From contig JAPYYK010000409.1 of NCBI GenBank assembly GCA_028534125.1, positions 1 to 64,000 on the forward strand: a stretch of 64,000 nucleotides of DNA. Reading direction: 5' to 3'. The position numbers were made by a program, and so were the translations under genes. The notes under the pieces are model-generated. The model did not search any database and was not told the DNA's origin. It saw nothing but the letters and a program-made list of their open reading frames with translations. Origin of the DNA: Lama glama. Its lineage: Eukaryota. Each line of letters opens with the position of its first letter. The stretch's first letter is position 1. Shown here piece after piece: positions 1-64,000 of this stretch.

Positions 1-700
1 GATTCCAGTTATGGGTCTAATGGCAACAGGGTGTGGATGCAGAGAGTCTGGAGGACAACGGGTCTCCCTTTGCAAGGCATCTGCCCCAGGTGACGTAATG
101 ACACAGTCCTCGAGGGAGAGAACACCAGCCCCTCAGACACGGGAGGGCAGGCTACTTCGTCTGGCAAAACAGGCTCAGTGGGACTGGGGTCTTCCCAATT
201 GTCAGCTTCAACTGAAGCCAACCAGCTGTCCCAGTTCCAGGTTTCAGGGTCCCAGTCCTCCAACCACTGTTCTACCTTTCATATGAGAAATGTGGAGAGG
301 CTGGGAATTCAACGGGCCTTGGGATTCTGTAACCCTCACAATGAAATGCTATGCTTCCTTTCCAGCACCTTCAGCCCTGCAGGTACAGGGAGTACGAGAG
401 TTTGGTAGGGCTGCATGGAAGTTCTCTGGCTGTCATAGTGTGACTTGTAAGGGATCTGACCTTGTCATCTGTTCCTCTGTACACTCCCAGGTACACTCAA
501 GAGTCATCCCATACTGCAGTCCTGATAGCCATCGTGACCTTCCTGACCGTCCAGGGCGGCAGCTACTCCAGCTCCCCAGGTACTTGCTGCAGTGGACCCT
601 TCATCCCAGTCAACTGCAGGTGAGACCCTGGCGAACTGTGAGGCCCCTGCAGGTCACGGGTGCCTCGAGCCCCACTTGGTCACTCAGGGAGCGGAGGGCT
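1..700 (-). mobile_element. Degraded ERV-L/MaLR-internal gag-like remnant
   Basis: Minus-strand translation fragments (IVRVTESQGPLNSQP, EDWDPETWNWDSW, EPVLPDEVACPP, RPIT) follow the order of motifs I recall from ERV-L gag (RVAELQ..LNSQP, KEWDPETW.GD.W, RPIT), with frameshifts and stops. Recognised by eye; boundaries approximate. Confidence 0.6.
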
Positions 701-1429
701 GAAGGAACAGGGACAGTACAGGAAGAAGCTGCCGCCCCTGGAGCAAGGGGCAGAAGGGAAGGGGTTGATGTCACTGGAAGGCTAGAAGCCAGCATGAGGG
801 GCGTTGAACATCCAGAGCCCCGGATCTCTGAGGAGGGGCTGCTGCAATCTCTCAGGGAAGGAGGGAGCAACATCATCAGCTACGAGGGGGACCAGGGCAG
901 GAGGTGATTTCTGAGGCACCGTCTTCCAGGTCACTAACTCCTTCTTCAGTGGCATCTACTTGTGGTTTAATTAATTTCTTGAGGTTTTTATTCAATGACT
1001 GTGCTTTCTTTTTTTAACTTCTAAAATGCTTTTTCTTTTTCAAATCTTTTCACTTTACTCGTATCTTTGTGATTCCCTCTTCTGTATCTTTTTGTGTCTC
1101 TGGGGGCTACTGCAGAGTACCTTTATATCACTAATGCAAACGATTTGTAAATATCCATGAGAACTGCTCTCTGATCTCAGGAGAATGCAAAGGTGATGTC
1201 AGTCGGTGTTTCAAAGTCCCCGATTAAGCACAAGAGTAGAAGGTGTTTCTCTTTCTCACCCTCCTCCTTTCGTTAAGTGCTGACCCAAGGCCTGGGGGAT
1301 ATTCACCTGGGCTCACCTCTGCCGCCTTCAGGACAAGCTGATGTACCCCTGGCAGGCCCCGGGAATCTCCCAGTGACAAGGGAGCCAGGCTGTAGAGCGT
1401 AGCCCACAAAGGGGGGAGAGGTCAGGCTT

Positions 1430-1625
1430 AGAGCCCAGAGTCCTCGATCCACACCTGGCCTTAGCCACTTGCTAGCTAGTGATTCAGAACAAGCTACCTA
1501 ACCCTTGTGTGTCATGTGGTCCTCATTTCCTCATCCAGAGAGTGAGGACAGCATCCTACCAACCTTGTAGCGCTGTGGAGAGGGTGGGATGGCTGAGCCC
1601 AGGCACATAGCAAACCCTCGCAGCC
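1430..1625 (+). mobile_element. MIR SINE fragment
   Basis: MIR-like core and 3' motifs: gccacttgctagctagtga..., cctcatttcctcatc..., ggcacatagcaaaccctc. Confidence 0.6.
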
Positions 1626-2422
1626 ATTGCCAAAAATGATGTCATCTGGCCTCTGACAGTTATGGCCTGGGGAGGGGGTCGTTGACAGGGCCAGCCCTCT
1701 CTTTGACAGACCTGCTGATTTTCCGTGAGGGCAGGCGGTGGCTTCAGTTGGAGATTGCGGACCCGCCTTCAGCTGGGCCTCCGGGAGTCCTGAACGGGAC
1801 GCCTGGGGTGAGGAGTCCTCTCCCGGGCAGGGTTTGCTCCCAGGAGCCCAGCAGTAGCAGCACGATGGGGGCGCGGGGAGGGGGGGGCAGTTCCTCTGGC
1901 AGCCAGCGGTTGGCTCGCTGAAGCCTTTCTGCCCGCGGCCGGCCCCGGGAGGTAGCCCCTGCTTAAGGATGACGTGGGGGCGGGGTTCTCCTCCTGCTCA
2001 CTCAGACCCAGGCTGGGATGGACCCACTTCTTTTCATATGCCTGTTCTTCCTTTCCACCGTGCAGGTGACCCTTCGAGAGCACTGGTTTTAGGTGGATTC
2101 TCGGTTGTGCTGTCTCACCTTCTGAGGCCCATTAACTCCAAGCGCCTCGGAAACCCAGCCCCTCCCCCCACCGTTTTCAAGGCTGTTTCCTCATGGATCT
2201 CCCTCGTGTCCCTGCACTGAAATAATATAACTAGGCTCTTCTCGTTACACATTTCCTTGTCTTTCTCCCAAACTGGACTGGCATCCCTGGAAGGCAGGGG
2301 CTGGATGTCTGAGAGGCACTGCTCCCAGTCCCAGCCGAGGCAGCAGCACCCCGCTCCTCCAACACACACACAGTGATTTGGCCGCAGGTCGACCTACCAG
2401 CCTGGGTCCGCAAGGAATTGAC

Positions 2423-2552
2423 GGTGAGTGGGGTGTAGCTCGGCGGAAGAGTGCATGCTTAGCATGCATGACGTTCTGGGTTCATTCCCCAGTACCTCCA
2501 TTTAAAAAAAAATACTTAAAAAAATCATTAGCCCCCCCCCCAAAAAAACAGA
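2423..2552 (+). mobile_element. tRNA-derived SINE, camelid Vic-1-like
   Basis: A/B-box head (gtgtagctcggcggaagagtgcatgcttagcatgca...gggttcattccccagtacc), then A-rich/C-run/A-run tail. Diverged target-site duplication caaggaattgac (2411-2422) / caaggaactggc (2553-2564). Confidence 0.8.
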
Positions 2553-2639
2553 CAAGGAACTGGCTATGGGGACTCAGAAATTCTGCCCCGAGTCTCATCA
2601 CTCTCCTCACACTTGGGAGGAGGGCTTTGTGCCCAAGAT

Positions 2640-3300
2640 ACATAACCCAGAAAACACCAATTGAGAGTTCAATAAATTTGGTCATATAAAAATGTCTGTC
2701 TAACTTCTTGACAGCCCAGACCAGCAAGCCTAGTCTCTCAAGACAAGAGACAGACTGAGGGAAAGAATTTACAACATACGGAACAAAGGACTAACAGCCC
2801 TAGTGTATGACCAAGTAGGGTCTTGGGGGGAAGCAATTACATAGTGTCTATTAAAAGTTTAAATGCCCCCAGGTTTTGACCTGGCAGTTCCACTTAGAGG
2901 GAATTATCCTAGAGGGAGATTGACACATGCTCAGAGTTGGGAGTTGCAGCATTAACATGAACAGCAAAAAGAAGGAGAAGAAAAGGTACAGGTACCTCAA
3001 CTGGGGATCCATTAGGTAAATTATAGGACACGTATTCTATCAAATACCATGTGGCCAGAGAGAAGAAATGAGCTGGACGTTTGTGTCCTGACATGGAAGA
3101 ATTTCCAAGATATATTGTTGCTAATTAAAAGAAAATCACCATCAAGTGTCCAGGGTGTGTGTGTGTGTGTGTGTGTTTTAAACGGTGTGAATAACTGTGT
3201 TGGTGATTGCATAGAAGAATACGGTTTAGAAGAGAGAAACAAAACGATTAACACTCTTGCTTAAAATAATGTTTTGTAACAATGTTCAATTATGTGCTTA
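2640..3300 (+). mobile_element. Old L1 (L1M-type) fragments
   Basis: A-rich tract with L1 3' motifs (tttgacctggcagttccactt...gaattatcct); contains a (TG)n run near 3155-3176. Confidence 0.5.
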
Positions 3301-3319
3301 AACAATATGCGAGGGTGGT

Positions 3320-3890
3320 CATGGAAAATGATACAGCCCCAGTGGAAGGCAGTTTGGCAGTTTCTTTTAAAGCTACACATCCACCTCCGTAGGACCCAGC
3401 AATTGCACTGGTGGCCGTTTATGCCAAAGAAATGGAAACGTTAAGACGACAGGAAAACCTGTACACGAATGTTCTCAGCAGATTCCTTTGCAGAAGCCTA
3501 AAAGTGGGAACAAGCAATACGTTCTTCAGTGGGTGAACGCTTGAACCAACCGTGGCTGATCCCCGCCAAGGACTAGAGCTGGCAATACAAAGGAAGAACT
3601 AACTTAACTATTGTTGAAACGTGCGACGATTTGCTGGGCTCTCCAGGGCATCATGTGAGTGGAAAAAACAGCCCACCCCAGGTTACACACTGCCCGATTC
3701 CATTTATGTCACGGTCTTCAAATGACAAAATTAGAGAGATGAGAACAGAATTCTGGTTGCCACGGTTGGGAGGAGGGAGGAGGCTGAGGCTATGAAAGGT
3801 CCACGGAAGGGATACTTGGGAGGACACACACTGGACACTGATGTCAGTGGGGGTCACGCGCGTGCGTGACACACACACACTGATAAAACC
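3320..3890 (+). mobile_element. L1 (L1MB/MC-type) 3' end
   Basis: Typical L1 3' motifs: ggaaggcagtttggcagtttctt, gacccagcaattgcact, aaaacctgtacacgaatgttc, gattccatttatgt, gagatgagaacaga...tggttgcca. Confidence 0.75.
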
Positions 3891-3899
3891 TGGAGCAGC

Positions 3900-4640
3900 C
3901 GTCAGACGGCACCATAGGCATGCCCGCGTTGGGGGAGCGGCGGCAGGGGCTGCGGCCCCTGGGACTTAGTTCCTTCAGAATGCAAGTTCACAGCAAAAGC
4001 ACGCAAGCTGCGCCTACTGGACGACTCGCGTGATTCCGCACCGAGAGTCCACGCTCTCGGGGCGCGGGGGACGTCTGCCAGCTCGCAGAAGGCTGGGCCC
4101 CACCGCGGAGGAAGAAAGCGCGCGGGGGCGGAGCCGAGAGGGGCGCGCACGCGGGCGGCTTGTTTTGATTGGACAGAAGAGGGGCCCGTCACGCCACGGG
4201 GCCGAGATACCTCGGTCACCTGGAGGCGGGTCTAGTCACGAGTCGAGCTTAGTCATTGGCGGATCTAGCCGGAAGGGGTGGGCAGGAAGGCGGTGCTCCG
4301 TGGTTTCCGGTGGGTGCGCTGAAGGGAGGTGAGGAGATAGACGCGGGGGCGGGGCGGGTGGGGCCCGGCGCGGCGGGACGACGCCCGGGCCTGCTCGTCA
4401 GCGCCCTGGGGCTTTGGACTCCGCCCTCGGCTCCTCTGAGTCCTGGGCTGGGCCAGAGTCCCGGTTCCCCGAGACCCCAGGGGTCTACGCCCTCTCCGGG
4501 GGAGAGGCGGAAGAGAAGCCTCCTCAGAGTCCAGGCCCCGGGAGACCTGAGGGCGCCCCTCTCGCCGCTCCTGGCAGGACTCCCACCACTGTCCCGAGGG
4601 TGTCTGGCCCTCTAGGTGGCCGGGGATCGTGTATTGGGGT
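3900..4640. promoter_or_regulatory. CpG island with promoter-like motifs, no associated coding gene
   Basis: High CpG density; ATTGG (reverse CCAAT) at 4168 and 4255; ETS-like CCGGAAG at 4269; GC boxes; CTCF-like CCCTCTAGGTGGC at 4608-4620. Confidence 0.65.
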
Positions 4641-6540
4641 CCCCAGGGGCCTGGTGAGTGGGGAGGGAGGGCAGATGGCAAAGGGCACGGTCTCCGGCTC
4701 CCCCCCCCGCTAGTCCTGGCCTCTGAGGGCGGCCTTACTCCGCACTTCTTGGAGCTTCCACCCTCCCAGAGCTCAGAATGTAGCACTCTCCCCGACCCAC
4801 ACACACCCTTGCCCGGCCCACTGTGTTCCAGCGCCCCTGAGTGTGACTGGGACGGTTCTGTGAAGCATGGATCCTCCCTCCTCCACGCACATATACACAC
4901 ACAAGCTAGTATCCAGGGAGAGGTGGGCAGAGCTGGGGCCAGTACCCAGAGCCATGGTATCTGCCAGAGGTGCCTGTCCAGGCTTCTGGAGGTAGGGTCG
5001 TGAGATGGGCAAGAAGTAACAAAGTCTTCCCCATGTCACTTGACAGGTGTGGCTTGCTGGGAGGGAATCCTGCCCAAGCACGCCTGTTCTCCAGGACAAC
5101 CTGTGGTTGCAGCCATCAGCCATCAGTGCCTGCCTCTCTGCCTGCCTGCCTCTCACCTGGGGAGGTCAAGGCGAACCCCGCAGAGAAAGCTCGTGGCTTC
5201 TCGAGGAGTGGGCACGATCAGGGACCATCCGTCCTGGTGGTTCTCACGCTGGGAGGTGCGTGGGAACACCTGGAAGGCTTCTNNNNNNNNNNNNNNNNNN
5301 NNNNNNNNNNNNNNNNNNNNNNNNNNNNNNNNNNNNNNNNNNNNNNNNNNNNNNNNNNNNNNNNNNNNNNNNNNNNNNNNNNNNNNNNNNNNNNNNNNNN
5401 NNNNNNNNNNNNNNNNNNNNNNNNNNNNNNNNNNNNNNNNNNNNCTTGCCTGGGGACCCCCACTGTGAGAAGCACTGCTCTAGAGGCCTAGAGTGCTATG
5501 TGTGTGCCCCCTGCCCTTTGCAGGGTCCCTGTGGGCCTGGGAAGTGCCAGGAGGGTGCTAGCTCTCGCGAGATCAGGAGTTTCCCATTGAGTAATGGTCG
5601 CCCTTCCCTGCCTGGGGGCACTGCAGGATGCCATCCTCAGTCCAGGCAAGATAAGGTGTCATGTTTGTACATGTGCTCAGCAGGTTCCAGACTGGGGCTG
5701 ATAACATCTGGACAAGGAGGAGAGGGGGCGGAGATCAGATTTGTGTCTGGGCGTGGGGATGGAAAGGACTCTGATGAGGCAGAGGAGAAAGACCCGAATG
5801 CCGAGCTCGGGGATGGGAAAGGAACCTGGGCCCTGAGACCGAGACCAAGCCGACTGGGGGGAGTGTGGAGACCAGAAAGGGGCTTGTCTGCCCAGGAAGT
5901 GCCCTGACAGTTGTCTGGGCTGTGGGTGTGGCCCGCCCTCCAGCTGGGGGGAAGCTGTCGCCTTTCCTGCCAAAGGTTCCTCACCTATAGGGTCTCCCAG
6001 CTCCTGGGTGATGCTGCCCGGACAGACCTGCTCAACACCCAGCACCACCACCCACCGCTTTGGCCAGTCTTTGCGGTGGATAGTCTTTGTTCGGCTCCAG
6101 GATGGCCTGCCGTCTAGTTGGAGCGGCAGAGGAAATGCAGTGCCAGTCACCCGCCACCATTTGTGCCCGGAATGAGCAGCTCTGGGACCTCGGCAGCCCA
6201 GCATGCTCTGCCTGTGGACTCAGGTGGCGCAGGAGCCTTTGGCTTTCATTTCCCGCCTTCCCCTCTTCCACCCCCTTTTCCTGTTGGGTCATTGGCTTTT
6301 CCAACTCGTCCCTGACTGCTTCAAGCTCTCTCTACTCTAATGATAGGAGCCCTGAGTCACATCTCGCTACTGTTTTTTCCCTCGCTTTGTCACTTGTCTC
6401 TTGACTTTGTGGTTTGGTCGGGCAGATGATTTCAGTTTTTATGTCATCAGACTTTCCAGGCTTTTCCTAATGGCTTCTGGGGTTTCTCATCGGTTTGTTT
6501 GCTTCAGACTGACTTAGAGTGGCCTCCATTTAAAATCATC

Positions 6541-7010
6541 GTGTAGTAGTCACCTATTGCTGGGTAAGAAATTACCCCAAACGTGGTGCCTTAACGCAGC
6601 TAGCACTTTGTGGTCTCCCAAGTGTCTGAAAGTCAGGATCCTAGAAGGCTTGGCTGAGGGATTCCTGCTCGGGGTCTCTCACAGGCTGCAGTCCAGGCGT
6701 CAGTTGGGGCCACGGCCATTGGGTCTGCCTGGGGGTGGAGGTGGGGGGCTCTGCTCTCCAAGATTGCTCACTTGCCTGTGGCAGGAGCCGCAGGCCTCCC
6801 CACCAGGCCTCTCCATAGGGCTGCTCAGGGCAGGGCTTCCCCAGAGCCAGCGATCTGAGAGAGACAGAGCAGCCCCAAGATCGGAGCTGCAATGTTTTTT
6901 CAAATAACTTCATCTCTAAGGCACACTCCCTCCCCTCTGCTGTAGTGTTATGGGTCACACAGGTAAACCCAGGAACAACGCAGGACAGGATGATACCCAC
7001 TAGGGCGTAA
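6541..7010 (-). mobile_element. MLT1-type (MaLR) solo LTR
   Basis: Starts gtgtagtagtcacctattgctgggtaagaaattaccccaaa; internal ggggtctctcacaggctgcagtc, cctctccatagggctgct, ggcttccccagagc match the reverse-complement MLT1 pattern as I recall it. Confidence 0.7.
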
Positions 7011-7124
7011 GTGGTTCCTGTTCATGGCGAATGAGAAGGCTCCGAGGAGTGTCCTTGCTGCTGAACCTGGGTCGGGGACTCCTGGTCCCACACAGGCTCC
7101 TCAGGAATGTGTCCTTCGTGTAAG

Positions 7125-7335
7125 CTGGGGTGGTGAGTTCCAGCCCCGGGGCCAGGACAGACAGGGCCTGTGTTTGCAAGGGCAGAGGGTGGCTCTTCAT
7201 CTTTAAATGGTTGCAAGCAAAACACACAGAAGGCCAGAGAAAGAAGGAATATGTGACAGAGCCCCAGTGTGACCCACAGTGCCCACGGTGTGTGCCCTCT
7301 GCCCTCTGCCCTCTGCGGAGGAGTGCAGCACTGCT
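7125..7335. mobile_element. MER58-like hAT DNA transposon remnant
   Basis: catctttaaatggttg...aagaaggaatatgtgacagag...tgtgacccac resembles MER58-family internal sequence; heavily diverged. Confidence 0.45.
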
Positions 7336-10300
7336 GGCAGCCCCAGCTGGTTGTGCAGCCCTGGACACACGGGCAGGAAGCTCTTTGTCATCACAGCAGC
7401 ACATTCACTGCCAGGGCCGTGTAAGTCCCCACCCAGGCCTGGGCCCCAGGGTGCTTTCCCGCCTCCAAGGTCCCCACTCAGTGGTTCAGTCCTGCCCCCA
7501 CCCCACTCCCTCTCCTTCCCAGTGTGTGTGTGGGGGTGGCGGGGGCAGCTACCTTGCCTGAGGCTGGGGTGACCTCTCTCTGCACATGGGTGCAGCGCCT
7601 CCCCTCTCTTCCCCTCCCCTCCCACCCTCCACCTCGCAGCTGTGATCTGGGTTGGGACAGGGAGGAGAGAACTGGGGCCACGCTGTGCAGGTGCAGGCTG
7701 ACAAGCCCCTTTTCTTCAGTGACCGTGTCAGGTAGCCCCGTACTGGGCTCTGGTGGCTCAGTGGTGGCAGGCGCCAGCCTGAGATGGCAGCCGAGTGTCC
7801 AGTTGGTCCCAGGAGGGAGCTCCCCCTGTGGCTGAAGGGGCCTGGAGATGTGCCTGCCCCATCCTTCTTGGCTGGCACTCAGACACGACTTCCCGATGAC
7901 ACGCTTGGTGGCTCTGCATTTGTCACACAGGTTCTGTGGGCGGTGAGTGCTTTTCCTGTTGGCTCTCGCTGCTGGGCAACGCCGGGTCCCTTGGCGACAG
8001 CTCCCAGCAGCATCCAAGGCCGCCATGCACTTCTGGAACCCAGGGATGGTGGGTTTCTGGAGAGCTGGGCTCTCTGTCCCCCAGGAGCAGAGACCGAGGC
8101 CATGCCTGCTGGGCCTCACCTCGGGGCTTGTGGTCATGGCTCCTGGGCACGCCCTTTGGCCAGGGTGTTAGGCCTCATGGCCCTGGGGCTCCCCTGGAGA
8201 TGCTCAGGCCCGGTGCAGCCCCACACTCCTGGGCCATCTGACTGTCCCCCTGACCCGTGACTGAGTAAGAGCCACGTTCCGGTCCCTCCAGTTCCTGGGC
8301 AGAAGGAATAAGCAGGAGGGCCCGGCTTCCCTGCAGTCTTCCCTCTGAGGCAGCCTGCCACAGGGGCCCTGGGGACTGGAGGGGGACTGGGTCTTCCCTC
8401 ACCCAGCTGCACAGGCGCCCTTGCCTGGGGGAGCTCCTCCTAGTGGCCCGTTCTGTGGGTGGTGTGGGTGGGCACAGTCAGGGCAGCGGCCGGACCCCGC
8501 CCCGACCCAGCCTCCCGCCACCGCCAGGGCTCGTCCTTGGCCCTCACCCTCCCCGCAGGAGGGCCTGGGAGCCTTTCCCATTGAACACAGGACGTCTGTG
8601 CCTGGCCCGTCCTCACAGGTGTGCGGACCAAGGGCAGTCCCCCAACCCCACCCATCATTCAGTGGTTTCCTCAGCCCTGCTGCCCTGGCTGAGGCCTCGC
8701 TGGGCTCGTGGGGACCTTCCAGTTACCCGTGGTAGAGGTGGACGAGGCCGGCCCGACCTCTGAGCAGCACCGCGTGGCCCTGCCTGCCGGGTAGCATCCT
8801 CCCTGGAGATGCCTGTGGCCTGAGGACGAGGCTGGTGTGGGACCTGGCAGCAGCCGGGCCCTGGAGCGGGATGAGACACCCCGGGCAGCAGAGCGCCAGC
8901 ACACACACGCGGTCCGCGTGGCCCGCGCCCAGCACTCCGCGTGCCTGCTGACCCTGACCTAGCGGCCACCTCCTTCCTGGGGGGTGGCTTCTTCTGGCTC
9001 CATCGGGGTTCCGGGGTGGGGGTGGCCTCCCTCGAGCACCCGGCCCTGTGCCTTGGAGTTGGGCCAGGTCGCCCATGCTGGGGGGCCTTGCAGGAACCCC
9101 AGGTGTCTTCAGACTAATGTTGCCCTTGTTGAAATGCTGAGGCTCCCTCCCTGTCAGATGGGTGGCGGCCCCATCCTGAGTGGCTGCTGCTCCCCTTCCC
9201 CACCTGGGTGCCTCCCATCCTCCTGGAGGAACAGGCAGCAGGGAGGGTCAGGTGCAGAGGTGTGGCCAGAGCAGGGATGGGGGCTGCTGTGGTTGGGGCA
9301 GTCAGCTCCGCCTTCCCCCTGTCCTGCCTGGCTTGGACTCCGACCAGACAGGACCTGCGGGACGGAGGTGGAGGCTGCTCCTGACCAGGGCGACCCGCCA
9401 TCCCCTCCCCAGACTTAATAGGTGAGGTGGGGTTGCCTGGGGAGGGCATGTGGCTGGGTCCTCTCCCCGGCTCCTGGCATGTGTTGGTGAGCAGGGCTCG
9501 GGCGTGGGGCCTGTTGGGGCCGGGCCACCACCCCTGCTGGCTCTGGATGGGTGGCCCAGCCTGGACACCCTGTGTGTGAGCCCGGCTGAGGGCCTGGGCC
9601 TTGTGATTCCCTGTGTCCTCCTAGCAGTCCGGGTGTCCTCTGGGGGAGTTGCTCAGTGGGGCCGGGGCCCAGGCCATTCTCCCCCAGCAGGATGGGGTCC
9701 CAGCGCTCCTTTTCCTGGTGCCATCTGCCTGTCCTCCCCTAAAACCCCTCGCAGGGATGGTGCCCCAGTCTTGTTTCCTCCTGTCCCCTGCCTGGGCGGG
9801 CCTCAGGCTCAGGTCCGGTCTGTCCTGTAGCCTCTGTCCTCTGGGTCCTGTCTCCCCCCAGGTTGGCATCTTTCCCCCCTTGCCGACCCATGGGCCTCAT
9901 GGTTGCCTGGGCGTGATGTGGCATCTGGGAGGGGACAGGGACTCCTGGTTAGCTGGGCTCAGCTCTGGGGCCATTCTCCCACGAGGGTCCCCACCAGGCA
10001 GGGGCTTGGAAAGGATGGGAGGCGGGACTGTCGCCTCTTGGCAGACTGGCCCAGGGAGGGGGCAGGAGGCTCTGGGCGATTCATGGAAAGGAGGTGTGCC
10101 ATGTGGGTGGCAGGTGGGCCGAGAGGAGGAGGGGGTGCCTGGGGGGAACCTCTATCCCCCCAGTGGTGCTAGACCTCTCTGTGCCTGGCTCTGCCTCCTC
10201 TCCAGCTGAGCAGCTTCTAGAAGCCTCCAGTGTGCCTGCCTTGCTCCCCTCTCAGCCCAGCAGGCTCCACAGAGAAGTGGTGGTTCAGGGGGGCGGGGCC

Positions 10301-12167
10301 TGCCCTGGGAGGGGGAGGGTGGAGTCTCCAGGGCCTGGCCCTTTGTGTAAGAAACCAGCCTAGGAGAGTAGTAGTGCCATTTTCCTCTCCATTAGGCCCT
10401 TGGGGCCTGGAGTGGTTCATCCTCATAGAGCCAGAGGCTGTGCACCCCTTGGCCTGTCCTCTTGGATGGATGCGTCTGTAGTGCTGGCACCAGCTCAGTA
10501 GCCACCCTCTCTAGTTAAAGCAGCTGTCCCAACACAGACTGGTGGTCAAGGCAGAGGGGGCCCTAGACCTGCCCAATACTGTCTGCCCCCTCCCCTGGAT
10601 CTGAGGGTCTGGGGCAGAGGTCGAGGGGCTGGATTAGGAGCTAGGCTTCCTGGCTCCACCTGTGTCCCGCCCACAGTGTCCTCCTCTCTGCACTCCACCA
10701 GGGATGCACTCAGCTTCTCGTGCAGAGGCCCAAGGGACTTGCTCCATTGCAAGGGCTGGCTGCTTGGGCTCCTCCCTGCCTGACAGCCCCTGCAACCCCC
10801 AACCCGTGGCACCCCCACTGCAGGGGGCCCCTCAGAGCTCCTGTGGGAGGTAGTCTCAGAGTCCTGGAAAGCACTAGGTCGAGACCTCGAAATCTGGGGT
10901 CCCTCAGGGGCTCACGGAGCCCTCAAAAGCCTTTGGGTTGGGGTGCTCAGAGCACTAGGGGGCACTAGGCCAGCCCAGGTGCCGGAACAGTGGTGCCCCA
11001 TGCTACTTTCCTGTGGATCAGTGGCTGCCTCTGCTGTGCCTGCTCCCTCTCTGCTTAGGAGGGGCTGGACCTGGGTGAAGCCCTTGGTCTGGGTCTTAAG
11101 GAGCCGGCCATTGTCCACTTCCTGATCCTCCTCTTCTCCCTCCCAGAGCTCATGCTTTTCTGTGGCTGAGAAGCAACCCTGCCTGGGATCTGTCAGCTCA
11201 TCCTGGTCTAGAAAGTGCTTCCAGAAGCGGGGCATGACTAGCATGCTTGGAGCTGCCCAGTTGTGAGAGGCCTGAATATGTTAGCCTTGGCTGACTTTGA
11301 GGCCCTTCTCTCCAGATGGCGGTTGAGGTTGCCGGGGTGGGGTGGGGGGTTGCGTGGCTGCAAGTGGAACATCAGAGTTGTGTGCATAAGGCAGGAAAGT
11401 TTAGGAGGGCTTGGGATGGGGCACGGGTGATTTGGTTTCTTTTTTATAGTGGGAGACACTTGCGCAGGGATGTGGGAAGTGATGAACAGAGAAACAGGGG
11501 CTAGTGTGATGCCCTAGTGTGATGATGGCAAGAGGGAACCAGGGCAAGGCTCACCCAGGGACGTAGTGCAGGACAGGCAAGGACACCTGGAGCTCAAGTG
11601 GGAATGGGACAAACTCTGTGACCAATGGGCAGTGCCCTGAATATGTCCATCTGTCCACTGAGGAACCTTCAGACCCACAGCCTTACCCCCAGGGCAGGGA
11701 GCCTTATGACAGTGCCCTATCCAGGGGATAGTGACACATTTAAGATGCCAGGAGGATGGCCAGGGCCCACTGTGATTTAAGTCCTGCTTATCTGGTTCTC
11801 CCACCCAGCACTTTATACCTCCTGTAGCCTGGCCTTCCCCTCAGGCAACACCTGTTCCTGGTGTGGCCTGGGACAAGTTCACTAGCAGCAGGCCCTGTCC
11901 TGAGGGGGAATACACCTCTTGCCCCGTACTGCCTGAACCCAGGGAAGCAGAGAGGAGGCAAAGGCAGATGGAGCCTCCCGGAGTCAGTAGTGGCTGGCTG
12001 GGTAGGTGGGGCAAAGGTGTTGGGAAGCAGGAGCCACGGGGGCCGGGCAGTCGGAGGGGGCTGGCCTGGAGATCCAGCAGCCTGTGTTCTGGGCCCACAC
12101 TTCCATCCACCCTGTCGGGCCCTTTGCCAGAAAGCTAGAGACACTCCCAAGAGAATGGAAGCAGAAT

Positions 12168-12173
12168 TTTATT
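12168..12173 (-). terminator. Polyadenylation signal AATAAA of left FLNA copy
   Basis: tttatt on + strand, about 280 nt beyond the stop codon; mirror of 63091-63096. Confidence 0.85.
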
Positions 12174-12452
12174 CCTCTTGGCTAGGGAAGAGAACTAGCG
12201 GGTGGTTGTGCACAGGACCCCCACCCCTCACCCCTCCCAGAACCAAAGAAGATAGGCAGGGCCACCAGAGGGCTCCCTCTGCTCGCCTCTCTCCTTTGCT
12301 GGAGTGGAGGCAGGTGAGTGCAGCACAGGGCAGGGTCGGCTGCAGTGACAGGGTAGCCAGGGCTCCAGGGCTGAGGTGGGGTTGCTGCTCGGGTGGCAGA
12401 GGGTGGGCGCAGGGGCACTTCTCATCCTGGGAGCTGCTGGCTGGCACAGAGC

Positions 12453-15400
12453 TCAGGGCACCAGGACACGGTAGGGGCTGCCTGGGATGTGCTCATCACC
12501 CCATTTGACCACCAGCGTGTACTCCCCCTTGTCCTTGAGCAGGTAGGAGACACTGTAGAGCCTGCTGCCCACATGCTTCACCAGGATCTCCTCACAGGGC
12601 GTCCGTGGCCCATGTACCCCCACCAGCAGCATGTTGTTGCCTAGGGGTAGGGGAAGGGGCCTCAGTTCCAGGCTCCAAGTCCCCTCCCTTCAGCTGTGAC
12701 TGCACTGATCTCTCCTCCTGTTCTGGAGTCTCCCCTTCCCACCTCACCCATTTTCAGGTGACAGCCCTTTCTGCCGAGCTGCCAGCACCCCCACCCCAAA
12801 CCAATAGGGGAAACTCCAGCTCCTCGAAGGCACTTTCCTGAAGGGTAGAGGAGATGGCAGGGAAGCCCAGGTGGGAAGTTGCTCTAGAAGTGACAGCCAT
12901 GCCCCAAAAGGCATTTGTCCCACCCCCACTTCACCCCTTCCCATGTTCCCAGGCACTGGCCAAGGGCTGGGTCCTGGGTGCCCACCTGCTTTGCTGCAGT
13001 CCACCGTGAAGCTGCTCTTCTGGCCCATGTAGGCCTTGCTTAGCCCCAGACCCTTGGCCAACACCTTGCTGGCATCGGAGGGGCCTGGGCCTGGGGCCCC
13101 ATGCTGGGGGACACCGGCAGTCTTGGACAGGGAGTCTACAAACACTGATGATGTCTCATGGAGGCTGTGGTTGCTGACGAGACGGGGACCTGTAGGGCAG
13201 AGCAGGTGGGTCAGAGGTGGCCAGAGTGCCAGGCATTGAGTTGGGTGGGTGGCAGCAGTCTGGTGCATGGCTCACNNNNNNNNNNNNNNNNNNNNNNNNN
13301 NNNNNNNNNNNNNNNNNNNNNNNNNNNNNNNNNNNNNNNNNNNNNNNNNNNNNNNNNNNNNNNNNNNNNNNNNNNNNNNNNNNNNNNNNNNNNNNNNNNN
13401 NNNNNNNNNNNNNNNNNNNNNNNNNNNNNNNTGGTGACTGATAGGGCACCTGCTCCTGCATTGCTTGTGTTCACAATAAACTCAGCTGGGCTCCCTGGGG
13501 GCACAGGAGGTTAGGCAGAGCTGGTCCAGCCTGTTCCCCACCCCCACCCCCGGCCCAGCGTAGCCTGGTCACCTCCACACGCCTCCTGTTGTCACTGAGA
13601 GCTGGGAGGAGGGGCCCTAACAGCCACGTTCACACACCAGAAGCTGCACCCACTGACCTACCTGTGATGCCGCCTTCCAGGCCAGCTCCATAGGCGGACA
13701 CCAGGCCTGGGTCCCCTCCATGCCCGGGCTCCCCAACTCGAATCTTGAAGGGGCTTCCAGGGATGTGGGTGCCGTTGAACTTGACATCAATCAGGTAGAT
13801 GCCATTTTCCCGTGGGATAAAGCGCACGGCATACTTATCTGAGGAACAGAGGAGCATGCTGTGGGCCCAGGGTCCCTCCTCCAACCGAGCACGTGGCATC
13901 TGAGGAGCTTCCCTTGTCCACCAGAGTGAGTCCAGTAGCTTTAGGTGGCCCACTCAGCTTTTTCTGGGGACCATGCTAGACACCCACACTCCACAGCACA
14001 GGCTTCCTGAAGCCTCAAGGGTGAAGCTGAGCCAGATTCCCAAGGGCTTAGGTAACGAGGGGAAAGGGCTGCCTGGCTGAAGAAGCCAGGCACCTGTGCC
14101 CTGTCCGGGCTGCTTCCAGAGTCTGTGTCTGCCTTTTGTACTCTCAGCCTGCTTCCAGCCAGCGGGACGGGCCCAGGGGCGGCCCACTGCTCCCAGCGGG
14201 GCCAGGGCNNNNNNNNNNNNNNNNNNNNNNNNNNNNNNNNNNNNNNNNNNNNNNNNNNNNNNNNNNNNNNNNNNNNNNNNNNNNNNNNNNNNNNNNNNNN
14301 NNNNNNNNNNNNNNNNNNNNNNNNNNNNNNNNNNNNNNNNNNNNNNNNNNNNNNNNNNNNNNNNNNNNNNNNNNNNNNNNNNNNNNNNNNNNNNNNNNNN
14401 NNNNGGCTGAGGCTGGAGCAAGGGAAGACAGGGTCCCAGAAGCAGAAGGCCCACAGGGTTGCACTTACCCATCTGGCGTCCAACTTGGTTTAAAGAGGGA
14501 GAGCCACCTATTCTCAAGGGGCAGCAAGCTACAGGCGCACACACCCCCACTCCCAAACCCACGCTCCACATTCACACACAGGGGCAGCAGGAAGCAGGGT
14601 GGCCCCGCCCTGCGGGCAGCATGCAGCCCTAGCAGGCTGTCCCTCTTTAAACCTCAGCCCTGGTGCTCAAGGGGCACAGGCTTCTGTTCAAAGCCTTTAG
14701 ACCTGAGACACGAGAAAAACTCCACGTGGCGGTCAGGGGTACTTCCTGCCGACCCCAAGCGTGGGCTGCACCCGGCCAGAGCAGAAGCCCGGCGCCCCGA
14801 GCTGGGCTGGGCGGGTCACTTGACACAGGGCCAAGGCCTGCTCTGTGCGGCGGCTCTGGTCTGGCCGGGCCCAGGAGCCCCAGACGGGCGGTTTCTCTCG
14901 GTGTCTCACCTGAAGACTAGAAACAGTAAGACGGCGGGCGTCACCAGACGGAGAAGCCACAGGCACCACAAAGGGGCTGTCTGGGATGTGCTCCTCGTTG
15001 AACTTGACTGAGACCTCGTAGTCACCTGGGCAGGGAGAGAGAACAGAGGGCATGCTGGGAGGCCCCCACTTGTCAGCATTCAAACCTGCTGTCTCTCCCA
15101 AACAGCCTAAGTGGCCCTGGGACCTCACAGTAAAGGGTGGGAGCTGGGCAGGGATGTCTGCATAGACCCAGACCAATACCCACACCCAGGAACTGCCTCC
15201 CCAGGCCCAGCCAGGGCTTCAGTACCTGGCTCCTGGACCACATAGGCCACACCACAGGAGCCATCCTTGCGGTCCTCAAAGGAGATCTCGGCCTTGCTGG
15301 GGCCCTCAACAGCAATGGCCAGGCCCCCAGCGCCTGCTTCCCTGGTCCAAATGCTGAATTCAGCTGTGGGAAAGTAGTGTGTCCTCATGGAGGGCTGCTG

Positions 15401-18400
15401 TCCTGGCCTCAGCCCTCTCTGAGCATGGCTGAGACCAGCATGGCTGCTGGCTACTTCCTCCCCACCCCCCGACCCTCCCCCAGAAGACCAAGAGCCCCTC
15501 AGGAAGTAGGCCTACCTGGCACTCCAGCTTCAGCCCTCTCCAGGCCAGGGCCCCCGGCACGGACCTTGTGGGCTCCTCCTTCTCCCAGGGGTCCCACGGT
15601 GAACTGGAAAGGGCTCCCAGGCACGTGCTGGCCCTTGTACTTGACGCTGACTGTGTGCATGCCCATCTCAGCAGGCACAAAGCGGATGCAGTAGGTATGG
15701 TTCTCGCCTTCCACAATCTCAGCTTCATGGCTCTTGCCTGATGGGCTGGTCACCTGGGCTGTCATGTCCTGGATGCTAATTTCTGTAGGTGAGGGGTAGC
15801 CTGGTGAGCAGGAGACCCAGGCCCCAGCCCTCTGCTTGGGGCCACCTAGGGCTGGCACCCAGGACTCCCCAGGACCCCTCCCTGGCCCTGCTATAGCTCC
15901 TACCAGGGATCTTCAAGCTGAGGTCACAATGACTGCCAACATTAGCCACCGAAGGAGCCCGTCGCCTGCGTGTGATGCTCTCTTTCACCCGGCCCTCGCC
16001 TGTCACCTTCACGGAGAAGGGGCTGCCTGTAGGAAGAAAACACAGCCCACATCCCACACAGGTTACATTCTGCAGGCAAAGCCCAGAGTATGGCAAGGAG
16101 GGTCGCCCAGCCATGGGGGAGGGTGCGTGGGCACTGCCCTCACCAGGCACGTGCTGGTCGGCAAACTTGATGTTGATAATGTAGTTTCCAGGCTCTGTGG
16201 GGCAGTAGGTAACCCTGCATGTGCCATCTTCCAGGTCCTCTGTGTTGATATCTACCTTGCTGGGACCCTCGATGGACAGGCTAAGTCCACCATAGCCTGC
16301 AGGAGGGATACGCCTGAGTTAGGAGGCCAAAGAGAGTGGTCCCACCCGATTCCAGGCCACCACCGCCCACCTGCATCACGGGTGTCGATGATAAACTCTG
16401 CAGGCTCAAAGGTGTGGCCTTCATGAAGGCCCTGGCCTGAGACCCGCACACGGCTGGCATCCCCAATCTCCGACTGGCTGATCACCACTGGAATGGGGCT
16501 GCTCGCCACATGCTGACCATTCTTCTTCACGTGCACCAGGTGCTCTCCTGTCTCCTTGGGCACGAACGAGATCCCTGGGCACAACATAGGGTGGGGCCAT
16601 CAGCCAGGGAAAGGTTTGCCCACCCCCTGCCAGCCTCCTTCCTTTCCAGAAGGTGCGGCTCCCCAGCCTCTTACCCACGTGGCCATTGCGCAGCCGCTTC
16701 AGCAGACAGGGTTCCTCCCGGCCCGAGGGCGGCACCACCGTGGCTGTCAGCAGGCTGAGGTCCGTCTCCGAGATATTGATGGGGATGTCAGCGGCAGAGC
16801 CCACCTTAAGGTGGGACATGCGCATCGAGTCATCACCTGGCGGGGGACAGTCACTGTGTGTCCAGGCACAGAGGGAGACTGCGCCTACCCTGCCACCTGC
16901 CTCGTTCTGTCATTGCTCCAGGTACCACCTACCTGTGACCCTGGCAGTGAAGGGGCTTCCTGGGATGTGCTGCTCATTGTACTTGACCAGGATGCTGTAG
17001 TCACCAGGCAGCACAGGCAGGTAGGAGACGCTGCACGTCCCGTCCTGGTTGTCAGTACAGCTGATTTCTGCTTTGGATGGGCCCTCAATGGCCAGGGACA
17101 AGCCCCCTGGAGAGAGTTGTGGGTGAGGGTGGGAACTGTGACCAGAGACACTGCACCAATGAGAAGCCCCAACAGGCAAGGAGAGGCCCAGGTGGCAGGG
17201 TGGGGAATGCCCTTTGGGGAGTGTCTCCAGCATACAGTTCTCTATTAGATGATGGCATCTCACAACACACAGGCAGGTTAAGACTAGAGCCAACGCTCAC
17301 CCTCTCCTGCATCCTTGGTGTTGACCGTGAAAACAGCAGGCTTGTTCACCACCCCATGGGTAAGGCCAGGCCCGTAGGCTGTGACGTGGCCACAGTTGAC
17401 ATAATCCACGTAGAACTGTAGGGGGCTTCCTAAGGCAGGAAGGGGGCTATGTGGAATGGGGGCCTTGGGTTGTCCCCAAGTCCTTCCCCCAGCCCCAGGC
17501 CCCTGTGAGGTGGTGACGGCTGGCTGCGTGACGCACCTGGGATGTGCATGTTATCGTAGCGGATATCCATCTCATGCAGGCCAGCCTCGCTGGGCGCGTA
17601 GCGCACGGTCACAGTGCCATCTTTGTTGTCGGTGATAGCCGGCTGCGCCACTTTGCCCGAAGGCATCCGTACCTCCCCTGCAGGGCAGTGGGGTTGGGGT
17701 CAGGGCAGCCCGTCGGCACACCCTGGCCTCCCTAGAGCTCCTTCCCGCCCTGCTCACCGGTGATCTCGCCCTTCTTGATGGTGAAGGGGATGACAAGGTC
17801 GAAGGGCCTCAGGCTGGTCACATCCAGCCCATTGACACCCACCAAGGGTCTTTCTGGAGCCTGCAGTGGACACAAAGGGCCTGGGTCGGGAGCTGTTGAA
17901 GGGAGGGGAGTCCCAAGTGGGAGGATATGGGGTCCCTCCACAAAGGCAGCAGAACAGGGCCACACGGGACACCCAGCTGGCCAGTCCCCAAGTGTCCCCT
18001 AGGGCTAGGTAAGCTAGGAAGAGGTGGGCCAGGCCATACCCAGGTCTGTTGGCCACCCTGGGCATAGGTGTATGGTGGGGCCAGCTGCTGAGGCCGCAGT
18101 GGGGTCTGTGCCATGGGCTGATCTCCGGCCAGAGCCTGCAGAGCAACGTACAAGAGCTAGAGACCCTGGTCACACATGAGCCCCAGGGCAGGGGGCAGGC
18201 CAGGCCCTGCCCAGACCCCTCACCCCTGGCCCCTCCTGACCGTCACTTGGAAGGGGCTGTTTGGCACGTGTTCGCCGCCAAAGCGCACACAGATGACATA
18301 TTTGCCAGGCTGGGGAGCCGTATAGAAGATGTCGAAGGTGCCGTCCTCATTCTCTACCACATCCACGTCCACCTCAGAGCCGTCAGGTGTGCACACGGTG

Positions 18401-21400
18401 CAGGTCACCTTGCCTTTGCCCGCCGCCTTGGTGTCCACGGTGATCACTGTCTCCTCTCCAATCTGGATGGTGGGGCCGATGCCAGCACCTGGTGGGGCAG
18501 GGTGGGTCCCCAAAGTGGGGGCCAGTGCATGAGCTTGGTGCTCGGGCTGCTCCTGTCCACTTGCCACCCGCCCAGGCCTCTTACTGCCACCAAGCATAGC
18601 CAGGCCTCCTGCCCCCACCCCCCCCAAGCTGGGATGGTGAGTAATTTCTCAGAAGGCAGGAAAGGTTCCCCTGAGCCACCTCAAGCCAGGCAGTGCTATC
18701 TTGGGGAAATCCCCTATGTGGGGAAGGCCTGACGGATGGAACTCAGGTGTCTTGAGAGGAAGGAAGGGCCTGGAGGGCCACATGCTGTCAGGGCACCAGC
18801 ATTGGCCGCCACCTCCCCTGCCAACTTGGCCTCAGCTGGCGCCATGGACCACACTGACCAATGCCAGTGCTCCAGCTGGCCCACAGCTGCCTTCGCCCCT
18901 GCGGCCTGGCCCCCAGTGCTGTGTGCAGACGCAGTGAGGCGGAGTCCTGCTGCAGCGTGGGGGAATGTGACACTCGCCTCCCGCCCCACCCCGGCCTGAA
19001 GGTGAAATTGGAGTTTCCTGACAACTGAGAACTCTCGCTTGGAGGCTTGCAGAAAGGGACGGCTGGGCATGGCCCGTTGCAGGCAGGATCTGGGAGCAGG
19101 GAAGCAGGTAGGCAGCAGGGTTAGCACCCAGGCAGCACAGCGCAGCAGGCAGTGGCAGCGGCAGCACCCAGGGGGAAGGGGACAGGACGCCCAAGCCAGA
19201 GCCACGGCTGCTAGGTTGCAAGAGCGGAGCAGCTGAGCAGCCTCCAGGGCCCCAGAGTGCCCGAGGAAAGTGGGGGACAGTGACGTTATGATCTTGGCTC
19301 AGCCGTGGAGGCTTGGGGGGCTGTGGGCTGTGAGGCCTGGCAGCGAAAGTGCTTTCTGTAGCCCAGCCTCTGCTAGGGAAGCAGCTGGGAGCACCGAAAC
19401 CAACTCAGGGGCTAAGTTCAAGGACCCCCCAACCCCCAGCCAGCCTGCCGCTGAGCTCTCATCTCTGCCAAGGGCTCTCACTCTGCTGAGCTCCATGCTG
19501 GCCTTCCACAGCTCTCCTGAGCTCTAGACCTGGCCCATTACTGCCCACCCTGCCCGGGGAGGCCTCACCTCACATGCAGCCACACCTTTTCTCCCTGCTT
19601 GGAACGTGGACCCACGGTCTAGCTAGTGGCTCAGGCTTCTGGCCTCACAGTTAGCCTGGACTCCCCACTTCCCCTGCCCAGCGCCCAGCCCATCAGCATG
19701 TCTCAGCTGCTCTATCCTCAAAGTACACCCCCCAATTTGGTTCCCCTCTCAAGTCCCCCATCACTGGCCTAGACCAAGCTACCCCTCCAACTGGTCCAAA
19801 AGTGACTTCAGCTCCCCAGCTGGGCTCTCTGCCTCCATTCTGCACACAGTGGCCAGGTAAACTGAGACCACTCTGTCAGCTAAGTCTTGACCCTGCCCAT
19901 GGTCCCCAAGGCCCTGTCCCGCTGCCCTAGGCACACATGCCTGTCATCTCAAATCCGAGGCCCACTCTAGAGTCCCTCAACCCCTGCCACGAAACCCCAG
20001 CCACCCTCTAACTTTATCCCTGGCCGCCTCGCCCAAGCTCCAGGCCTGCAGCCTTCCGAGGCTCCCATGTAGTTACTGCCTCTCATAGGTGCCCTTGGCC
20101 TGGGCTGGCTCTCCCCTCCCATGCCTGAGCAGGAGGATCTCCATGCCTAGTTGGGGACCATCTGAATAACGTCACTGCTGAGGGAGTAGGGGGAGGGAAG
20201 GATGTGGAGAGGGTGGGTGGGCCACCGAGTGCACTTTGGGGCTCTGAGGCTGGGCCGGGCCCCGCCATGCTGGCCGCCCAAGCAGTCGACGCCGGTGCTG
20301 CCGCACTACTAGCCAGCCCCGCCCACTCATGCAGTCTGCGCCTCCCCCGGCCCGGGACGCAGAGGCCTCTGGGAGGTAGGGGTGGGGGTCTGTGGATCTG
20401 GCCAGGGCCGGGGACTCCCGTGGCTTGAGGGAGACCCCATGTGAGAGCCCTTAACACAGAAGGAGGAAGTGAAAAGAAAGGGTTTGCTGCCCACCCCTGG
20501 GACTTCCCGGGGGTGCCCAGATCCCCAGACCCCAGAGCCCCCAGTGGGGTGCCTCTCAGGATGCACCACACCCCAAAGCTCTCAGCTGCAACCCGACTTC
20601 TCAGATGGGGAAACGGAGGCCCAGAGAAGGGGAGGGCTGGAGTGCTCATGCTCAGCTCCGGAGGCCTCCCTGGGCCCTAACCCTCCAGTTCCCCCCTCTG
20701 TCCCTGCCAAGAGCTGCAGCTGGAACTGTCCTGGGAATCAGCACGGAAGAGGANNNNNNNNNNNNNNNNNNNNNNNNNNNNNNNNNNNNNNNNNNNNNNN
20801 NNNNNNNNNNNNNNNNNNNNNNNNNNNNNNNNNNNNNNNNNNNNNNNNNNNNNNNNNNNNNNNNNNNNNNNNNNNNNNNNNNNNNNNNNNNNNNNNNNNN
20901 NNNNNNNNNNNNNNNNNNNNNNNNNNNNNNNNNNNNNNNNNNNNNNNNNNNNNNNNNCTGAGTGCCGTGGCCGCTGGCGGGCAGGCTCACCTGTGACGGT
21001 GCACTTGCTGGCATCCCCAGTGGGCACAGCCCGGACGCGGTATGGGGAGAAGGGGATCTCATCGCCACCATACTTGATGAGGATGGTGTAGCGGCCCGTC
21101 ACGTCTGGCACGTAGGCCACCGTGTACGTGCCGTCATGGTTGTCTTGGATGTGCGTCTTCTTGGGCTTGCCCTCGGGGTCCTGTGTGGCAGAGCCCAGGG
21201 GAGGCAGTTGGCCCAAGCTCAGTCAGGCCCGGGATTACCTCAGGCCCTCTCAAAGCATCAAGGGTCAAGCACTGCTACTGCAAGGACACCTGCGAGCCAC
21301 TCAACCACCTTGGCCCAAAACGGCTGCCTGCATCCTACACTGTCCCTTACTCCCCCATGGGCAGGGCCCAGAAGAAAAGCCCTCAAATGCCCAGTGCTCC

Positions 21401-24400
21401 CCCATGTGACAACAGGCAAGGCCAGAAAACTTGGCACCCATTCTCCTTTATCCCCATGAGCACCTCTCAGCTCCCACCTTCCACCCCAGGGTCTGCCAAG
21501 CATTAGGAGGAACTCCCCCAGAAGGTCTCACCAGCCTAGCCTCATACCTGGCCCGAGAGAATGTTCCAGGTGGGCAAGTTGAGGCACTAGAAGGGCTTCA
21601 GTACCATAACGAGCTCAGTTAGAAGTGAGCAAGTGCGTGCGTGGGGAAGCCCCTGTCTGTCATTACCATCCCAGAGGCAGGGGACCTGCCCCTGTACAAA
21701 GCTCCCAAGGGAGATCAGAGAGAGCCGGACTGGGCCATCTGCCCCAGGCTGCATGCCCCACACCACCCACCACTCCAGCCTGGGCCCTTCCCCTTCCTCG
21801 CCTTCCATGTGGCCGGAGCTGCAAAACAGCAAGGCCAGGTGGCCACCCATGTGGTCAGCTCACCGTGATCTGGACAGCCAGCAGACCCTCCCCTGCATCC
21901 TTCGCATCAATGGTGAACTCCACAGGCAGGCTGGCAGGCACACCAGTGGTGTTGAGCCCAGGGCCACTGGCCTTTACCTTGCTGGCATCATGCGTAGGCA
22001 GCACCTTGACCTTGAAGGGGCTGTTGGGCCGGGATGTTAAAAGTGGTCAGAAAGAATTTTGGCACCCAGCCGGGGGCCCCTCCCCACAGGCAGTGGGCCC
22101 TGACTCTTACCTTCGGGGAACCTCTTCTTCCCCATACAGCACAGAGATGCTGTAGGGCCCCTCACGGCTGGGCACATAGTTGACAGTCTGGGTACCATCA
22201 GCATTGTCCACGACATCCACTGGCTCCACCAGGCCTGGCCCCAGTCCCAGAGACAGAGCCTCAGCTAGTCCTGGGCCTCCAGGCCCACGACACTAGAAGC
22301 TGAACCTTGGCTGTGTACCCAGCCTCCAACCCAGGTCTAGACCTCAGTTTCCCTCACTGGCCCGTCCCCAGGAATGGCCCTGAGCCCGAGTGCCACCTCA
22401 GACCCCTGCTCTCCCTCCCTCCTGCCACATCTGCTCAGTGGCCACGTCCTGTCTGTTCTACCTCCTTTCAGTCCCCTGACCCTAGGCACTGGCGGCAGTG
22501 TCCCCTGAGGCTTCTCCATCAACTGCCAGCACACTAGCCCCACCCTCTGTGTGCCGAGCCTCCGGTCTCCTTCCCTGGCCCCTCAAAGACGACCATGCCC
22601 TCCTGACCTGACTCCTGCTCCCAGGCATGTGAACACACCTTTAGGCCCCTGCACTTTGACCTGCAGTGGGGCCACACCGGCCTTGCTCGTGTCCACCTGG
22701 AAGGACTGAGGGAGGTTGGCGCGGACCATGCCTGGGCTCAGGCCAGGCCCAGAGCACTTGACCTTGGATGCATCTGTCACATCATGCACAGGGACCTTGA
22801 AAGGACTGCCTGGGTAGGGGGACGGGAAGGATGGCAACCATATGAGACACAGTGGACGGTGGGCAGGTGGTCCCAGCCCAGCCCCAGCTGGCCCACCTCC
22901 TCACCTGGCACCTGGTGGCCACCATAGGTGACATTAAGGCTGTAGGTGCCGGCCTCGTAGGGGATGTACTCGACTGAGCAGCTGCCATCCTTATTGTCCA
23001 TGCAAGACATCTTGGCCTCGGAGGGGCCCTCTACAGCCAGACCCAGGCCCCCCGTGCCAGCTCCCCTAGGCCAAACAGATCGCTGTTACTCCCCGGGGTT
23101 CCAAGGCCCACGGCAGCCTCTGCCCCTTGGGCTCTCACTCACCTGGTCTCCACGGTGAACTTGTTGGGCTTGTTGGTGGTGCCACTCTGGATGCCTGGCC
23201 CATGGACACGCACTCGGGATGGGTCGCAGCCCTCAGTCACAGGCACCTGGAAGGGACTGCTGGGCACAGGGCTGCCGTCATAGGTCACATCCACAGAGTG
23301 GAGTCCTGGAGGAGGGCGGGCTGGGTCAGGAGGAGCCTGGGCCACCCTACCCCTGCCCCTCAGCCCTCAGGTGCCCCAGCACGCACCCTCCTCATAAGGC
23401 GTGTACTCCACTTTGTAGGTGCCATCACCACAGTCCTGCACATAGGTCTCGGTCAGGTGGCCTGAGGGGTTGGCCACACGAGCCTTAACGTGCGGCCCTC
23501 CAGTCTGCGTCAGAGTCCGGGCATCCACGCTGAACTCAGTGGTGGCTTCTCGGAAGACGCCTGCAGAGAGGCATGGAGAGGAAGTGCGGGGCTCCAGGGG
23601 CCCGGGCTCCCCTGGGCTCCCTGCCCCACGCCACGGCCCCTCACCTTGGCCCTCGATTCCAGGCCCGTAGCACTGGACACCCGAGGTGTCCACCGCAGGC
23701 TCCACCTGCAGCTTGCTGGGGAAGTTGGGCACGGGCTGGCCACCGTACTTGATGGTGACGGTGTAGGCCCCGGGGCAAAGGGGGATGTAGGTGATGGTGT
23801 GTGTGCCGTCGCCGTGGTCCTGGATGTGCACCTCAGCCGGCAGCCCGGCCTCGGAGCGGATCTCAATGGTCAGCTCTGCGCTGCCTGCACTTGAACAGTC
23901 CACGTGAAACTGGCCTGCCTCACCGGCGGTGGCCCGCTCCAGCCCAGGGCCCGAACACTTGACCTTGGAAGCATCAAAGCAGGGAACCACATGGGCCTTG
24001 AACGGGGAGCCAGGGATGTGAGTGTCAGCGAAGAGGATGTTGATGTTGTAGTCCCCAGGCTCAGTAGGCACATAGGACACAGAGCATGTGCCATCCCCGT
24101 TGTCCAGGCACTCAAGCTGGGCCTCGCAGGGGCCCTCCACCGTCAGGCCCAGGCCGCCCATGCCGGCACCCTTGGTGTCGATGGTGAAGCGGGCAGGGGA
24201 GCCTGCACTGCCCCCCTGTAGCCCCGGCCCAAAGGCTTTCACCTGAGGGAGGAGGGGCAAGTCAGGAGAACCTCCCTGACCCTTGACCCTAAGACCCCCA
24301 GCCTGACCTTCCATCTACCTCCTCTTGTCCCAGCTTCCCTCCCCAACCAGGCAGGGGCACAGGCAGGCCAGAGCAGGGCCATTGCTCAAAAGGACAAAAG

Positions 24401-27400
24401 CGAGAAAGGGTGAGGGTAAGTCTAGAGAAGATGAGGTGGCCCCCCAAAACCCAATTACCTTGCTAGGTTTGGTGGGGGGCACAGCTTCCAGAGGAAAGGG
24501 GCTGCCGGGCACAGGGACACCGTCGTAGGTCACCTCTACCTCATAGGGCCCCTCCTCACGGGGCACAAAACGCACCACACTGTTGTCAGCCCCCAGGCCT
24601 GGCTCCACCTTGCAGGGTACTGCTGCCCCAGAGGGGCCCACGATCTTGGAGGCCACTTTGCCTTGGCCACCAGCACCCTTCGTCTTAACTGTGAACTCCT
24701 GGTCTTTGCCAACATCCACCTCTGTTGAGATGATGAAAAGAGGGAGAGAACCGTGCCGCCCTACCCAGGCAGCCCCAGGGCATGTTCTCAGTGACTGTGA
24801 CCAGGAACACAACTACTTACTCTCTCCCAGGCCGGACACCTTGATCTTGCTCAGGTCCAGGCTTGGAGACACCGCCACTGAGAAGGGGCTCTTGGGGATA
24901 GGGTCCCCTCCATAAGTGAGATTGATGCCCACTGGGCCCTGGGAGGGGTACAGAAGGCAGAGTCATGGGTCATGATTTTGGTCTCCCTGGCCCATGGCTT
25001 CCGAAATTGGGCATGGGGAGGGGACATCAGAGAAACACTGGCTTTGCTCTCCCACTGCCCCCCAGACTCCCATGCCCACTCCCTCCCAGGTAGGAAACAA
25101 GAGTGTGTGGGAAGGCCCCTAGAGCTGCCCACCAAGCCCACCAAGCGAGGAGGCCCAAAGGCTCAGCAGGTGTGGTGGAAGGTGCAGCGACAGGGGGCCG
25201 GGTGGCTACCTGCTGCACGGGAGTGTACTTGACAGTGTAGGTATTGTCATGATGGTCAATGATGTCCACATCACGCACCGCGTCCCCCTTGGCCAGCCCG
25301 GAGAACTGGACATCCAGCTTGCCTTTGCCAGCAGCTTTGGCATTGACCGTGAAGTGGGTAGGTTTGCCAAGCTCAACACCTGAGGAGACACAGTGAGAGA
25401 CCCTGTAGGGGTACCTTGGGTCTTGCCCCGCGACCTCCCCACACGGTACTCGTCCTCACCAGTGCGACTGAGACCAGGGCCCTCGGCCTTCACCTTGCTG
25501 GCATCATGGGAGGGCTCCACCTTGACACGGATGGGGCTGGTGGGCGTGGCCTGCAGTGGGTGGAAGGGGAAAGACTGAGAGGGGAGCAGCACCCCAACAC
25601 CCAGCAGAGTGAGGGACCGGGAGCAGCAGCACCCACCTGGTCAGCAAAGAGGACCATGATGGTGTAGCTGCCAGCCCCACGGGGTGTATACTTGACTGTG
25701 AAAGTGTCATTGTCATTGCGGATGATGTCAAAGTCAATATCGGCCTCGGTGGGGCCCACTACGCCAGGGGCGCACTTGATGCCAATGCTGACGTCGCCTG
25801 TAGTGGGGGAGGGGGTGGAGGCTGGGACTCACAGAGATGCCTTGCCCACTCGCCTACCCACTCTTGAGGCGGGGCCTTACCCTGGCCGGCCTCCGTGCAG
25901 TCCACAGTGAAGTAGGTGGGCTCGTGAGCCTTGAGCCCCGTCTTGGCCACTCCTGGACCGTACACCTTGACCTTGTTTGGGTGGCTGCCTGCTCCCACGT
26001 TCACCTGCAGGGCGTGGGGCAAGCGCAGGGGCATGACCAGCCTGCAGGAGCCACTGGGGCTTTTTCACCCACCATCAGGAGGCAAGCAAAATGGTGCAAC
26101 CACCTCAGGAAGTCATCTGGTGGTTCCTCAAACGATTACACATAAAGTGAGTACATACTGCTGCAATTCCACTCAGATGTGAAATCTGTCCACCCAGAAA
26201 AACAAGATCACTCATCCACACAAACACTTGTACTTGAACGTTCACAGCGGCACTGTTCACAACAGCCAAAAGGTGAGAAAATCCCAAATGTCCATCAACA
26301 AATGACCAGATAAGTAAAACATGGTCTCTCCATACAACGGAGTGCTAGTCAGCCATAAAAAGGCAGAAGCACAAAAGGGGATGCTGAGTGAAAGCAGCCA
26401 GGAACAGAAGGCCACCTCCTATAGGAAAGCAGATGAGGGGTTGCTGAGGGCTGGGCGGGGGTGAGGGGTGAGGTGCTAGCGGGTGGAGGAGTTTCTCTTA
26501 GGAATGGCGAAAACGTCTTCCTCTTTGATGTGGTGATGGCTGCGCAACTCTGAACTTACTCAAAACTACCGAGGTGTACATTCAAGAGGGGTCAGCTGTA
26601 GGCTATTCAAGTTTTATCGAACAGAGCTGGATGAGAACAAAGCAGGCACCCTAGGGAAGCAGGCTCCAGGCCAGTTCGAGGCCCACAGAGGGCAGGCTCA
26701 CCCGGAAGGGGCTGTTGGGGATGCTGACGCCGCCCCAAGACACCATGGCCGTGTGCTTCACAGGCTTCCGGGGCACATAAGAGCAGCTGTAAGTGCCATT
26801 GCCGTGGTCCTTGACTGATGCCTCCACAGGGCAGCCCTCATTGTCCTGGAAGGCAGGCGTAGTAGGTGGCCTCCTAGTCAGTACCCAGGCCTGGGCACCT
26901 GCCCACCCCACCCCCATGAGTGGGCACCTGACCTGCACTTGGACCCTGAGAGGAGCCTTCCCACCGTGCTTGGCATCCACCGTGAACTCCGCCGGCTTGT
27001 TGACAGCCACACCTGTCTTCTCCAATCCGGGCCCACGTGCCTTCACCTAATGGGAGGCCACCCAGATCTCAGGAGACCAAGTGCAGGCCCCCGTAGACAG
27101 AGTGGCAGGAGCACACCACCGGGGATACCAGCCCAGGCTTCCTGCCCCCAGCCCAGCCCCTACGCAGAGGTAGAAGGAGGTCAGAGACCTGGGCCAGCGG
27201 CACATGCCCTTTACCCTGTCTGGATGGAAATCCTGGGGGGCTTCGCGGATGTCTGCCATGAAGGGGCTCAGGCGGATATCTTCACTGTTGCACAGCACGT
27301 GCACAGCATACTCGCCAGCCTCCTGGGGCCAGTAGCGCACGTCACAGGAGCCATCGCCCTTGTCATCACATTCGATCTTGGCCTGTGATGGGCCCTCCAC

Positions 27401-30400
27401 CGAGAAGCCTGACAACAGCCACCAGCTCCATCAGTGTCCCAGAGCCTTGGAAGGGTGGCCCTCGCCACCCTCTGCCCCCCAGGCACCCACATTGCAGCCT
27501 CCAACTCACCCAGGGTGCCTACATCGTCCCCGATGGCTTCTACCACAAAGTCGGCTGACTTGCCAACGACGCCTCCCTCCAGCCCAGGGCCCCAGGCCCG
27601 CACCTTCTGATTGCCACACTCAGTGCCCACCTTCACCTCGAAGGGGCTGCGAGGAGAGAGCCACATCAGGAAGGGCTGAGGGACCCCGTCTTGGACAGCA
27701 GCCTGCCCGAAACCCACAGGGGAGAAGAGCACCACCTCTGAGCGCTCTGCCCACAGCCTCACCTGCGCCCGATGTTCTGGCCTCCCCACGTGATGGTGAC
27801 GATGTACGTGCCAGGGACCACGGGATAATACTCGAAGCCATAGACGCCGTCCCCCAGGTCCTTCTGTTTCACACGCTCCTCGCCCTCTGCCAGAGACGAG
27901 GAAGGGCCTCAGGCCTGGCCGGCAGTGGCCTGGGGCCAGCACTGCCCACCCCAGCTGCAGGTCAACTTACTGGGACCCTTCACAGTGACCTTCAGCTCCC
28001 CACTGCCCGCGCCCTTCGTGTAGACCTTGAAGTCAGCAGTCTCCTTCACCCGCACGCCCTTGGGTTGGAGGCCCCGGCCGACAGCACGGCAGGCACCTGG
28101 GTTACAAGCTGTGAGCAGAGAGCCAGCTGAGCTGCTGGGAGCTGGAGCTAGGCAACCCTTCCCTTGCCTCCCACGTGGCTGGACCATCAGGCCACAGAGG
28201 GTGGGGAAGGATGCGCAAGAAAGAACCAGAACGGACTGTGACCCTAAGACCTGTGGCCAAGGCCAGGACATGTCAGGCCTCCTCCCACCTGCTCCATCTG
28301 CATCTGTCCCCCACCTCCAGCCCAGCCCTCCCCTCCCAGAGGAAGACAGATCCAAGTACCGTTGACCCTGCGGGCAGAGCAGAGAGCAGCAGGTTTCTAG
28401 ACAACTGGAGCGAGCTCTTCCGAAGATGAAAGCGTGGAGAGAGAGAGAGAGATGGAGACGGGCAAGAGGTGGAAGAGGAGGAGGGGCCCCAGAAGGGGAA
28501 TAGAGAGAGAGTACATCGCCCAGACAGTGGAAGCACAGACAACCCAGGGAGATGGGGCAGGGGCTGGATGGAGAGGGACCTGCCCCGGCTGCCTCCCTCC
28601 CAAGGGAGGCCTGGGCTGCAATGGCCCAGCATGTGACAGCCAGGACTGGCCTACCTTGGCCAACAGTGACAGTGTAGGGGCTGCGAGGGATGGGCACGCC
28701 AGCGAAGGTGACGTGCACCGTGTGGACACCCTCCATGGTGGGCTGGTAACTGCAGCGATACGTGCTGTCGCCCCGGGCCTCCAGCTGAGGCACCACAGTA
28801 CCCTTCTGTCCAGCAGGGTCCTGGATCACGACCTCCACCTCACCCGTGCCAGCGCCTACCGTAAGGTACCATCTCAGCTCCCAGAGCCTCCAGGCCCCAG
28901 TGGCCCCACCCCCAGACCTTGCAGCCTCAGTACCCTCCCCTCACCTGCCGTGAAGATCTCAAAGTAGGTGGTCTTGTTGGCGATGTTGCCGCTGGGCTCC
29001 AGGCCAGGGCCCTGGGCAGTCACTTTGCTGGCATCACCCTGGGACTTGTCCACGTACACCTCGAAGGGGCTCTTGGCGATGTGCTGGCCGGCAAAGAGCA
29101 CAGTGACCTGTTCGCAGGAGGGGCAGGACGTGAGGGCGGGGTGGGGCCCTACAGCAGCTGCCCTCGCCACCAGCTTCCCCTTGGCCTGAGGGCTCACCTT
29201 GTGAGTCCCCGTCACCTCGGGGACATACCAGACAGAGAAGGTACGGTTCTTGTCATTATTGGCGGTCACCTTGGCCTAAGGTGGAAAGGAGCCCGTGAGC
29301 TCTGGCTGAGAGTGGCCCCTGCCAGCGAAGGCACAGTGGCACCTGCCCCACATGCCGTCGGCCCTACCTCCTCCTGGTGTCCAGCCGGGTCCTCCACGTA
29401 CACCAGCACCTCTCCCTGGCCAGCGCTTCTAGTCTCCACAGTGAACTCTGCCCGCTTCTTCACCATGTTGCCTGTGGGCTCGATGCCTGCCGGGGGAGGG
29501 CGCGAAAGGCCCGCGCAGGCTGTGAGCGCCGCCCCCTCCCCAGCGCAGCCCCAGCAGGCACGCTCTGTGCACGCGAGTCAGTTCAGCTTAAACCCCAGCG
29601 CACAGAGCCTTAGGTCCCAGCTGCACTCCTGCCGTGGGACAGGCCTGGGCCCGTTTTCTGGAACGTGCCCCAGTGTTTGCCTGGGCCCTCACTCCTGTAT
29701 GACGCCCTGGGCTGGGTTTCATCTCCACCGCAGTAAGGCGGACGGGTCCTTCCTCCCTCAACCCACTCCTGCCTGACTCTCGGGGGCATTTAATAACCTT
29801 GCTGCCACGTGACTCAAGACTCATCTTTAGAGAGGACACTGACCCGCAGGGAGGAGGGCGTCGCCCAGGAGCACCCACTGCTGCCTGGCTCCCTCACCTG
29901 GCCCGTAGGCTCGGGCTTTCTTCGGGTTCAGTTTGGGCCGCAGGGGAGCCCCTGGTTTCAGCTTGGCCTTGGGGAACTGGGATAGGTAGGTCATGACGGA
30001 GTGCTCATCCACATTGGGGTCCACGATCTCCTCAGGAGTGATCACCTGCCATGGGCAGAAGACAGGGGCCATTTAGCCTCTAGTCTCAGGTTCCTGGGGC
30101 GTGCCACCACCCCCCACCGGGATCTCGGCCCCTGGATGGCCCCAAGTGGTCAAGCAGGGGTGTACCTGAGGGATGCCCAGCCAGTCATCGGCCTGCTGCA
30201 TGGCTTCCCGTGCATTGTTCACAGGCTTGCTGGCGTCCCAGGAGTCCCAGTCAGGACACAGGCCTGAGGCACGAGGAAGGTGGTGAGTCGGGGGCCCACA
30301 GAACTTCCTGGTGGGCCATCCGGTCTGCCCCAGCACGCCCACGCCCCTCACCTGGGGCACAGCTGTCCACCAGGGCGCCCAGGGCCCTGCCGCTCTGCCA

Positions 30401-33400
30401 GTCCCGGCTGAAGTTTGTGATGGGCAGCTGTGGCAGCTTGTTCTGGATCCATCCCAGAAGCCTCTGCTTGGGTGTCTGTTTCTTGGCCTCCTCATCCTCC
30501 TCTTCGTCCCACATGGGCATGGAGATGGAGTAGTGTAGGATCAGGGTCCAGATAAGGCCCAAGATCAGCTTCAGGTTCCCGTCCACGATGGCCTTGCTGT
30601 CTGTGAGGGAAAGGAGTGGCAGCGCTGGGCAGGCAGGGGCCTCCGTGGGCGTCCTGTGCACATGTGTACATGCACACACAGGGTGGCAGGCCACTCCCAG
30701 GCACTGCTGTGTGGAGCACAGCGGGCCCCAGGGAGGAGAGAGAGGCCCTCGCAGGGTGGGGTGGGGCCCTCTCTGCCCAGGGCCCCTGCAAGGGCGTGAA
30801 GCAGGTTCGAAGGGAAAACACCCATGGGCAAATGGTGATGATACAGTACAGTGAGGGGGTGATGCCAGAAGCCGAGGCTGTGGGGCCCTAGAGGAAGGAC
30901 ATGCGACAGAGCTTGGCTGCAGACAGGGCCAGGGGAGGTCTCTGGAGGAGTCCCCTTCCCCAAAGATGGTGGCTCTGGAGAGTGAGTCCGATGAGCACGC
31001 CACAGCTGCCCACACACGAGCCCACCACCCATCTCCAGGGGTCTCCAGAGAATGGGCAGGAGGAACAGCCAGGCCCCAGCAGGCCTCAATGCCAGAGCCC
31101 CTGACCTGGCGCTGAGGAAGGGGAAGGCAGGCTGGTGGGGCGGTTGGGAAATACAACTGCTGCCCCAGGGTGAGTGGGTGGACGGCATGGGGCAGGGAAA
31201 GCAGAGGTGTTGAGCAAGGACCCTTTGGGTGGAGGGTGCGAGACCCACCCCCCACCACTTCCTCAGTGCTCCCCCTCCCCCCAGAGCCCAGCTGGGAGTT
31301 GGGCAGCAGGCCTGGTGCAAGGGAGGGGCTGGGAGCCCCAAGGAACCAGTGGTTGGACTGCAGGGCCCTGACTCACTGGGGCCCAGCAGGGATAGCCTGC
31401 CAGCCAGGATGATGGGCAGGACACATTCCAGGGGCCCCTCACCCAGCCCGAGGAGGAGGAGGAGGAGGTGGGGGGAGCAAAGCCAGCGAGCCTGTGTTGG
31501 GCGCCCAGGGCTCAGCTCGGGAGCCTGGGTGGCAGAAGTCATGGGTGGGGTCCCCAAGTCCCGCTGCCTCAGCAGAGCGTGCTCGGCTGCTGCCTGTTCT
31601 CGCCACCTAACGGGCCACTGGGCTGAGAGCTGGTGGCCACCAAGCTCACCACAGGGGAAGTGGTTAGGGCGGGCACCCTGTACCCCATCACTATAGCAAC
31701 CTCTCTGTGCTCTAAGCCCCACCCAAGGCCCTTCTGGGTCTCAGCCTCCTCCTGAGATTGGGGGCTGGGGGTGGTGCTCCAAGAATGGGAGAGGGCAACT
31801 CATCTTTGAAATTCCTGCTGGCATGCTCCATCCTCTACCCCCAATAATCAGGAGAAAATACTTGTCGAGTGGGTCAACTTGGGAATGGGAAGAAGGGGAT
31901 GAGTGCCTCGGAAAGGTCCATCAATGCGGCAGCCTCTGAATCCAGCAGGCAGCACTTTGAGGACCAGCGCCATGCTACTCAAAGCATGTTCCTGGACTGG
32001 GGTTGCTCCTGGTCGCACACCACTACCTAATGCTGTCCCCCGATGGCAAGCAAGGGAGGGTGGAGAGAGGACTTCAGGCTAGGGGTGACTGGAAGGTTCA
32101 GAGAAGACCAAGAGCACAGGACCCGCTGGGGCCTCCCACCAGGCTCTCACCCCCAGGATCCTGAGTCTTGTACAGGAGACCTCAGGAGGCCTGAGGCCCA
32201 CTGTGACCCATGAGAGGACACACAAGGCCAAGCTCATCAGCCCTGGTAGGTTGGGCTGGGCCCTCCCCCTAGTCCAAAGGAGGCTGGCCGAGGCCCTCCC
32301 TGTCCACCTCACAAAAGAGAGAGGGAAGGACGGGGCCCCGGGTTGAGAGAATGACGGGCTGGATGGCCCCGCCCCATCCCACCCCCTTTCCCCAGCCCCC
32401 GGCCAGCCTGACCCCTCCCTCCCCTAATCACTGCTGCTTTCCAACATTTTTTTGCCTTATATGGCAAAGCTCTGGGAACTAGGCCTGCTCCAGCCAGCTC
32501 ACAAGAGGAGAAGAAGGGAAGGGGGAGGACGAGACCCCCCCCAGACAACTGGGGTGTGGCCCGCCTCCCCACATCCGGTTGCCCCCCCCAAGGCTCAGAG
32601 ATGACTCAGCTTGGCTAGACTGAGGCTGGGACTGGGGGGTGGGCCTCCTCGGCCTCAACGACGTGCATTCCAAAGAAAGTGGTGGGGCCCTTGAGACCTG
32701 CCCTGAGTGGTTGGGGGAACCTGAGTCTCCGTCCCTCACCTTCCCAGGCTCAGCATGGACCATGCCAGGGCCAAAGGGACATCTGGAAGGCCTCTGAAAA
32801 CAAACACCTCTTGCCCCTTCCCTCCCTGTTGCATAGCCCCCTCCCCAAGTCACCAGTTCTGGTGTCGGTCCCTGAGCAGTTCCCATCTTAAGAAGTGCCT
32901 GGGATGCAGTAGGTCTGGTCAGTTCCAGCCTCACTAGCCCAGTGACACGGACATCGGGCCGGCAGTGAGCCCAGCACATGCTGGAGTACCTTCCAACCAA
33001 CTCCTGCATTCTAGATGCAGGAAGGCAAGTCCTACATGGAAGAGTTTGGCCAGAAATCAACAGTAACTTGGTGTCTAAGTAGGCTACAAGCCAGCTCCCT
33101 TCACTAGCCAGCGCACAGACCCACCTTGTCTTTCAATAGCTATGGTTCTCTCTGGCCCCCTAGTTCTGAGGGGGAGATCTAAATTAAGGCCCCCTATCTT
33201 TAGCGGGGGTGGGGGGCCTAGATAATGGAACCCACAAGCTCCATCCCCTGTTTAGGAACCACAGGGGTGCCTGAAGGCCAGACTGCCCTCTCCAAACTGC
33301 TTTAGGGGGTGGAGAGCCCTGGCCTCCGCCTCGTTAGAGATGGGGCATTGGGCACAGGGCCAGAGCTTGGCCAGTGCCCGCCCCACTAGGCCCTCTCCCA

Positions 33401-34057
33401 CCGCGGCCGCAGCGGCGGGGGCGCGGCCTGTGGAGGATGTGAGCTCAGCCTGGGCGTGGGCCAGCCGGGACAGGCGGGCGGGGCGCCTAGCGGTCCGCAC
33501 GCACCGCTGGCCAGCGAGCCTTTGTTCTCCAGGCCCACATGCATCTGGGCGGCCCCTGGAGCCTCTGGGTCAGCGCCGCATTTTAAGAGGGTGTCTGCCA
33601 GGGGTCAGCCCCCGGGAGATGGGAAGACGCACGGAGTCCCCCTCCCTCACCCTCCCCGCGCCACGGGGAGGCCCGCGCCCTCACCGATTGACACGAGCTT
33701 GATGCTCTCGCGGTCTAGGAACTCGAGCGCCACCGACACGTTCTCGAGCTGCATCTGGCGGAAGGNNNNNNNNNNNNNNNNNNNNNNNNNNNNNNNNNNN
33801 NNNNNNNNNNNNNNNNNNNNNNNNNNNNNNNNNNNNNNNNNNNNNNNNNNNNNNNNNNNNNNNNNNNNNNNNNNNNNNNNNNNNNNNNNNNNNNNNNNNN
33901 NNNNNNNNNNNNNNNNNNNNNNNNNNNNNNNNNNNNNNNNNNNNNNNNNNNNNNNNNNNNNNNNNNNNNNNNNNNNNNNNNNNNNNNNNNNNNCGGTACC
34001 GCTGCCCGGAGCCGCGCCCGCAGCGCTCTGGCCCGCCCGGGAGTGGGAGCTACTCAT
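12453..34057 (-). CDS. FLNA: Filamin A, left (minus-strand) copy; multi-exon, exons 2-48
   Basis: ATG at 34057 ([14 protein letters not shown]), stop (tca on +) at 12453-12455. Exon coordinates = 75264 minus those of the right copy (e.g. exon 2 CDS 33685-34057, exon 22 23645-24242, exon 48 CDS 12453-12640). CH domains and Ig-like filamin repeats with GT/AG junctions. No exon 1 in its own orientation. Confidence 0.95.
14681..14930 (-). other. A-to-I editing stem, left copy
   Basis: Mirror of 60334-60583. Confidence 0.75.
26085..26625 (+). mobile_element. L1 (L1MB-type) 3' fragment in FLNA intron 15, left copy
   Basis: cacttgtacttgaacgttcacagcggcactgttcacaacagccaaaagg...cccaaatgtccatcaacaaatga...agccataaaaagg. 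Confidence 0.8.
28360..28416 (-). other. Candidate poison (NMD) exon in FLNA intron 9, left copy
   Basis: Mirror of 46848-46904. Confidence 0.65.
32455..32671. promoter_or_regulatory. Intron 2 enhancer-like cluster: CArG, AP-1, TEAD (left copy)
   Basis: CCTTATATGG 32455-32464; mirror of 42593-42809. Confidence 0.6.
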
Positions 34058-34864
34058 TTTGAGGCGCGAGGAGCCGAGGGGCGGTGCTGCAGCCTAGGCG
34101 AGGGGACGGCCCTTTAATTAAAGTCGCAGGCACCTCAGCGAGCCCGGGACGATGCAGACAGCAGAGGTTGCGCTACGGAAAGAGCGAGCCCTTTAAATGC
34201 GGGCAGGGGGCGGGACAAGGAGGCGGAACTGCCATGAGGCGGGGCTGCGGGTGGGGCTTCGGGGCCGCACCCGCCCCGCCCCACCCCGCCCGTTGGAATG
34301 CCCCCCTGAGTCCCTCCGCCCCGGTGGTTTTGACCCGACCCCCAGGCTCCAGGAAGGGTCGTTGGGCCCCAAGTAGGCAAGATTGCGCCCAAGCCCTGCG
34401 GTCTCGCGCCTGCGCTGCAGGAAACGCTGCAACGAGGAAAGGCTGAGCTGTGTCTGGCGCTGGACCACCTGGCCTCCAGCGGGCACACCATACAAGGGAC
34501 TTTCCTTCCCCACGGCTCCTGCGGGGGATGGGGTGGCTCGCCCTCTGTGAGTGACGTAGGCTCCGCTCAGTCCCCCCGCAGCCCTCGCGGTCCCCCTTCC
34601 CCCGAGATCCAGCGCTTGGGGGTCCCTGGCCGCGCCCAAGCCGGTCGCTCGGCAGCAGCATGAAGGGGCCCGATCTTAAGGGCAAGCCCTTGGAGAGCGC
34701 GGGTCCGGGCGAGGCGCGGCTGCCAGCGCTGTGCGCGCGTGCGCCACGCCAGCGGAGCCCGTGGCGCCCGGACCCCAGGCCGCCCCCCAGACCCCTTGCC
34801 CCAGCTGGCCTGCCCGCTCTGCACTGCCCTGGGCTGTGCACCTGCGCCCGCCGGTCCCCACCGC
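34058..34864 (-). promoter_or_regulatory. CpG island / candidate alternative promoter upstream of FLNA exon 2 (left arm)
   Basis: Mirror of 40400-41206. Confidence 0.55.
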
Positions 34865-36565
34865 CTGCCTCCCTCCCAACCCGCTCCACCCAGGAGGAAA
34901 TGGGGCACTGGGCCAGGAGGCCACAGGCGATCCAGGAGCAAGCAGCCCTGAAAGGGGCAGGACGTGCCAATGGGCAGTGGCAGAGGCCGCAGGGTGATGC
35001 ATGCAGAGACAGCGAGTGTCCGTCTGACCCACCAGCAGTCCACCTGGGGCAGTAGGGGTTTCCTCTCCTGTCTGAATGGGCCCTGAACCCAGTGTGACCC
35101 AGGAGGTGGCCGGGCAGGGGTGGGGGGGTGTCTTCCAGACCCAGAGGGACCTGCGCAGTGGTTCCCTGAGGAACTGCTTGATGGGCTCTGTGCACCTGGG
35201 TCTGGGTGGGCTTCACTGTCACGTGGTGCAGAGGGGCCCCTGGGACACAGGGGCCAGGGGACTGAAGGGGGCAAACCACCAAGGCCTGCTGAGGAGTCTG
35301 GACAGTCACTAGGAGTTGGTGAGGACCTTGATCAGTGAAGAGCTGTCCCATGAAACTGCGAAGGAGGTGACAATCACATTCTAAACAAAGCTAGATGATG
35401 GAGTGTGGGGCCAACTGAAGTGCGCCTCCCAGACCTGGGAGCCTGGGGAGGGGAGGCCCCGTCCTGTCCTCGTAGATGACAGCTGGTAACAGAAGTGAGG
35501 AGGGCTCTGGTCAGATCCGGGCAGGTTGGCCCAGCTGGTGAGGGTCACTGTGGAGGTTTGTTCATGGGGTGAAGAAGATGTAACCATACAGTTAGTGGTG
35601 AGAAGATAGGGCCCTGATTTGACTACACAGAGCCTCAGAAAATTTGCCCAAAAGTTGCAGGGTTTTCGAGTAAAGGTGAGGCCTACCGTATCTCTGGAAG
35701 AGGACGAGGCGTGTGGGCCCCGAGACATGCAAGGCAGTACGAAAGTCGGGAGAGCCCTAGGCAGGCAGGGTCTTGCTGCTTATCTTTCAGAGCAGGAAGG
35801 GAGATGGTGTCAGGGCTCTGGGCTGCTCAGAGTCTGCCTCATGGAATTTTAAGTTTTGGCAAGATCCAATTCCCCAGCACCTCTCCAAGCCTTCTTCTGC
35901 AATGCTGGCCCCTGTCCCGGAGGCTGTCCTCCCCCATGCCACCCCTCCCCATACAGATCCAAGCTGTTTCCTTATGAGGTCAAAGAATTCTAAGTTTGCC
36001 TTCTCCCCTAGGAACACCCCGTCCCCCGGCACCTACCTTGCCACTCTGCCTTTTATCCCCTCCTCCTCCAGTCACCCCAGTATGAGGTCCCACCACCAGT
36101 GGCACCAGGAGCCTGACTTGTGATGGTCCCCTGTGCCCAAGCCCACCTGGAGACCAAGTCCAGGTGCACTGCAGGCAGACCCATCCCAGACCACCAGAAA
36201 GCAGGAGAGCCCTTGACTGTCAGAGCCCAGAGGCCCTTGGCACCACCCTTATCACGATCACATAGTCGAGTAATTAGGGGCCCAGAGAGGGAGGAGACTT
36301 GCGCAAGGGCCCCGAGTGCAGCGATTCATTCATGGATTGTTCCCCCAGTTGGTACCTAGTCCTGGGGTTATGATCTGGACAGTGTGGCCCAGAGAGGGTT
36401 CTGTGTCAGCAAATGGGCTATTGGGGGAAATCTGGGGCCTCAAGTGGAGTCTTCCTGGGAACAGGTGGGTAGAAAATTATAGGGAAAAATAATATCAACA
36501 AGAATACATTCCTCAACATTCAGGTCCAAGGAGACAATTGTTCATTGAGCTGTTAATGTTTTCTT

Positions 36566-36693
36566 TTTCTTTCTTCCTTTTTTTTGGGGGGGTAATTGGG
36601 TTTATTTATTTATTCTAATACAGGTACTGGGGATTGAACCCAGGACCTTGTGCATGCTAGGCATGCACTCTACCACCAAGCTATACCCTCCCC
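36566..36693 (-). mobile_element. tRNA-derived SINE, camelid Vic-1-like, with perfect 21-bp TSD
   Basis: Minus strand GGGGAGGGTATAGCTTGGTGGTAGAGTGCATGCCTAGCATGCACAAGGTCCTGGGTTCAATCCCCAGTACC plus (AAAT)n/C-run/A tail. TSD ttgagctgttaatgttttctt at 36545-36565 and 36696-36716. Confidence 0.9.
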
Positions 36694-37899
36694 TCTTGAG
36701 CTGTTAATGTTTTCTTAAAGATCAGAATCTTAATCCTTTGGTTCAATACAAAACTTAAGTTTTCTCTTCAAGGATGTTAAAAATCTTATAGGTTTTGCCT
36801 GGCAACAGAATGCTGTAAAACGTTGCTCAGATAGTAACAAAAGTCATAAGATGGTGAATATTGTGAAAATTAATGTGTAGGAGGTGGTCACAATTAATAT
36901 GTACCAGTGAGTGATTAGCTGACCAAAAGCCTCTCAAAGAACGCCTTGTGTTCCAAGCCTAGAAGACACCAGTTTACCTTGGGACTATATTGGCATGGCT
37001 AGTTGGAGATTCAGCTTGCCTTGATTCTAGTGGTTTTCAGGAACTTTCAACACAAGGAGGAAAGGTCTTTAATTTATTACGATCTTTACTAGAGAACAGC
37101 TGGTGTTTACAAACCTGCATTCCCTAGACCTGGAAGAAGTAGAGACCCAGAGATGCATGTGGGGAGCCTTGGCCAGGAGCTTTCTCCCTCCACCCTTTTT
37201 CTTTCTCTCCTTTAATGCAGTGGAATTGAATGGGAAATGTCAGAGTCCTTTTCAGGTAGCAAGGGAAAGGCTCATTTTGTGAACCACCTGTTTCAGTAAC
37301 TTGTGTCACCCTGTGTGTGTGCACACAAGTACTGGCTCAGGATGTACAGTGTAGTTCTTATTGGGGTTTGTGGGCAAAAGGTTTAAGACACTGCTTTATG
37401 TGGCCTTCCCCAAGAAAGTGATACTTGCATTGAATACGAAGCTACCAGGAAATAGGCGCATAGAAGAGGAAGAGGGAGCCTGGCAGTGCCAGGGTGTGGC
37501 TGTGCCCACCCAGTTCACAGACCCTTGGCTCTGTGGCTGCCCCACTACAACTGCCCACTCCTGGACTTAAGGACTGCACCTAACTGTGCTCCTGAGAATT
37601 CAGTCCGTCTCTGTTGCCCCCACCCAGGCTTGGCACCCAGTAGGGGCCAAATCAGTGGCAGTCAGGATGCTAGCTCATCCCGGGTTTCAGGTCCCTGGTC
37701 CATGGCAGATTTTTGGCCGTAGGCGCTCAGTGAACACCTGCAACGGCCCGTTGCCCACCTCCACCCCAGACGGCAGACTCCGACTTGCCTGGCCAGCCCA
37801 GGCTTGAGGCAAGGGAAGGGAGCCATGACTATGGGCCACCTGGAGGAGGTGGCCTTTCCTGCAACAGGGGCCCTGCAGACCCTCAGGGCTCTTGAGGAG

Positions 37900-38360
37900 A
37901 GCACCCCCCTCGCCAGTCGGTGAGCTCATAGGGCGGGGGGCGTCGCCAGGCGGCCGGGGCGCTGTAGCTCACGGCGCGCCCCCGCCCCCCCCCGCCCCCG
38001 CCCCCGGCTCNNNNNNNNNNNNNNNNNNNNNNNNNNNNNNNNNNNNNNNNNNNNNNNNNNNNNNNNNNNNNNNNNNNNNNNNNNNNNNNNNNNNNNNNNN
38101 NNNNNNNNNNNNNNNNNNNNNNNNNNNNNNNNNNNNNNNNNGACGCCAGTGGAGCCCCGAGGCGCCCGGTGCGGGCTCACAGGCAAGCCAGGCGCCACCC
38201 CGTGGTCGCCAGCCGTCCGCAGGACAGCAGGTGAGGCCTCCGCGGCCGGCTCCGAGCGGGATGGTCACGGAGCTGCTCGCAGACCGAGGGCGGGGGTGGC
38301 GAAGTCCGGCGGCGAATCCTGAGAACTCAGGCGCGGGCGCGCACCTAGGCCGGGGCCAGG
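37900..38360 (+). promoter_or_regulatory. FLNA: FLNA main CpG-island promoter and non-coding exon 1 (donor after 38230)
   Basis: Tandem GC boxes (cccgcccc) at 37979-38005, masked core 38011-38141, then CpG-rich sequence ending CAG|GTGAGG at 38230/38231, about 2.9 kb upstream of the exon 2 acceptor (ttccgtag|cgcaac, 41091/41092). Fits the known FLNA layout with a non-coding first exon. Confidence 0.75.
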
Positions 38361-39119
38361 TGCAGCTGGGGTGCCTTCCCTTGGGGCCGACTTACCTGGT
38401 TTACCTGAAAATCTGTGTGTGCCTGGGAGTGTGGGAGCCCTAAGTCATGGGGGTCCCTGACAGAGGGGGAGTCTGAGCGTTTGGCAGGACACAGGCTCTC
38501 CTGCGCGCCGGTGAGCTGGCCACTGCATGGCTATCTGGGAAGGAGGGGCCCAGAGAGCAGGACATTGTGTGGGCTGAGGGCGAGTGGCCACGTGGAAGGA
38601 CAATTCACAGCCAGTATGCTTCCTGGGAGGGCGACAGTGGGCTCCTCGCTGGCACCAGTCCTCTGGGTACCAACTGCTTTGGGCACAGGGAGTTGGCTGC
38701 CAGGCTGCTGTGCTCTGTGGGAGGTCAGGCAGGGGTGTGGCCCGCACAGGAAGCAGGGGCTCCTCCAAGAGGCCAGATTCCCAGGCTGGGTCCTGTCCCA
38801 GGTTGGCTCAGAGCTGGATGTTCACTGCCAGCCAAGATGCAAGCAGCAACATCCCCAGATTCCCATGCCACCTGGGTCCAGGAGAAGTAGGTGAAATCCG
38901 ATGGGAGAGCCACCAGTGTGTGCTCCAGGGTGCAAGTCAAGATGGGAACTCAGGACTTAAGTGCCCTCACCTGCCATCTGGACTTGCCTTAGTGGCCCAT
39001 CCTGCCATTCTTCGACTTTCTTCACCAGCTGAATCGCCCCTGTGGGAGGGCCTGGCCTGGGGTCTGAGGACTGGGGGTGGGGTGGGAGGCGGAGTGTATC
39101 TAACATCCAAGAATCTACT

Positions 39120-39129
39120 CCAAATAAGG
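39120..39129. promoter_or_regulatory. CArG box CCAAATAAGG (intron 1, spacer)
   Basis: Exact CC(A/T)6GG; FLNA is a known SRF/MRTF target. Confidence 0.6.
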
Positions 39130-39193
39130 GAAAATATGAAAGAGCTGGATTTTGGCTTCCAGGGACTGCTGGATCTGGGGGCTTTGGGATGGG

Positions 39194-39207
39194 GCGCCAT
39201 CTGGTGG
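39194..39207 (-). promoter_or_regulatory. CTCF-like motif CCACCAGATGGCGC
   Basis: Close match to the CTCF core CCASYAGRKGGCRS; binding not shown. Confidence 0.6.
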
Positions 39208-39811
39208 TGATACGACGTCCCCTAGGAACAAGAACCTTCTACACCCCCATCCTTTATCACCCCCAAATAGGGAAAACCTAGGGCTGGAAGCCAGGATGCA
39301 GATTCGGTCCCCTTTTCTGCTGCAGTTGGCTACTGGTCACTTACTCTGACTCAGTGTCCCTGCTCTCTGAAGATTAAGGAGTGAACACAGATGACCCAAT
39401 TGGATGGCACTTATAAAAGTGAAAATCAGTTCTCAGTGGAACTCTCTCCTTGGGAACTTGCTTTCCAGTGGGACAGAGGAAGCAGGACGAGTCTCATCTC
39501 CTCTTGAATGGGGCCTGGTAGGGAGAAGTCCCCCCTCTAAAGGTTTCCCTCCCACCTACACTCCAGATCCCAGACACCGTGGTGTGGAATTTTGTGCAGG
39601 TGTGTCTGAAAGTGGTCAGGAGAGGAGAGTGTACAGGTGAGCCTCAGACTGAAAAATGTCATTTGGAACCCCTACCACCACCATTGGTGAGGAAAAACCA
39701 GTGGGGTGACAGGCAGCCCCTAAGTGAGCATGCAGGAGGGCAGGGGAGACGCTGGCTGGGACTACAGCCCCACTGTGGGTGATGTAGACACTGCAGGTTG
39801 TGCGGCGTCAA

Positions 39812-39821
39812 CCATATTTGG
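39812..39821. promoter_or_regulatory. CArG box CCATATTTGG (intron 1, spacer)
   Basis: Exact CC(A/T)6GG. Confidence 0.6.
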
Positions 39822-40399
39822 GCATGACATGCCAGCTGACCCAGGGCCTCCTCTCCCACCGCTCTTTAGCAGATAATTTAGTTAATACTAGTCTGCAGCT
39901 CAATCTAAGAATCAAGCAGGAGGGGCAGAGACATGCTCCTCAGACACAGGCCACACTCCTCAGCAGGCCTTGGCAGCCGTCATGGTGGTTTACCCCTTTC
40001 AGTCCCCTGGCCCCTGTGTCCCAGGGGCCCCTCTGCACCACGTGACAGTGAAGCCCACCCAGACCCAGGTGCACAGAGCCCATCAAGCAGTTCCTCAGGG
40101 AACCACTGCGCAGGTCCCTCTGGGTCTGGAAGACACCCCCCCACCCCTGCCCGGCCACCTCCTGGGTCACACTGGGTTCAGGGCCCATTCAGACAGGAGA
40201 GGAAACCCCTACTGCCCCAGGTGGACTGCTGGTGGGTCAGACGGACACTCGCTGTCTCTGCATGCATCACCCTGCGGCCTCTGCCACTGCCCATTGGCAC
40301 GTCCTGCCCCTTTCAGGGCTGCTTGCTCCTGGATCGCCTGTGGCCTCCTGGCCCAGTGCCCCATTTCCTCCTGGGTGGAGCGGGTTGGGAGGGAGGCAG

Positions 40400-41206
40400 G
40401 CGGTGGGGACCGGCGGGCGCAGGTGCACAGCCCAGGGCAGTGCAGAGCGGGCAGGCCAGCTGGGGCAAGGGGTCTGGGGGGCGGCCTGGGGTCCGGGCGC
40501 CACGGGCTCCGCTGGCGTGGCGCACGCGCGCACAGCGCTGGCAGCCGCGCCTCGCCCGGACCCGCGCTCTCCAAGGGCTTGCCCTTAAGATCGGGCCCCT
40601 TCATGCTGCTGCCGAGCGACCGGCTTGGGCGCGGCCAGGGACCCCCAAGCGCTGGATCTCGGGGGAAGGGGGACCGCGAGGGCTGCGGGGGGACTGAGCG
40701 GAGCCTACGTCACTCACAGAGGGCGAGCCACCCCATCCCCCGCAGGAGCCGTGGGGAAGGAAAGTCCCTTGTATGGTGTGCCCGCTGGAGGCCAGGTGGT
40801 CCAGCGCCAGACACAGCTCAGCCTTTCCTCGTTGCAGCGTTTCCTGCAGCGCAGGCGCGAGACCGCAGGGCTTGGGCGCAATCTTGCCTACTTGGGGCCC
40901 AACGACCCTTCCTGGAGCCTGGGGGTCGGGTCAAAACCACCGGGGCGGAGGGACTCAGGGGGGCATTCCAACGGGCGGGGTGGGGCGGGGCGGGTGCGGC
41001 CCCGAAGCCCCACCCGCAGCCCCGCCTCATGGCAGTTCCGCCTCCTTGTCCCGCCCCCTGCCCGCATTTAAAGGGCTCGCTCTTTCCGTAGCGCAACCTC
41101 TGCTGTCTGCATCGTCCCGGGCTCGCTGAGGTGCCTGCGACTTTAATTAAAGGGCCGTCCCCTCGCCTAGGCTGCAGCACCGCCCCTCGGCTCCTCGCGC
41201 CTCAAA
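40400..41206 (+). promoter_or_regulatory. CpG island / candidate alternative promoter upstream of FLNA exon 2 (right arm)
   Basis: CpG-dense; CRE-like TACGTCA 40706-40712, MCAT CATTCC 40964-40969, GC-box/G-run cluster 40973-40994, TATA/CArG-like CATTTAAAGG 41065-41074. Confidence 0.55.
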
Positions 41207-44200
41207 ATGAGTAGCTCCCACTCCCGGGCGGGCCAGAGCGCTGCGGGCGCGGCTCCGGGCAGCGGTACCGNNNNNNNNNNNNNNNNNNNNNNNNNNNNNN
41301 NNNNNNNNNNNNNNNNNNNNNNNNNNNNNNNNNNNNNNNNNNNNNNNNNNNNNNNNNNNNNNNNNNNNNNNNNNNNNNNNNNNNNNNNNNNNNNNNNNNN
41401 NNNNNNNNNNNNNNNNNNNNNNNNNNNNNNNNNNNNNNNNNNNNNNNNNNNNNNNNNNNNNNNNNNNNNNNNNNNNNNNNNNNNNNNNNNNNNNNNNNCC
41501 TTCCGCCAGATGCAGCTCGAGAACGTGTCGGTGGCGCTCGAGTTCCTAGACCGCGAGAGCATCAAGCTCGTGTCAATCGGTGAGGGCGCGGGCCTCCCCG
41601 TGGCGCGGGGAGGGTGAGGGAGGGGGACTCCGTGCGTCTTCCCATCTCCCGGGGGCTGACCCCTGGCAGACACCCTCTTAAAATGCGGCGCTGACCCAGA
41701 GGCTCCAGGGGCCGCCCAGATGCATGTGGGCCTGGAGAACAAAGGCTCGCTGGCCAGCGGTGCGTGCGGACCGCTAGGCGCCCCGCCCGCCTGTCCCGGC
41801 TGGCCCACGCCCAGGCTGAGCTCACATCCTCCACAGGCCGCGCCCCCGCCGCTGCGGCCGCGGTGGGAGAGGGCCTAGTGGGGCGGGCACTGGCCAAGCT
41901 CTGGCCCTGTGCCCAATGCCCCATCTCTAACGAGGCGGAGGCCAGGGCTCTCCACCCCCTAAAGCAGTTTGGAGAGGGCAGTCTGGCCTTCAGGCACCCC
42001 TGTGGTTCCTAAACAGGGGATGGAGCTTGTGGGTTCCATTATCTAGGCCCCCCACCCCCGCTAAAGATAGGGGGCCTTAATTTAGATCTCCCCCTCAGAA
42101 CTAGGGGGCCAGAGAGAACCATAGCTATTGAAAGACAAGGTGGGTCTGTGCGCTGGCTAGTGAAGGGAGCTGGCTTGTAGCCTACTTAGACACCAAGTTA
42201 CTGTTGATTTCTGGCCAAACTCTTCCATGTAGGACTTGCCTTCCTGCATCTAGAATGCAGGAGTTGGTTGGAAGGTACTCCAGCATGTGCTGGGCTCACT
42301 GCCGGCCCGATGTCCGTGTCACTGGGCTAGTGAGGCTGGAACTGACCAGACCTACTGCATCCCAGGCACTTCTTAAGATGGGAACTGCTCAGGGACCGAC
42401 ACCAGAACTGGTGACTTGGGGAGGGGGCTATGCAACAGGGAGGGAAGGGGCAAGAGGTGTTTGTTTTCAGAGGCCTTCCAGATGTCCCTTTGGCCCTGGC
42501 ATGGTCCATGCTGAGCCTGGGAAGGTGAGGGACGGAGACTCAGGTTCCCCCAACCACTCAGGGCAGGTCTCAAGGGCCCCACCACTTTCTTTGGAATGCA
42601 CGTCGTTGAGGCCGAGGAGGCCCACCCCCCAGTCCCAGCCTCAGTCTAGCCAAGCTGAGTCATCTCTGAGCCTTGGGGGGGGCAACCGGATGTGGGGAGG
42701 CGGGCCACACCCCAGTTGTCTGGGGGGGGTCTCGTCCTCCCCCTTCCCTTCTTCTCCTCTTGTGAGCTGGCTGGAGCAGGCCTAGTTCCCAGAGCTTTGC
42801 CATATAAGGCAAAAAAATGTTGGAAAGCAGCAGTGATTAGGGGAGGGAGGGGTCAGGCTGGCCGGGGGCTGGGGAAAGGGGGTGGGATGGGGCGGGGCCA
42901 TCCAGCCCGTCATTCTCTCAACCCGGGGCCCCGTCCTTCCCTCTCTCTTTTGTGAGGTGGACAGGGAGGGCCTCGGCCAGCCTCCTTTGGACTAGGGGGA
43001 GGGCCCAGCCCAACCTACCAGGGCTGATGAGCTTGGCCTTGTGTGTCCTCTCATGGGTCACAGTGGGCCTCAGGCCTCCTGAGGTCTCCTGTACAAGACT
43101 CAGGATCCTGGGGGTGAGAGCCTGGTGGGAGGCCCCAGCGGGTCCTGTGCTCTTGGTCTTCTCTGAACCTTCCAGTCACCCCTAGCCTGAAGTCCTCTCT
43201 CCACCCTCCCTTGCTTGCCATCGGGGGACAGCATTAGGTAGTGGTGTGCGACCAGGAGCAACCCCAGTCCAGGAACATGCTTTGAGTAGCATGGCGCTGG
43301 TCCTCAAAGTGCTGCCTGCTGGATTCAGAGGCTGCCGCATTGATGGACCTTTCCGAGGCACTCATCCCCTTCTTCCCATTCCCAAGTTGACCCACTCGAC
43401 AAGTATTTTCTCCTGATTATTGGGGGTAGAGGATGGAGCATGCCAGCAGGAATTTCAAAGATGAGTTGCCCTCTCCCATTCTTGGAGCACCACCCCCAGC
43501 CCCCAATCTCAGGAGGAGGCTGAGACCCAGAAGGGCCTTGGGTGGGGCTTAGAGCACAGAGAGGTTGCTATAGTGATGGGGTACAGGGTGCCCGCCCTAA
43601 CCACTTCCCCTGTGGTGAGCTTGGTGGCCACCAGCTCTCAGCCCAGTGGCCCGTTAGGTGGCGAGAACAGGCAGCAGCCGAGCACGCTCTGCTGAGGCAG
43701 CGGGACTTGGGGACCCCACCCATGACTTCTGCCACCCAGGCTCCCGAGCTGAGCCCTGGGCGCCCAACACAGGCTCGCTGGCTTTGCTCCCCCCACCTCC
43801 TCCTCCTCCTCCTCGGGCTGGGTGAGGGGCCCCTGGAATGTGTCCTGCCCATCATCCTGGCTGGCAGGCTATCCCTGCTGGGCCCCAGTGAGTCAGGGCC
43901 CTGCAGTCCAACCACTGGTTCCTTGGGGCTCCCAGCCCCTCCCTTGCACCAGGCCTGCTGCCCAACTCCCAGCTGGGCTCTGGGGGGAGGGGGAGCACTG
44001 AGGAAGTGGTGGGGGGTGGGTCTCGCACCCTCCACCCAAAGGGTCCTTGCTCAACACCTCTGCTTTCCCTGCCCCATGCCGTCCACCCACTCACCCTGGG
44101 GCAGCAGTTGTATTTCCCAACCGCCCCACCAGCCTGCCTTCCCCTTCCTCAGCGCCAGGTCAGGGGCTCTGGCATTGAGGCCTGCTGGGGCCTGGCTGTT

Positions 44201-47200
44201 CCTCCTGCCCATTCTCTGGAGACCCCTGGAGATGGGTGGTGGGCTCGTGTGTGGGCAGCTGTGGCGTGCTCATCGGACTCACTCTCCAGAGCCACCATCT
44301 TTGGGGAAGGGGACTCCTCCAGAGACCTCCCCTGGCCCTGTCTGCAGCCAAGCTCTGTCGCATGTCCTTCCTCTAGGGCCCCACAGCCTCGGCTTCTGGC
44401 ATCACCCCCTCACTGTACTGTATCATCACCATTTGCCCATGGGTGTTTTCCCTTCGAACCTGCTTCACGCCCTTGCAGGGGCCCTGGGCAGAGAGGGCCC
44501 CACCCCACCCTGCGAGGGCCTCTCTCTCCTCCCTGGGGCCCGCTGTGCTCCACACAGCAGTGCCTGGGAGTGGCCTGCCACCCTGTGTGTGCATGTACAC
44601 ATGTGCACAGGACGCCCACGGAGGCCCCTGCCTGCCCAGCGCTGCCACTCCTTTCCCTCACAGACAGCAAGGCCATCGTGGACGGGAACCTGAAGCTGAT
44701 CTTGGGCCTTATCTGGACCCTGATCCTACACTACTCCATCTCCATGCCCATGTGGGACGAAGAGGAGGATGAGGAGGCCAAGAAACAGACACCCAAGCAG
44801 AGGCTTCTGGGATGGATCCAGAACAAGCTGCCACAGCTGCCCATCACAAACTTCAGCCGGGACTGGCAGAGCGGCAGGGCCCTGGGCGCCCTGGTGGACA
44901 GCTGTGCCCCAGGTGAGGGGCGTGGGCGTGCTGGGGCAGACCGGATGGCCCACCAGGAAGTTCTGTGGGCCCCCGACTCACCACCTTCCTCGTGCCTCAG
45001 GCCTGTGTCCTGACTGGGACTCCTGGGACGCCAGCAAGCCTGTGAACAATGCACGGGAAGCCATGCAGCAGGCCGATGACTGGCTGGGCATCCCTCAGGT
45101 ACACCCCTGCTTGACCACTTGGGGCCATCCAGGGGCCGAGATCCCGGTGGGGGGTGGTGGCACGCCCCAGGAACCTGAGACTAGAGGCTAAATGGCCCCT
45201 GTCTTCTGCCCATGGCAGGTGATCACTCCTGAGGAGATCGTGGACCCCAATGTGGATGAGCACTCCGTCATGACCTACCTATCCCAGTTCCCCAAGGCCA
45301 AGCTGAAACCAGGGGCTCCCCTGCGGCCCAAACTGAACCCGAAGAAAGCCCGAGCCTACGGGCCAGGTGAGGGAGCCAGGCAGCAGTGGGTGCTCCTGGG
45401 CGACGCCCTCCTCCCTGCGGGTCAGTGTCCTCTCTAAAGATGAGTCTTGAGTCACGTGGCAGCAAGGTTATTAAATGCCCCCGAGAGTCAGGCAGGAGTG
45501 GGTTGAGGGAGGAAGGACCCGTCCGCCTTACTGCGGTGGAGATGAAACCCAGCCCAGGGCGTCATACAGGAGTGAGGGCCCAGGCAAACACTGGGGCACG
45601 TTCCAGAAAACGGGCCCAGGCCTGTCCCACGGCAGGAGTGCAGCTGGGACCTAAGGCTCTGTGCGCTGGGGTTTAAGCTGAACTGACTCGCGTGCACAGA
45701 GCGTGCCTGCTGGGGCTGCGCTGGGGAGGGGGCGGCGCTCACAGCCTGCGCGGGCCTTTCGCGCCCTCCCCCGGCAGGCATCGAGCCCACAGGCAACATG
45801 GTGAAGAAGCGGGCAGAGTTCACTGTGGAGACTAGAAGCGCTGGCCAGGGAGAGGTGCTGGTGTACGTGGAGGACCCGGCTGGACACCAGGAGGAGGTAG
45901 GGCCGACGGCATGTGGGGCAGGTGCCACTGTGCCTTCGCTGGCAGGGGCCACTCTCAGCCAGAGCTCACGGGCTCCTTTCCACCTTAGGCCAAGGTGACC
46001 GCCAATAATGACAAGAACCGTACCTTCTCTGTCTGGTATGTCCCCGAGGTGACGGGGACTCACAAGGTGAGCCCTCAGGCCAAGGGGAAGCTGGTGGCGA
46101 GGGCAGCTGCTGTAGGGCCCCACCCCGCCCTCACGTCCTGCCCCTCCTGCGAACAGGTCACTGTGCTCTTTGCCGGCCAGCACATCGCCAAGAGCCCCTT
46201 CGAGGTGTACGTGGACAAGTCCCAGGGTGATGCCAGCAAAGTGACTGCCCAGGGCCCTGGCCTGGAGCCCAGCGGCAACATCGCCAACAAGACCACCTAC
46301 TTTGAGATCTTCACGGCAGGTGAGGGGAGGGTACTGAGGCTGCAAGGTCTGGGGGTGGGGCCACTGGGGCCTGGAGGCTCTGGGAGCTGAGATGGTACCT
46401 TACGGTAGGCGCTGGCACGGGTGAGGTGGAGGTCGTGATCCAGGACCCTGCTGGACAGAAGGGTACTGTGGTGCCTCAGCTGGAGGCCCGGGGCGACAGC
46501 ACGTATCGCTGCAGTTACCAGCCCACCATGGAGGGTGTCCACACGGTGCACGTCACCTTCGCTGGCGTGCCCATCCCTCGCAGCCCCTACACTGTCACTG
46601 TTGGCCAAGGTAGGCCAGTCCTGGCTGTCACATGCTGGGCCATTGCAGCCCAGGCCTCCCTTGGGAGGGAGGCAGCCGGGGCAGGTCCCTCTCCATCCAG
46701 CCCCTGCCCCATCTCCCTGGGTTGTCTGTGCTTCCACTGTCTGGGCGATGTACTCTCTCTCTATTCCCCTTCTGGGGCCCCTCCTCCTCTTCCACCTCTT
46801 GCCCGTCTCCATCTCTCTCTCTCTCTCCACGCTTTCATCTTCGGAAGAGCTCGCTCCAGTTGTCTAGAAACCTGCTGCTCTCTGCTCTGCCCGCAGGGTC
46901 AACGGTACTTGGATCTGTCTTCCTCTGGGAGGGGAGGGCTGGGCTGGAGGTGGGGGACAGATGCAGATGGAGCAGGTGGGAGGAGGCCTGACATGTCCTG
47001 GCCTTGGCCACAGGTCTTAGGGTCACAGTCCGTTCTGGTTCTTTCTTGCGCATCCTTCCCCACCCTCTGTGGCCTGATGGTCCAGCCACGTGGGAGGCAA
47101 GGGAAGGGTTGCCTAGCTCCAGCTCCCAGCAGCTCAGCTGGCTCTCTGCTCACAGCTTGTAACCCAGGTGCCTGCCGTGCTGTCGGCCGGGGCCTCCAAC

Positions 47201-50200
47201 CCAAGGGCGTGCGGGTGAAGGAGACTGCTGACTTCAAGGTCTACACGAAGGGCGCGGGCAGTGGGGAGCTGAAGGTCACTGTGAAGGGTCCCAGTAAGTT
47301 GACCTGCAGCTGGGGTGGGCAGTGCTGGCCCCAGGCCACTGCCGGCCAGGCCTGAGGCCCTTCCTCGTCTCTGGCAGAGGGCGAGGAGCGTGTGAAACAG
47401 AAGGACCTGGGGGACGGCGTCTATGGCTTCGAGTATTATCCCGTGGTCCCTGGCACGTACATCGTCACCATCACGTGGGGAGGCCAGAACATCGGGCGCA
47501 GGTGAGGCTGTGGGCAGAGCGCTCAGAGGTGGTGCTCTTCTCCCCTGTGGGTTTCGGGCAGGCTGCTGTCCAAGACGGGGTCCCTCAGCCCTTCCTGATG
47601 TGGCTCTCTCCTCGCAGCCCCTTCGAGGTGAAGGTGGGCACTGAGTGTGGCAATCAGAAGGTGCGGGCCTGGGGCCCTGGGCTGGAGGGAGGCGTCGTTG
47701 GCAAGTCAGCCGACTTTGTGGTAGAAGCCATCGGGGACGATGTAGGCACCCTGGGTGAGTTGGAGGCTGCAATGTGGGTGCCTGGGGGGCAGAGGGTGGC
47801 GAGGGCCACCCTTCCAAGGCTCTGGGACACTGATGGAGCTGGTGGCTGTTGTCAGGCTTCTCGGTGGAGGGCCCATCACAGGCCAAGATCGAATGTGATG
47901 ACAAGGGCGATGGCTCCTGTGACGTGCGCTACTGGCCCCAGGAGGCTGGCGAGTATGCTGTGCACGTGCTGTGCAACAGTGAAGATATCCGCCTGAGCCC
48001 CTTCATGGCAGACATCCGCGAAGCCCCCCAGGATTTCCATCCAGACAGGGTAAAGGGCATGTGCCGCTGGCCCAGGTCTCTGACCTCCTTCTACCTCTGC
48101 GTAGGGGCTGGGCTGGGGGCAGGAAGCCTGGGCTGGTATCCCCGGTGGTGTGCTCCTGCCACTCTGTCTACGGGGGCCTGCACTTGGTCTCCTGAGATCT
48201 GGGTGGCCTCCCATTAGGTGAAGGCACGTGGGCCCGGATTGGAGAAGACAGGTGTGGCTGTCAACAAGCCGGCGGAGTTCACGGTGGATGCCAAGCACGG
48301 TGGGAAGGCTCCTCTCAGGGTCCAAGTGCAGGTCAGGTGCCCACTCATGGGGGTGGGGTGGGCAGGTGCCCAGGCCTGGGTACTGACTAGGAGGCCACCT
48401 ACTACGCCTGCCTTCCAGGACAATGAGGGCTGCCCTGTGGAGGCATCAGTCAAGGACCACGGCAATGGCACTTACAGCTGCTCTTATGTGCCCCGGAAGC
48501 CTGTGAAGCACACGGCCATGGTGTCTTGGGGCGGCGTCAGCATCCCCAACAGCCCCTTCCGGGTGAGCCTGCCCTCTGTGGGCCTCGAACTGGCCTGGAG
48601 CCTGCTTCCCTAGGGTGCCTGCTTTGTTCTCATCCAGCTCTGTTCGATAAAACTTGAATAGCCTACAGCTGACCCCTCTTGAATGTACACCTCGGTAGTT
48701 TTGAGTAAGTTCAGAGTTGCGCAGCCATCACCACATCAAAGAGGAAGACGTTTTCGCCATTCCTAAGAGAAACTCCTCCACCCGCTAGCACCTCACCCCT
48801 CACCCCCGCCCAGCCCTCAGCAACCCCTCATCTGCTTTCCTATAGGAGGTGGCCTTCTGTTCCTGGCTGCTTTCACTCAGCATCCCCTTTTGTGCTTCTG
48901 CCTTTTTATGGCTGACTAGCACTCCGTTGTATGGAGAGACCATGTTTTACTTATCTGGTCATTTGTTGATGGACATTTGGGATTTTCTCACCTTTTGGCT
49001 GTTGTGAACAGTGCCGCTGTGAACGTTCAAGTACAAGTGTTTGTGTGGATGAGTGATCTTGTTTTTCTGGGTGGACAGATTTCACATCTGAGTGGAATTG
49101 CAGCAGTATGTACTCACTTTATGTGTAATCGTTTGAGGAACCACCAGATGACTTCCTGAGGTGGTTGCACCATTTTGCTTGCCTCCTGATGGTGGGTGAA
49201 AAAGCCCCAGTGGCTCCTGCAGGCTGGTCATGCCCCTGCGCTTGCCCCACGCCCTGCAGGTGAACGTGGGAGCAGGCAGCCACCCAAACAAGGTCAAGGT
49301 GTACGGTCCAGGAGTGGCCAAGACGGGGCTCAAGGCTCACGAGCCCACCTACTTCACTGTGGACTGCACGGAGGCCGGCCAGGGTAAGGCCCCGCCTCAA
49401 GAGTGGGTAGGCGAGTGGGCAAGGCATCTCTGTGAGTCCCAGCCTCCACCCCCTCCCCCACTACAGGCGACGTCAGCATTGGCATCAAGTGCGCCCCTGG
49501 CGTAGTGGGCCCCACCGAGGCCGATATTGACTTTGACATCATCCGCAATGACAATGACACTTTCACAGTCAAGTATACACCCCGTGGGGCTGGCAGCTAC
49601 ACCATCATGGTCCTCTTTGCTGACCAGGTGGGTGCTGCTGCTCCCGGTCCCTCACTCTGCTGGGTGTTGGGGTGCTGCTCCCCTCTCAGTCTTTCCCCTT
49701 CCACCCACTGCAGGCCACGCCCACCAGCCCCATCCGTGTCAAGGTGGAGCCCTCCCATGATGCCAGCAAGGTGAAGGCCGAGGGCCCTGGTCTCAGTCGC
49801 ACTGGTGAGGACGAGTACCGTGTGGGGAGGTCGCGGGGCAAGACCCAAGGTACCCCTACAGGGTCTCTCACTGTGTCTCCTCAGGTGTTGAGCTTGGCAA
49901 ACCTACCCACTTCACGGTCAATGCCAAAGCTGCTGGCAAAGGCAAGCTGGATGTCCAGTTCTCCGGGCTGGCCAAGGGGGACGCGGTGCGTGATGTGGAC
50001 ATCATTGACCATCATGACAATACCTACACTGTCAAGTACACTCCCGTGCAGCAGGTAGCCACCCGGCCCCCTGTCGCTGCACCTTCCACCACACCTGCTG
50101 AGCCTTTGGGCCTCCTCGCTTGGTGGGCTTGGTGGGCAGCTCTAGGGGCCTTCCCACACACTCTTGTTTCCTACCTGGGAGGGAGTGGGCATGGGAGTCT

Positions 50201-53200
50201 GGGGGGCAGTGGGAGAGCAAAGCCAGTGTTTCTCTGATGTCCCCTCCCCATGCCCAATTTCGGAAGCCATGGGCCAGGGAGACCAAAATCATGACCCATG
50301 ACTCTGCCTTCTGTACCCCTCCCAGGGCCCAGTGGGCATCAATCTCACTTATGGAGGGGACCCTATCCCCAAGAGCCCCTTCTCAGTGGCGGTGTCTCCA
50401 AGCCTGGACCTGAGCAAGATCAAGGTGTCCGGCCTGGGAGAGAGTAAGTAGTTGTGTTCCTGGTCACAGTCACTGAGAACATGCCCTGGGGCTGCCTGGG
50501 TAGGGCGGCACGGTTCTCTCCCTCTTTTCATCATCTCAACAGAGGTGGATGTTGGCAAAGACCAGGAGTTCACAGTTAAGACGAAGGGTGCTGGTGGCCA
50601 AGGCAAAGTGGCCTCCAAGATCGTGGGCCCCTCTGGGGCAGCAGTACCCTGCAAGGTGGAGCCAGGCCTGGGGGCTGACAACAGTGTGGTGCGTTTTGTG
50701 CCCCGTGAGGAGGGGCCCTATGAGGTAGAGGTGACCTACGACGGTGTCCCTGTGCCCGGCAGCCCCTTTCCTCTGGAAGCTGTGCCCCCCACCAAACCTA
50801 GCAAGGTAATTGGGTTTTGGGGGGCCACCTCATCTTCTCTAGACTTACCCTCACCCTTTCTCGCTTTTGTCCTTTTGAGCAATGGCCCTGCTCTGGCCTG
50901 CCTGTGCCCCTGCCTGGTTGGGGAGGGAAGCTGGGACAAGAGGAGGTAGATGGAAGGTCAGGCTGGGGGTCTTAGGGTCAAGGGTCAGGGAGGTTCTCCT
51001 GACTTGCCCCTCCTCCCTCAGGTGAAAGCCTTTGGGCCGGGGCTACAGGGGGGCAGTGCAGGCTCCCCTGCCCGCTTCACCATCGACACCAAGGGTGCCG
51101 GCATGGGCGGCCTGGGCCTGACGGTGGAGGGCCCCTGCGAGGCCCAGCTTGAGTGCCTGGACAACGGGGATGGCACATGCTCTGTGTCCTATGTGCCTAC
51201 TGAGCCTGGGGACTACAACATCAACATCCTCTTCGCTGACACTCACATCCCTGGCTCCCCGTTCAAGGCCCATGTGGTTCCCTGCTTTGATGCTTCCAAG
51301 GTCAAGTGTTCGGGCCCTGGGCTGGAGCGGGCCACCGCCGGTGAGGCAGGCCAGTTTCACGTGGACTGTTCAAGTGCAGGCAGCGCAGAGCTGACCATTG
51401 AGATCCGCTCCGAGGCCGGGCTGCCGGCTGAGGTGCACATCCAGGACCACGGCGACGGCACACACACCATCACCTACATCCCCCTTTGCCCCGGGGCCTA
51501 CACCGTCACCATCAAGTACGGTGGCCAGCCCGTGCCCAACTTCCCCAGCAAGCTGCAGGTGGAGCCTGCGGTGGACACCTCGGGTGTCCAGTGCTACGGG
51601 CCTGGAATCGAGGGCCAAGGTGAGGGGCCGTGGCGTGGGGCAGGGAGCCCAGGGGAGCCCGGGCCCCTGGAGCCCCGCACTTCCTCTCCATGCCTCTCTG
51701 CAGGCGTCTTCCGAGAAGCCACCACTGAGTTCAGCGTGGATGCCCGGACTCTGACGCAGACTGGAGGGCCGCACGTTAAGGCTCGTGTGGCCAACCCCTC
51801 AGGCCACCTGACCGAGACCTATGTGCAGGACTGTGGTGATGGCACCTACAAAGTGGAGTACACGCCTTATGAGGAGGGTGCGTGCTGGGGCACCTGAGGG
51901 CTGAGGGGCAGGGGTAGGGTGGCCCAGGCTCCTCCTGACCCAGCCCGCCCTCCTCCAGGACTCCACTCTGTGGATGTGACCTATGACGGCAGCCCTGTGC
52001 CCAGCAGTCCCTTCCAGGTGCCTGTGACTGAGGGCTGCGACCCATCCCGAGTGCGTGTCCATGGGCCAGGCATCCAGAGTGGCACCACCAACAAGCCCAA
52101 CAAGTTCACCGTGGAGACCAGGTGAGTGAGAGCCCAAGGGGCAGAGGCTGCCGTGGGCCTTGGAACCCCGGGGAGTAACAGCGATCTGTTTGGCCTAGGG
52201 GAGCTGGCACGGGGGGCCTGGGTCTGGCTGTAGAGGGCCCCTCCGAGGCCAAGATGTCTTGCATGGACAATAAGGATGGCAGCTGCTCAGTCGAGTACAT
52301 CCCCTACGAGGCCGGCACCTACAGCCTTAATGTCACCTATGGTGGCCACCAGGTGCCAGGTGAGGAGGTGGGCCAGCTGGGGCTGGGCTGGGACCACCTG
52401 CCCACCGTCCACTGTGTCTCATATGGTTGCCATCCTTCCCGTCCCCCTACCCAGGCAGTCCTTTCAAGGTCCCTGTGCATGATGTGACAGATGCATCCAA
52501 GGTCAAGTGCTCTGGGCCTGGCCTGAGCCCAGGCATGGTCCGCGCCAACCTCCCTCAGTCCTTCCAGGTGGACACGAGCAAGGCCGGTGTGGCCCCACTG
52601 CAGGTCAAAGTGCAGGGGCCTAAAGGTGTGTTCACATGCCTGGGAGCAGGAGTCAGGTCAGGAGGGCATGGTCGTCTTTGAGGGGCCAGGGAAGGAGACC
52701 GGAGGCTCGGCACACAGAGGGTGGGGCTAGTGTGCTGGCAGTTGATGGAGAAGCCTCAGGGGACACTGCCGCCAGTGCCTAGGGTCAGGGGACTGAAAGG
52801 AGGTAGAACAGACAGGACGTGGCCACTGAGCAGATGTGGCAGGAGGGAGGGAGAGCAGGGGTCTGAGGTGGCACTCGGGCTCAGGGCCATTCCTGGGGAC
52901 GGGCCAGTGAGGGAAACTGAGGTCTAGACCTGGGTTGGAGGCTGGGTACACAGCCAAGGTTCAGCTTCTAGTGTCGTGGGCCTGGAGGCCCAGGACTAGC
53001 TGAGGCTCTGTCTCTGGGACTGGGGCCAGGCCTGGTGGAGCCAGTGGATGTCGTGGACAATGCTGATGGTACCCAGACTGTCAACTATGTGCCCAGCCGT
53101 GAGGGGCCCTACAGCATCTCTGTGCTGTATGGGGAAGAAGAGGTTCCCCGAAGGTAAGAGTCAGGGCCCACTGCCTGTGGGGAGGGGCCCCCGGCTGGGT

Positions 53201-56200
53201 GCCAAAATTCTTTCTGACCACTTTTAACATCCCGGCCCAACAGCCCCTTCAAGGTCAAGGTGCTGCCTACGCATGATGCCAGCAAGGTAAAGGCCAGTGG
53301 CCCTGGGCTCAACACCACTGGTGTGCCTGCCAGCCTGCCTGTGGAGTTCACCATTGATGCGAAGGATGCAGGGGAGGGTCTGCTGGCTGTCCAGATCACG
53401 GTGAGCTGACCACATGGGTGGCCACCTGGCCTTGCTGTTTTGCAGCTCCGGCCACATGGAAGGCGAGGAAGGGGAAGGGCCCAGGCTGGAGTGGTGGGTG
53501 GTGTGGGGCATGCAGCCTGGGGCAGATGGCCCAGTCCGGCTCTCTCTGATCTCCCTTGGGAGCTTTGTACAGGGGCAGGTCCCCTGCCTCTGGGATGGTA
53601 ATGACAGACAGGGGCTTCCCCACGCACGCACTTGCTCACTTCTAACTGAGCTCGTTATGGTACTGAAGCCCTTCTAGTGCCTCAACTTGCCCACCTGGAA
53701 CATTCTCTCGGGCCAGGTATGAGGCTAGGCTGGTGAGACCTTCTGGGGGAGTTCCTCCTAATGCTTGGCAGACCCTGGGGTGGAAGGTGGGAGCTGAGAG
53801 GTGCTCATGGGGATAAAGGAGAATGGGTGCCAAGTTTTCTGGCCTTGCCTGTTGTCACATGGGGGAGCACTGGGCATTTGAGGGCTTTTCTTCTGGGCCC
53901 TGCCCATGGGGGAGTAAGGGACAGTGTAGGATGCAGGCAGCCGTTTTGGGCCAAGGTGGTTGAGTGGCTCGCAGGTGTCCTTGCAGTAGCAGTGCTTGAC
54001 CCTTGATGCTTTGAGAGGGCCTGAGGTAATCCCGGGCCTGACTGAGCTTGGGCCAACTGCCTCCCCTGGGCTCTGCCACACAGGACCCCGAGGGCAAGCC
54101 CAAGAAGACGCACATCCAAGACAACCATGACGGCACGTACACGGTGGCCTACGTGCCAGACGTGACGGGCCGCTACACCATCCTCATCAAGTATGGTGGC
54201 GATGAGATCCCCTTCTCCCCATACCGCGTCCGGGCTGTGCCCACTGGGGATGCCAGCAAGTGCACCGTCACAGGTGAGCCTGCCCGCCAGCGGCCACGGC
54301 ACTCAGNNNNNNNNNNNNNNNNNNNNNNNNNNNNNNNNNNNNNNNNNNNNNNNNNNNNNNNNNNNNNNNNNNNNNNNNNNNNNNNNNNNNNNNNNNNNNN
54401 NNNNNNNNNNNNNNNNNNNNNNNNNNNNNNNNNNNNNNNNNNNNNNNNNNNNNNNNNNNNNNNNNNNNNNNNNNNNNNNNNNNNNNNNNNNNNNNNNNNN
54501 NNNNNNNNNNTCCTCTTCCGTGCTGATTCCCAGGACAGTTCCAGCTGCAGCTCTTGGCAGGGACAGAGGGGGGAACTGGAGGGTTAGGGCCCAGGGAGGC
54601 CTCCGGAGCTGAGCATGAGCACTCCAGCCCTCCCCTTCTCTGGGCCTCCGTTTCCCCATCTGAGAAGTCGGGTTGCAGCTGAGAGCTTTGGGGTGTGGTG
54701 CATCCTGAGAGGCACCCCACTGGGGGCTCTGGGGTCTGGGGATCTGGGCACCCCCGGGAAGTCCCAGGGGTGGGCAGCAAACCCTTTCTTTTCACTTCCT
54801 CCTTCTGTGTTAAGGGCTCTCACATGGGGTCTCCCTCAAGCCACGGGAGTCCCCGGCCCTGGCCAGATCCACAGACCCCCACCCCTACCTCCCAGAGGCC
54901 TCTGCGTCCCGGGCCGGGGGAGGCGCAGACTGCATGAGTGGGCGGGGCTGGCTAGTAGTGCGGCAGCACCGGCGTCGACTGCTTGGGCGGCCAGCATGGC
55001 GGGGCCCGGCCCAGCCTCAGAGCCCCAAAGTGCACTCGGTGGCCCACCCACCCTCTCCACATCCTTCCCTCCCCCTACTCCCTCAGCAGTGACGTTATTC
55101 AGATGGTCCCCAACTAGGCATGGAGATCCTCCTGCTCAGGCATGGGAGGGGAGAGCCAGCCCAGGCCAAGGGCACCTATGAGAGGCAGTAACTACATGGG
55201 AGCCTCGGAAGGCTGCAGGCCTGGAGCTTGGGCGAGGCGGCCAGGGATAAAGTTAGAGGGTGGCTGGGGTTTCGTGGCAGGGGTTGAGGGACTCTAGAGT
55301 GGGCCTCGGATTTGAGATGACAGGCATGTGTGCCTAGGGCAGCGGGACAGGGCCTTGGGGACCATGGGCAGGGTCAAGACTTAGCTGACAGAGTGGTCTC
55401 AGTTTACCTGGCCACTGTGTGCAGAATGGAGGCAGAGAGCCCAGCTGGGGAGCTGAAGTCACTTTTGGACCAGTTGGAGGGGTAGCTTGGTCTAGGCCAG
55501 TGATGGGGGACTTGAGAGGGGAACCAAATTGGGGGGTGTACTTTGAGGATAGAGCAGCTGAGACATGCTGATGGGCTGGGCGCTGGGCAGGGGAAGTGGG
55601 GAGTCCAGGCTAACTGTGAGGCCAGAAGCCTGAGCCACTAGCTAGACCGTGGGTCCACGTTCCAAGCAGGGAGAAAAGGTGTGGCTGCATGTGAGGTGAG
55701 GCCTCCCCGGGCAGGGTGGGCAGTAATGGGCCAGGTCTAGAGCTCAGGAGAGCTGTGGAAGGCCAGCATGGAGCTCAGCAGAGTGAGAGCCCTTGGCAGA
55801 GATGAGAGCTCAGCGGCAGGCTGGCTGGGGGTTGGGGGGTCCTTGAACTTAGCCCCTGAGTTGGTTTCGGTGCTCCCAGCTGCTTCCCTAGCAGAGGCTG
55901 GGCTACAGAAAGCACTTTCGCTGCCAGGCCTCACAGCCCACAGCCCCCCAAGCCTCCACGGCTGAGCCAAGATCATAACGTCACTGTCCCCCACTTTCCT
56001 CGGGCACTCTGGGGCCCTGGAGGCTGCTCAGCTGCTCCGCTCTTGCAACCTAGCAGCCGTGGCTCTGGCTTGGGCGTCCTGTCCCCTTCCCCCTGGGTGC
56101 TGCCGCTGCCACTGCCTGCTGCGCTGTGCTGCCTGGGTGCTAACCCTGCTGCCTACCTGCTTCCCTGCTCCCAGATCCTGCCTGCAACGGGCCATGCCCA

Positions 56201-59200
56201 GCCGTCCCTTTCTGCAAGCCTCCAAGCGAGAGTTCTCAGTTGTCAGGAAACTCCAATTTCACCTTCAGGCCGGGGTGGGGCGGGAGGCGAGTGTCACATT
56301 CCCCCACGCTGCAGCAGGACTCCGCCTCACTGCGTCTGCACACAGCACTGGGGGCCAGGCCGCAGGGGCGAAGGCAGCTGTGGGCCAGCTGGAGCACTGG
56401 CATTGGTCAGTGTGGTCCATGGCGCCAGCTGAGGCCAAGTTGGCAGGGGAGGTGGCGGCCAATGCTGGTGCCCTGACAGCATGTGGCCCTCCAGGCCCTT
56501 CCTTCCTCTCAAGACACCTGAGTTCCATCCGTCAGGCCTTCCCCACATAGGGGATTTCCCCAAGATAGCACTGCCTGGCTTGAGGTGGCTCAGGGGAACC
56601 TTTCCTGCCTTCTGAGAAATTACTCACCATCCCAGCTTGGGGGGGGTGGGGGCAGGAGGCCTGGCTATGCTTGGTGGCAGTAAGAGGCCTGGGCGGGTGG
56701 CAAGTGGACAGGAGCAGCCCGAGCACCAAGCTCATGCACTGGCCCCCACTTTGGGGACCCACCCTGCCCCACCAGGTGCTGGCATCGGCCCCACCATCCA
56801 GATTGGAGAGGAGACAGTGATCACCGTGGACACCAAGGCGGCGGGCAAAGGCAAGGTGACCTGCACCGTGTGCACACCTGACGGCTCTGAGGTGGACGTG
56901 GATGTGGTAGAGAATGAGGACGGCACCTTCGACATCTTCTATACGGCTCCCCAGCCTGGCAAATATGTCATCTGTGTGCGCTTTGGCGGCGAACACGTGC
57001 CAAACAGCCCCTTCCAAGTGACGGTCAGGAGGGGCCAGGGGTGAGGGGTCTGGGCAGGGCCTGGCCTGCCCCCTGCCCTGGGGCTCATGTGTGACCAGGG
57101 TCTCTAGCTCTTGTACGTTGCTCTGCAGGCTCTGGCCGGAGATCAGCCCATGGCACAGACCCCACTGCGGCCTCAGCAGCTGGCCCCACCATACACCTAT
57201 GCCCAGGGTGGCCAACAGACCTGGGTATGGCCTGGCCCACCTCTTCCTAGCTTACCTAGCCCTAGGGGACACTTGGGGACTGGCCAGCTGGGTGTCCCGT
57301 GTGGCCCTGTTCTGCTGCCTTTGTGGAGGGACCCCATATCCTCCCACTTGGGACTCCCCTCCCTTCAACAGCTCCCGACCCAGGCCCTTTGTGTCCACTG
57401 CAGGCTCCAGAAAGACCCTTGGTGGGTGTCAATGGGCTGGATGTGACCAGCCTGAGGCCCTTCGACCTTGTCATCCCCTTCACCATCAAGAAGGGCGAGA
57501 TCACCGGTGAGCAGGGCGGGAAGGAGCTCTAGGGAGGCCAGGGTGTGCCGACGGGCTGCCCTGACCCCAACCCCACTGCCCTGCAGGGGAGGTACGGATG
57601 CCTTCGGGCAAAGTGGCGCAGCCGGCTATCACCGACAACAAAGATGGCACTGTGACCGTGCGCTACGCGCCCAGCGAGGCTGGCCTGCATGAGATGGATA
57701 TCCGCTACGATAACATGCACATCCCAGGTGCGTCACGCAGCCAGCCGTCACCACCTCACAGGGGCCTGGGGCTGGGGGAAGGACTTGGGGACAACCCAAG
57801 GCCCCCATTCCACATAGCCCCCTTCCTGCCTTAGGAAGCCCCCTACAGTTCTACGTGGATTATGTCAACTGTGGCCACGTCACAGCCTACGGGCCTGGCC
57901 TTACCCATGGGGTGGTGAACAAGCCTGCTGTTTTCACGGTCAACACCAAGGATGCAGGAGAGGGTGAGCGTTGGCTCTAGTCTTAACCTGCCTGTGTGTT
58001 GTGAGATGCCATCATCTAATAGAGAACTGTATGCTGGAGACACTCCCCAAAGGGCATTCCCCACCCTGCCACCTGGGCCTCTCCTTGCCTGTTGGGGCTT
58101 CTCATTGGTGCAGTGTCTCTGGTCACAGTTCCCACCCTCACCCACAACTCTCTCCAGGGGGCTTGTCCCTGGCCATTGAGGGCCCATCCAAAGCAGAAAT
58201 CAGCTGTACTGACAACCAGGACGGGACGTGCAGCGTCTCCTACCTGCCTGTGCTGCCTGGTGACTACAGCATCCTGGTCAAGTACAATGAGCAGCACATC
58301 CCAGGAAGCCCCTTCACTGCCAGGGTCACAGGTAGGTGGTACCTGGAGCAATGACAGAACGAGGCAGGTGGCAGGGTAGGCGCAGTCTCCCTCTGTGCCT
58401 GGACACACAGTGACTGTCCCCCGCCAGGTGATGACTCGATGCGCATGTCCCACCTTAAGGTGGGCTCTGCCGCTGACATCCCCATCAATATCTCGGAGAC
58501 GGACCTCAGCCTGCTGACAGCCACGGTGGTGCCGCCCTCGGGCCGGGAGGAACCCTGTCTGCTGAAGCGGCTGCGCAATGGCCACGTGGGTAAGAGGCTG
58601 GGGAGCCGCACCTTCTGGAAAGGAAGGAGGCTGGCAGGGGGTGGGCAAACCTTTCCCTGGCTGATGGCCCCACCCTATGTTGTGCCCAGGGATCTCGTTC
58701 GTGCCCAAGGAGACAGGAGAGCACCTGGTGCACGTGAAGAAGAATGGTCAGCATGTGGCGAGCAGCCCCATTCCAGTGGTGATCAGCCAGTCGGAGATTG
58801 GGGATGCCAGCCGTGTGCGGGTCTCAGGCCAGGGCCTTCATGAAGGCCACACCTTTGAGCCTGCAGAGTTTATCATCGACACCCGTGATGCAGGTGGGCG
58901 GTGGTGGCCTGGAATCGGGTGGGACCACTCTCTTTGGCCTCCTAACTCAGGCGTATCCCTCCTGCAGGCTATGGTGGACTTAGCCTGTCCATCGAGGGTC
59001 CCAGCAAGGTAGATATCAACACAGAGGACCTGGAAGATGGCACATGCAGGGTTACCTACTGCCCCACAGAGCCTGGAAACTACATTATCAACATCAAGTT
59101 TGCCGACCAGCACGTGCCTGGTGAGGGCAGTGCCCACGCACCCTCCCCCATGGCTGGGCGACCCTCCTTGCCATACTCTGGGCTTTGCCTGCAGAATGTA

Positions 59201-62200
59201 ACCTGTGTGGGATGTGGGCTGTGTTTTCTTCCTACAGGCAGCCCCTTCTCCGTGAAGGTGACAGGCGAGGGCCGGGTGAAAGAGAGCATCACACGCAGGC
59301 GACGGGCTCCTTCGGTGGCTAATGTTGGCAGTCATTGTGACCTCAGCTTGAAGATCCCTGGTAGGAGCTATAGCAGGGCCAGGGAGGGGTCCTGGGGAGT
59401 CCTGGGTGCCAGCCCTAGGTGGCCCCAAGCAGAGGGCTGGGGCCTGGGTCTCCTGCTCACCAGGCTACCCCTCACCTACAGAAATTAGCATCCAGGACAT
59501 GACAGCCCAGGTGACCAGCCCATCAGGCAAGAGCCATGAAGCTGAGATTGTGGAAGGCGAGAACCATACCTACTGCATCCGCTTTGTGCCTGCTGAGATG
59601 GGCATGCACACAGTCAGCGTCAAGTACAAGGGCCAGCACGTGCCTGGGAGCCCTTTCCAGTTCACCGTGGGACCCCTGGGAGAAGGAGGAGCCCACAAGG
59701 TCCGTGCCGGGGGCCCTGGCCTGGAGAGGGCTGAAGCTGGAGTGCCAGGTAGGCCTACTTCCTGAGGGGCTCTTGGTCTTCTGGGGGAGGGTCGGGGGGT
59801 GGGGAGGAAGTAGCCAGCAGCCATGCTGGTCTCAGCCATGCTCAGAGAGGGCTGAGGCCAGGACAGCAGCCCTCCATGAGGACACACTACTTTCCCACAG
59901 CTGAATTCAGCATTTGGACCAGGGAAGCAGGCGCTGGGGGCCTGGCCATTGCTGTTGAGGGCCCCAGCAAGGCCGAGATCTCCTTTGAGGACCGCAAGGA
60001 TGGCTCCTGTGGTGTGGCCTATGTGGTCCAGGAGCCAGGTACTGAAGCCCTGGCTGGGCCTGGGGAGGCAGTTCCTGGGTGTGGGTATTGGTCTGGGTCT
60101 ATGCAGACATCCCTGCCCAGCTCCCACCCTTTACTGTGAGGTCCCAGGGCCACTTAGGCTGTTTGGGAGAGACAGCAGGTTTGAATGCTGACAAGTGGGG
60201 GCCTCCCAGCATGCCCTCTGTTCTCTCTCCCTGCCCAGGTGACTACGAGGTCTCAGTCAAGTTCAACGAGGAGCACATCCCAGACAGCCCCTTTGTGGTG
60301 CCTGTGGCTTCTCCGTCTGGTGACGCCCGCCGTCTTACTGTTTCTAGTCTTCAGGTGAGACACCGAGAGAAACCGCCCGTCTGGGGCTCCTGGGCCCGGC
60401 CAGACCAGAGCCGCCGCACAGAGCAGGCCTTGGCCCTGTGTCAAGTGACCCGCCCAGCCCAGCTCGGGGCGCCGGGCTTCTGCTCTGGCCGGGTGCAGCC
60501 CACGCTTGGGGTCGGCAGGAAGTACCCCTGACCGCCACGTGGAGTTTTTCTCGTGTCTCAGGTCTAAAGGCTTTGAACAGAAGCCTGTGCCCCTTGAGCA
60601 CCAGGGCTGAGGTTTAAAGAGGGACAGCCTGCTAGGGCTGCATGCTGCCCGCAGGGCGGGGCCACCCTGCTTCCTGCTGCCCCTGTGTGTGAATGTGGAG
60701 CGTGGGTTTGGGAGTGGGGGTGTGTGCGCCTGTAGCTTGCTGCCCCTTGAGAATAGGTGGCTCTCCCTCTTTAAACCAAGTTGGACGCCAGATGGGTAAG
60801 TGCAACCCTGTGGGCCTTCTGCTTCTGGGACCCTGTCTTCCCTTGCTCCAGCCTCAGCCNNNNNNNNNNNNNNNNNNNNNNNNNNNNNNNNNNNNNNNNN
60901 NNNNNNNNNNNNNNNNNNNNNNNNNNNNNNNNNNNNNNNNNNNNNNNNNNNNNNNNNNNNNNNNNNNNNNNNNNNNNNNNNNNNNNNNNNNNNNNNNNNN
61001 NNNNNNNNNNNNNNNNNNNNNNNNNNNNNNNNNNNNNNNNNNNNNNNNNNNNNNNGCCCTGGCCCCGCTGGGAGCAGTGGGCCGCCCCTGGGCCCGTCCC
61101 GCTGGCTGGAAGCAGGCTGAGAGTACAAAAGGCAGACACAGACTCTGGAAGCAGCCCGGACAGGGCACAGGTGCCTGGCTTCTTCAGCCAGGCAGCCCTT
61201 TCCCCTCGTTACCTAAGCCCTTGGGAATCTGGCTCAGCTTCACCCTTGAGGCTTCAGGAAGCCTGTGCTGTGGAGTGTGGGTGTCTAGCATGGTCCCCAG
61301 AAAAAGCTGAGTGGGCCACCTAAAGCTACTGGACTCACTCTGGTGGACAAGGGAAGCTCCTCAGATGCCACGTGCTCGGTTGGAGGAGGGACCCTGGGCC
61401 CACAGCATGCTCCTCTGTTCCTCAGATAAGTATGCCGTGCGCTTTATCCCACGGGAAAATGGCATCTACCTGATTGATGTCAAGTTCAACGGCACCCACA
61501 TCCCTGGAAGCCCCTTCAAGATTCGAGTTGGGGAGCCCGGGCATGGAGGGGACCCAGGCCTGGTGTCCGCCTATGGAGCTGGCCTGGAAGGCGGCATCAC
61601 AGGTAGGTCAGTGGGTGCAGCTTCTGGTGTGTGAACGTGGCTGTTAGGGCCCCTCCTCCCAGCTCTCAGTGACAACAGGAGGCGTGTGGAGGTGACCAGG
61701 CTACGCTGGGCCGGGGGTGGGGGTGGGGAACAGGCTGGACCAGCTCTGCCTAACCTCCTGTGCCCCCAGGGAGCCCAGCTGAGTTTATTGTGAACACAAG
61801 CAATGCAGGAGCAGGTGCCCTATCAGTCACCANNNNNNNNNNNNNNNNNNNNNNNNNNNNNNNNNNNNNNNNNNNNNNNNNNNNNNNNNNNNNNNNNNNN
61901 NNNNNNNNNNNNNNNNNNNNNNNNNNNNNNNNNNNNNNNNNNNNNNNNNNNNNNNNNNNNNNNNNNNNNNNNNNNNNNNNNNNNNNNNGTGAGCCATGCA
62001 CCAGACTGCTGCCACCCACCCAACTCAATGCCTGGCACTCTGGCCACCTCTGACCCACCTGCTCTGCCCTACAGGTCCCCGTCTCGTCAGCAACCACAGC
62101 CTCCATGAGACATCATCAGTGTTTGTAGACTCCCTGTCCAAGACTGCCGGTGTCCCCCAGCATGGGGCCCCAGGCCCAGGCCCCTCCGATGCCAGCAAGG

Positions 62201-62811
62201 TGTTGGCCAAGGGTCTGGGGCTAAGCAAGGCCTACATGGGCCAGAAGAGCAGCTTCACGGTGGACTGCAGCAAAGCAGGTGGGCACCCAGGACCCAGCCC
62301 TTGGCCAGTGCCTGGGAACATGGGAAGGGGTGAAGTGGGGGTGGGACAAATGCCTTTTGGGGCATGGCTGTCACTTCTAGAGCAACTTCCCACCTGGGCT
62401 TCCCTGCCATCTCCTCTACCCTTCAGGAAAGTGCCTTCGAGGAGCTGGAGTTTCCCCTATTGGTTTGGGGTGGGGGTGCTGGCAGCTCGGCAGAAAGGGC
62501 TGTCACCTGAAAATGGGTGAGGTGGGAAGGGGAGACTCCAGAACAGGAGGAGAGATCAGTGCAGTCACAGCTGAAGGGAGGGGACTTGGAGCCTGGAACT
62601 GAGGCCCCTTCCCCTACCCCTAGGCAACAACATGCTGCTGGTGGGGGTACATGGGCCACGGACGCCCTGTGAGGAGATCCTGGTGAAGCATGTGGGCAGC
62701 AGGCTCTACAGTGTCTCCTACCTGCTCAAGGACAAGGGGGAGTACACGCTGGTGGTCAAATGGGGTGATGAGCACATCCCAGGCAGCCCCTACCGTGTCC
62801 TGGTGCCCTGA
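41207..62811 (+). CDS. FLNA: Filamin A, right (plus-strand) copy; multi-exon, exons 2-48
   Basis: Coding exons read from GT/AG junctions: 41207-41579, 44664-44912, 45001-45098, 45219-45366, 45778-45896, 45989-46066, 46157-46319, 46409-46609, 47156-47293, 47378-47501, 47618-47754, 47856-48049, 48218-48331, 48419-48562, 49260-49383, 49467-49627, 49714-49804, 49885-50054, 50326-50443, 50543-50805, 51022-51619, 51704-51877, 51959-52121, 52199-52359, 52455-52625, 53030-53153, 53244-53400, 54084-54273, [small alternative exon 30 presumably under N 54307-54510], 56776-57023, 57129-57224, 57404-57506, 57587-57727, 57835-57963, 58158-58331, 58428-58589, 58690-58893, 58968-59120, 59238-59360, 59482-59748, 59901-60038, 60239-60354, [exon 44 presumably under N 60860-61055], 61426-61602, 61770-61988, 62075-62278, 62624-62811. 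Phases are consistent. FLNA-specific N-terminus, RRRAPSV phosphosite and C-terminus [16 protein letters not shown]. Confidence 0.97.
42593..42809. promoter_or_regulatory. Intron 2 enhancer-like cluster: TEAD, AP-1, CArG (right copy)
   Basis: GGAATG 42593-42598, TGAGTCA 42656-42662, CCATATAAGG 42800-42809. Confidence 0.6.
46848..46904 (+). other. Candidate poison (NMD) exon in FLNA intron 9, right copy
   Basis: AG|...|GT-bounded 57-nt segment after a long CU-rich tract; joined to exon 9 it reads E-L-A-P-V-V-stop. Confidence 0.65.
48639..49179 (-). mobile_element. L1 (L1MB-type) 3' fragment in FLNA intron 15, right copy
   Basis: Mirror of 26085-26625. Confidence 0.8.
60334..60583 (+). other. 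A-to-I editing stem: exon 43 end (Gln CAG 60352-60354) and intronic complementary sequence, right copy
   Basis: 60334-60374 (cttactgtttctagtcttcaggtgagacaccgagagaaacc) is imperfectly complementary to 60544-60583 (gtttttctcgtgtctcaggtctaaaggctttgaacagaag); position fits the known FLNA Q/R recoding site. Confidence 0.75.
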
Positions 62812-63090
62812 GCTCTGTGCCAGCCAGCAGCTCCCAGGATGAGAAGTGCCCCTGCGCCCACCCTCTGCCACCCGAGCAGCAACCCCACCTCAGCCCTGGA
62901 GCCCTGGCTACCCTGTCACTGCAGCCGACCCTGCCCTGTGCTGCACTCACCTGCCTCCACTCCAGCAAAGGAGAGAGGCGAGCAGAGGGAGCCCTCTGGT
63001 GGCCCTGCCTATCTTCTTTGGTTCTGGGAGGGGTGAGGGGTGGGGGTCCTGTGCACAACCACCCGCTAGTTCTCTTCCCTAGCCAAGAGG

Positions 63091-63096
63091 AATAAA
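63091..63096 (+). terminator. Polyadenylation signal AATAAA of right FLNA copy
   Basis: aataaa 280 nt after TGA, followed by a GT/T-rich stretch. Confidence 0.85.
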
Positions 63097-64000
63097 ATTC
63101 TGCTTCCATTCTCTTGGGAGTGTCTCTAGCTTTCTGGCAAAGGGCCCGACAGGGTGGATGGAAGTGTGGGCCCAGAACACAGGCTGCTGGATCTCCAGGC
63201 CAGCCCCCTCCGACTGCCCGGCCCCCGTGGCTCCTGCTTCCCAACACCTTTGCCCCACCTACCCAGCCAGCCACTACTGACTCCGGGAGGCTCCATCTGC
63301 CTTTGCCTCCTCTCTGCTTCCCTGGGTTCAGGCAGTACGGGGCAAGAGGTGTATTCCCCCTCAGGACAGGGCCTGCTGCTAGTGAACTTGTCCCAGGCCA
63401 CACCAGGAACAGGTGTTGCCTGAGGGGAAGGCCAGGCTACAGGAGGTATAAAGTGCTGGGTGGGAGAACCAGATAAGCAGGACTTAAATCACAGTGGGCC
63501 CTGGCCATCCTCCTGGCATCTTAAATGTGTCACTATCCCCTGGATAGGGCACTGTCATAAGGCTCCCTGCCCTGGGGGTAAGGCTGTGGGTCTGAAGGTT
63601 CCTCAGTGGACAGATGGACATATTCAGGGCACTGCCCATTGGTCACAGAGTTTGTCCCATTCCCACTTGAGCTCCAGGTGTCCTTGCCTGTCCTGCACTA
63701 CGTCCCTGGGTGAGCCTTGCCCTGGTTCCCTCTTGCCATCATCACACTAGGGCATCACACTAGCCCCTGTTTCTCTGTTCATCACTTCCCACATCCCTGC
63801 GCAAGTGTCTCCCACTATAAAAAAGAAACCAAATCACCCGTGCCCCATCCCAAGCCCTCCTAAACTTTCCTGCCTTATGCACACAACTCTGATGTTCCAC
63901 TTGCAGCCACGCAACCCCCCACCCCACCCCGGCAACCTCAACCGCCATCTGGAGAGAAGGGCCTCAAAGTCAGCCAAGGCTAACATATTCAGGCCTCTCA

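What the first reader, a model, noticed from the sequence alone, without database searches (positions are those of the whole stretch)
11264..64000. Two identical, head-to-head FLNA genes form the arms of a >=24-kb palindrome
Seen: constant mirror offset (x <-> 75264-x) with no indels and identical six-frame translations over at least 24 kb, including introns, the intronic L1, the 3'UTR and downstream DNA. Both copies have intact exons 2-48 where unmasked. Known: FLNA is a single-copy X-linked gene in human and mouse, where inverted repeats flank the FLNA-EMD segment and drive a recurrent inversion, but FLNA itself lies between the repeats. Inference: in this probably camelid lineage the ancestral inverted repeat has grown inward to include all FLNA coding exons, giving a broadly expressed gene kept as two copies by arm-to-arm gene conversion. 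Described X palindromes mostly carry testis genes. I am not aware of this arrangement being described.
Basis: partly seen in the sequence, partly recalled or inferred. Interest (0 to 1): 0.95.

Follow-up and report, generated by a model that had tools for sequence, protein, structure and literature searches.

The report
Perfect FLNA palindrome, reality still untested
In this camel-type assembly the filamin A gene body occurs twice as perfectly identical mirror-image arms of at least 24 kb around a 4.7-kb centre holding its only promoter. The worn inner edge looks evolved, not like a random assembly join, but no reads could be laid to prove both copies exist in the animal.

Summary
Positions 11264-35266 and 39998-64000 are exact reverse complements: 24,003 bp each, 23,219 comparable bases, no mismatch, no indel. 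The arm runs off the window, so its outer end is unseen.

The N runs are letter-for-letter masks inside exons, not gaps. Each arm holds filamin A from the start codon to the stop, the polyA signal and at least 0.9 kb beyond.

"Two identical genes" overstates it. The 4,731-bp spacer is asymmetric and holds the only exon-1 CpG island, facing the right copy. The left copy starts in intron 1. No emerin was found in the spacer or the left flank.

New evidence concerns the inner edge. Homology continues about 50 bp past the perfect arms at about 88% identity. At both diagnostic sites a Logan ORF from a relative (P0001) carries the state of the novel junction J1. This excludes a random chimeric join.

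My odds are about 0.6 for a real palindrome and about 0.33 for arms over-extended or duplicated by the assembler at a real smaller inverted paralogue. If real, it is a new variant of the known FLNA-EMD palindrome (human P24).

The parts
11264..35266 (-). Left palindrome arm: filamin A copy on the - strand, from about 1.2 kb of intron 1 through exon 2 to the last exon, the 3'UTR and at least 0.9 kb downstream. It lacks exon 1 and the exon-1 promoter. It may extend left of 11264, because the mirror partner lies beyond the window.
   Evidence: 0 mismatches against 39998-64000; boundary at 35266/35267. Coordinates are the mirror of the right copy.
39998..64000 (+). Right palindrome arm: filamin A copy on the + strand, continuous with its own intron 1, exon 1 and promoter in the spacer.
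35267..39997 (.). Asymmetric spacer of 4,731 bp. It has no internal inverted symmetry beyond the edges.
   Evidence: the local alignment of its two halves scores no better than shuffled sequence.
35267..35315 (.). Worn edge at the novel junction J1. It is homologous to the reverse complement of 39936-39997, with substitutions at 35267, 35272 and 35298 and a 12-bp deletion flanked by TGG repeats.
39936..39997 (.). Worn edge at the native junction J2, in FLNA intron 1. It carries the 12 bp GCAGCCGTCATG that J1 lacks.
37750..38230 (+). CpG-island promoter and inferred non-coding exon 1 of FLNA, partly masked at 38011-38141. The donor CAG|GTGAGG lies at 38230/38231 and faces the right copy only.
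   Evidence: sequence; GC 0.70-0.74, CpG observed/expected 0.6-0.7. The exon assignment is inferred.
41207..62811 (+). Filamin A coding span of the right copy, from ATG to stop, introns included. The AATAAA signal is at 63091.
12453..34057 (-). Filamin A coding span of the left copy, the exact mirror of 41207-62811.
   Evidence: together.
40250..42000 (+). Second CpG island over the end of intron 1 and exon 2. It is present in both arms (mirror 33264-35014) and is the only candidate promoter of the left copy.
   Evidence: GC about 0.7, CpG observed/expected 0.63-0.90.
36545..36716 (-). tRNA-derived SINE in the spacer, flanked by a perfect 21-bp direct repeat (36545-36565 and 36696-36716) that is probably a target-site duplication.
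   Evidence: (Rfam tRNA hit at 36619-36690, - strand).

Best explanation
The locus is most likely a real large palindrome on the X chromosome of a Camelus-type animal and a rearranged counterpart of the eutherian FLNA-EMD palindrome (human P24). An inverted copy of the FLNA gene body, from intron 1 to beyond the polyA site, sits 2.7 kb upstream of the FLNA promoter. The two gene bodies form arms of at least 24 kb. The 4.7-kb spacer carries the only exon-1 promoter.

Inferred, not shown: arm-to-arm gene conversion, or a consensus collapsed by the assembler, keeps the arms identical. The last roughly 50 bp at the inner edge lie outside conversion tracts and have diverged. Recombination between the arms would flip the spacer so that the promoter faces either gene body, leaving an equivalent structure. 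At any time there would be one complete FLNA transcription unit plus one copy without exon 1. That second copy could serve as a conversion template and might be transcribed from its own exon-2 CpG island.
For: The inverted identity is perfect over 23,219 comparable bases, and no scaffold gap adjoins the junction, since the N runs are in-frame masks. The junction is not abrupt: homology continues about 50 bp at about 88% identity, with 3 substitutions and a 12-bp indel between direct TGG repeats, and then stops. No repeat family explains that edge within the window.

A Logan ORF from a relative (P0001, 94% identical over the 235-aa query, seen on 5 contigs) begins MVVCPLQSP. J1 reads (L)VVCPLQSP and J2 reads MVVYPFQSP. 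At both sites where the edges differ, the relative therefore has the J1 state. Either J1 is a true paralogue that kept ancestral states while J2 changed, or the relative itself has J1. Neither fits a random chimeric join.

Inverted repeats flank FLNA-EMD in 16 mammals and their content is not orthologous in all of them. Palindrome centres are the unstable part (PMC8327919). In human patients the FLNA-flanking inverted repeats generate extra inverted FLNA copies by template switching (PMC11293582).
Against: No read or independent contig was seen crossing 35266/35267, and no depth ratio was obtained. Zero differences in 23 kb is also what a graph node traversed twice, or a false duplication, would give. 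Emerin, the conserved head-to-head neighbour of FLNA, is absent from the spacer and the left flank, so a real structure needs EMD moved or lost. In the relative, the contig carrying P0001 runs through the boundary as one complete ORF, so that species shows no second continuation at this point. The palindrome is therefore not shown to be shared. No paper reporting it in camelids was found.
Confidence: 0.6

Rival explanations
1. The arms are largely an assembly product. The genome really holds only a short, old, diverged inverted paralogue of FLNA intron 1 upstream of the promoter, or a much shorter palindrome. The assembler switched from it into the reverse complement of the true FLNA path, or walked one graph node twice. 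This gave a false second gene body and displaced the EMD-side sequence.
For: Identity is exactly 100% over 23,219 bases, as expected if both arms come from one consensus. EMD is missing where it is conserved. No independent confirmation of the junction or of copy number was obtained. The relative's contig passes the boundary unbranched. Other unchecked notes on this genome report many small perfect inverted or tandem duplicates and a probably inverted contig, which hints at an error-prone assembly.
Against: The window has no real gap in 64 kb, so the contigs come from long reads. Long-read assemblers are not misled by a roughly 50-bp, 88%-identical paralogue. To mislead them the true arms would need to be near read length, and that would already be a large real palindrome containing FLNA exons. 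No gap or contig end adjoins the duplicate.
Confidence: 0.33
2. A random chimeric or fold-back artefact. A hairpin or missed-adapter read, a ligation chimera or an amplification chimera joined FLNA to its own reverse complement.
For: Perfect inverted identity is the hallmark of fold-back reads.
Against: Fold-back reads give no 4.7-kb asymmetric spacer. A random join would not be followed by about 50 bp of diverged homology to the partner edge, and it would not carry the relative's states at both diagnostic sites.
Confidence: 0.03
3. A retained haplotig: the second X haplotype of a female was placed next to the first in inverted orientation.
For: False duplications of this kind occur in diploid assemblies (general knowledge).
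Against: There are no heterozygous differences in 23 kb. There is no gap at the join. Homology stops about 50 bp past the boundary instead of continuing through intron 1 and the promoter.
Confidence: 0.02

Closest known systems
Human X palindrome P24, the 11.3-kb inverted repeats flanking FLNA-EMD (Small et al. 1997 and Caceres et al. 2007, as cited in PMC8327919; Jackson et al. 2021, PMC8327919)
   Same: It involves the same gene neighbourhood (FLNA). Both have large, near-identical inverted arms around a spacer, homogenisation by gene conversion, and a spacer expected to invert by recombination between the arms. The content of the repeats is known to differ between mammals.
   Different: In human, FLNA and EMD both lie in a spacer of about 48 kb and the arms carry neither. 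Here the FLNA coding exons are in the arms, the spacer is 4.7 kb and holds only FLNA exon 1 and its promoter, and EMD is not seen.
Primate and mouse X and Y palindromes carrying testis-expressed gene families (PMC8327919, PMC8981503, bioRxiv 10.1101/800185)
   Same: [quoted passage not shown]
   Different: The arm gene here is a broadly expressed, dosage-sensitive disease gene rather than a testis gene family. Only one of the two copies has the canonical promoter.
DUP-TRP/INV-DUP rearrangements at Xq28 and fold-back or template-switch inverted duplications (Grochowski et al. 2024, PMC11293582)
   Same: Inverted extra copies of FLNA arise by template switching at inverted repeats. One junction lies in homology and the other at microhomology. 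The short diverged inverted homology at J1/J2 could have been such a switch point.
   Different: Those are rare pathogenic human variants with triplicated segments. Here the structure appears as the reference state of an assembly. No triplication or second junction is visible in the window.
False duplications in genome assemblies (mentioned in the title/abstract-level hits; properties from general knowledge)
   Same: Two 100%-identical copies lie next to each other, and a conserved neighbour gene has been displaced.
   Different: There is no adjoining gap or contig end. The join shows an evolved, diverged edge.

Membership tests
Large sex-chromosome palindrome (criteria of Jackson et al. 2021: inverted arms of at least 8 kb, at least 99% identity, spacer) | Inverted arms of at least 8 kb around a spacer | tested here: met
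   The arms are at least 24,003 bp and the spacer is 4,731 bp, in the assembly.
Large sex-chromosome palindrome (criteria of Jackson et al. 2021: inverted arms of at least 8 kb, at least 99% identity, spacer) | Arm-to-arm identity of at least 99% | tested here: met
   100% over 23,219 comparable bases.
Large sex-chromosome palindrome (criteria of Jackson et al. 2021: inverted arms of at least 8 kb, at least 99% identity, spacer) | Both arms exist as separate copies in the organism, shown by reads spanning each junction and 2:1 depth | not testable with these tools
All runs found are kept only as contigs.
Large sex-chromosome palindrome (criteria of Jackson et al. 2021: inverted arms of at least 8 kb, at least 99% identity, spacer) | Ongoing arm-to-arm gene conversion | tested here: inconclusive
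   There are no differences in the arms against about 9% divergence plus an indel in the adjoining 35-50 bp. This fits conversion, but it also fits a young or collapsed duplicate. No population or cross-species arm data were available.
Large sex-chromosome palindrome (criteria of Jackson et al. 2021: inverted arms of at least 8 kb, at least 99% identity, spacer) | Location on a sex chromosome | not tested
   Inferred only from the conserved X linkage of FLNA in eutherians.
Orthologue of human palindrome P24 | FLNA and EMD lie in the spacer | tested here: not met
   The FLNA coding exons are in the arms.
Orthologue of human palindrome P24 | Arms orthologous to the FLNA-flanking repeats of other mammals | not testable with these tools
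Assembly false duplication | The duplicate adjoins a gap or contig end | tested here: not met
   No N lies at 35266/35267. The N runs are in-frame exon masks. Real gaps in this genome are reported as 500 N (note s1-857091, unchecked).
Assembly false duplication | An abrupt join with no homology beyond it | tested here: not met
   About 50 bp of diverged homology follow the perfect arm, and they carry the relative's states at both diagnostic sites.
Assembly false duplication | Read depth of the duplicated part equals single-copy depth | not testable with these tools
   As above.
Filamin A gene | Filamin/ABP280 Ig repeats along the gene, the FLNA-type N terminus and C-terminal repeat 24, with best matches to FLNA rather than FLNB or FLNC | tested here: met
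   Pfam PF00630 hits in 6 of 8 pieces. The top PDB hits are Filamin-A (2j3s, 3rgh; E 5e-58 and 4e-57), ahead of Filamin-B and -C. The start [10 protein letters not shown] and the end [10 protein letters not shown] were found. The CH-domain exons are partly masked and were not scored.

The most novel reading that the evidence does not exclude
In Camelus the eutherian FLNA-EMD palindrome has been remodelled so that a broadly expressed, dosage-sensitive disease gene lies in the arms as two perfectly homogenised gene bodies. They share one promoter and exon 1 on a 4.7-kb spacer that can invert. Spacer inversion would swap which body is transcribed, the silent body would serve as a conversion template, and emerin would have been moved away from its conserved head-to-head position or lost.
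Probability: 0.5. Interest if true: 0.7.

Novelty: new variant of a known kind. Interest (0 to 1): 0.5.

Why it matters
Known X and Y palindromes mostly carry testis gene families. FLNA and EMD are the textbook case of housekeeping genes sitting in a palindrome spacer.

A lineage in which the FLNA gene body itself has become palindrome arm would show three things. Palindrome boundaries can swallow an essential somatic gene. A single promoter in a spacer that can invert can serve two gene bodies. The conserved FLNA-EMD head-to-head pair can be broken. It would also give a natural test of whether arm-to-arm conversion protects a large, dosage-sensitive gene.

If it is an artefact, it marks a 24-kb false duplication and a misplaced EMD region in a chromosome-level camelid assembly. 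That error would corrupt FLNA annotation and copy-number calls.

Tried and rejected
1. Reads test. The look-up of sequencing runs on 34160-39990 found 18 runs from 7 studies and 4 coded organisms holding 0.86-0.99 of the words, all kept as Logan contigs. I did not send 34882-34924 or their mirror 40340-40382 to any later search tool. The Rfam and protein queries were cut beside them, and only local scripts read the whole window.

2. The diagnostic 78-aa ORF across J1 (35076-35309, + strand) found nothing in the protein collection.

3. The arm-end 37-mer (35230-35266) had no match in JGI metagenome contigs.

4. The listing of cluster members gave no accession or organism for P0001.

5. Caceres et al. 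2007 is not held under its DOI or its PMC id. I used it only as cited in PMC8327919.

6. Emerin motif search in the spacer and the left flank gave nothing.

7. Rfam found only two tRNA-derived SINEs.

8. Notes on neighbouring genes in this genome (TKTL1, RPL10 and others) do not exist, and places beyond the window cannot be queried.

9. I did not build a joined spliced FLNA model or look up full-length FLNA from other assemblies, because that would have exposed the masked letters. For this reason exon-by-exon intactness is not verified.

10. The paper on assembler palindrome artefacts (PMC9528984) concerns short exact palindromes in de Bruijn graphs and does not bear on this case.
Full report
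**Observation**

From 11264 to 35266 every comparable base is the complement of its partner in 39998-64000, with no mismatch and no indel. Each arm is 24,003 bp, of which 23,219 positions are not N. The first mismatch is at 35267/39997. Because 64000 is the window end, the arm length is a minimum. Whether 1-11263 is also arm cannot be seen. Nothing in 1-11263 has a copy inside the window apart from a SINE.

**The N runs**

I tested these first, as asked.
- The four runs in each arm mirror each other with identical lengths.
- In exon 2 a single open frame reads ..[21 protein letters not shown], then 77 hidden residues, then [26 protein letters not shown].
- The run 61833-61988 is exactly 52 codons. 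What follows it looks intronic, and by my recalled human FLNA sequence the exon should end there.
- They are therefore letter-for-letter masks of conserved exon parts, in frame, and not assembly gaps.
- An unchecked note on this genome (s1-857091) reports true scaffold gaps as 500 N. None occurs here, so the 64 kb is one contig.
- I did not try to fill the masks.

**Content of the arms**

- The right arm encodes filamin A on the + strand. The ATG is at 41207, Pfam Filamin repeats occur in 6 of 8 sampled pieces, and the best PDB matches are Filamin-A, ahead of Filamin-B and -C.
- The protein ends ..[23 protein letters not shown], with a stop at 62809-62811 and AATAAA at 63091. The arm goes on at least 0.9 kb further.
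- The left arm is the exact mirror: ATG at 34057 and stop at 12453-12455 on the - strand.

**The centre is not symmetric**

- The 4,731-bp spacer has no internal inverted similarity.
- It holds a CpG island at about 37750-38500, partly masked, followed by a good donor CAG|GTGAGG at 38230/38231 on the + strand. I take this to be the non-coding exon 1 of FLNA.
- It faces the right copy only. The right copy is therefore a complete gene: 2.7 kb of upstream DNA, promoter, exon 1, a 3-kb intron 1, then exon 2.
- The left copy starts inside intron 1, about 1.2 kb from its ATG. Its only candidate promoter is the second CpG island over exon 2, which both arms share.
- No emerin-like coding sequence was found in the spacer or in 1-11263 (a weak motif test). 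In human, EMD lies head to head with FLNA in the same spacer (PMC8327919).

**The inner edge**

This is the most informative part of the window.
- Past the perfect arm, J1 (35267 onward) and the reverse complement of J2 (39997 downward) stay alignable for about 35-50 bp. They show three substitutions (35267, 35272, 35298) and a 12-bp indel flanked by TGG repeats. After that all similarity ends.
- Nothing else in the window resembles this edge, so a dispersed repeat does not explain it within the window.
- A protein search with an arm ORF lying beside the filtered place (40384-41088) found one Logan protein, P0001. It has 370 aa, is 94% identical, and was seen on 5 contigs of up to 3.4 kb.
- The camel runs share 86-99% of 31-mers with the window, which means more than 99.5% identity. 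P0001 therefore comes from a more distant relative, probably a South American camelid. That attribution is an inference.
- P0001 begins MVVCPLQSP. The window reads (A A V) M V V Y P F Q S P at J2 and (Q A) L V V C P L Q S P at J1.
- At both sites where the two edges differ in that stretch, the relative has the J1 state.
- Either P0001 is the relative's native intron 1, starting at the ATG inside the 12 bp, in which case J1 has kept ancestral states while J2 changed and J1 lost 12 bp. Or the relative itself carries J1.
Only one sequence version exists in the collection, and its contigs run through the boundary as one complete ORF.
- Under either reading, J1 is a diverged paralogue of the intron-1 sequence. 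It is not a random chimeric join.

**What this does and does not settle**

It makes a hairpin, chimeric-read or haplotig artefact very unlikely. It shows that an inverted copy of FLNA intron-1 sequence really lies upstream of the promoter.

It does not show that this copy continues for 24 kb at 100% identity in the animal. An assembler that represents both arms by one graph node, or that wrongly leaves a short old paralogue for the true FLNA path, would print the same letters.

Against that rival: the contig is gap-free over 64 kb, so it comes from long reads. A 50-bp, 88%-identical paralogue cannot mislead such assemblers. Only true arms near read length could, and those would already be a large palindrome containing FLNA exons.

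For that rival: the identity is exactly 100%, EMD has vanished, there is no independent support, and several unchecked notes report small perfect duplicates elsewhere in this assembly.

**Tests that failed**

- The look-up of sequencing runs found 18 runs from 7 studies, all kept as contigs.
- From then on I worked beside those places and their mirror 40340-40382.
- A J1-spanning ORF and an arm-end 37-mer found nothing in the protein and metagenome collections.

**Mechanism**

All of this is inferred. The contrast between no differences in 23 kb and about 9% divergence plus an indel in the adjoining 35 bp is what arm-to-arm gene conversion produces when tracts cannot reach the last bases of homology. 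The same contrast would also arise if a young inverted duplication used an older short inverted paralogue as its template-switch point.

Inverted repeats flank FLNA-EMD in the 16 mammals examined, with content that is not orthologous in all of them. Palindrome centres are the unstable part (PMC8327919). In human Xq28 patients the FLNA-flanking repeats drive template switches that create extra inverted FLNA copies (PMC11293582). A replicative or BIR-type event that copied the FLNA body in inverted orientation and ended at the short homology at 35267-35315 would give this structure. It would delete or displace EMD.

With perfect 24-kb arms the spacer should invert often. Each inversion gives the mirror-equivalent state, so there is always one full FLNA unit and one body without exon 1.

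**Comparison and novelty**

The closest known object is human palindrome P24. This locus fails P24's defining arrangement, in which FLNA and EMD lie in the spacer, but it works like it. No paper describing FLNA in palindrome arms in camelids was found. If real, it is a new variant of a known kind.

**Verdict**

| Reading | Probability |
|---|---|
| Real palindrome with two FLNA gene bodies | about 0.6 |
| Arms produced or over-extended by the assembler at a real smaller inverted paralogue | about 0.33 |
| Random chimeric or fold-back artefact | 0.03 |
| Retained haplotig | 0.02 |

Interest is 0.5, and it would rise to about 0.7 if reads confirm J1 and a 2:1 depth.

Noticed in passing
window 3500-5444: A CpG island (GC 0.62-0.68, CpG observed/expected 0.67-0.84) lies next to a 162-bp masked, presumably conserved, element at 5283-5444. 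It is 7-8.6 kb beyond the 3' end of the left FLNA copy. No recognisable coding ORF is nearby, and the gene or element is unidentified.
   Followed up: partly
window 2429-2500 (+) and 36619-36690 (-): Two tRNA-derived SINE copies, scored as Rfam tRNA at 38.7 and 39.8 bits and about 81% alike. The one in the spacer is flanked by a perfect 21-bp direct repeat (36545-36565 / 36696-36716), probably a target-site duplication, which suggests a fairly young insertion into the spacer.
   Followed up: partly
window 39979-39990 versus 35281/35282: The 12-bp difference between the two worn edges (GCAGCCGTCATG, present at J2 and absent at J1) lies between direct TGG repeats, as expected for a slippage or microhomology deletion.
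   Followed up: yes
window 48920-49156 (mirror about 26108-26344): An open frame reads like the C-terminal part of L1 ORF2 (..[17 protein letters not shown]..). It is an L1 fragment inside an FLNA intron and is identical in both arms.
   Followed up: no
P0001 versus window 39982-41088: The relative's ORF follows the window's frame, then a second frame (SAPRDSEAHPDPG..GSHW), then the first frame again. The relative therefore differs from the camel sequence by at least two frame-shifting indels in intron 1, which confirms this long GC-rich ORF is non-coding.
   Followed up: partly
The message says the filter also trips by chance. I did not examine them further.
   Followed up: no

Follow-up and report, generated by a model that had tools for sequence, protein, structure and literature searches.

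An inverted duplication whose arms are identical over 24 kb raises the question of whether it belongs to the genome or to the assembly and, if it is real, how old it is and how its two halves have stayed alike. This question is posed by a stretch of 64,000 nucleotides from Lama glama (contig JAPYYK010000409.1, positions 1 to 64,000; hereafter the window), in which a left arm (11264..35266, minus strand) is mirrored by a right arm (39998..64000, plus strand) across 4,731 bp of spacer that include both eroded edges of the homology (35267..39997). The right arm leaves the window at 64000, and the left arm is given as far as its mirror is visible and may reach further left; positions 1-11263 have no mirror in view. 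The arms are inverted with 0 mismatches in the 23,219 non-N bases compared between 11264-35266 and 39998-64000. With an arm length of at least 24,003 bp, the structure exceeds the 8 kb by which a large X palindrome is recognized (PMC8327919); its arm-to-arm identity, which may be inflated by assembly consensus, lies above the corresponding 99%, and its spacer is unique, without extended self-homology past the edge, as in that class. The palindrome would be X-linked, judging from the X-linkage of FLNA in human.

The uniformity of the arms calls for caution. At a true identity of 99.95%, 99.97% or 99.99%, the probability of zero differences in 23,219 bp is 9e-6, 0.001 or 0.098, respectively, and part of the agreement may arise from the assembler using one consensus for both arms, so that arm identity is no measure of conversion. 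Ten runs of N (131-228 bp) are distributed across the arms, the spacer and the left flank, and eight of them occupy exact mirror positions in the arms; they thus look content-dependent rather than like assembly gaps, and arm differences inside them are invisible.

Each arm appears to hold the whole reading frame of FLNA, with start codon, stop codon and poly(A) signal. The right copy (41092..63096, plus strand) extends from an exon 2 acceptor at 41092 through an ATG at 41207 and a stop codon at 62809-62811 to a poly(A) signal at 63091, and the left copy (12168..34172, minus strand) is its mirror, with the acceptor at 34172, the ATG at 34057, the stop codon at 12453-12455 and the poly(A) signal at 12168. 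The best PDB match of 23583-24242 was Filamin-A (3rgh_A, E 1.5e-57), and the Pfam Filamin domain was found in the last exon; start, stop, poly(A) signal and exon 2 acceptor served as landmarks, and the exons were mapped in part. Within each arm, a direct similarity of 89 bp (79%) was also observed between 21941-22029 and 25457-25545 and between their mirrors, probably reflecting filamin repeat exons.

A single-copy CpG island in the spacer (37800..38500, plus strand; CpG observed/expected ratio 0.52-0.83) is likely the FLNA promoter together with the non-coding exon 1, judging by its position and by an apparent resemblance to the human FLNA 5' UTR. A donor scan pointed to a GT at 38231, which with the acceptor at 41092 would give an intron 1 of 2.86 kb. 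In human, according to the accessible part of PMC8719250, exon 1 of FLNA is non-coding and exons 2-48 contain the whole frame. Since exon 1 is single and lies on the plus strand, the right copy can be regarded as native and the left copy as starting inside intron 1. The left copy has no exon 1 in its own orientation and keeps the CpG island of distal intron 1 and exon 2, which is present in both arms (33400..34800, minus strand; mirror at about 40400-41900). It also lacks both perfect CArG boxes detected by motif scan as candidate elements, one in the single-copy part of intron 1 (39120..39129, plus strand) and the other about 115 bp inside the homology end (39812..39821, plus strand). An imperfect local hairpin in intron 1 (38932-38987; blastn E 2.5e-5, folding z -1.77, 7 of 200 shuffles as stable) is probably minor.

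The eroded edge is the only place where the two arms are distinguishable, and it therefore provides diagnostic primers or reads for the reality of the palindrome, its age and the orientation of its spacer. Perfect identity stops at 35266/39998 and gives way to three zones, the right-hand counterpart of which, in native intron 1, is 39936..39997 (plus strand). In zone 1 (35267..35281), 13 of 15 bases match 39983-39997, and the mismatches, at 35267/39997 and 35272/39992, are both transitions, with the alleles G/C on the left and A/T on the right. A 12-bp segment found only on the right (within 39971..39985, plus strand) has a 3-bp direct repeat at its flanks, and its placement slides by three bases (39974-39985 or 39971-39982, with the same trinucleotide on each side); we infer a slippage deletion, the direction suggested being a loss from the left copy. 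Zone 2 (35279..35297) is a 19-bp exact inverted match to 39955-39973, and zone 3 (35298..35315) matches 39936-39954 at 13 of 18 bases, with five mismatches and one 1-base gap. The first-pass annotation had listed the end of perfect identity, the two mismatches, the right-only 12 bp, an exact 16-mer and a patchier match to about 35315, and all of these were recovered in the arm alignment, the 16-mer as part of the 19-base match and the patchier match with its end at 35315/39936.

Comparison with shuffled sequence, which that annotation had proposed, placed the edge match far above chance. The extension anchored at the edge scored 27, a value reached by none of 5,000 dinucleotide shuffles (maximum 16) and none of 20,000 random position pairs (maximum 21), and under a second scoring scheme its score of 137 was reached by 0 of 5,000 shuffles and 2 of 20,000 random pairs. 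In 62 overlapping controls of equal length, exact inverted matches were at most 11-14 bp long, against 19 bp in zone 2, and no control attained the local score of 42 obtained at the edge. Zone 3 alone is weak, its score being reached by 73 and 244 of 5,000 shuffles, and by 1,991 and 4,872 of 20,000 random pairs (10-24%). Past 35315/39936, no further anchored extension was obtained (score 0-1); blastn with 7-base words detected no deeper homology layer in the spacer, and nhmmer on the spacer added only low-confidence columns to the same edge match.

Several other features of the edges were recorded. The right edge (39936-39975) holds a degenerate 20-bp tandem duplication that may add to the weak zone 3 match, no special secondary structure was found at either edge by folding (z 0.16 and 0.44), and 35300-35620 has what we take to be an L2-like look. 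A common derivation of the two edges from a single ancient repeat family was set aside, as an identity of 29/31 is too high and the similarity ends abruptly.

How far the duplicate extends into these zones determines where the junction is placed. It had been claimed that identity decays stepwise, that the junction lies about 50 bp inside the identical edge and that the edge has diverged substantially; taken in full, this would make all 49 bases a decayed duplicate, very old (14% divergence) and eroded step by step to a junction at 35315/39936. The best-scoring extension does end at that position, and zone 3 lies modestly above the shuffles given above, which keep the first mismatch. However, all five mismatches of zone 3 are transversions (p 0.004 under a 2:1 transition bias, 0.13 for random mismatches), its score is matched by 10-24% of random position pairs, and the mismatch density of the three zones (2/15, 0/16 and 5/18) is not monotonic; the comparison of 2/31 with 5/18 gave a Fisher p of 0.084, so that stepwise decay is not established, and we regard the claim in its full form as very unlikely. 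The impression of substantial divergence came from the zone 3 tail, and the firm part of the edge comprises 31 aligned bases with two differences (6.5%, 95% interval 0.8-21%) plus one indel. Because zone 3 is weak and its mismatches are exclusively transversions, it looks like a candidate microhomeology that may have seeded the founding template switch rather than like decayed duplicate, and the true junction is probably the inner end of zone 2 (35297/39955), 31 bases inside the identical edge. At 72% identity with a 1-nt gap (68% if the gap column is counted), zone 3 falls within the limits used for microhomeology junctions (70% or more across 5 bp or more, with no gap above 2 nt). The best reading of the edge is that a 31-bp stretch of duplicate has escaped conversion and that the adjoining 18 bp are the founding microhomeology. 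Two differences in 15 bp beside none in 23,219 bp (Fisher p 4e-7) imply that either the arms have been homogenised or the edge is older than the arms.

An independent protein record bears on this choice. The left junction is spanned by a spurious open frame, which was used to search a protein collection and had one match, P0001 (370 aa; 5 contigs, the longest of 3,376 bp), which represents the same intronic frame with two compensating frameshifts. It differs from the arm frame at 16 of 303 in-frame residues, corresponding to a DNA divergence of about 2.5% (range about 1.5-4%). At its N-terminus, this single record, available as protein only, agrees with the left copy at both zone 1 sites (C at codon 4, L at codon 6), for which chance convergence from the right codons has a probability of about 4e-4; its initial M falls on a codon that is ATG in the right copy and TTG in the left. 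A further search retrieved P0001 again and four matches at 38-51% identity; proteins spanning the left junction were found in none of 10 exact look-ups, among no short matches and among no 50% representatives.

Three readings of P0001 can be considered. It could be a left junction with a TTG start, or a right copy converted to left alleles, both of which need the palindrome in the P0001 lineage; or it may be a native single-copy locus with the ancestral bases, the right copy of the llama having mutated twice. Both changes run from A/T to G/C, the direction favoured by conversion in PMC3723533, which fits the second reading, and under the third a single branch must have been hit twice (p 0.016 in 15 bp, 0.058 in 31 bp). 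Whichever reading applies, the two substitutions stem neither from read errors nor from errors at the birth of the duplication.

This result weighs on two explanations that would make the palindrome recent or spurious. In the first, a recent duplication arose by error-prone replicative repair, with zone 3 priming the switch and the 12-bp deletion and both substitutions being polymerase errors in the first 31 new bases. The identical arms would be explained, the deletion is flanked by 3-bp microhomology, and small deletions or single-base changes near junctions occur in at least 10 PLP1 duplication cases according to the accessible text of PMC6902434; such errors should, however, be private to the left copy, whereas P0001, one record, shows the left residues at both sites (about 4e-4 by chance). 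We consider this origin highly improbable, and the mechanism can still account for the 12-bp deletion alone. In the second, intron 1 was fused to upstream sequence by a chimeric or fold-back read, which led the assembler through FLNA a second time; the base-identical arms would speak for this (P of 9e-6 and 0.001 at 99.95% and 99.97% true identity), as would the failure to detect EMD beside the FLNA promoter and to find a camelid FLNA duplication in the literature. A chimera copies its template, however, and would not supply two bases that match an independent, diverged lineage; the differences are not private to the assembly, as P0001 has the left residues, and a structured 31-bp zone with a microhomology-flanked indel would be untypical of read noise. 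An artefact thus seems very improbable, in agreement with the first-pass annotation, which had judged fold-back reads and haplotigs poor explanations. A mistaken joining of the standard to the inverted haplotype was also set aside, as the join appears to lie outside the large flanking repeats. The same annotation had proposed an old duplication with ongoing gene conversion: the old duplication agrees with the left residues of P0001 at 2 of 2 sites, and ongoing conversion is a deduction, not a direct observation. An old palindrome with conversion would fit P0001, its age and the conversion both being argued indirectly. Taken together, these points make it probable that the palindrome is real and that its age exceeds what the identity of its arms would suggest.

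If the edge is older than the arms, a two-step origin could be envisaged, in which an older short inverted copy of the intron-1 site lay upstream of exon 1 and recent recombination or a template switch built the 24-kb arms, so that the edge is old, the arms are young and ongoing conversion is unnecessary. The absence of differences in 23,219 bp is directly accounted for, P0001 fits as a native single-copy locus with an ATG start, and template switches favour pre-existing similarity (PMC6902434, accessible part). However, the native copy of this lineage must then have acquired both substitutions after the split from P0001 (p 0.016-0.058); similarity of such quality was seen in 0 of 62 control segments, so that one more, earlier duplication has to be postulated; and the spacer shows no deeper homology. 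On balance, a two-step origin appears rather unlikely.

The reading that we prefer, with a probability of about 60%, is a real inverted duplication of FLNA that was seeded at zone 3, has been kept identical by conversion, and whose edge retreated after the 12-bp deletion. A strand that had broken or stalled about 2.9 kb upstream of the exon 1 donor would have annealed to FLNA intron 1 through zone 3 (18 bp, 72%), and copying in inverted orientation would then have proceeded from intron 1 across the entire reading frame and past it. In mammals, FLNA-EMD is flanked by an ancestral inverted repeat, to which the new copy may have become connected; the arm would thereby have grown inward over the place that EMD occupies in human. 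Human EMD deletions that carry an inverted partial copy of FLNA originate in this manner (PMC8719250). Gene conversion between the arms would have kept them identical since then. A 12-bp slippage deletion near the junction, presumably in this order, would have left 16-19 bp of homology inside it, too little for conversion tracts, which would stall there, so that the innermost 31 bp drift and the two transitions persist; with these 31 bp outside conversion, the identical edge would have retreated outward. This would leave two identical FLNA bodies and, between them, a 4.7-kb spacer that could flip and that contains the only exon 1 and promoter; a crossover between the arms would flip the spacer and aim exon 1 at the other copy, leaving the protein unchanged.

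In favour of this history, zones 1 and 2 lie far above chance, the 19-bp exact match exceeds all 62 controls (maximum 14), and a duplication postdating the P0001 split would need two hits on one branch (p 0.016 for 15 bp or 0.058 for 31 bp). Against it, conversion is deduced from one sequence whose arms carry no variants, the interval that 2/31 gives for the age (0.8-21%) extends to values more recent than the P0001 split, and zone 2 has no mismatch although it is expected to be the oldest part. P0001 starts with M at the ATG of the right copy (TTG on the left) and may therefore be a single-copy native locus. Zero arm differences would also be the extreme of the palindromes described in the accessible part of PMC8327919 (up to 99.99%), and zone 3, at 18 bp, exceeds the microhomeologies of 7-14 bp given in that of PMC6902434.

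The boundary itself is an ordinary type of scar, and it is the position of FLNA inside the arms that is unusual. What stands out, more than the boundary, and deserves pursuit is the combination of a doubled FLNA frame, a single exon 1 shared by both copies and the lack of a visible EMD. In human, EMD lies head-to-head with FLNA. In the present window, emerin or its LEM domain had no match in any of 93 left-spacer frames of at least 22 aa, and the spacer upstream of the FLNA promoter (35316-37800) contained neither an emerin-like frame nor a CpG island. Likewise, scans for EMD or any other gene in the left flank and spacer gave only Filamin above the curated cut-off in three overlapping sets of 90, 72 and 93 frames, the first of which consisted of 78 frames from 1-12,900 (mostly the longer of 181) and 12 spacer frames. 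The absence of emerin thus refers to the scanned frames, not to the genome, and short exon pieces or sequence in N-runs could escape such a scan.

Some further elements were noted in the flank and spacer. A CpG-rich promoter-like region lies at about 3900-4800, with a donor-like site on the plus strand at 4329, and 72 frames near it gave no Pfam match above the cut-off. An Rfam scan of 1-41,500 disclosed two tRNA-like SINE heads and nothing else. One belongs to a tRNA-derived SINE on the minus strand at 36545-36716 (Rfam tRNA match 36619-36690), bounded by a perfect 21-bp target-site duplication (36545-36565 and 36696-36716), and its presence or absence across species could help to date the spacer; a second copy of the same family, about 75-77% identical, occurs at 2429-2559. 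A tRNA-derived SINE would be in keeping with a camelid origin.

As to expression, the duplicated CpG island may provide the left copy with an internal promoter. This copy need not be silent, since in human one of the three FLNA start sites uses a downstream ATG (PMC9838097, accessible part). Donor-like sites on the minus strand at 37972 and 38395, in or beside the shared CpG island, face the left FLNA copy and are candidates for a reverse-strand first exon. More tentatively, and as a scenario that we hold possible rather than probable, a whole mammalian lineage, presumably the camelids, may for millions of years have had two complete FLNA frames synchronised by conversion, the palindrome having grown inward over the emerin position and EMD having been displaced or lost. 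The single exon 1, in an invertible spacer together with its CArG-bearing intron, would then serve whichever copy it faces; expression of the other copy would start at the duplicated CpG island or at a first exon on the reverse strand (38395 or 37972), which would change FLNA dose or the ratio of long to short isoforms. If real and lineage-wide, the locus would have a doubled, broadly expressed disease gene and a displaced EMD neighbour, in departure from the FLNA-EMD layout reported for human and 15 other mammals, and it would provide a clean case for how the edge of a palindrome arm advances and retreats. Loss of emerin in people leads to Emery-Dreifuss dystrophy.

Searches of mostly open-access literature found no prior description of a camelid FLNA duplication, and the accessible parts of PMC13688818, PMC6598621 and PMC5615350 contain nothing on an FLNA palindrome locus. 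Known palindromes nevertheless provide several points of comparison, each taken from the accessible part of its source. The human X chromosome has 26 palindromes, with arms up to 99.99% identical and spacers from 77 bp to 358 kb, and rearrangements of X palindromes concentrate at spacers and inner arms (PMC8327919). The llama structure resembles mammalian X palindromes in its arms longer than 8 kb, its identity above 99%, its unique spacer within the reported size range and its protein-coding arm gene. Unlike in human, where arm gene families are mostly testis-biased (18 of 30; PMC8327919), the gene involved here is the broadly expressed FLNA, and it is split over arm and spacer, with a likely single exon 1 and a doubled reading frame.

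The same gene is concerned in human P24 (HsInv0389), in which 11.3-kb repeats lie outside and FLNA and EMD are single in the spacer (PMC8327919, PMC3961182); recurrent inversion is driven by inverted repeats on either side of FLNA-EMD, which occur in human and in 15 other mammals according to the same two sources, where Caceres et al. 2007 is cited. The present locus differs from this arrangement, since the FLNA frame is found in both arms, the spacer is 4.7 kb long and no LEM/emerin match was detected in it. With regard to homogenisation, conversion in the Y palindrome P6 proceeds by tracts averaging at least 2 kb and is biased to G/C and to the ancestral state (PMC3723533). The mechanism would be similar here, with G/C alleles on the left and A/T on the right, but conversion in P6 was demonstrated with variants across 378 chromosomes, whereas the arms of the llama are variant-free. 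Similarly, zone 3 resembles the microhomeology junctions of PMC6902434 in its 72% identity and 1-bp gap at the inferred switch point, and differs from those fresh patient junctions (7-14 bp) in that the adjacent substitutions are common to another lineage.

Further parallels come from rearrangements of human FLNA itself. An extra FLNA copy has been described within an inverted triplication (PMC11293582), and a human EMD deletion is accompanied by a partial inverted duplication of FLNA, comprising exons 29-48, with a 5-bp microhomology (PMC8719250). In that deletion, as would be the case in the llama, a second, 5'-truncated FLNA copy replaces EMD, a short microhomology marks the junction and one breakpoint lies in FLNA intron 1. 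Unlike that rare disease allele with its clean overlap, the llama locus has the whole frame doubled and a junction that bears an indel and two substitutions.

What the first reader, a model, noticed from the sequence alone, without database searches (positions are those of the whole stretch)
35267..37900. Emerin (EMD) is missing from its conserved position upstream of FLNA
Known: in human and mouse EMD lies a few kb upstream of FLNA exon 1, divergently transcribed, inside the inverted repeats. Seen: only about 2.7 kb of unique DNA lies upstream of exon 1 before the second FLNA copy begins. No LEM-domain start (MDNY/MDDY..LSD.EL) or emerin transmembrane tail is visible in the ORF track or by eye. 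Inference: the duplication replaced the EMD-containing segment, so emerin was relocated, survives as a retrocopy, or was lost in this lineage. Its loss causes Emery-Dreifuss muscular dystrophy in humans.
Basis: partly seen in the sequence, partly recalled or inferred. Interest (0 to 1): 0.8.

Follow-up and report, generated by a model that had tools for sequence, protein, structure and literature searches.

The report
FLNA palindrome with no emerin gene
In this (apparently camelid) assembly, an inverted second copy of the filamin A gene sits where the emerin gene normally lies, as in human emerin-deletion alleles that cause Emery-Dreifuss dystrophy; I could not test whether the animal's DNA really has this structure.

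Summary
Two FLNA copies lie head to head. The arms are 11264-35281 (-) and 39983-64000 (+): 24,018 nt with 2 mismatches, both in the last 15 nt. The spacer is 4,701 nt. It carries FLNA non-coding exon 1 (ends 38230) and intron 1 of the right copy. Only 2,729 nt (35282-38010) of unique DNA lie upstream. The left copy starts in intron 1 and lacks exon 1.

No trace of emerin appears in the spacer, in 1-11700, or in six-frame motif scans of the whole window. Pfam LEM, PDB sequences, LEM motifs and a tail-anchor scan were all negative.

The layout matches known human EDMD alleles with complete EMD deletion plus an inverted partial FLNA duplication (PMC8719250). The inner boundary is eroded (two transitions, a 12-nt indel, then 19 identical nt). 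This fits a real junction better than a hairpin-type read artefact.

My odds: real replacement of EMD 0.40, false duplication 0.35, EMD merely displaced 0.20.

The scan's other notes all come from this same window, none from other DNA.

The parts
1..11263 (.). DNA downstream of the left FLNA copy. It may continue the left arm, but this cannot be tested because the right arm is cut by the window end. It holds a CpG-island-like stretch at about 4000-4700 and an N run at 5283-5444. No EMD.
   Evidence: ORFs and sequence. Pfam on 276 pieces gave no LEM or other real family. Only tRNA-like SINE and noise in Rfam.
11264..35281 (-). Left palindrome arm: FLNA exons 2-48 plus the 3' 1.1 kb of intron 1. 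Stop codon at 12453-12455, ATG at 34055-34057. It lacks exon 1 and the CpG-island promoter.
   Evidence: Inverted repeat. Two mismatches only. FLNA exon translations. Filamin and CH domains. Filamin-A is the best PDB match.
35267..35315 (.). Eroded inner boundary, the novel junction. It has transitions at 35267 and 35272, a 12-nt gap relative to the right side, then 19 identical nt (35276-35294 against the reverse complement of 39955-39973), after which homology fades.
   Evidence: Alignment A1, blastn of the spacer against itself, translations of both junctions.
35282..38010 (.). 2,729 nt of unique DNA upstream of FLNA exon 1. It is non-coding and holds no emerin exon.
   Evidence: Sequence. 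Pfam on all pieces. PDB searches of the longest minus-strand pieces. Motif and tail-anchor scans.
36579..36690 (-). tRNA-derived SINE flanked by a perfect 21-nt target-site duplication (36545-36565 and 36696-36716). A related copy lies at 2431-2548.
   Evidence: Rfam tRNA hit at 36619-36690. Direct repeat and the 77% match to 2431-2548.
38011..38141 (.). N run inside the G+C-rich promoter region. Not read and not filled.
   Evidence: The N runs in the arms mirror each other exactly, so they behave as sequence-determined masks rather than gaps.
38142..38230 (+). 3' part of FLNA non-coding exon 1 of the right copy. The splice donor is cagcag|gtgagg at 38230/38231.
   Evidence: Sequence. It pairs with the exon 2 acceptor at 41091/41092. 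Its resemblance to the human FLNA 5'UTR is from memory only.
38231..41091 (+). Intron 1 of the right FLNA copy (2,861 nt). The arm boundary at 39982/39983 lies inside it, 1,109 nt before exon 2.
39983..64000 (+). Right palindrome arm: the complete FLNA copy from mid-intron 1 onward (ATG at 41207-41209), cut by the window end.

Best explanation
The window records a real rearrangement of the FLNA-EMD locus, of the type known from human Emery-Dreifuss alleles. An inverted copy of FLNA (exons 2-48, with whatever lies downstream of it) took the place of EMD and the EMD-proximal part of the FLNA-EMD intergenic DNA.

Inferred mechanism: the ancestral locus had FLNA and EMD between two large inverted repeats. 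A break on the EMD side was repaired by copying inward from the other repeat through FLNA, or by exchange between oppositely oriented copies of the segment. The copy stopped in FLNA intron 1 and was joined about 2.85 kb upstream of exon 1. This left one novel junction at 35267-35315.

The result is a palindrome with arms of at least 24 kb and a 4.7 kb spacer that holds the only exon 1 and CpG-island promoter. One FLNA copy is complete, one lacks exon 1, and no EMD remains at this site.

Shown: the structure, the junction anatomy and the absence of emerin signals in the window. Inferred: the ancestral flanking repeats, the repair route, that the structure exists in the animal, and whether it is fixed or only one allele.
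For: - Structure: 24,018-nt arms with differences only in the last 15 nt. The right copy has exon 1, intron 1 and exon 2 in order, and the left copy stops in intron 1.
- Junction: two transitions and a 12-nt indel sit within about 30 nt of the end, followed by 19 identical nt. By my estimate, a 19-nt inverted match between 2.7 kb and 1.8 kb of DNA is expected about 2e-5 times by chance. So the copy originally reached at least 35294.
- All differences cluster at the edge. This fits error-prone repair at the junction, or gene conversion that does not reach the edge.
- The common hairpin-type read artefacts give no spacer. Here the spacer is 4.7 kb and asymmetric.
- The sequence runs through both junctions without a break, and the N runs mirror exactly, so they act as masks rather than gaps.
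- Precedent: human alleles with complete EMD deletion plus duplication of FLNA exons 29-48, with breakpoints in FLNA intron 28 and intron 1 and 5-bp microhomology. Earlier cases by Small 1997 and Small & Warren 1998 are cited there (PMC8719250).
- FLNA and EMD lie between inverted repeats in human and 15 other mammals (PMC8327919).
- No emerin signal was found.
Against: - No independent read or contig was seen across the left junction.
- Zero differences over 24,003 nt is also what a false duplication gives.
- A null allele of a disease gene in a reference animal is unlikely a priori. No paper reports emerin loss in any mammal.
- The flanking ancestral repeats were not shown in this species.
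- The sampled-word shares of the DNA runs (0.88-0.99) cannot tell whether the roughly 5-6 junction words are present.
Confidence: 0.4

Rival explanations
1. Assembly artefact. The left arm is a false inverted duplication of the single true FLNA gene, created from a chimeric molecule or read or by a graph error. In the real genome the DNA to the left of about 35295 continues toward an intact EMD.
For: - The arms are identical over 24,003 nt, as expected when the same reads polish both copies.
- The three differences sit next to the join, where a consensus built from few reads would keep errors.
- Only one novel junction carries the whole claim, and it has no independent support here.
- False duplications are common in draft assemblies (general knowledge).
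- Emerin is conserved across mammals, and no loss is reported.
Against: - The usual technical fold-backs (missed adapter, or the complement strand read after the template strand) give hairpins without a spacer. Here the spacer is 4.7 kb and asymmetric.
- A random ligation chimera would rarely join two points of one 30-kb locus.
- The boundary carries a 12-nt indel and two transitions next to 19 clean bases, rather than a sharp join.
- The region is gapless apart from mirrored masks.
- The same architecture arises naturally at this locus in humans.
Confidence: 0.35
2. A real inverted duplication that was inserted rather than substituted. A copy of FLNA plus downstream DNA landed between EMD and the FLNA promoter. 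EMD is intact but lies more than 35 kb to the left, beyond the outer end of the left arm and outside the window.
For: - The window ends before the outer end of either arm, so a second junction and EMD could lie outside it.
- 1-11263 shows no EMD, which only pushes the boundary outward.
- This reading keeps a conserved gene intact.
Against: - It needs two novel junctions instead of one.
- The human precedents at this locus are replacements with EMD deleted.
- If 1-11263 corresponds to the ancestral flanking repeat, no room is left for EMD. That correspondence is inference from the human layout and was not tested.
Confidence: 0.2

Closest known systems
Human EDMD alleles with complete EMD deletion and partial inverted FLNA duplication (Small et al. 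1997; Small & Warren 1998; PMC8719250)
   Same: EMD is wholly absent. An inverted copy of FLNA that includes its 3' end lies in EMD's place. One complete FLNA copy is kept. One breakpoint lies in a FLNA intron and the other in the intron 1 / FLNA-EMD linking region. The join is non-homologous or by short homology. The locus is framed by large inverted repeats.
   Different: Here the copy is nearly the whole gene (exons 2-48, against exons 29-48 in the human case). The junction shows 19 shared nt plus a 12-nt indel and two transitions, rather than a 2-5 bp overlap. It sits in a reference assembly of an animal, not in a patient. Its presence in the animal's DNA, its frequency and any phenotype are unknown.
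Human X palindrome P24 and the eutherian FLNA-EMD inverted repeats (Caceres et al. 2007, as cited in PMC8327919)
   Same: Large, near-identical inverted arms at the FLNA locus on the X chromosome, a region known for recurrent rearrangement.
   Different: In human P24, FLNA and EMD are both single-copy genes in the spacer. Here FLNA itself forms the arms, the spacer is only 4.7 kb (exon 1, promoter and 2.7 kb upstream), and EMD is absent.
Inverted duplications mediated by inverted repeats plus a microhomology junction, by replicative repair (DUP-TRP/INV-DUP type, Carvalho et al.; from memory, not read here)
   Same: One junction is hidden in pre-existing inverted repeats and one is a novel junction with short homology. 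Point changes and small indels cluster near the breakpoint.
   Different: No triplicated segment is visible in the window, and the repeat-mediated junction was not observed.
False duplications in genome assemblies (general knowledge)
   Same: Two identical copies of a gene side by side, with one copy incomplete.
   Different: The orientation is inverted, with a unique 4.7-kb asymmetric spacer and an eroded boundary. There is no gap at the junction.

Membership tests
EMD-deletion / inverted FLNA-duplication rearrangement (human EDMD type) | EMD completely absent from the FLNA-adjacent position | tested here: met
   No LEM domain, emerin-like motif, tail anchor or PDB emerin match in the spacer or in 1-11700. 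The six-frame motif and tail-anchor scans covered the whole window. This applies within the window only.
EMD-deletion / inverted FLNA-duplication rearrangement (human EDMD type) | Inverted partial copy of FLNA that includes the 3' end, beside one complete FLNA copy | tested here: met
   The left arm holds exons 2-48 without exon 1. The right copy has exon 1, intron 1 and exon 2 in order.
EMD-deletion / inverted FLNA-duplication rearrangement (human EDMD type) | Novel junction between a FLNA intron and the intron 1 / FLNA-EMD linking region, joined by short homology | tested here: met
   Intron 1 (reverse complement) is joined 2.85 kb upstream of exon 1. There are 19 shared nt, a 12-nt indel and 2 transitions.
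EMD-deletion / inverted FLNA-duplication rearrangement (human EDMD type) | Large flanking inverted repeats that supply the second, homologous junction | not testable with these tools
   The right arm is cut by the window end at 64000. No neighbouring sequence or other assembly could be fetched.
EMD-deletion / inverted FLNA-duplication rearrangement (human EDMD type) | Junction and twofold FLNA dosage present in the organism's DNA | not tested
The word shares of runs cannot resolve the few junction words.
Mammalian X palindrome P24 (FLNA and EMD in the spacer) | Long arms with more than 99% identity | tested here: met
   24,018 nt with 2 mismatches.
Mammalian X palindrome P24 (FLNA and EMD in the spacer) | FLNA and EMD both single-copy in the spacer | tested here: not met
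   FLNA forms the arms. The spacer holds only exon 1, part of intron 1 and 2.7 kb of upstream DNA.
Emerin / LEM-domain gene | LEM domain (PF03020) near the N-terminus and a C-terminal tail anchor | tested here: not met
   Sensitivity for a LEM domain split over two exons was not controlled.
Assembly false duplication | Junction unsupported by reads, and single-copy read depth over the 'duplicated' segment | not tested
Assembly false duplication | Copies identical, with a gap or contig end at the join | tested here: inconclusive
   The copies are identical. However, there is no N at the junction: the nearest N run starts 2.7 kb away at 38011 and looks like a mask.

The most novel reading that the evidence does not exclude
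The palindrome is fixed in this camelid lineage, and it deleted emerin outright. These animals would then live without the inner-nuclear-membrane protein whose loss causes Emery-Dreifuss muscular dystrophy in humans. They would also carry two gene-converting FLNA bodies that share one invertible promoter and exon 1.
Probability: 0.12. Interest if true: 0.8.

Novelty: new member of a known kind. Interest (0 to 1): 0.45.

Why it matters
If the structure is real, it is the animal counterpart of the human EMD-deletion/FLNA-duplication alleles. It would show that the repeat-framed FLNA-EMD locus produces the same rearrangement outside primates.

If it is only an allele, the reference animal or its relatives would be a natural large-animal emerin null.

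If it is fixed, a whole mammalian lineage would lack emerin (or have moved it). That bears on how dispensable emerin is and on which LEM-domain proteins compensate.

If it is an artefact, it is a false FLNA gene gain and a false EMD loss. Both should be flagged before the assembly is used for gene-loss or copy-number surveys.

Tried and rejected
2. Exact look-up of 10 ORFs in and across the junctions found none in the protein collection.
3. A word search with the junction-spanning ORF 34929-35351(-) gave no hit. Non-coding ORFs of this genome are not in that database, so this says nothing about the junction.
4. A metagenome scan for a 36-mer just inside the unique DNA (35300-35335) gave no match.
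5. The big protein search used one open FLNA piece, in the hope of reaching annotated FLNA loci and their neighbours.
6. Literature searches for emerin loss, or for emerin in camelids, gave nothing relevant. The Caceres 2007 paper is not held.
7. Findings notes for this genome mention emerin and FLNA only on this window, and have nothing for RPL10 or TKTL1.
9. I built no joined spliced FLNA model. FLNA identity rests on single exon pieces given by reference.
10. I considered that a short native inverted repeat misled the assembler, and rejected it. The homology beyond the perfect arms is only about 48 nt.
11. N runs were neither filled nor looked up.

Full report
**What is in the sequence**

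The window contains one very large inverted repeat. Its arms are 11264-35281 and 39983-64000 (24,018 nt), and the right arm is cut by the window end. A base-by-base comparison finds only two mismatches, at 35267 and 35272, which are the last 15 nt of the arm. The N runs inside the arms mirror each other exactly, so they behave as sequence-determined masks. I did not read or fill them.

The left arm carries FLNA on the minus strand. The last coding exon ends '...GSPYRVLVP' with its stop at 12453-12455, and the initiator exon '[14 protein letters not shown]...' starts at 34057. Exon pieces given by reference hit the Pfam Filamin repeat and CH domain. One open piece, 23370-24314(-), matches Filamin-A chains best in the PDB and filamins in the 1.8-billion-protein library.

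**The spacer**

The spacer is 35282-39982, 4,701 nt. It contains the following.
- A G+C-rich stretch interrupted by an N run (38011-38141).
- A short exon-like segment ending in a consensus donor, cagcag|gtgagg, at 38230/38231.
- On the same strand, 2,861 nt further on, an acceptor ccgtag| at 41091/41092, followed by a 5'UTR and the ATG at 41207.

This is the non-coding exon 1, intron 1 and exon 2 arrangement of FLNA. FLNA exon 1 is described as non-coding in PMC8719250. The resemblance of these bases to the human FLNA 5'UTR is from my memory only.

The right copy is therefore complete. The arm boundary at 39983 lies inside its intron 1, 1,109 nt before exon 2. The left copy stops in intron 1 and has no exon 1.

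That stretch holds a tRNA-derived SINE (Rfam tRNA hit) with a perfect 21-nt target-site duplication. From memory, its sequence looks like the common camelid SINE. Organism names in the run search were coded, so the taxon is an inference.

**Is emerin there?**

No test found it.
- All 136 stop-to-stop pieces of at least 22 aa from both strands of the spacer were scanned against Pfam at E up to 10. There was no LEM domain and nothing above noise.
- The same scan on 276 pieces of at least 26 aa from 1-11700 also found none.
- Patterns for the LEM core and the emerin start found nothing in six frames of the whole window.
- A scan for a hydrophobic tail just before a stop found only a poly-T/SINE artefact and FLNA intron pieces.
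- Six of the longest minus-strand pieces of 35384-37968, the strand on which a divergent EMD would lie, found no emerin chain in the PDB at E up to 10.

There are limits. The LEM domain is split across two short exons, and I had no emerin sequence by reference for a positive control or a tblastn.

**The junction**

Beyond the perfect arms the homology does not stop sharply. Relative to the right side, the left side shows:
- two transitions;
- a 12-nt gap flanked by CCA;
- 19 identical nt (35276-35294 against the reverse complement of 39955-39973);
- then a fade into unrelated sequence.

By my estimate, a 19-nt inverted match between stretches of this size is expected about 2e-5 times by chance. 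The copied segment therefore originally reached at least 35294. All three differences between the copies lie within about 30 nt of its end, and none lies in the other 24,003 nt.

Three readings fit this:
- error-prone repair synthesis when the junction formed (a recent event);
- an older palindrome whose arms are homogenised by gene conversion except at the very edge;
- consensus errors next to a chimeric join.

**Comparison with what is known**

In humans, FLNA and EMD are the two spacer genes of X palindrome P24. The pair is flanked by inverted repeats in 15 further mammals, although the repeats are not orthologous in all of them (PMC8327919).

Human Emery-Dreifuss alleles have been described with complete EMD deletion plus duplication of FLNA exons 29-48. 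Their breakpoints lie in FLNA intron 28 and intron 1, joined by a 5-bp overlap on the inversion background. Earlier cases by Small et al. 1997 and Small & Warren 1998 are of the same kind (PMC8719250).

The window shows the same architecture with a longer copy (exons 2-48). Its second breakpoint lies 2.85 kb upstream of exon 1 rather than in intron 1. It works like those alleles and meets every defining feature I could test. Two features were not testable: the flanking repeats, and the presence of the structure in the animal's DNA.

**Real or artefact?**

I could not get read-level evidence.
Afterwards I worked beside those places and their mirror, 40340-40382.
- Junction-spanning ORFs are not in the protein collections.
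- A metagenome scan was blank.
- The stretch 34650-38010 is held at 0.88-0.99 of sampled words by DNA runs of four coded organisms, and at lower shares by RNA runs (10 studies in all). Only about 5-6 of the 364 sampled words would be junction-specific, so these shares cannot decide.

For a real structure:
- The spacer is 4.7 kb and asymmetric, whereas hairpin-type read artefacts have no spacer.
- The boundary is eroded rather than sharp.
- The sequence is gapless through both junctions.
- The same event occurs naturally at this locus in humans.

For an artefact:
- The arms are perfectly identical.
- The whole claim rests on a single novel junction.
- Emerin is conserved in mammals.

My odds:
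- real replacement of EMD: 0.40;
- assembly artefact: 0.35;
- real insertion that merely displaced an intact EMD beyond the window: 0.20.

**Verdict**

'Emerin was lost or relocated in this lineage' is untested.

It is a new member of a known kind of rearrangement if real, and a false gene gain plus a false gene loss if not.

The scan's other notes on emerin and FLNA all come from this same window, none from other DNA.

Noticed in passing
window 3990-4700 and 5283-5444: About 7 kb downstream of the left FLNA copy lies a CpG-island-like stretch with promoter-type motifs (inverted CCAAT 'gattgg', 'ccggaag') and a possible first exon ending gaagggag|gtgagg near 4330. About 1 kb further on is a 162-nt N run. 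No protein family hit in any piece.
   Followed up: partly
window 36545-36716 and 2431-2548: A tRNA-derived SINE with a perfect 21-nt target-site duplication lies in the unique upstream DNA. A 77% identical copy lies in opposite orientation at 2431-2548. From memory the element looks like the common camelid SINE.
   Followed up: partly
window 34650-38010: RNA-seq runs (coded X15-X19) hold 21-41% of the sampled words of this stretch, which is FLNA intron 1 plus 'intergenic' upstream DNA. Part of it may be transcribed, for example divergently from the FLNA CpG island toward the exon-1-less copy. This could not be examined without read laying.
   Followed up: no
window 41000-41091 (mirror 34173-34264): GC boxes and a TATA-like 'gcatttaaaggg' lie directly upstream of the exon 2 acceptor in both copies. 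They could be an internal promoter for the copy that lacks exon 1.
   Followed up: no
window 38932-38987: A 58-nt imperfect local palindrome (76% self-complementary) lies in FLNA intron 1 within the spacer.
   Followed up: no
P0059, matching window 23370-24314(-): A 268-aa library protein matches the FLNA piece at 88% identity, including the translated intron read-through. So some ORFs called on mammalian genomic DNA are present in the public protein library.
   Followed up: no
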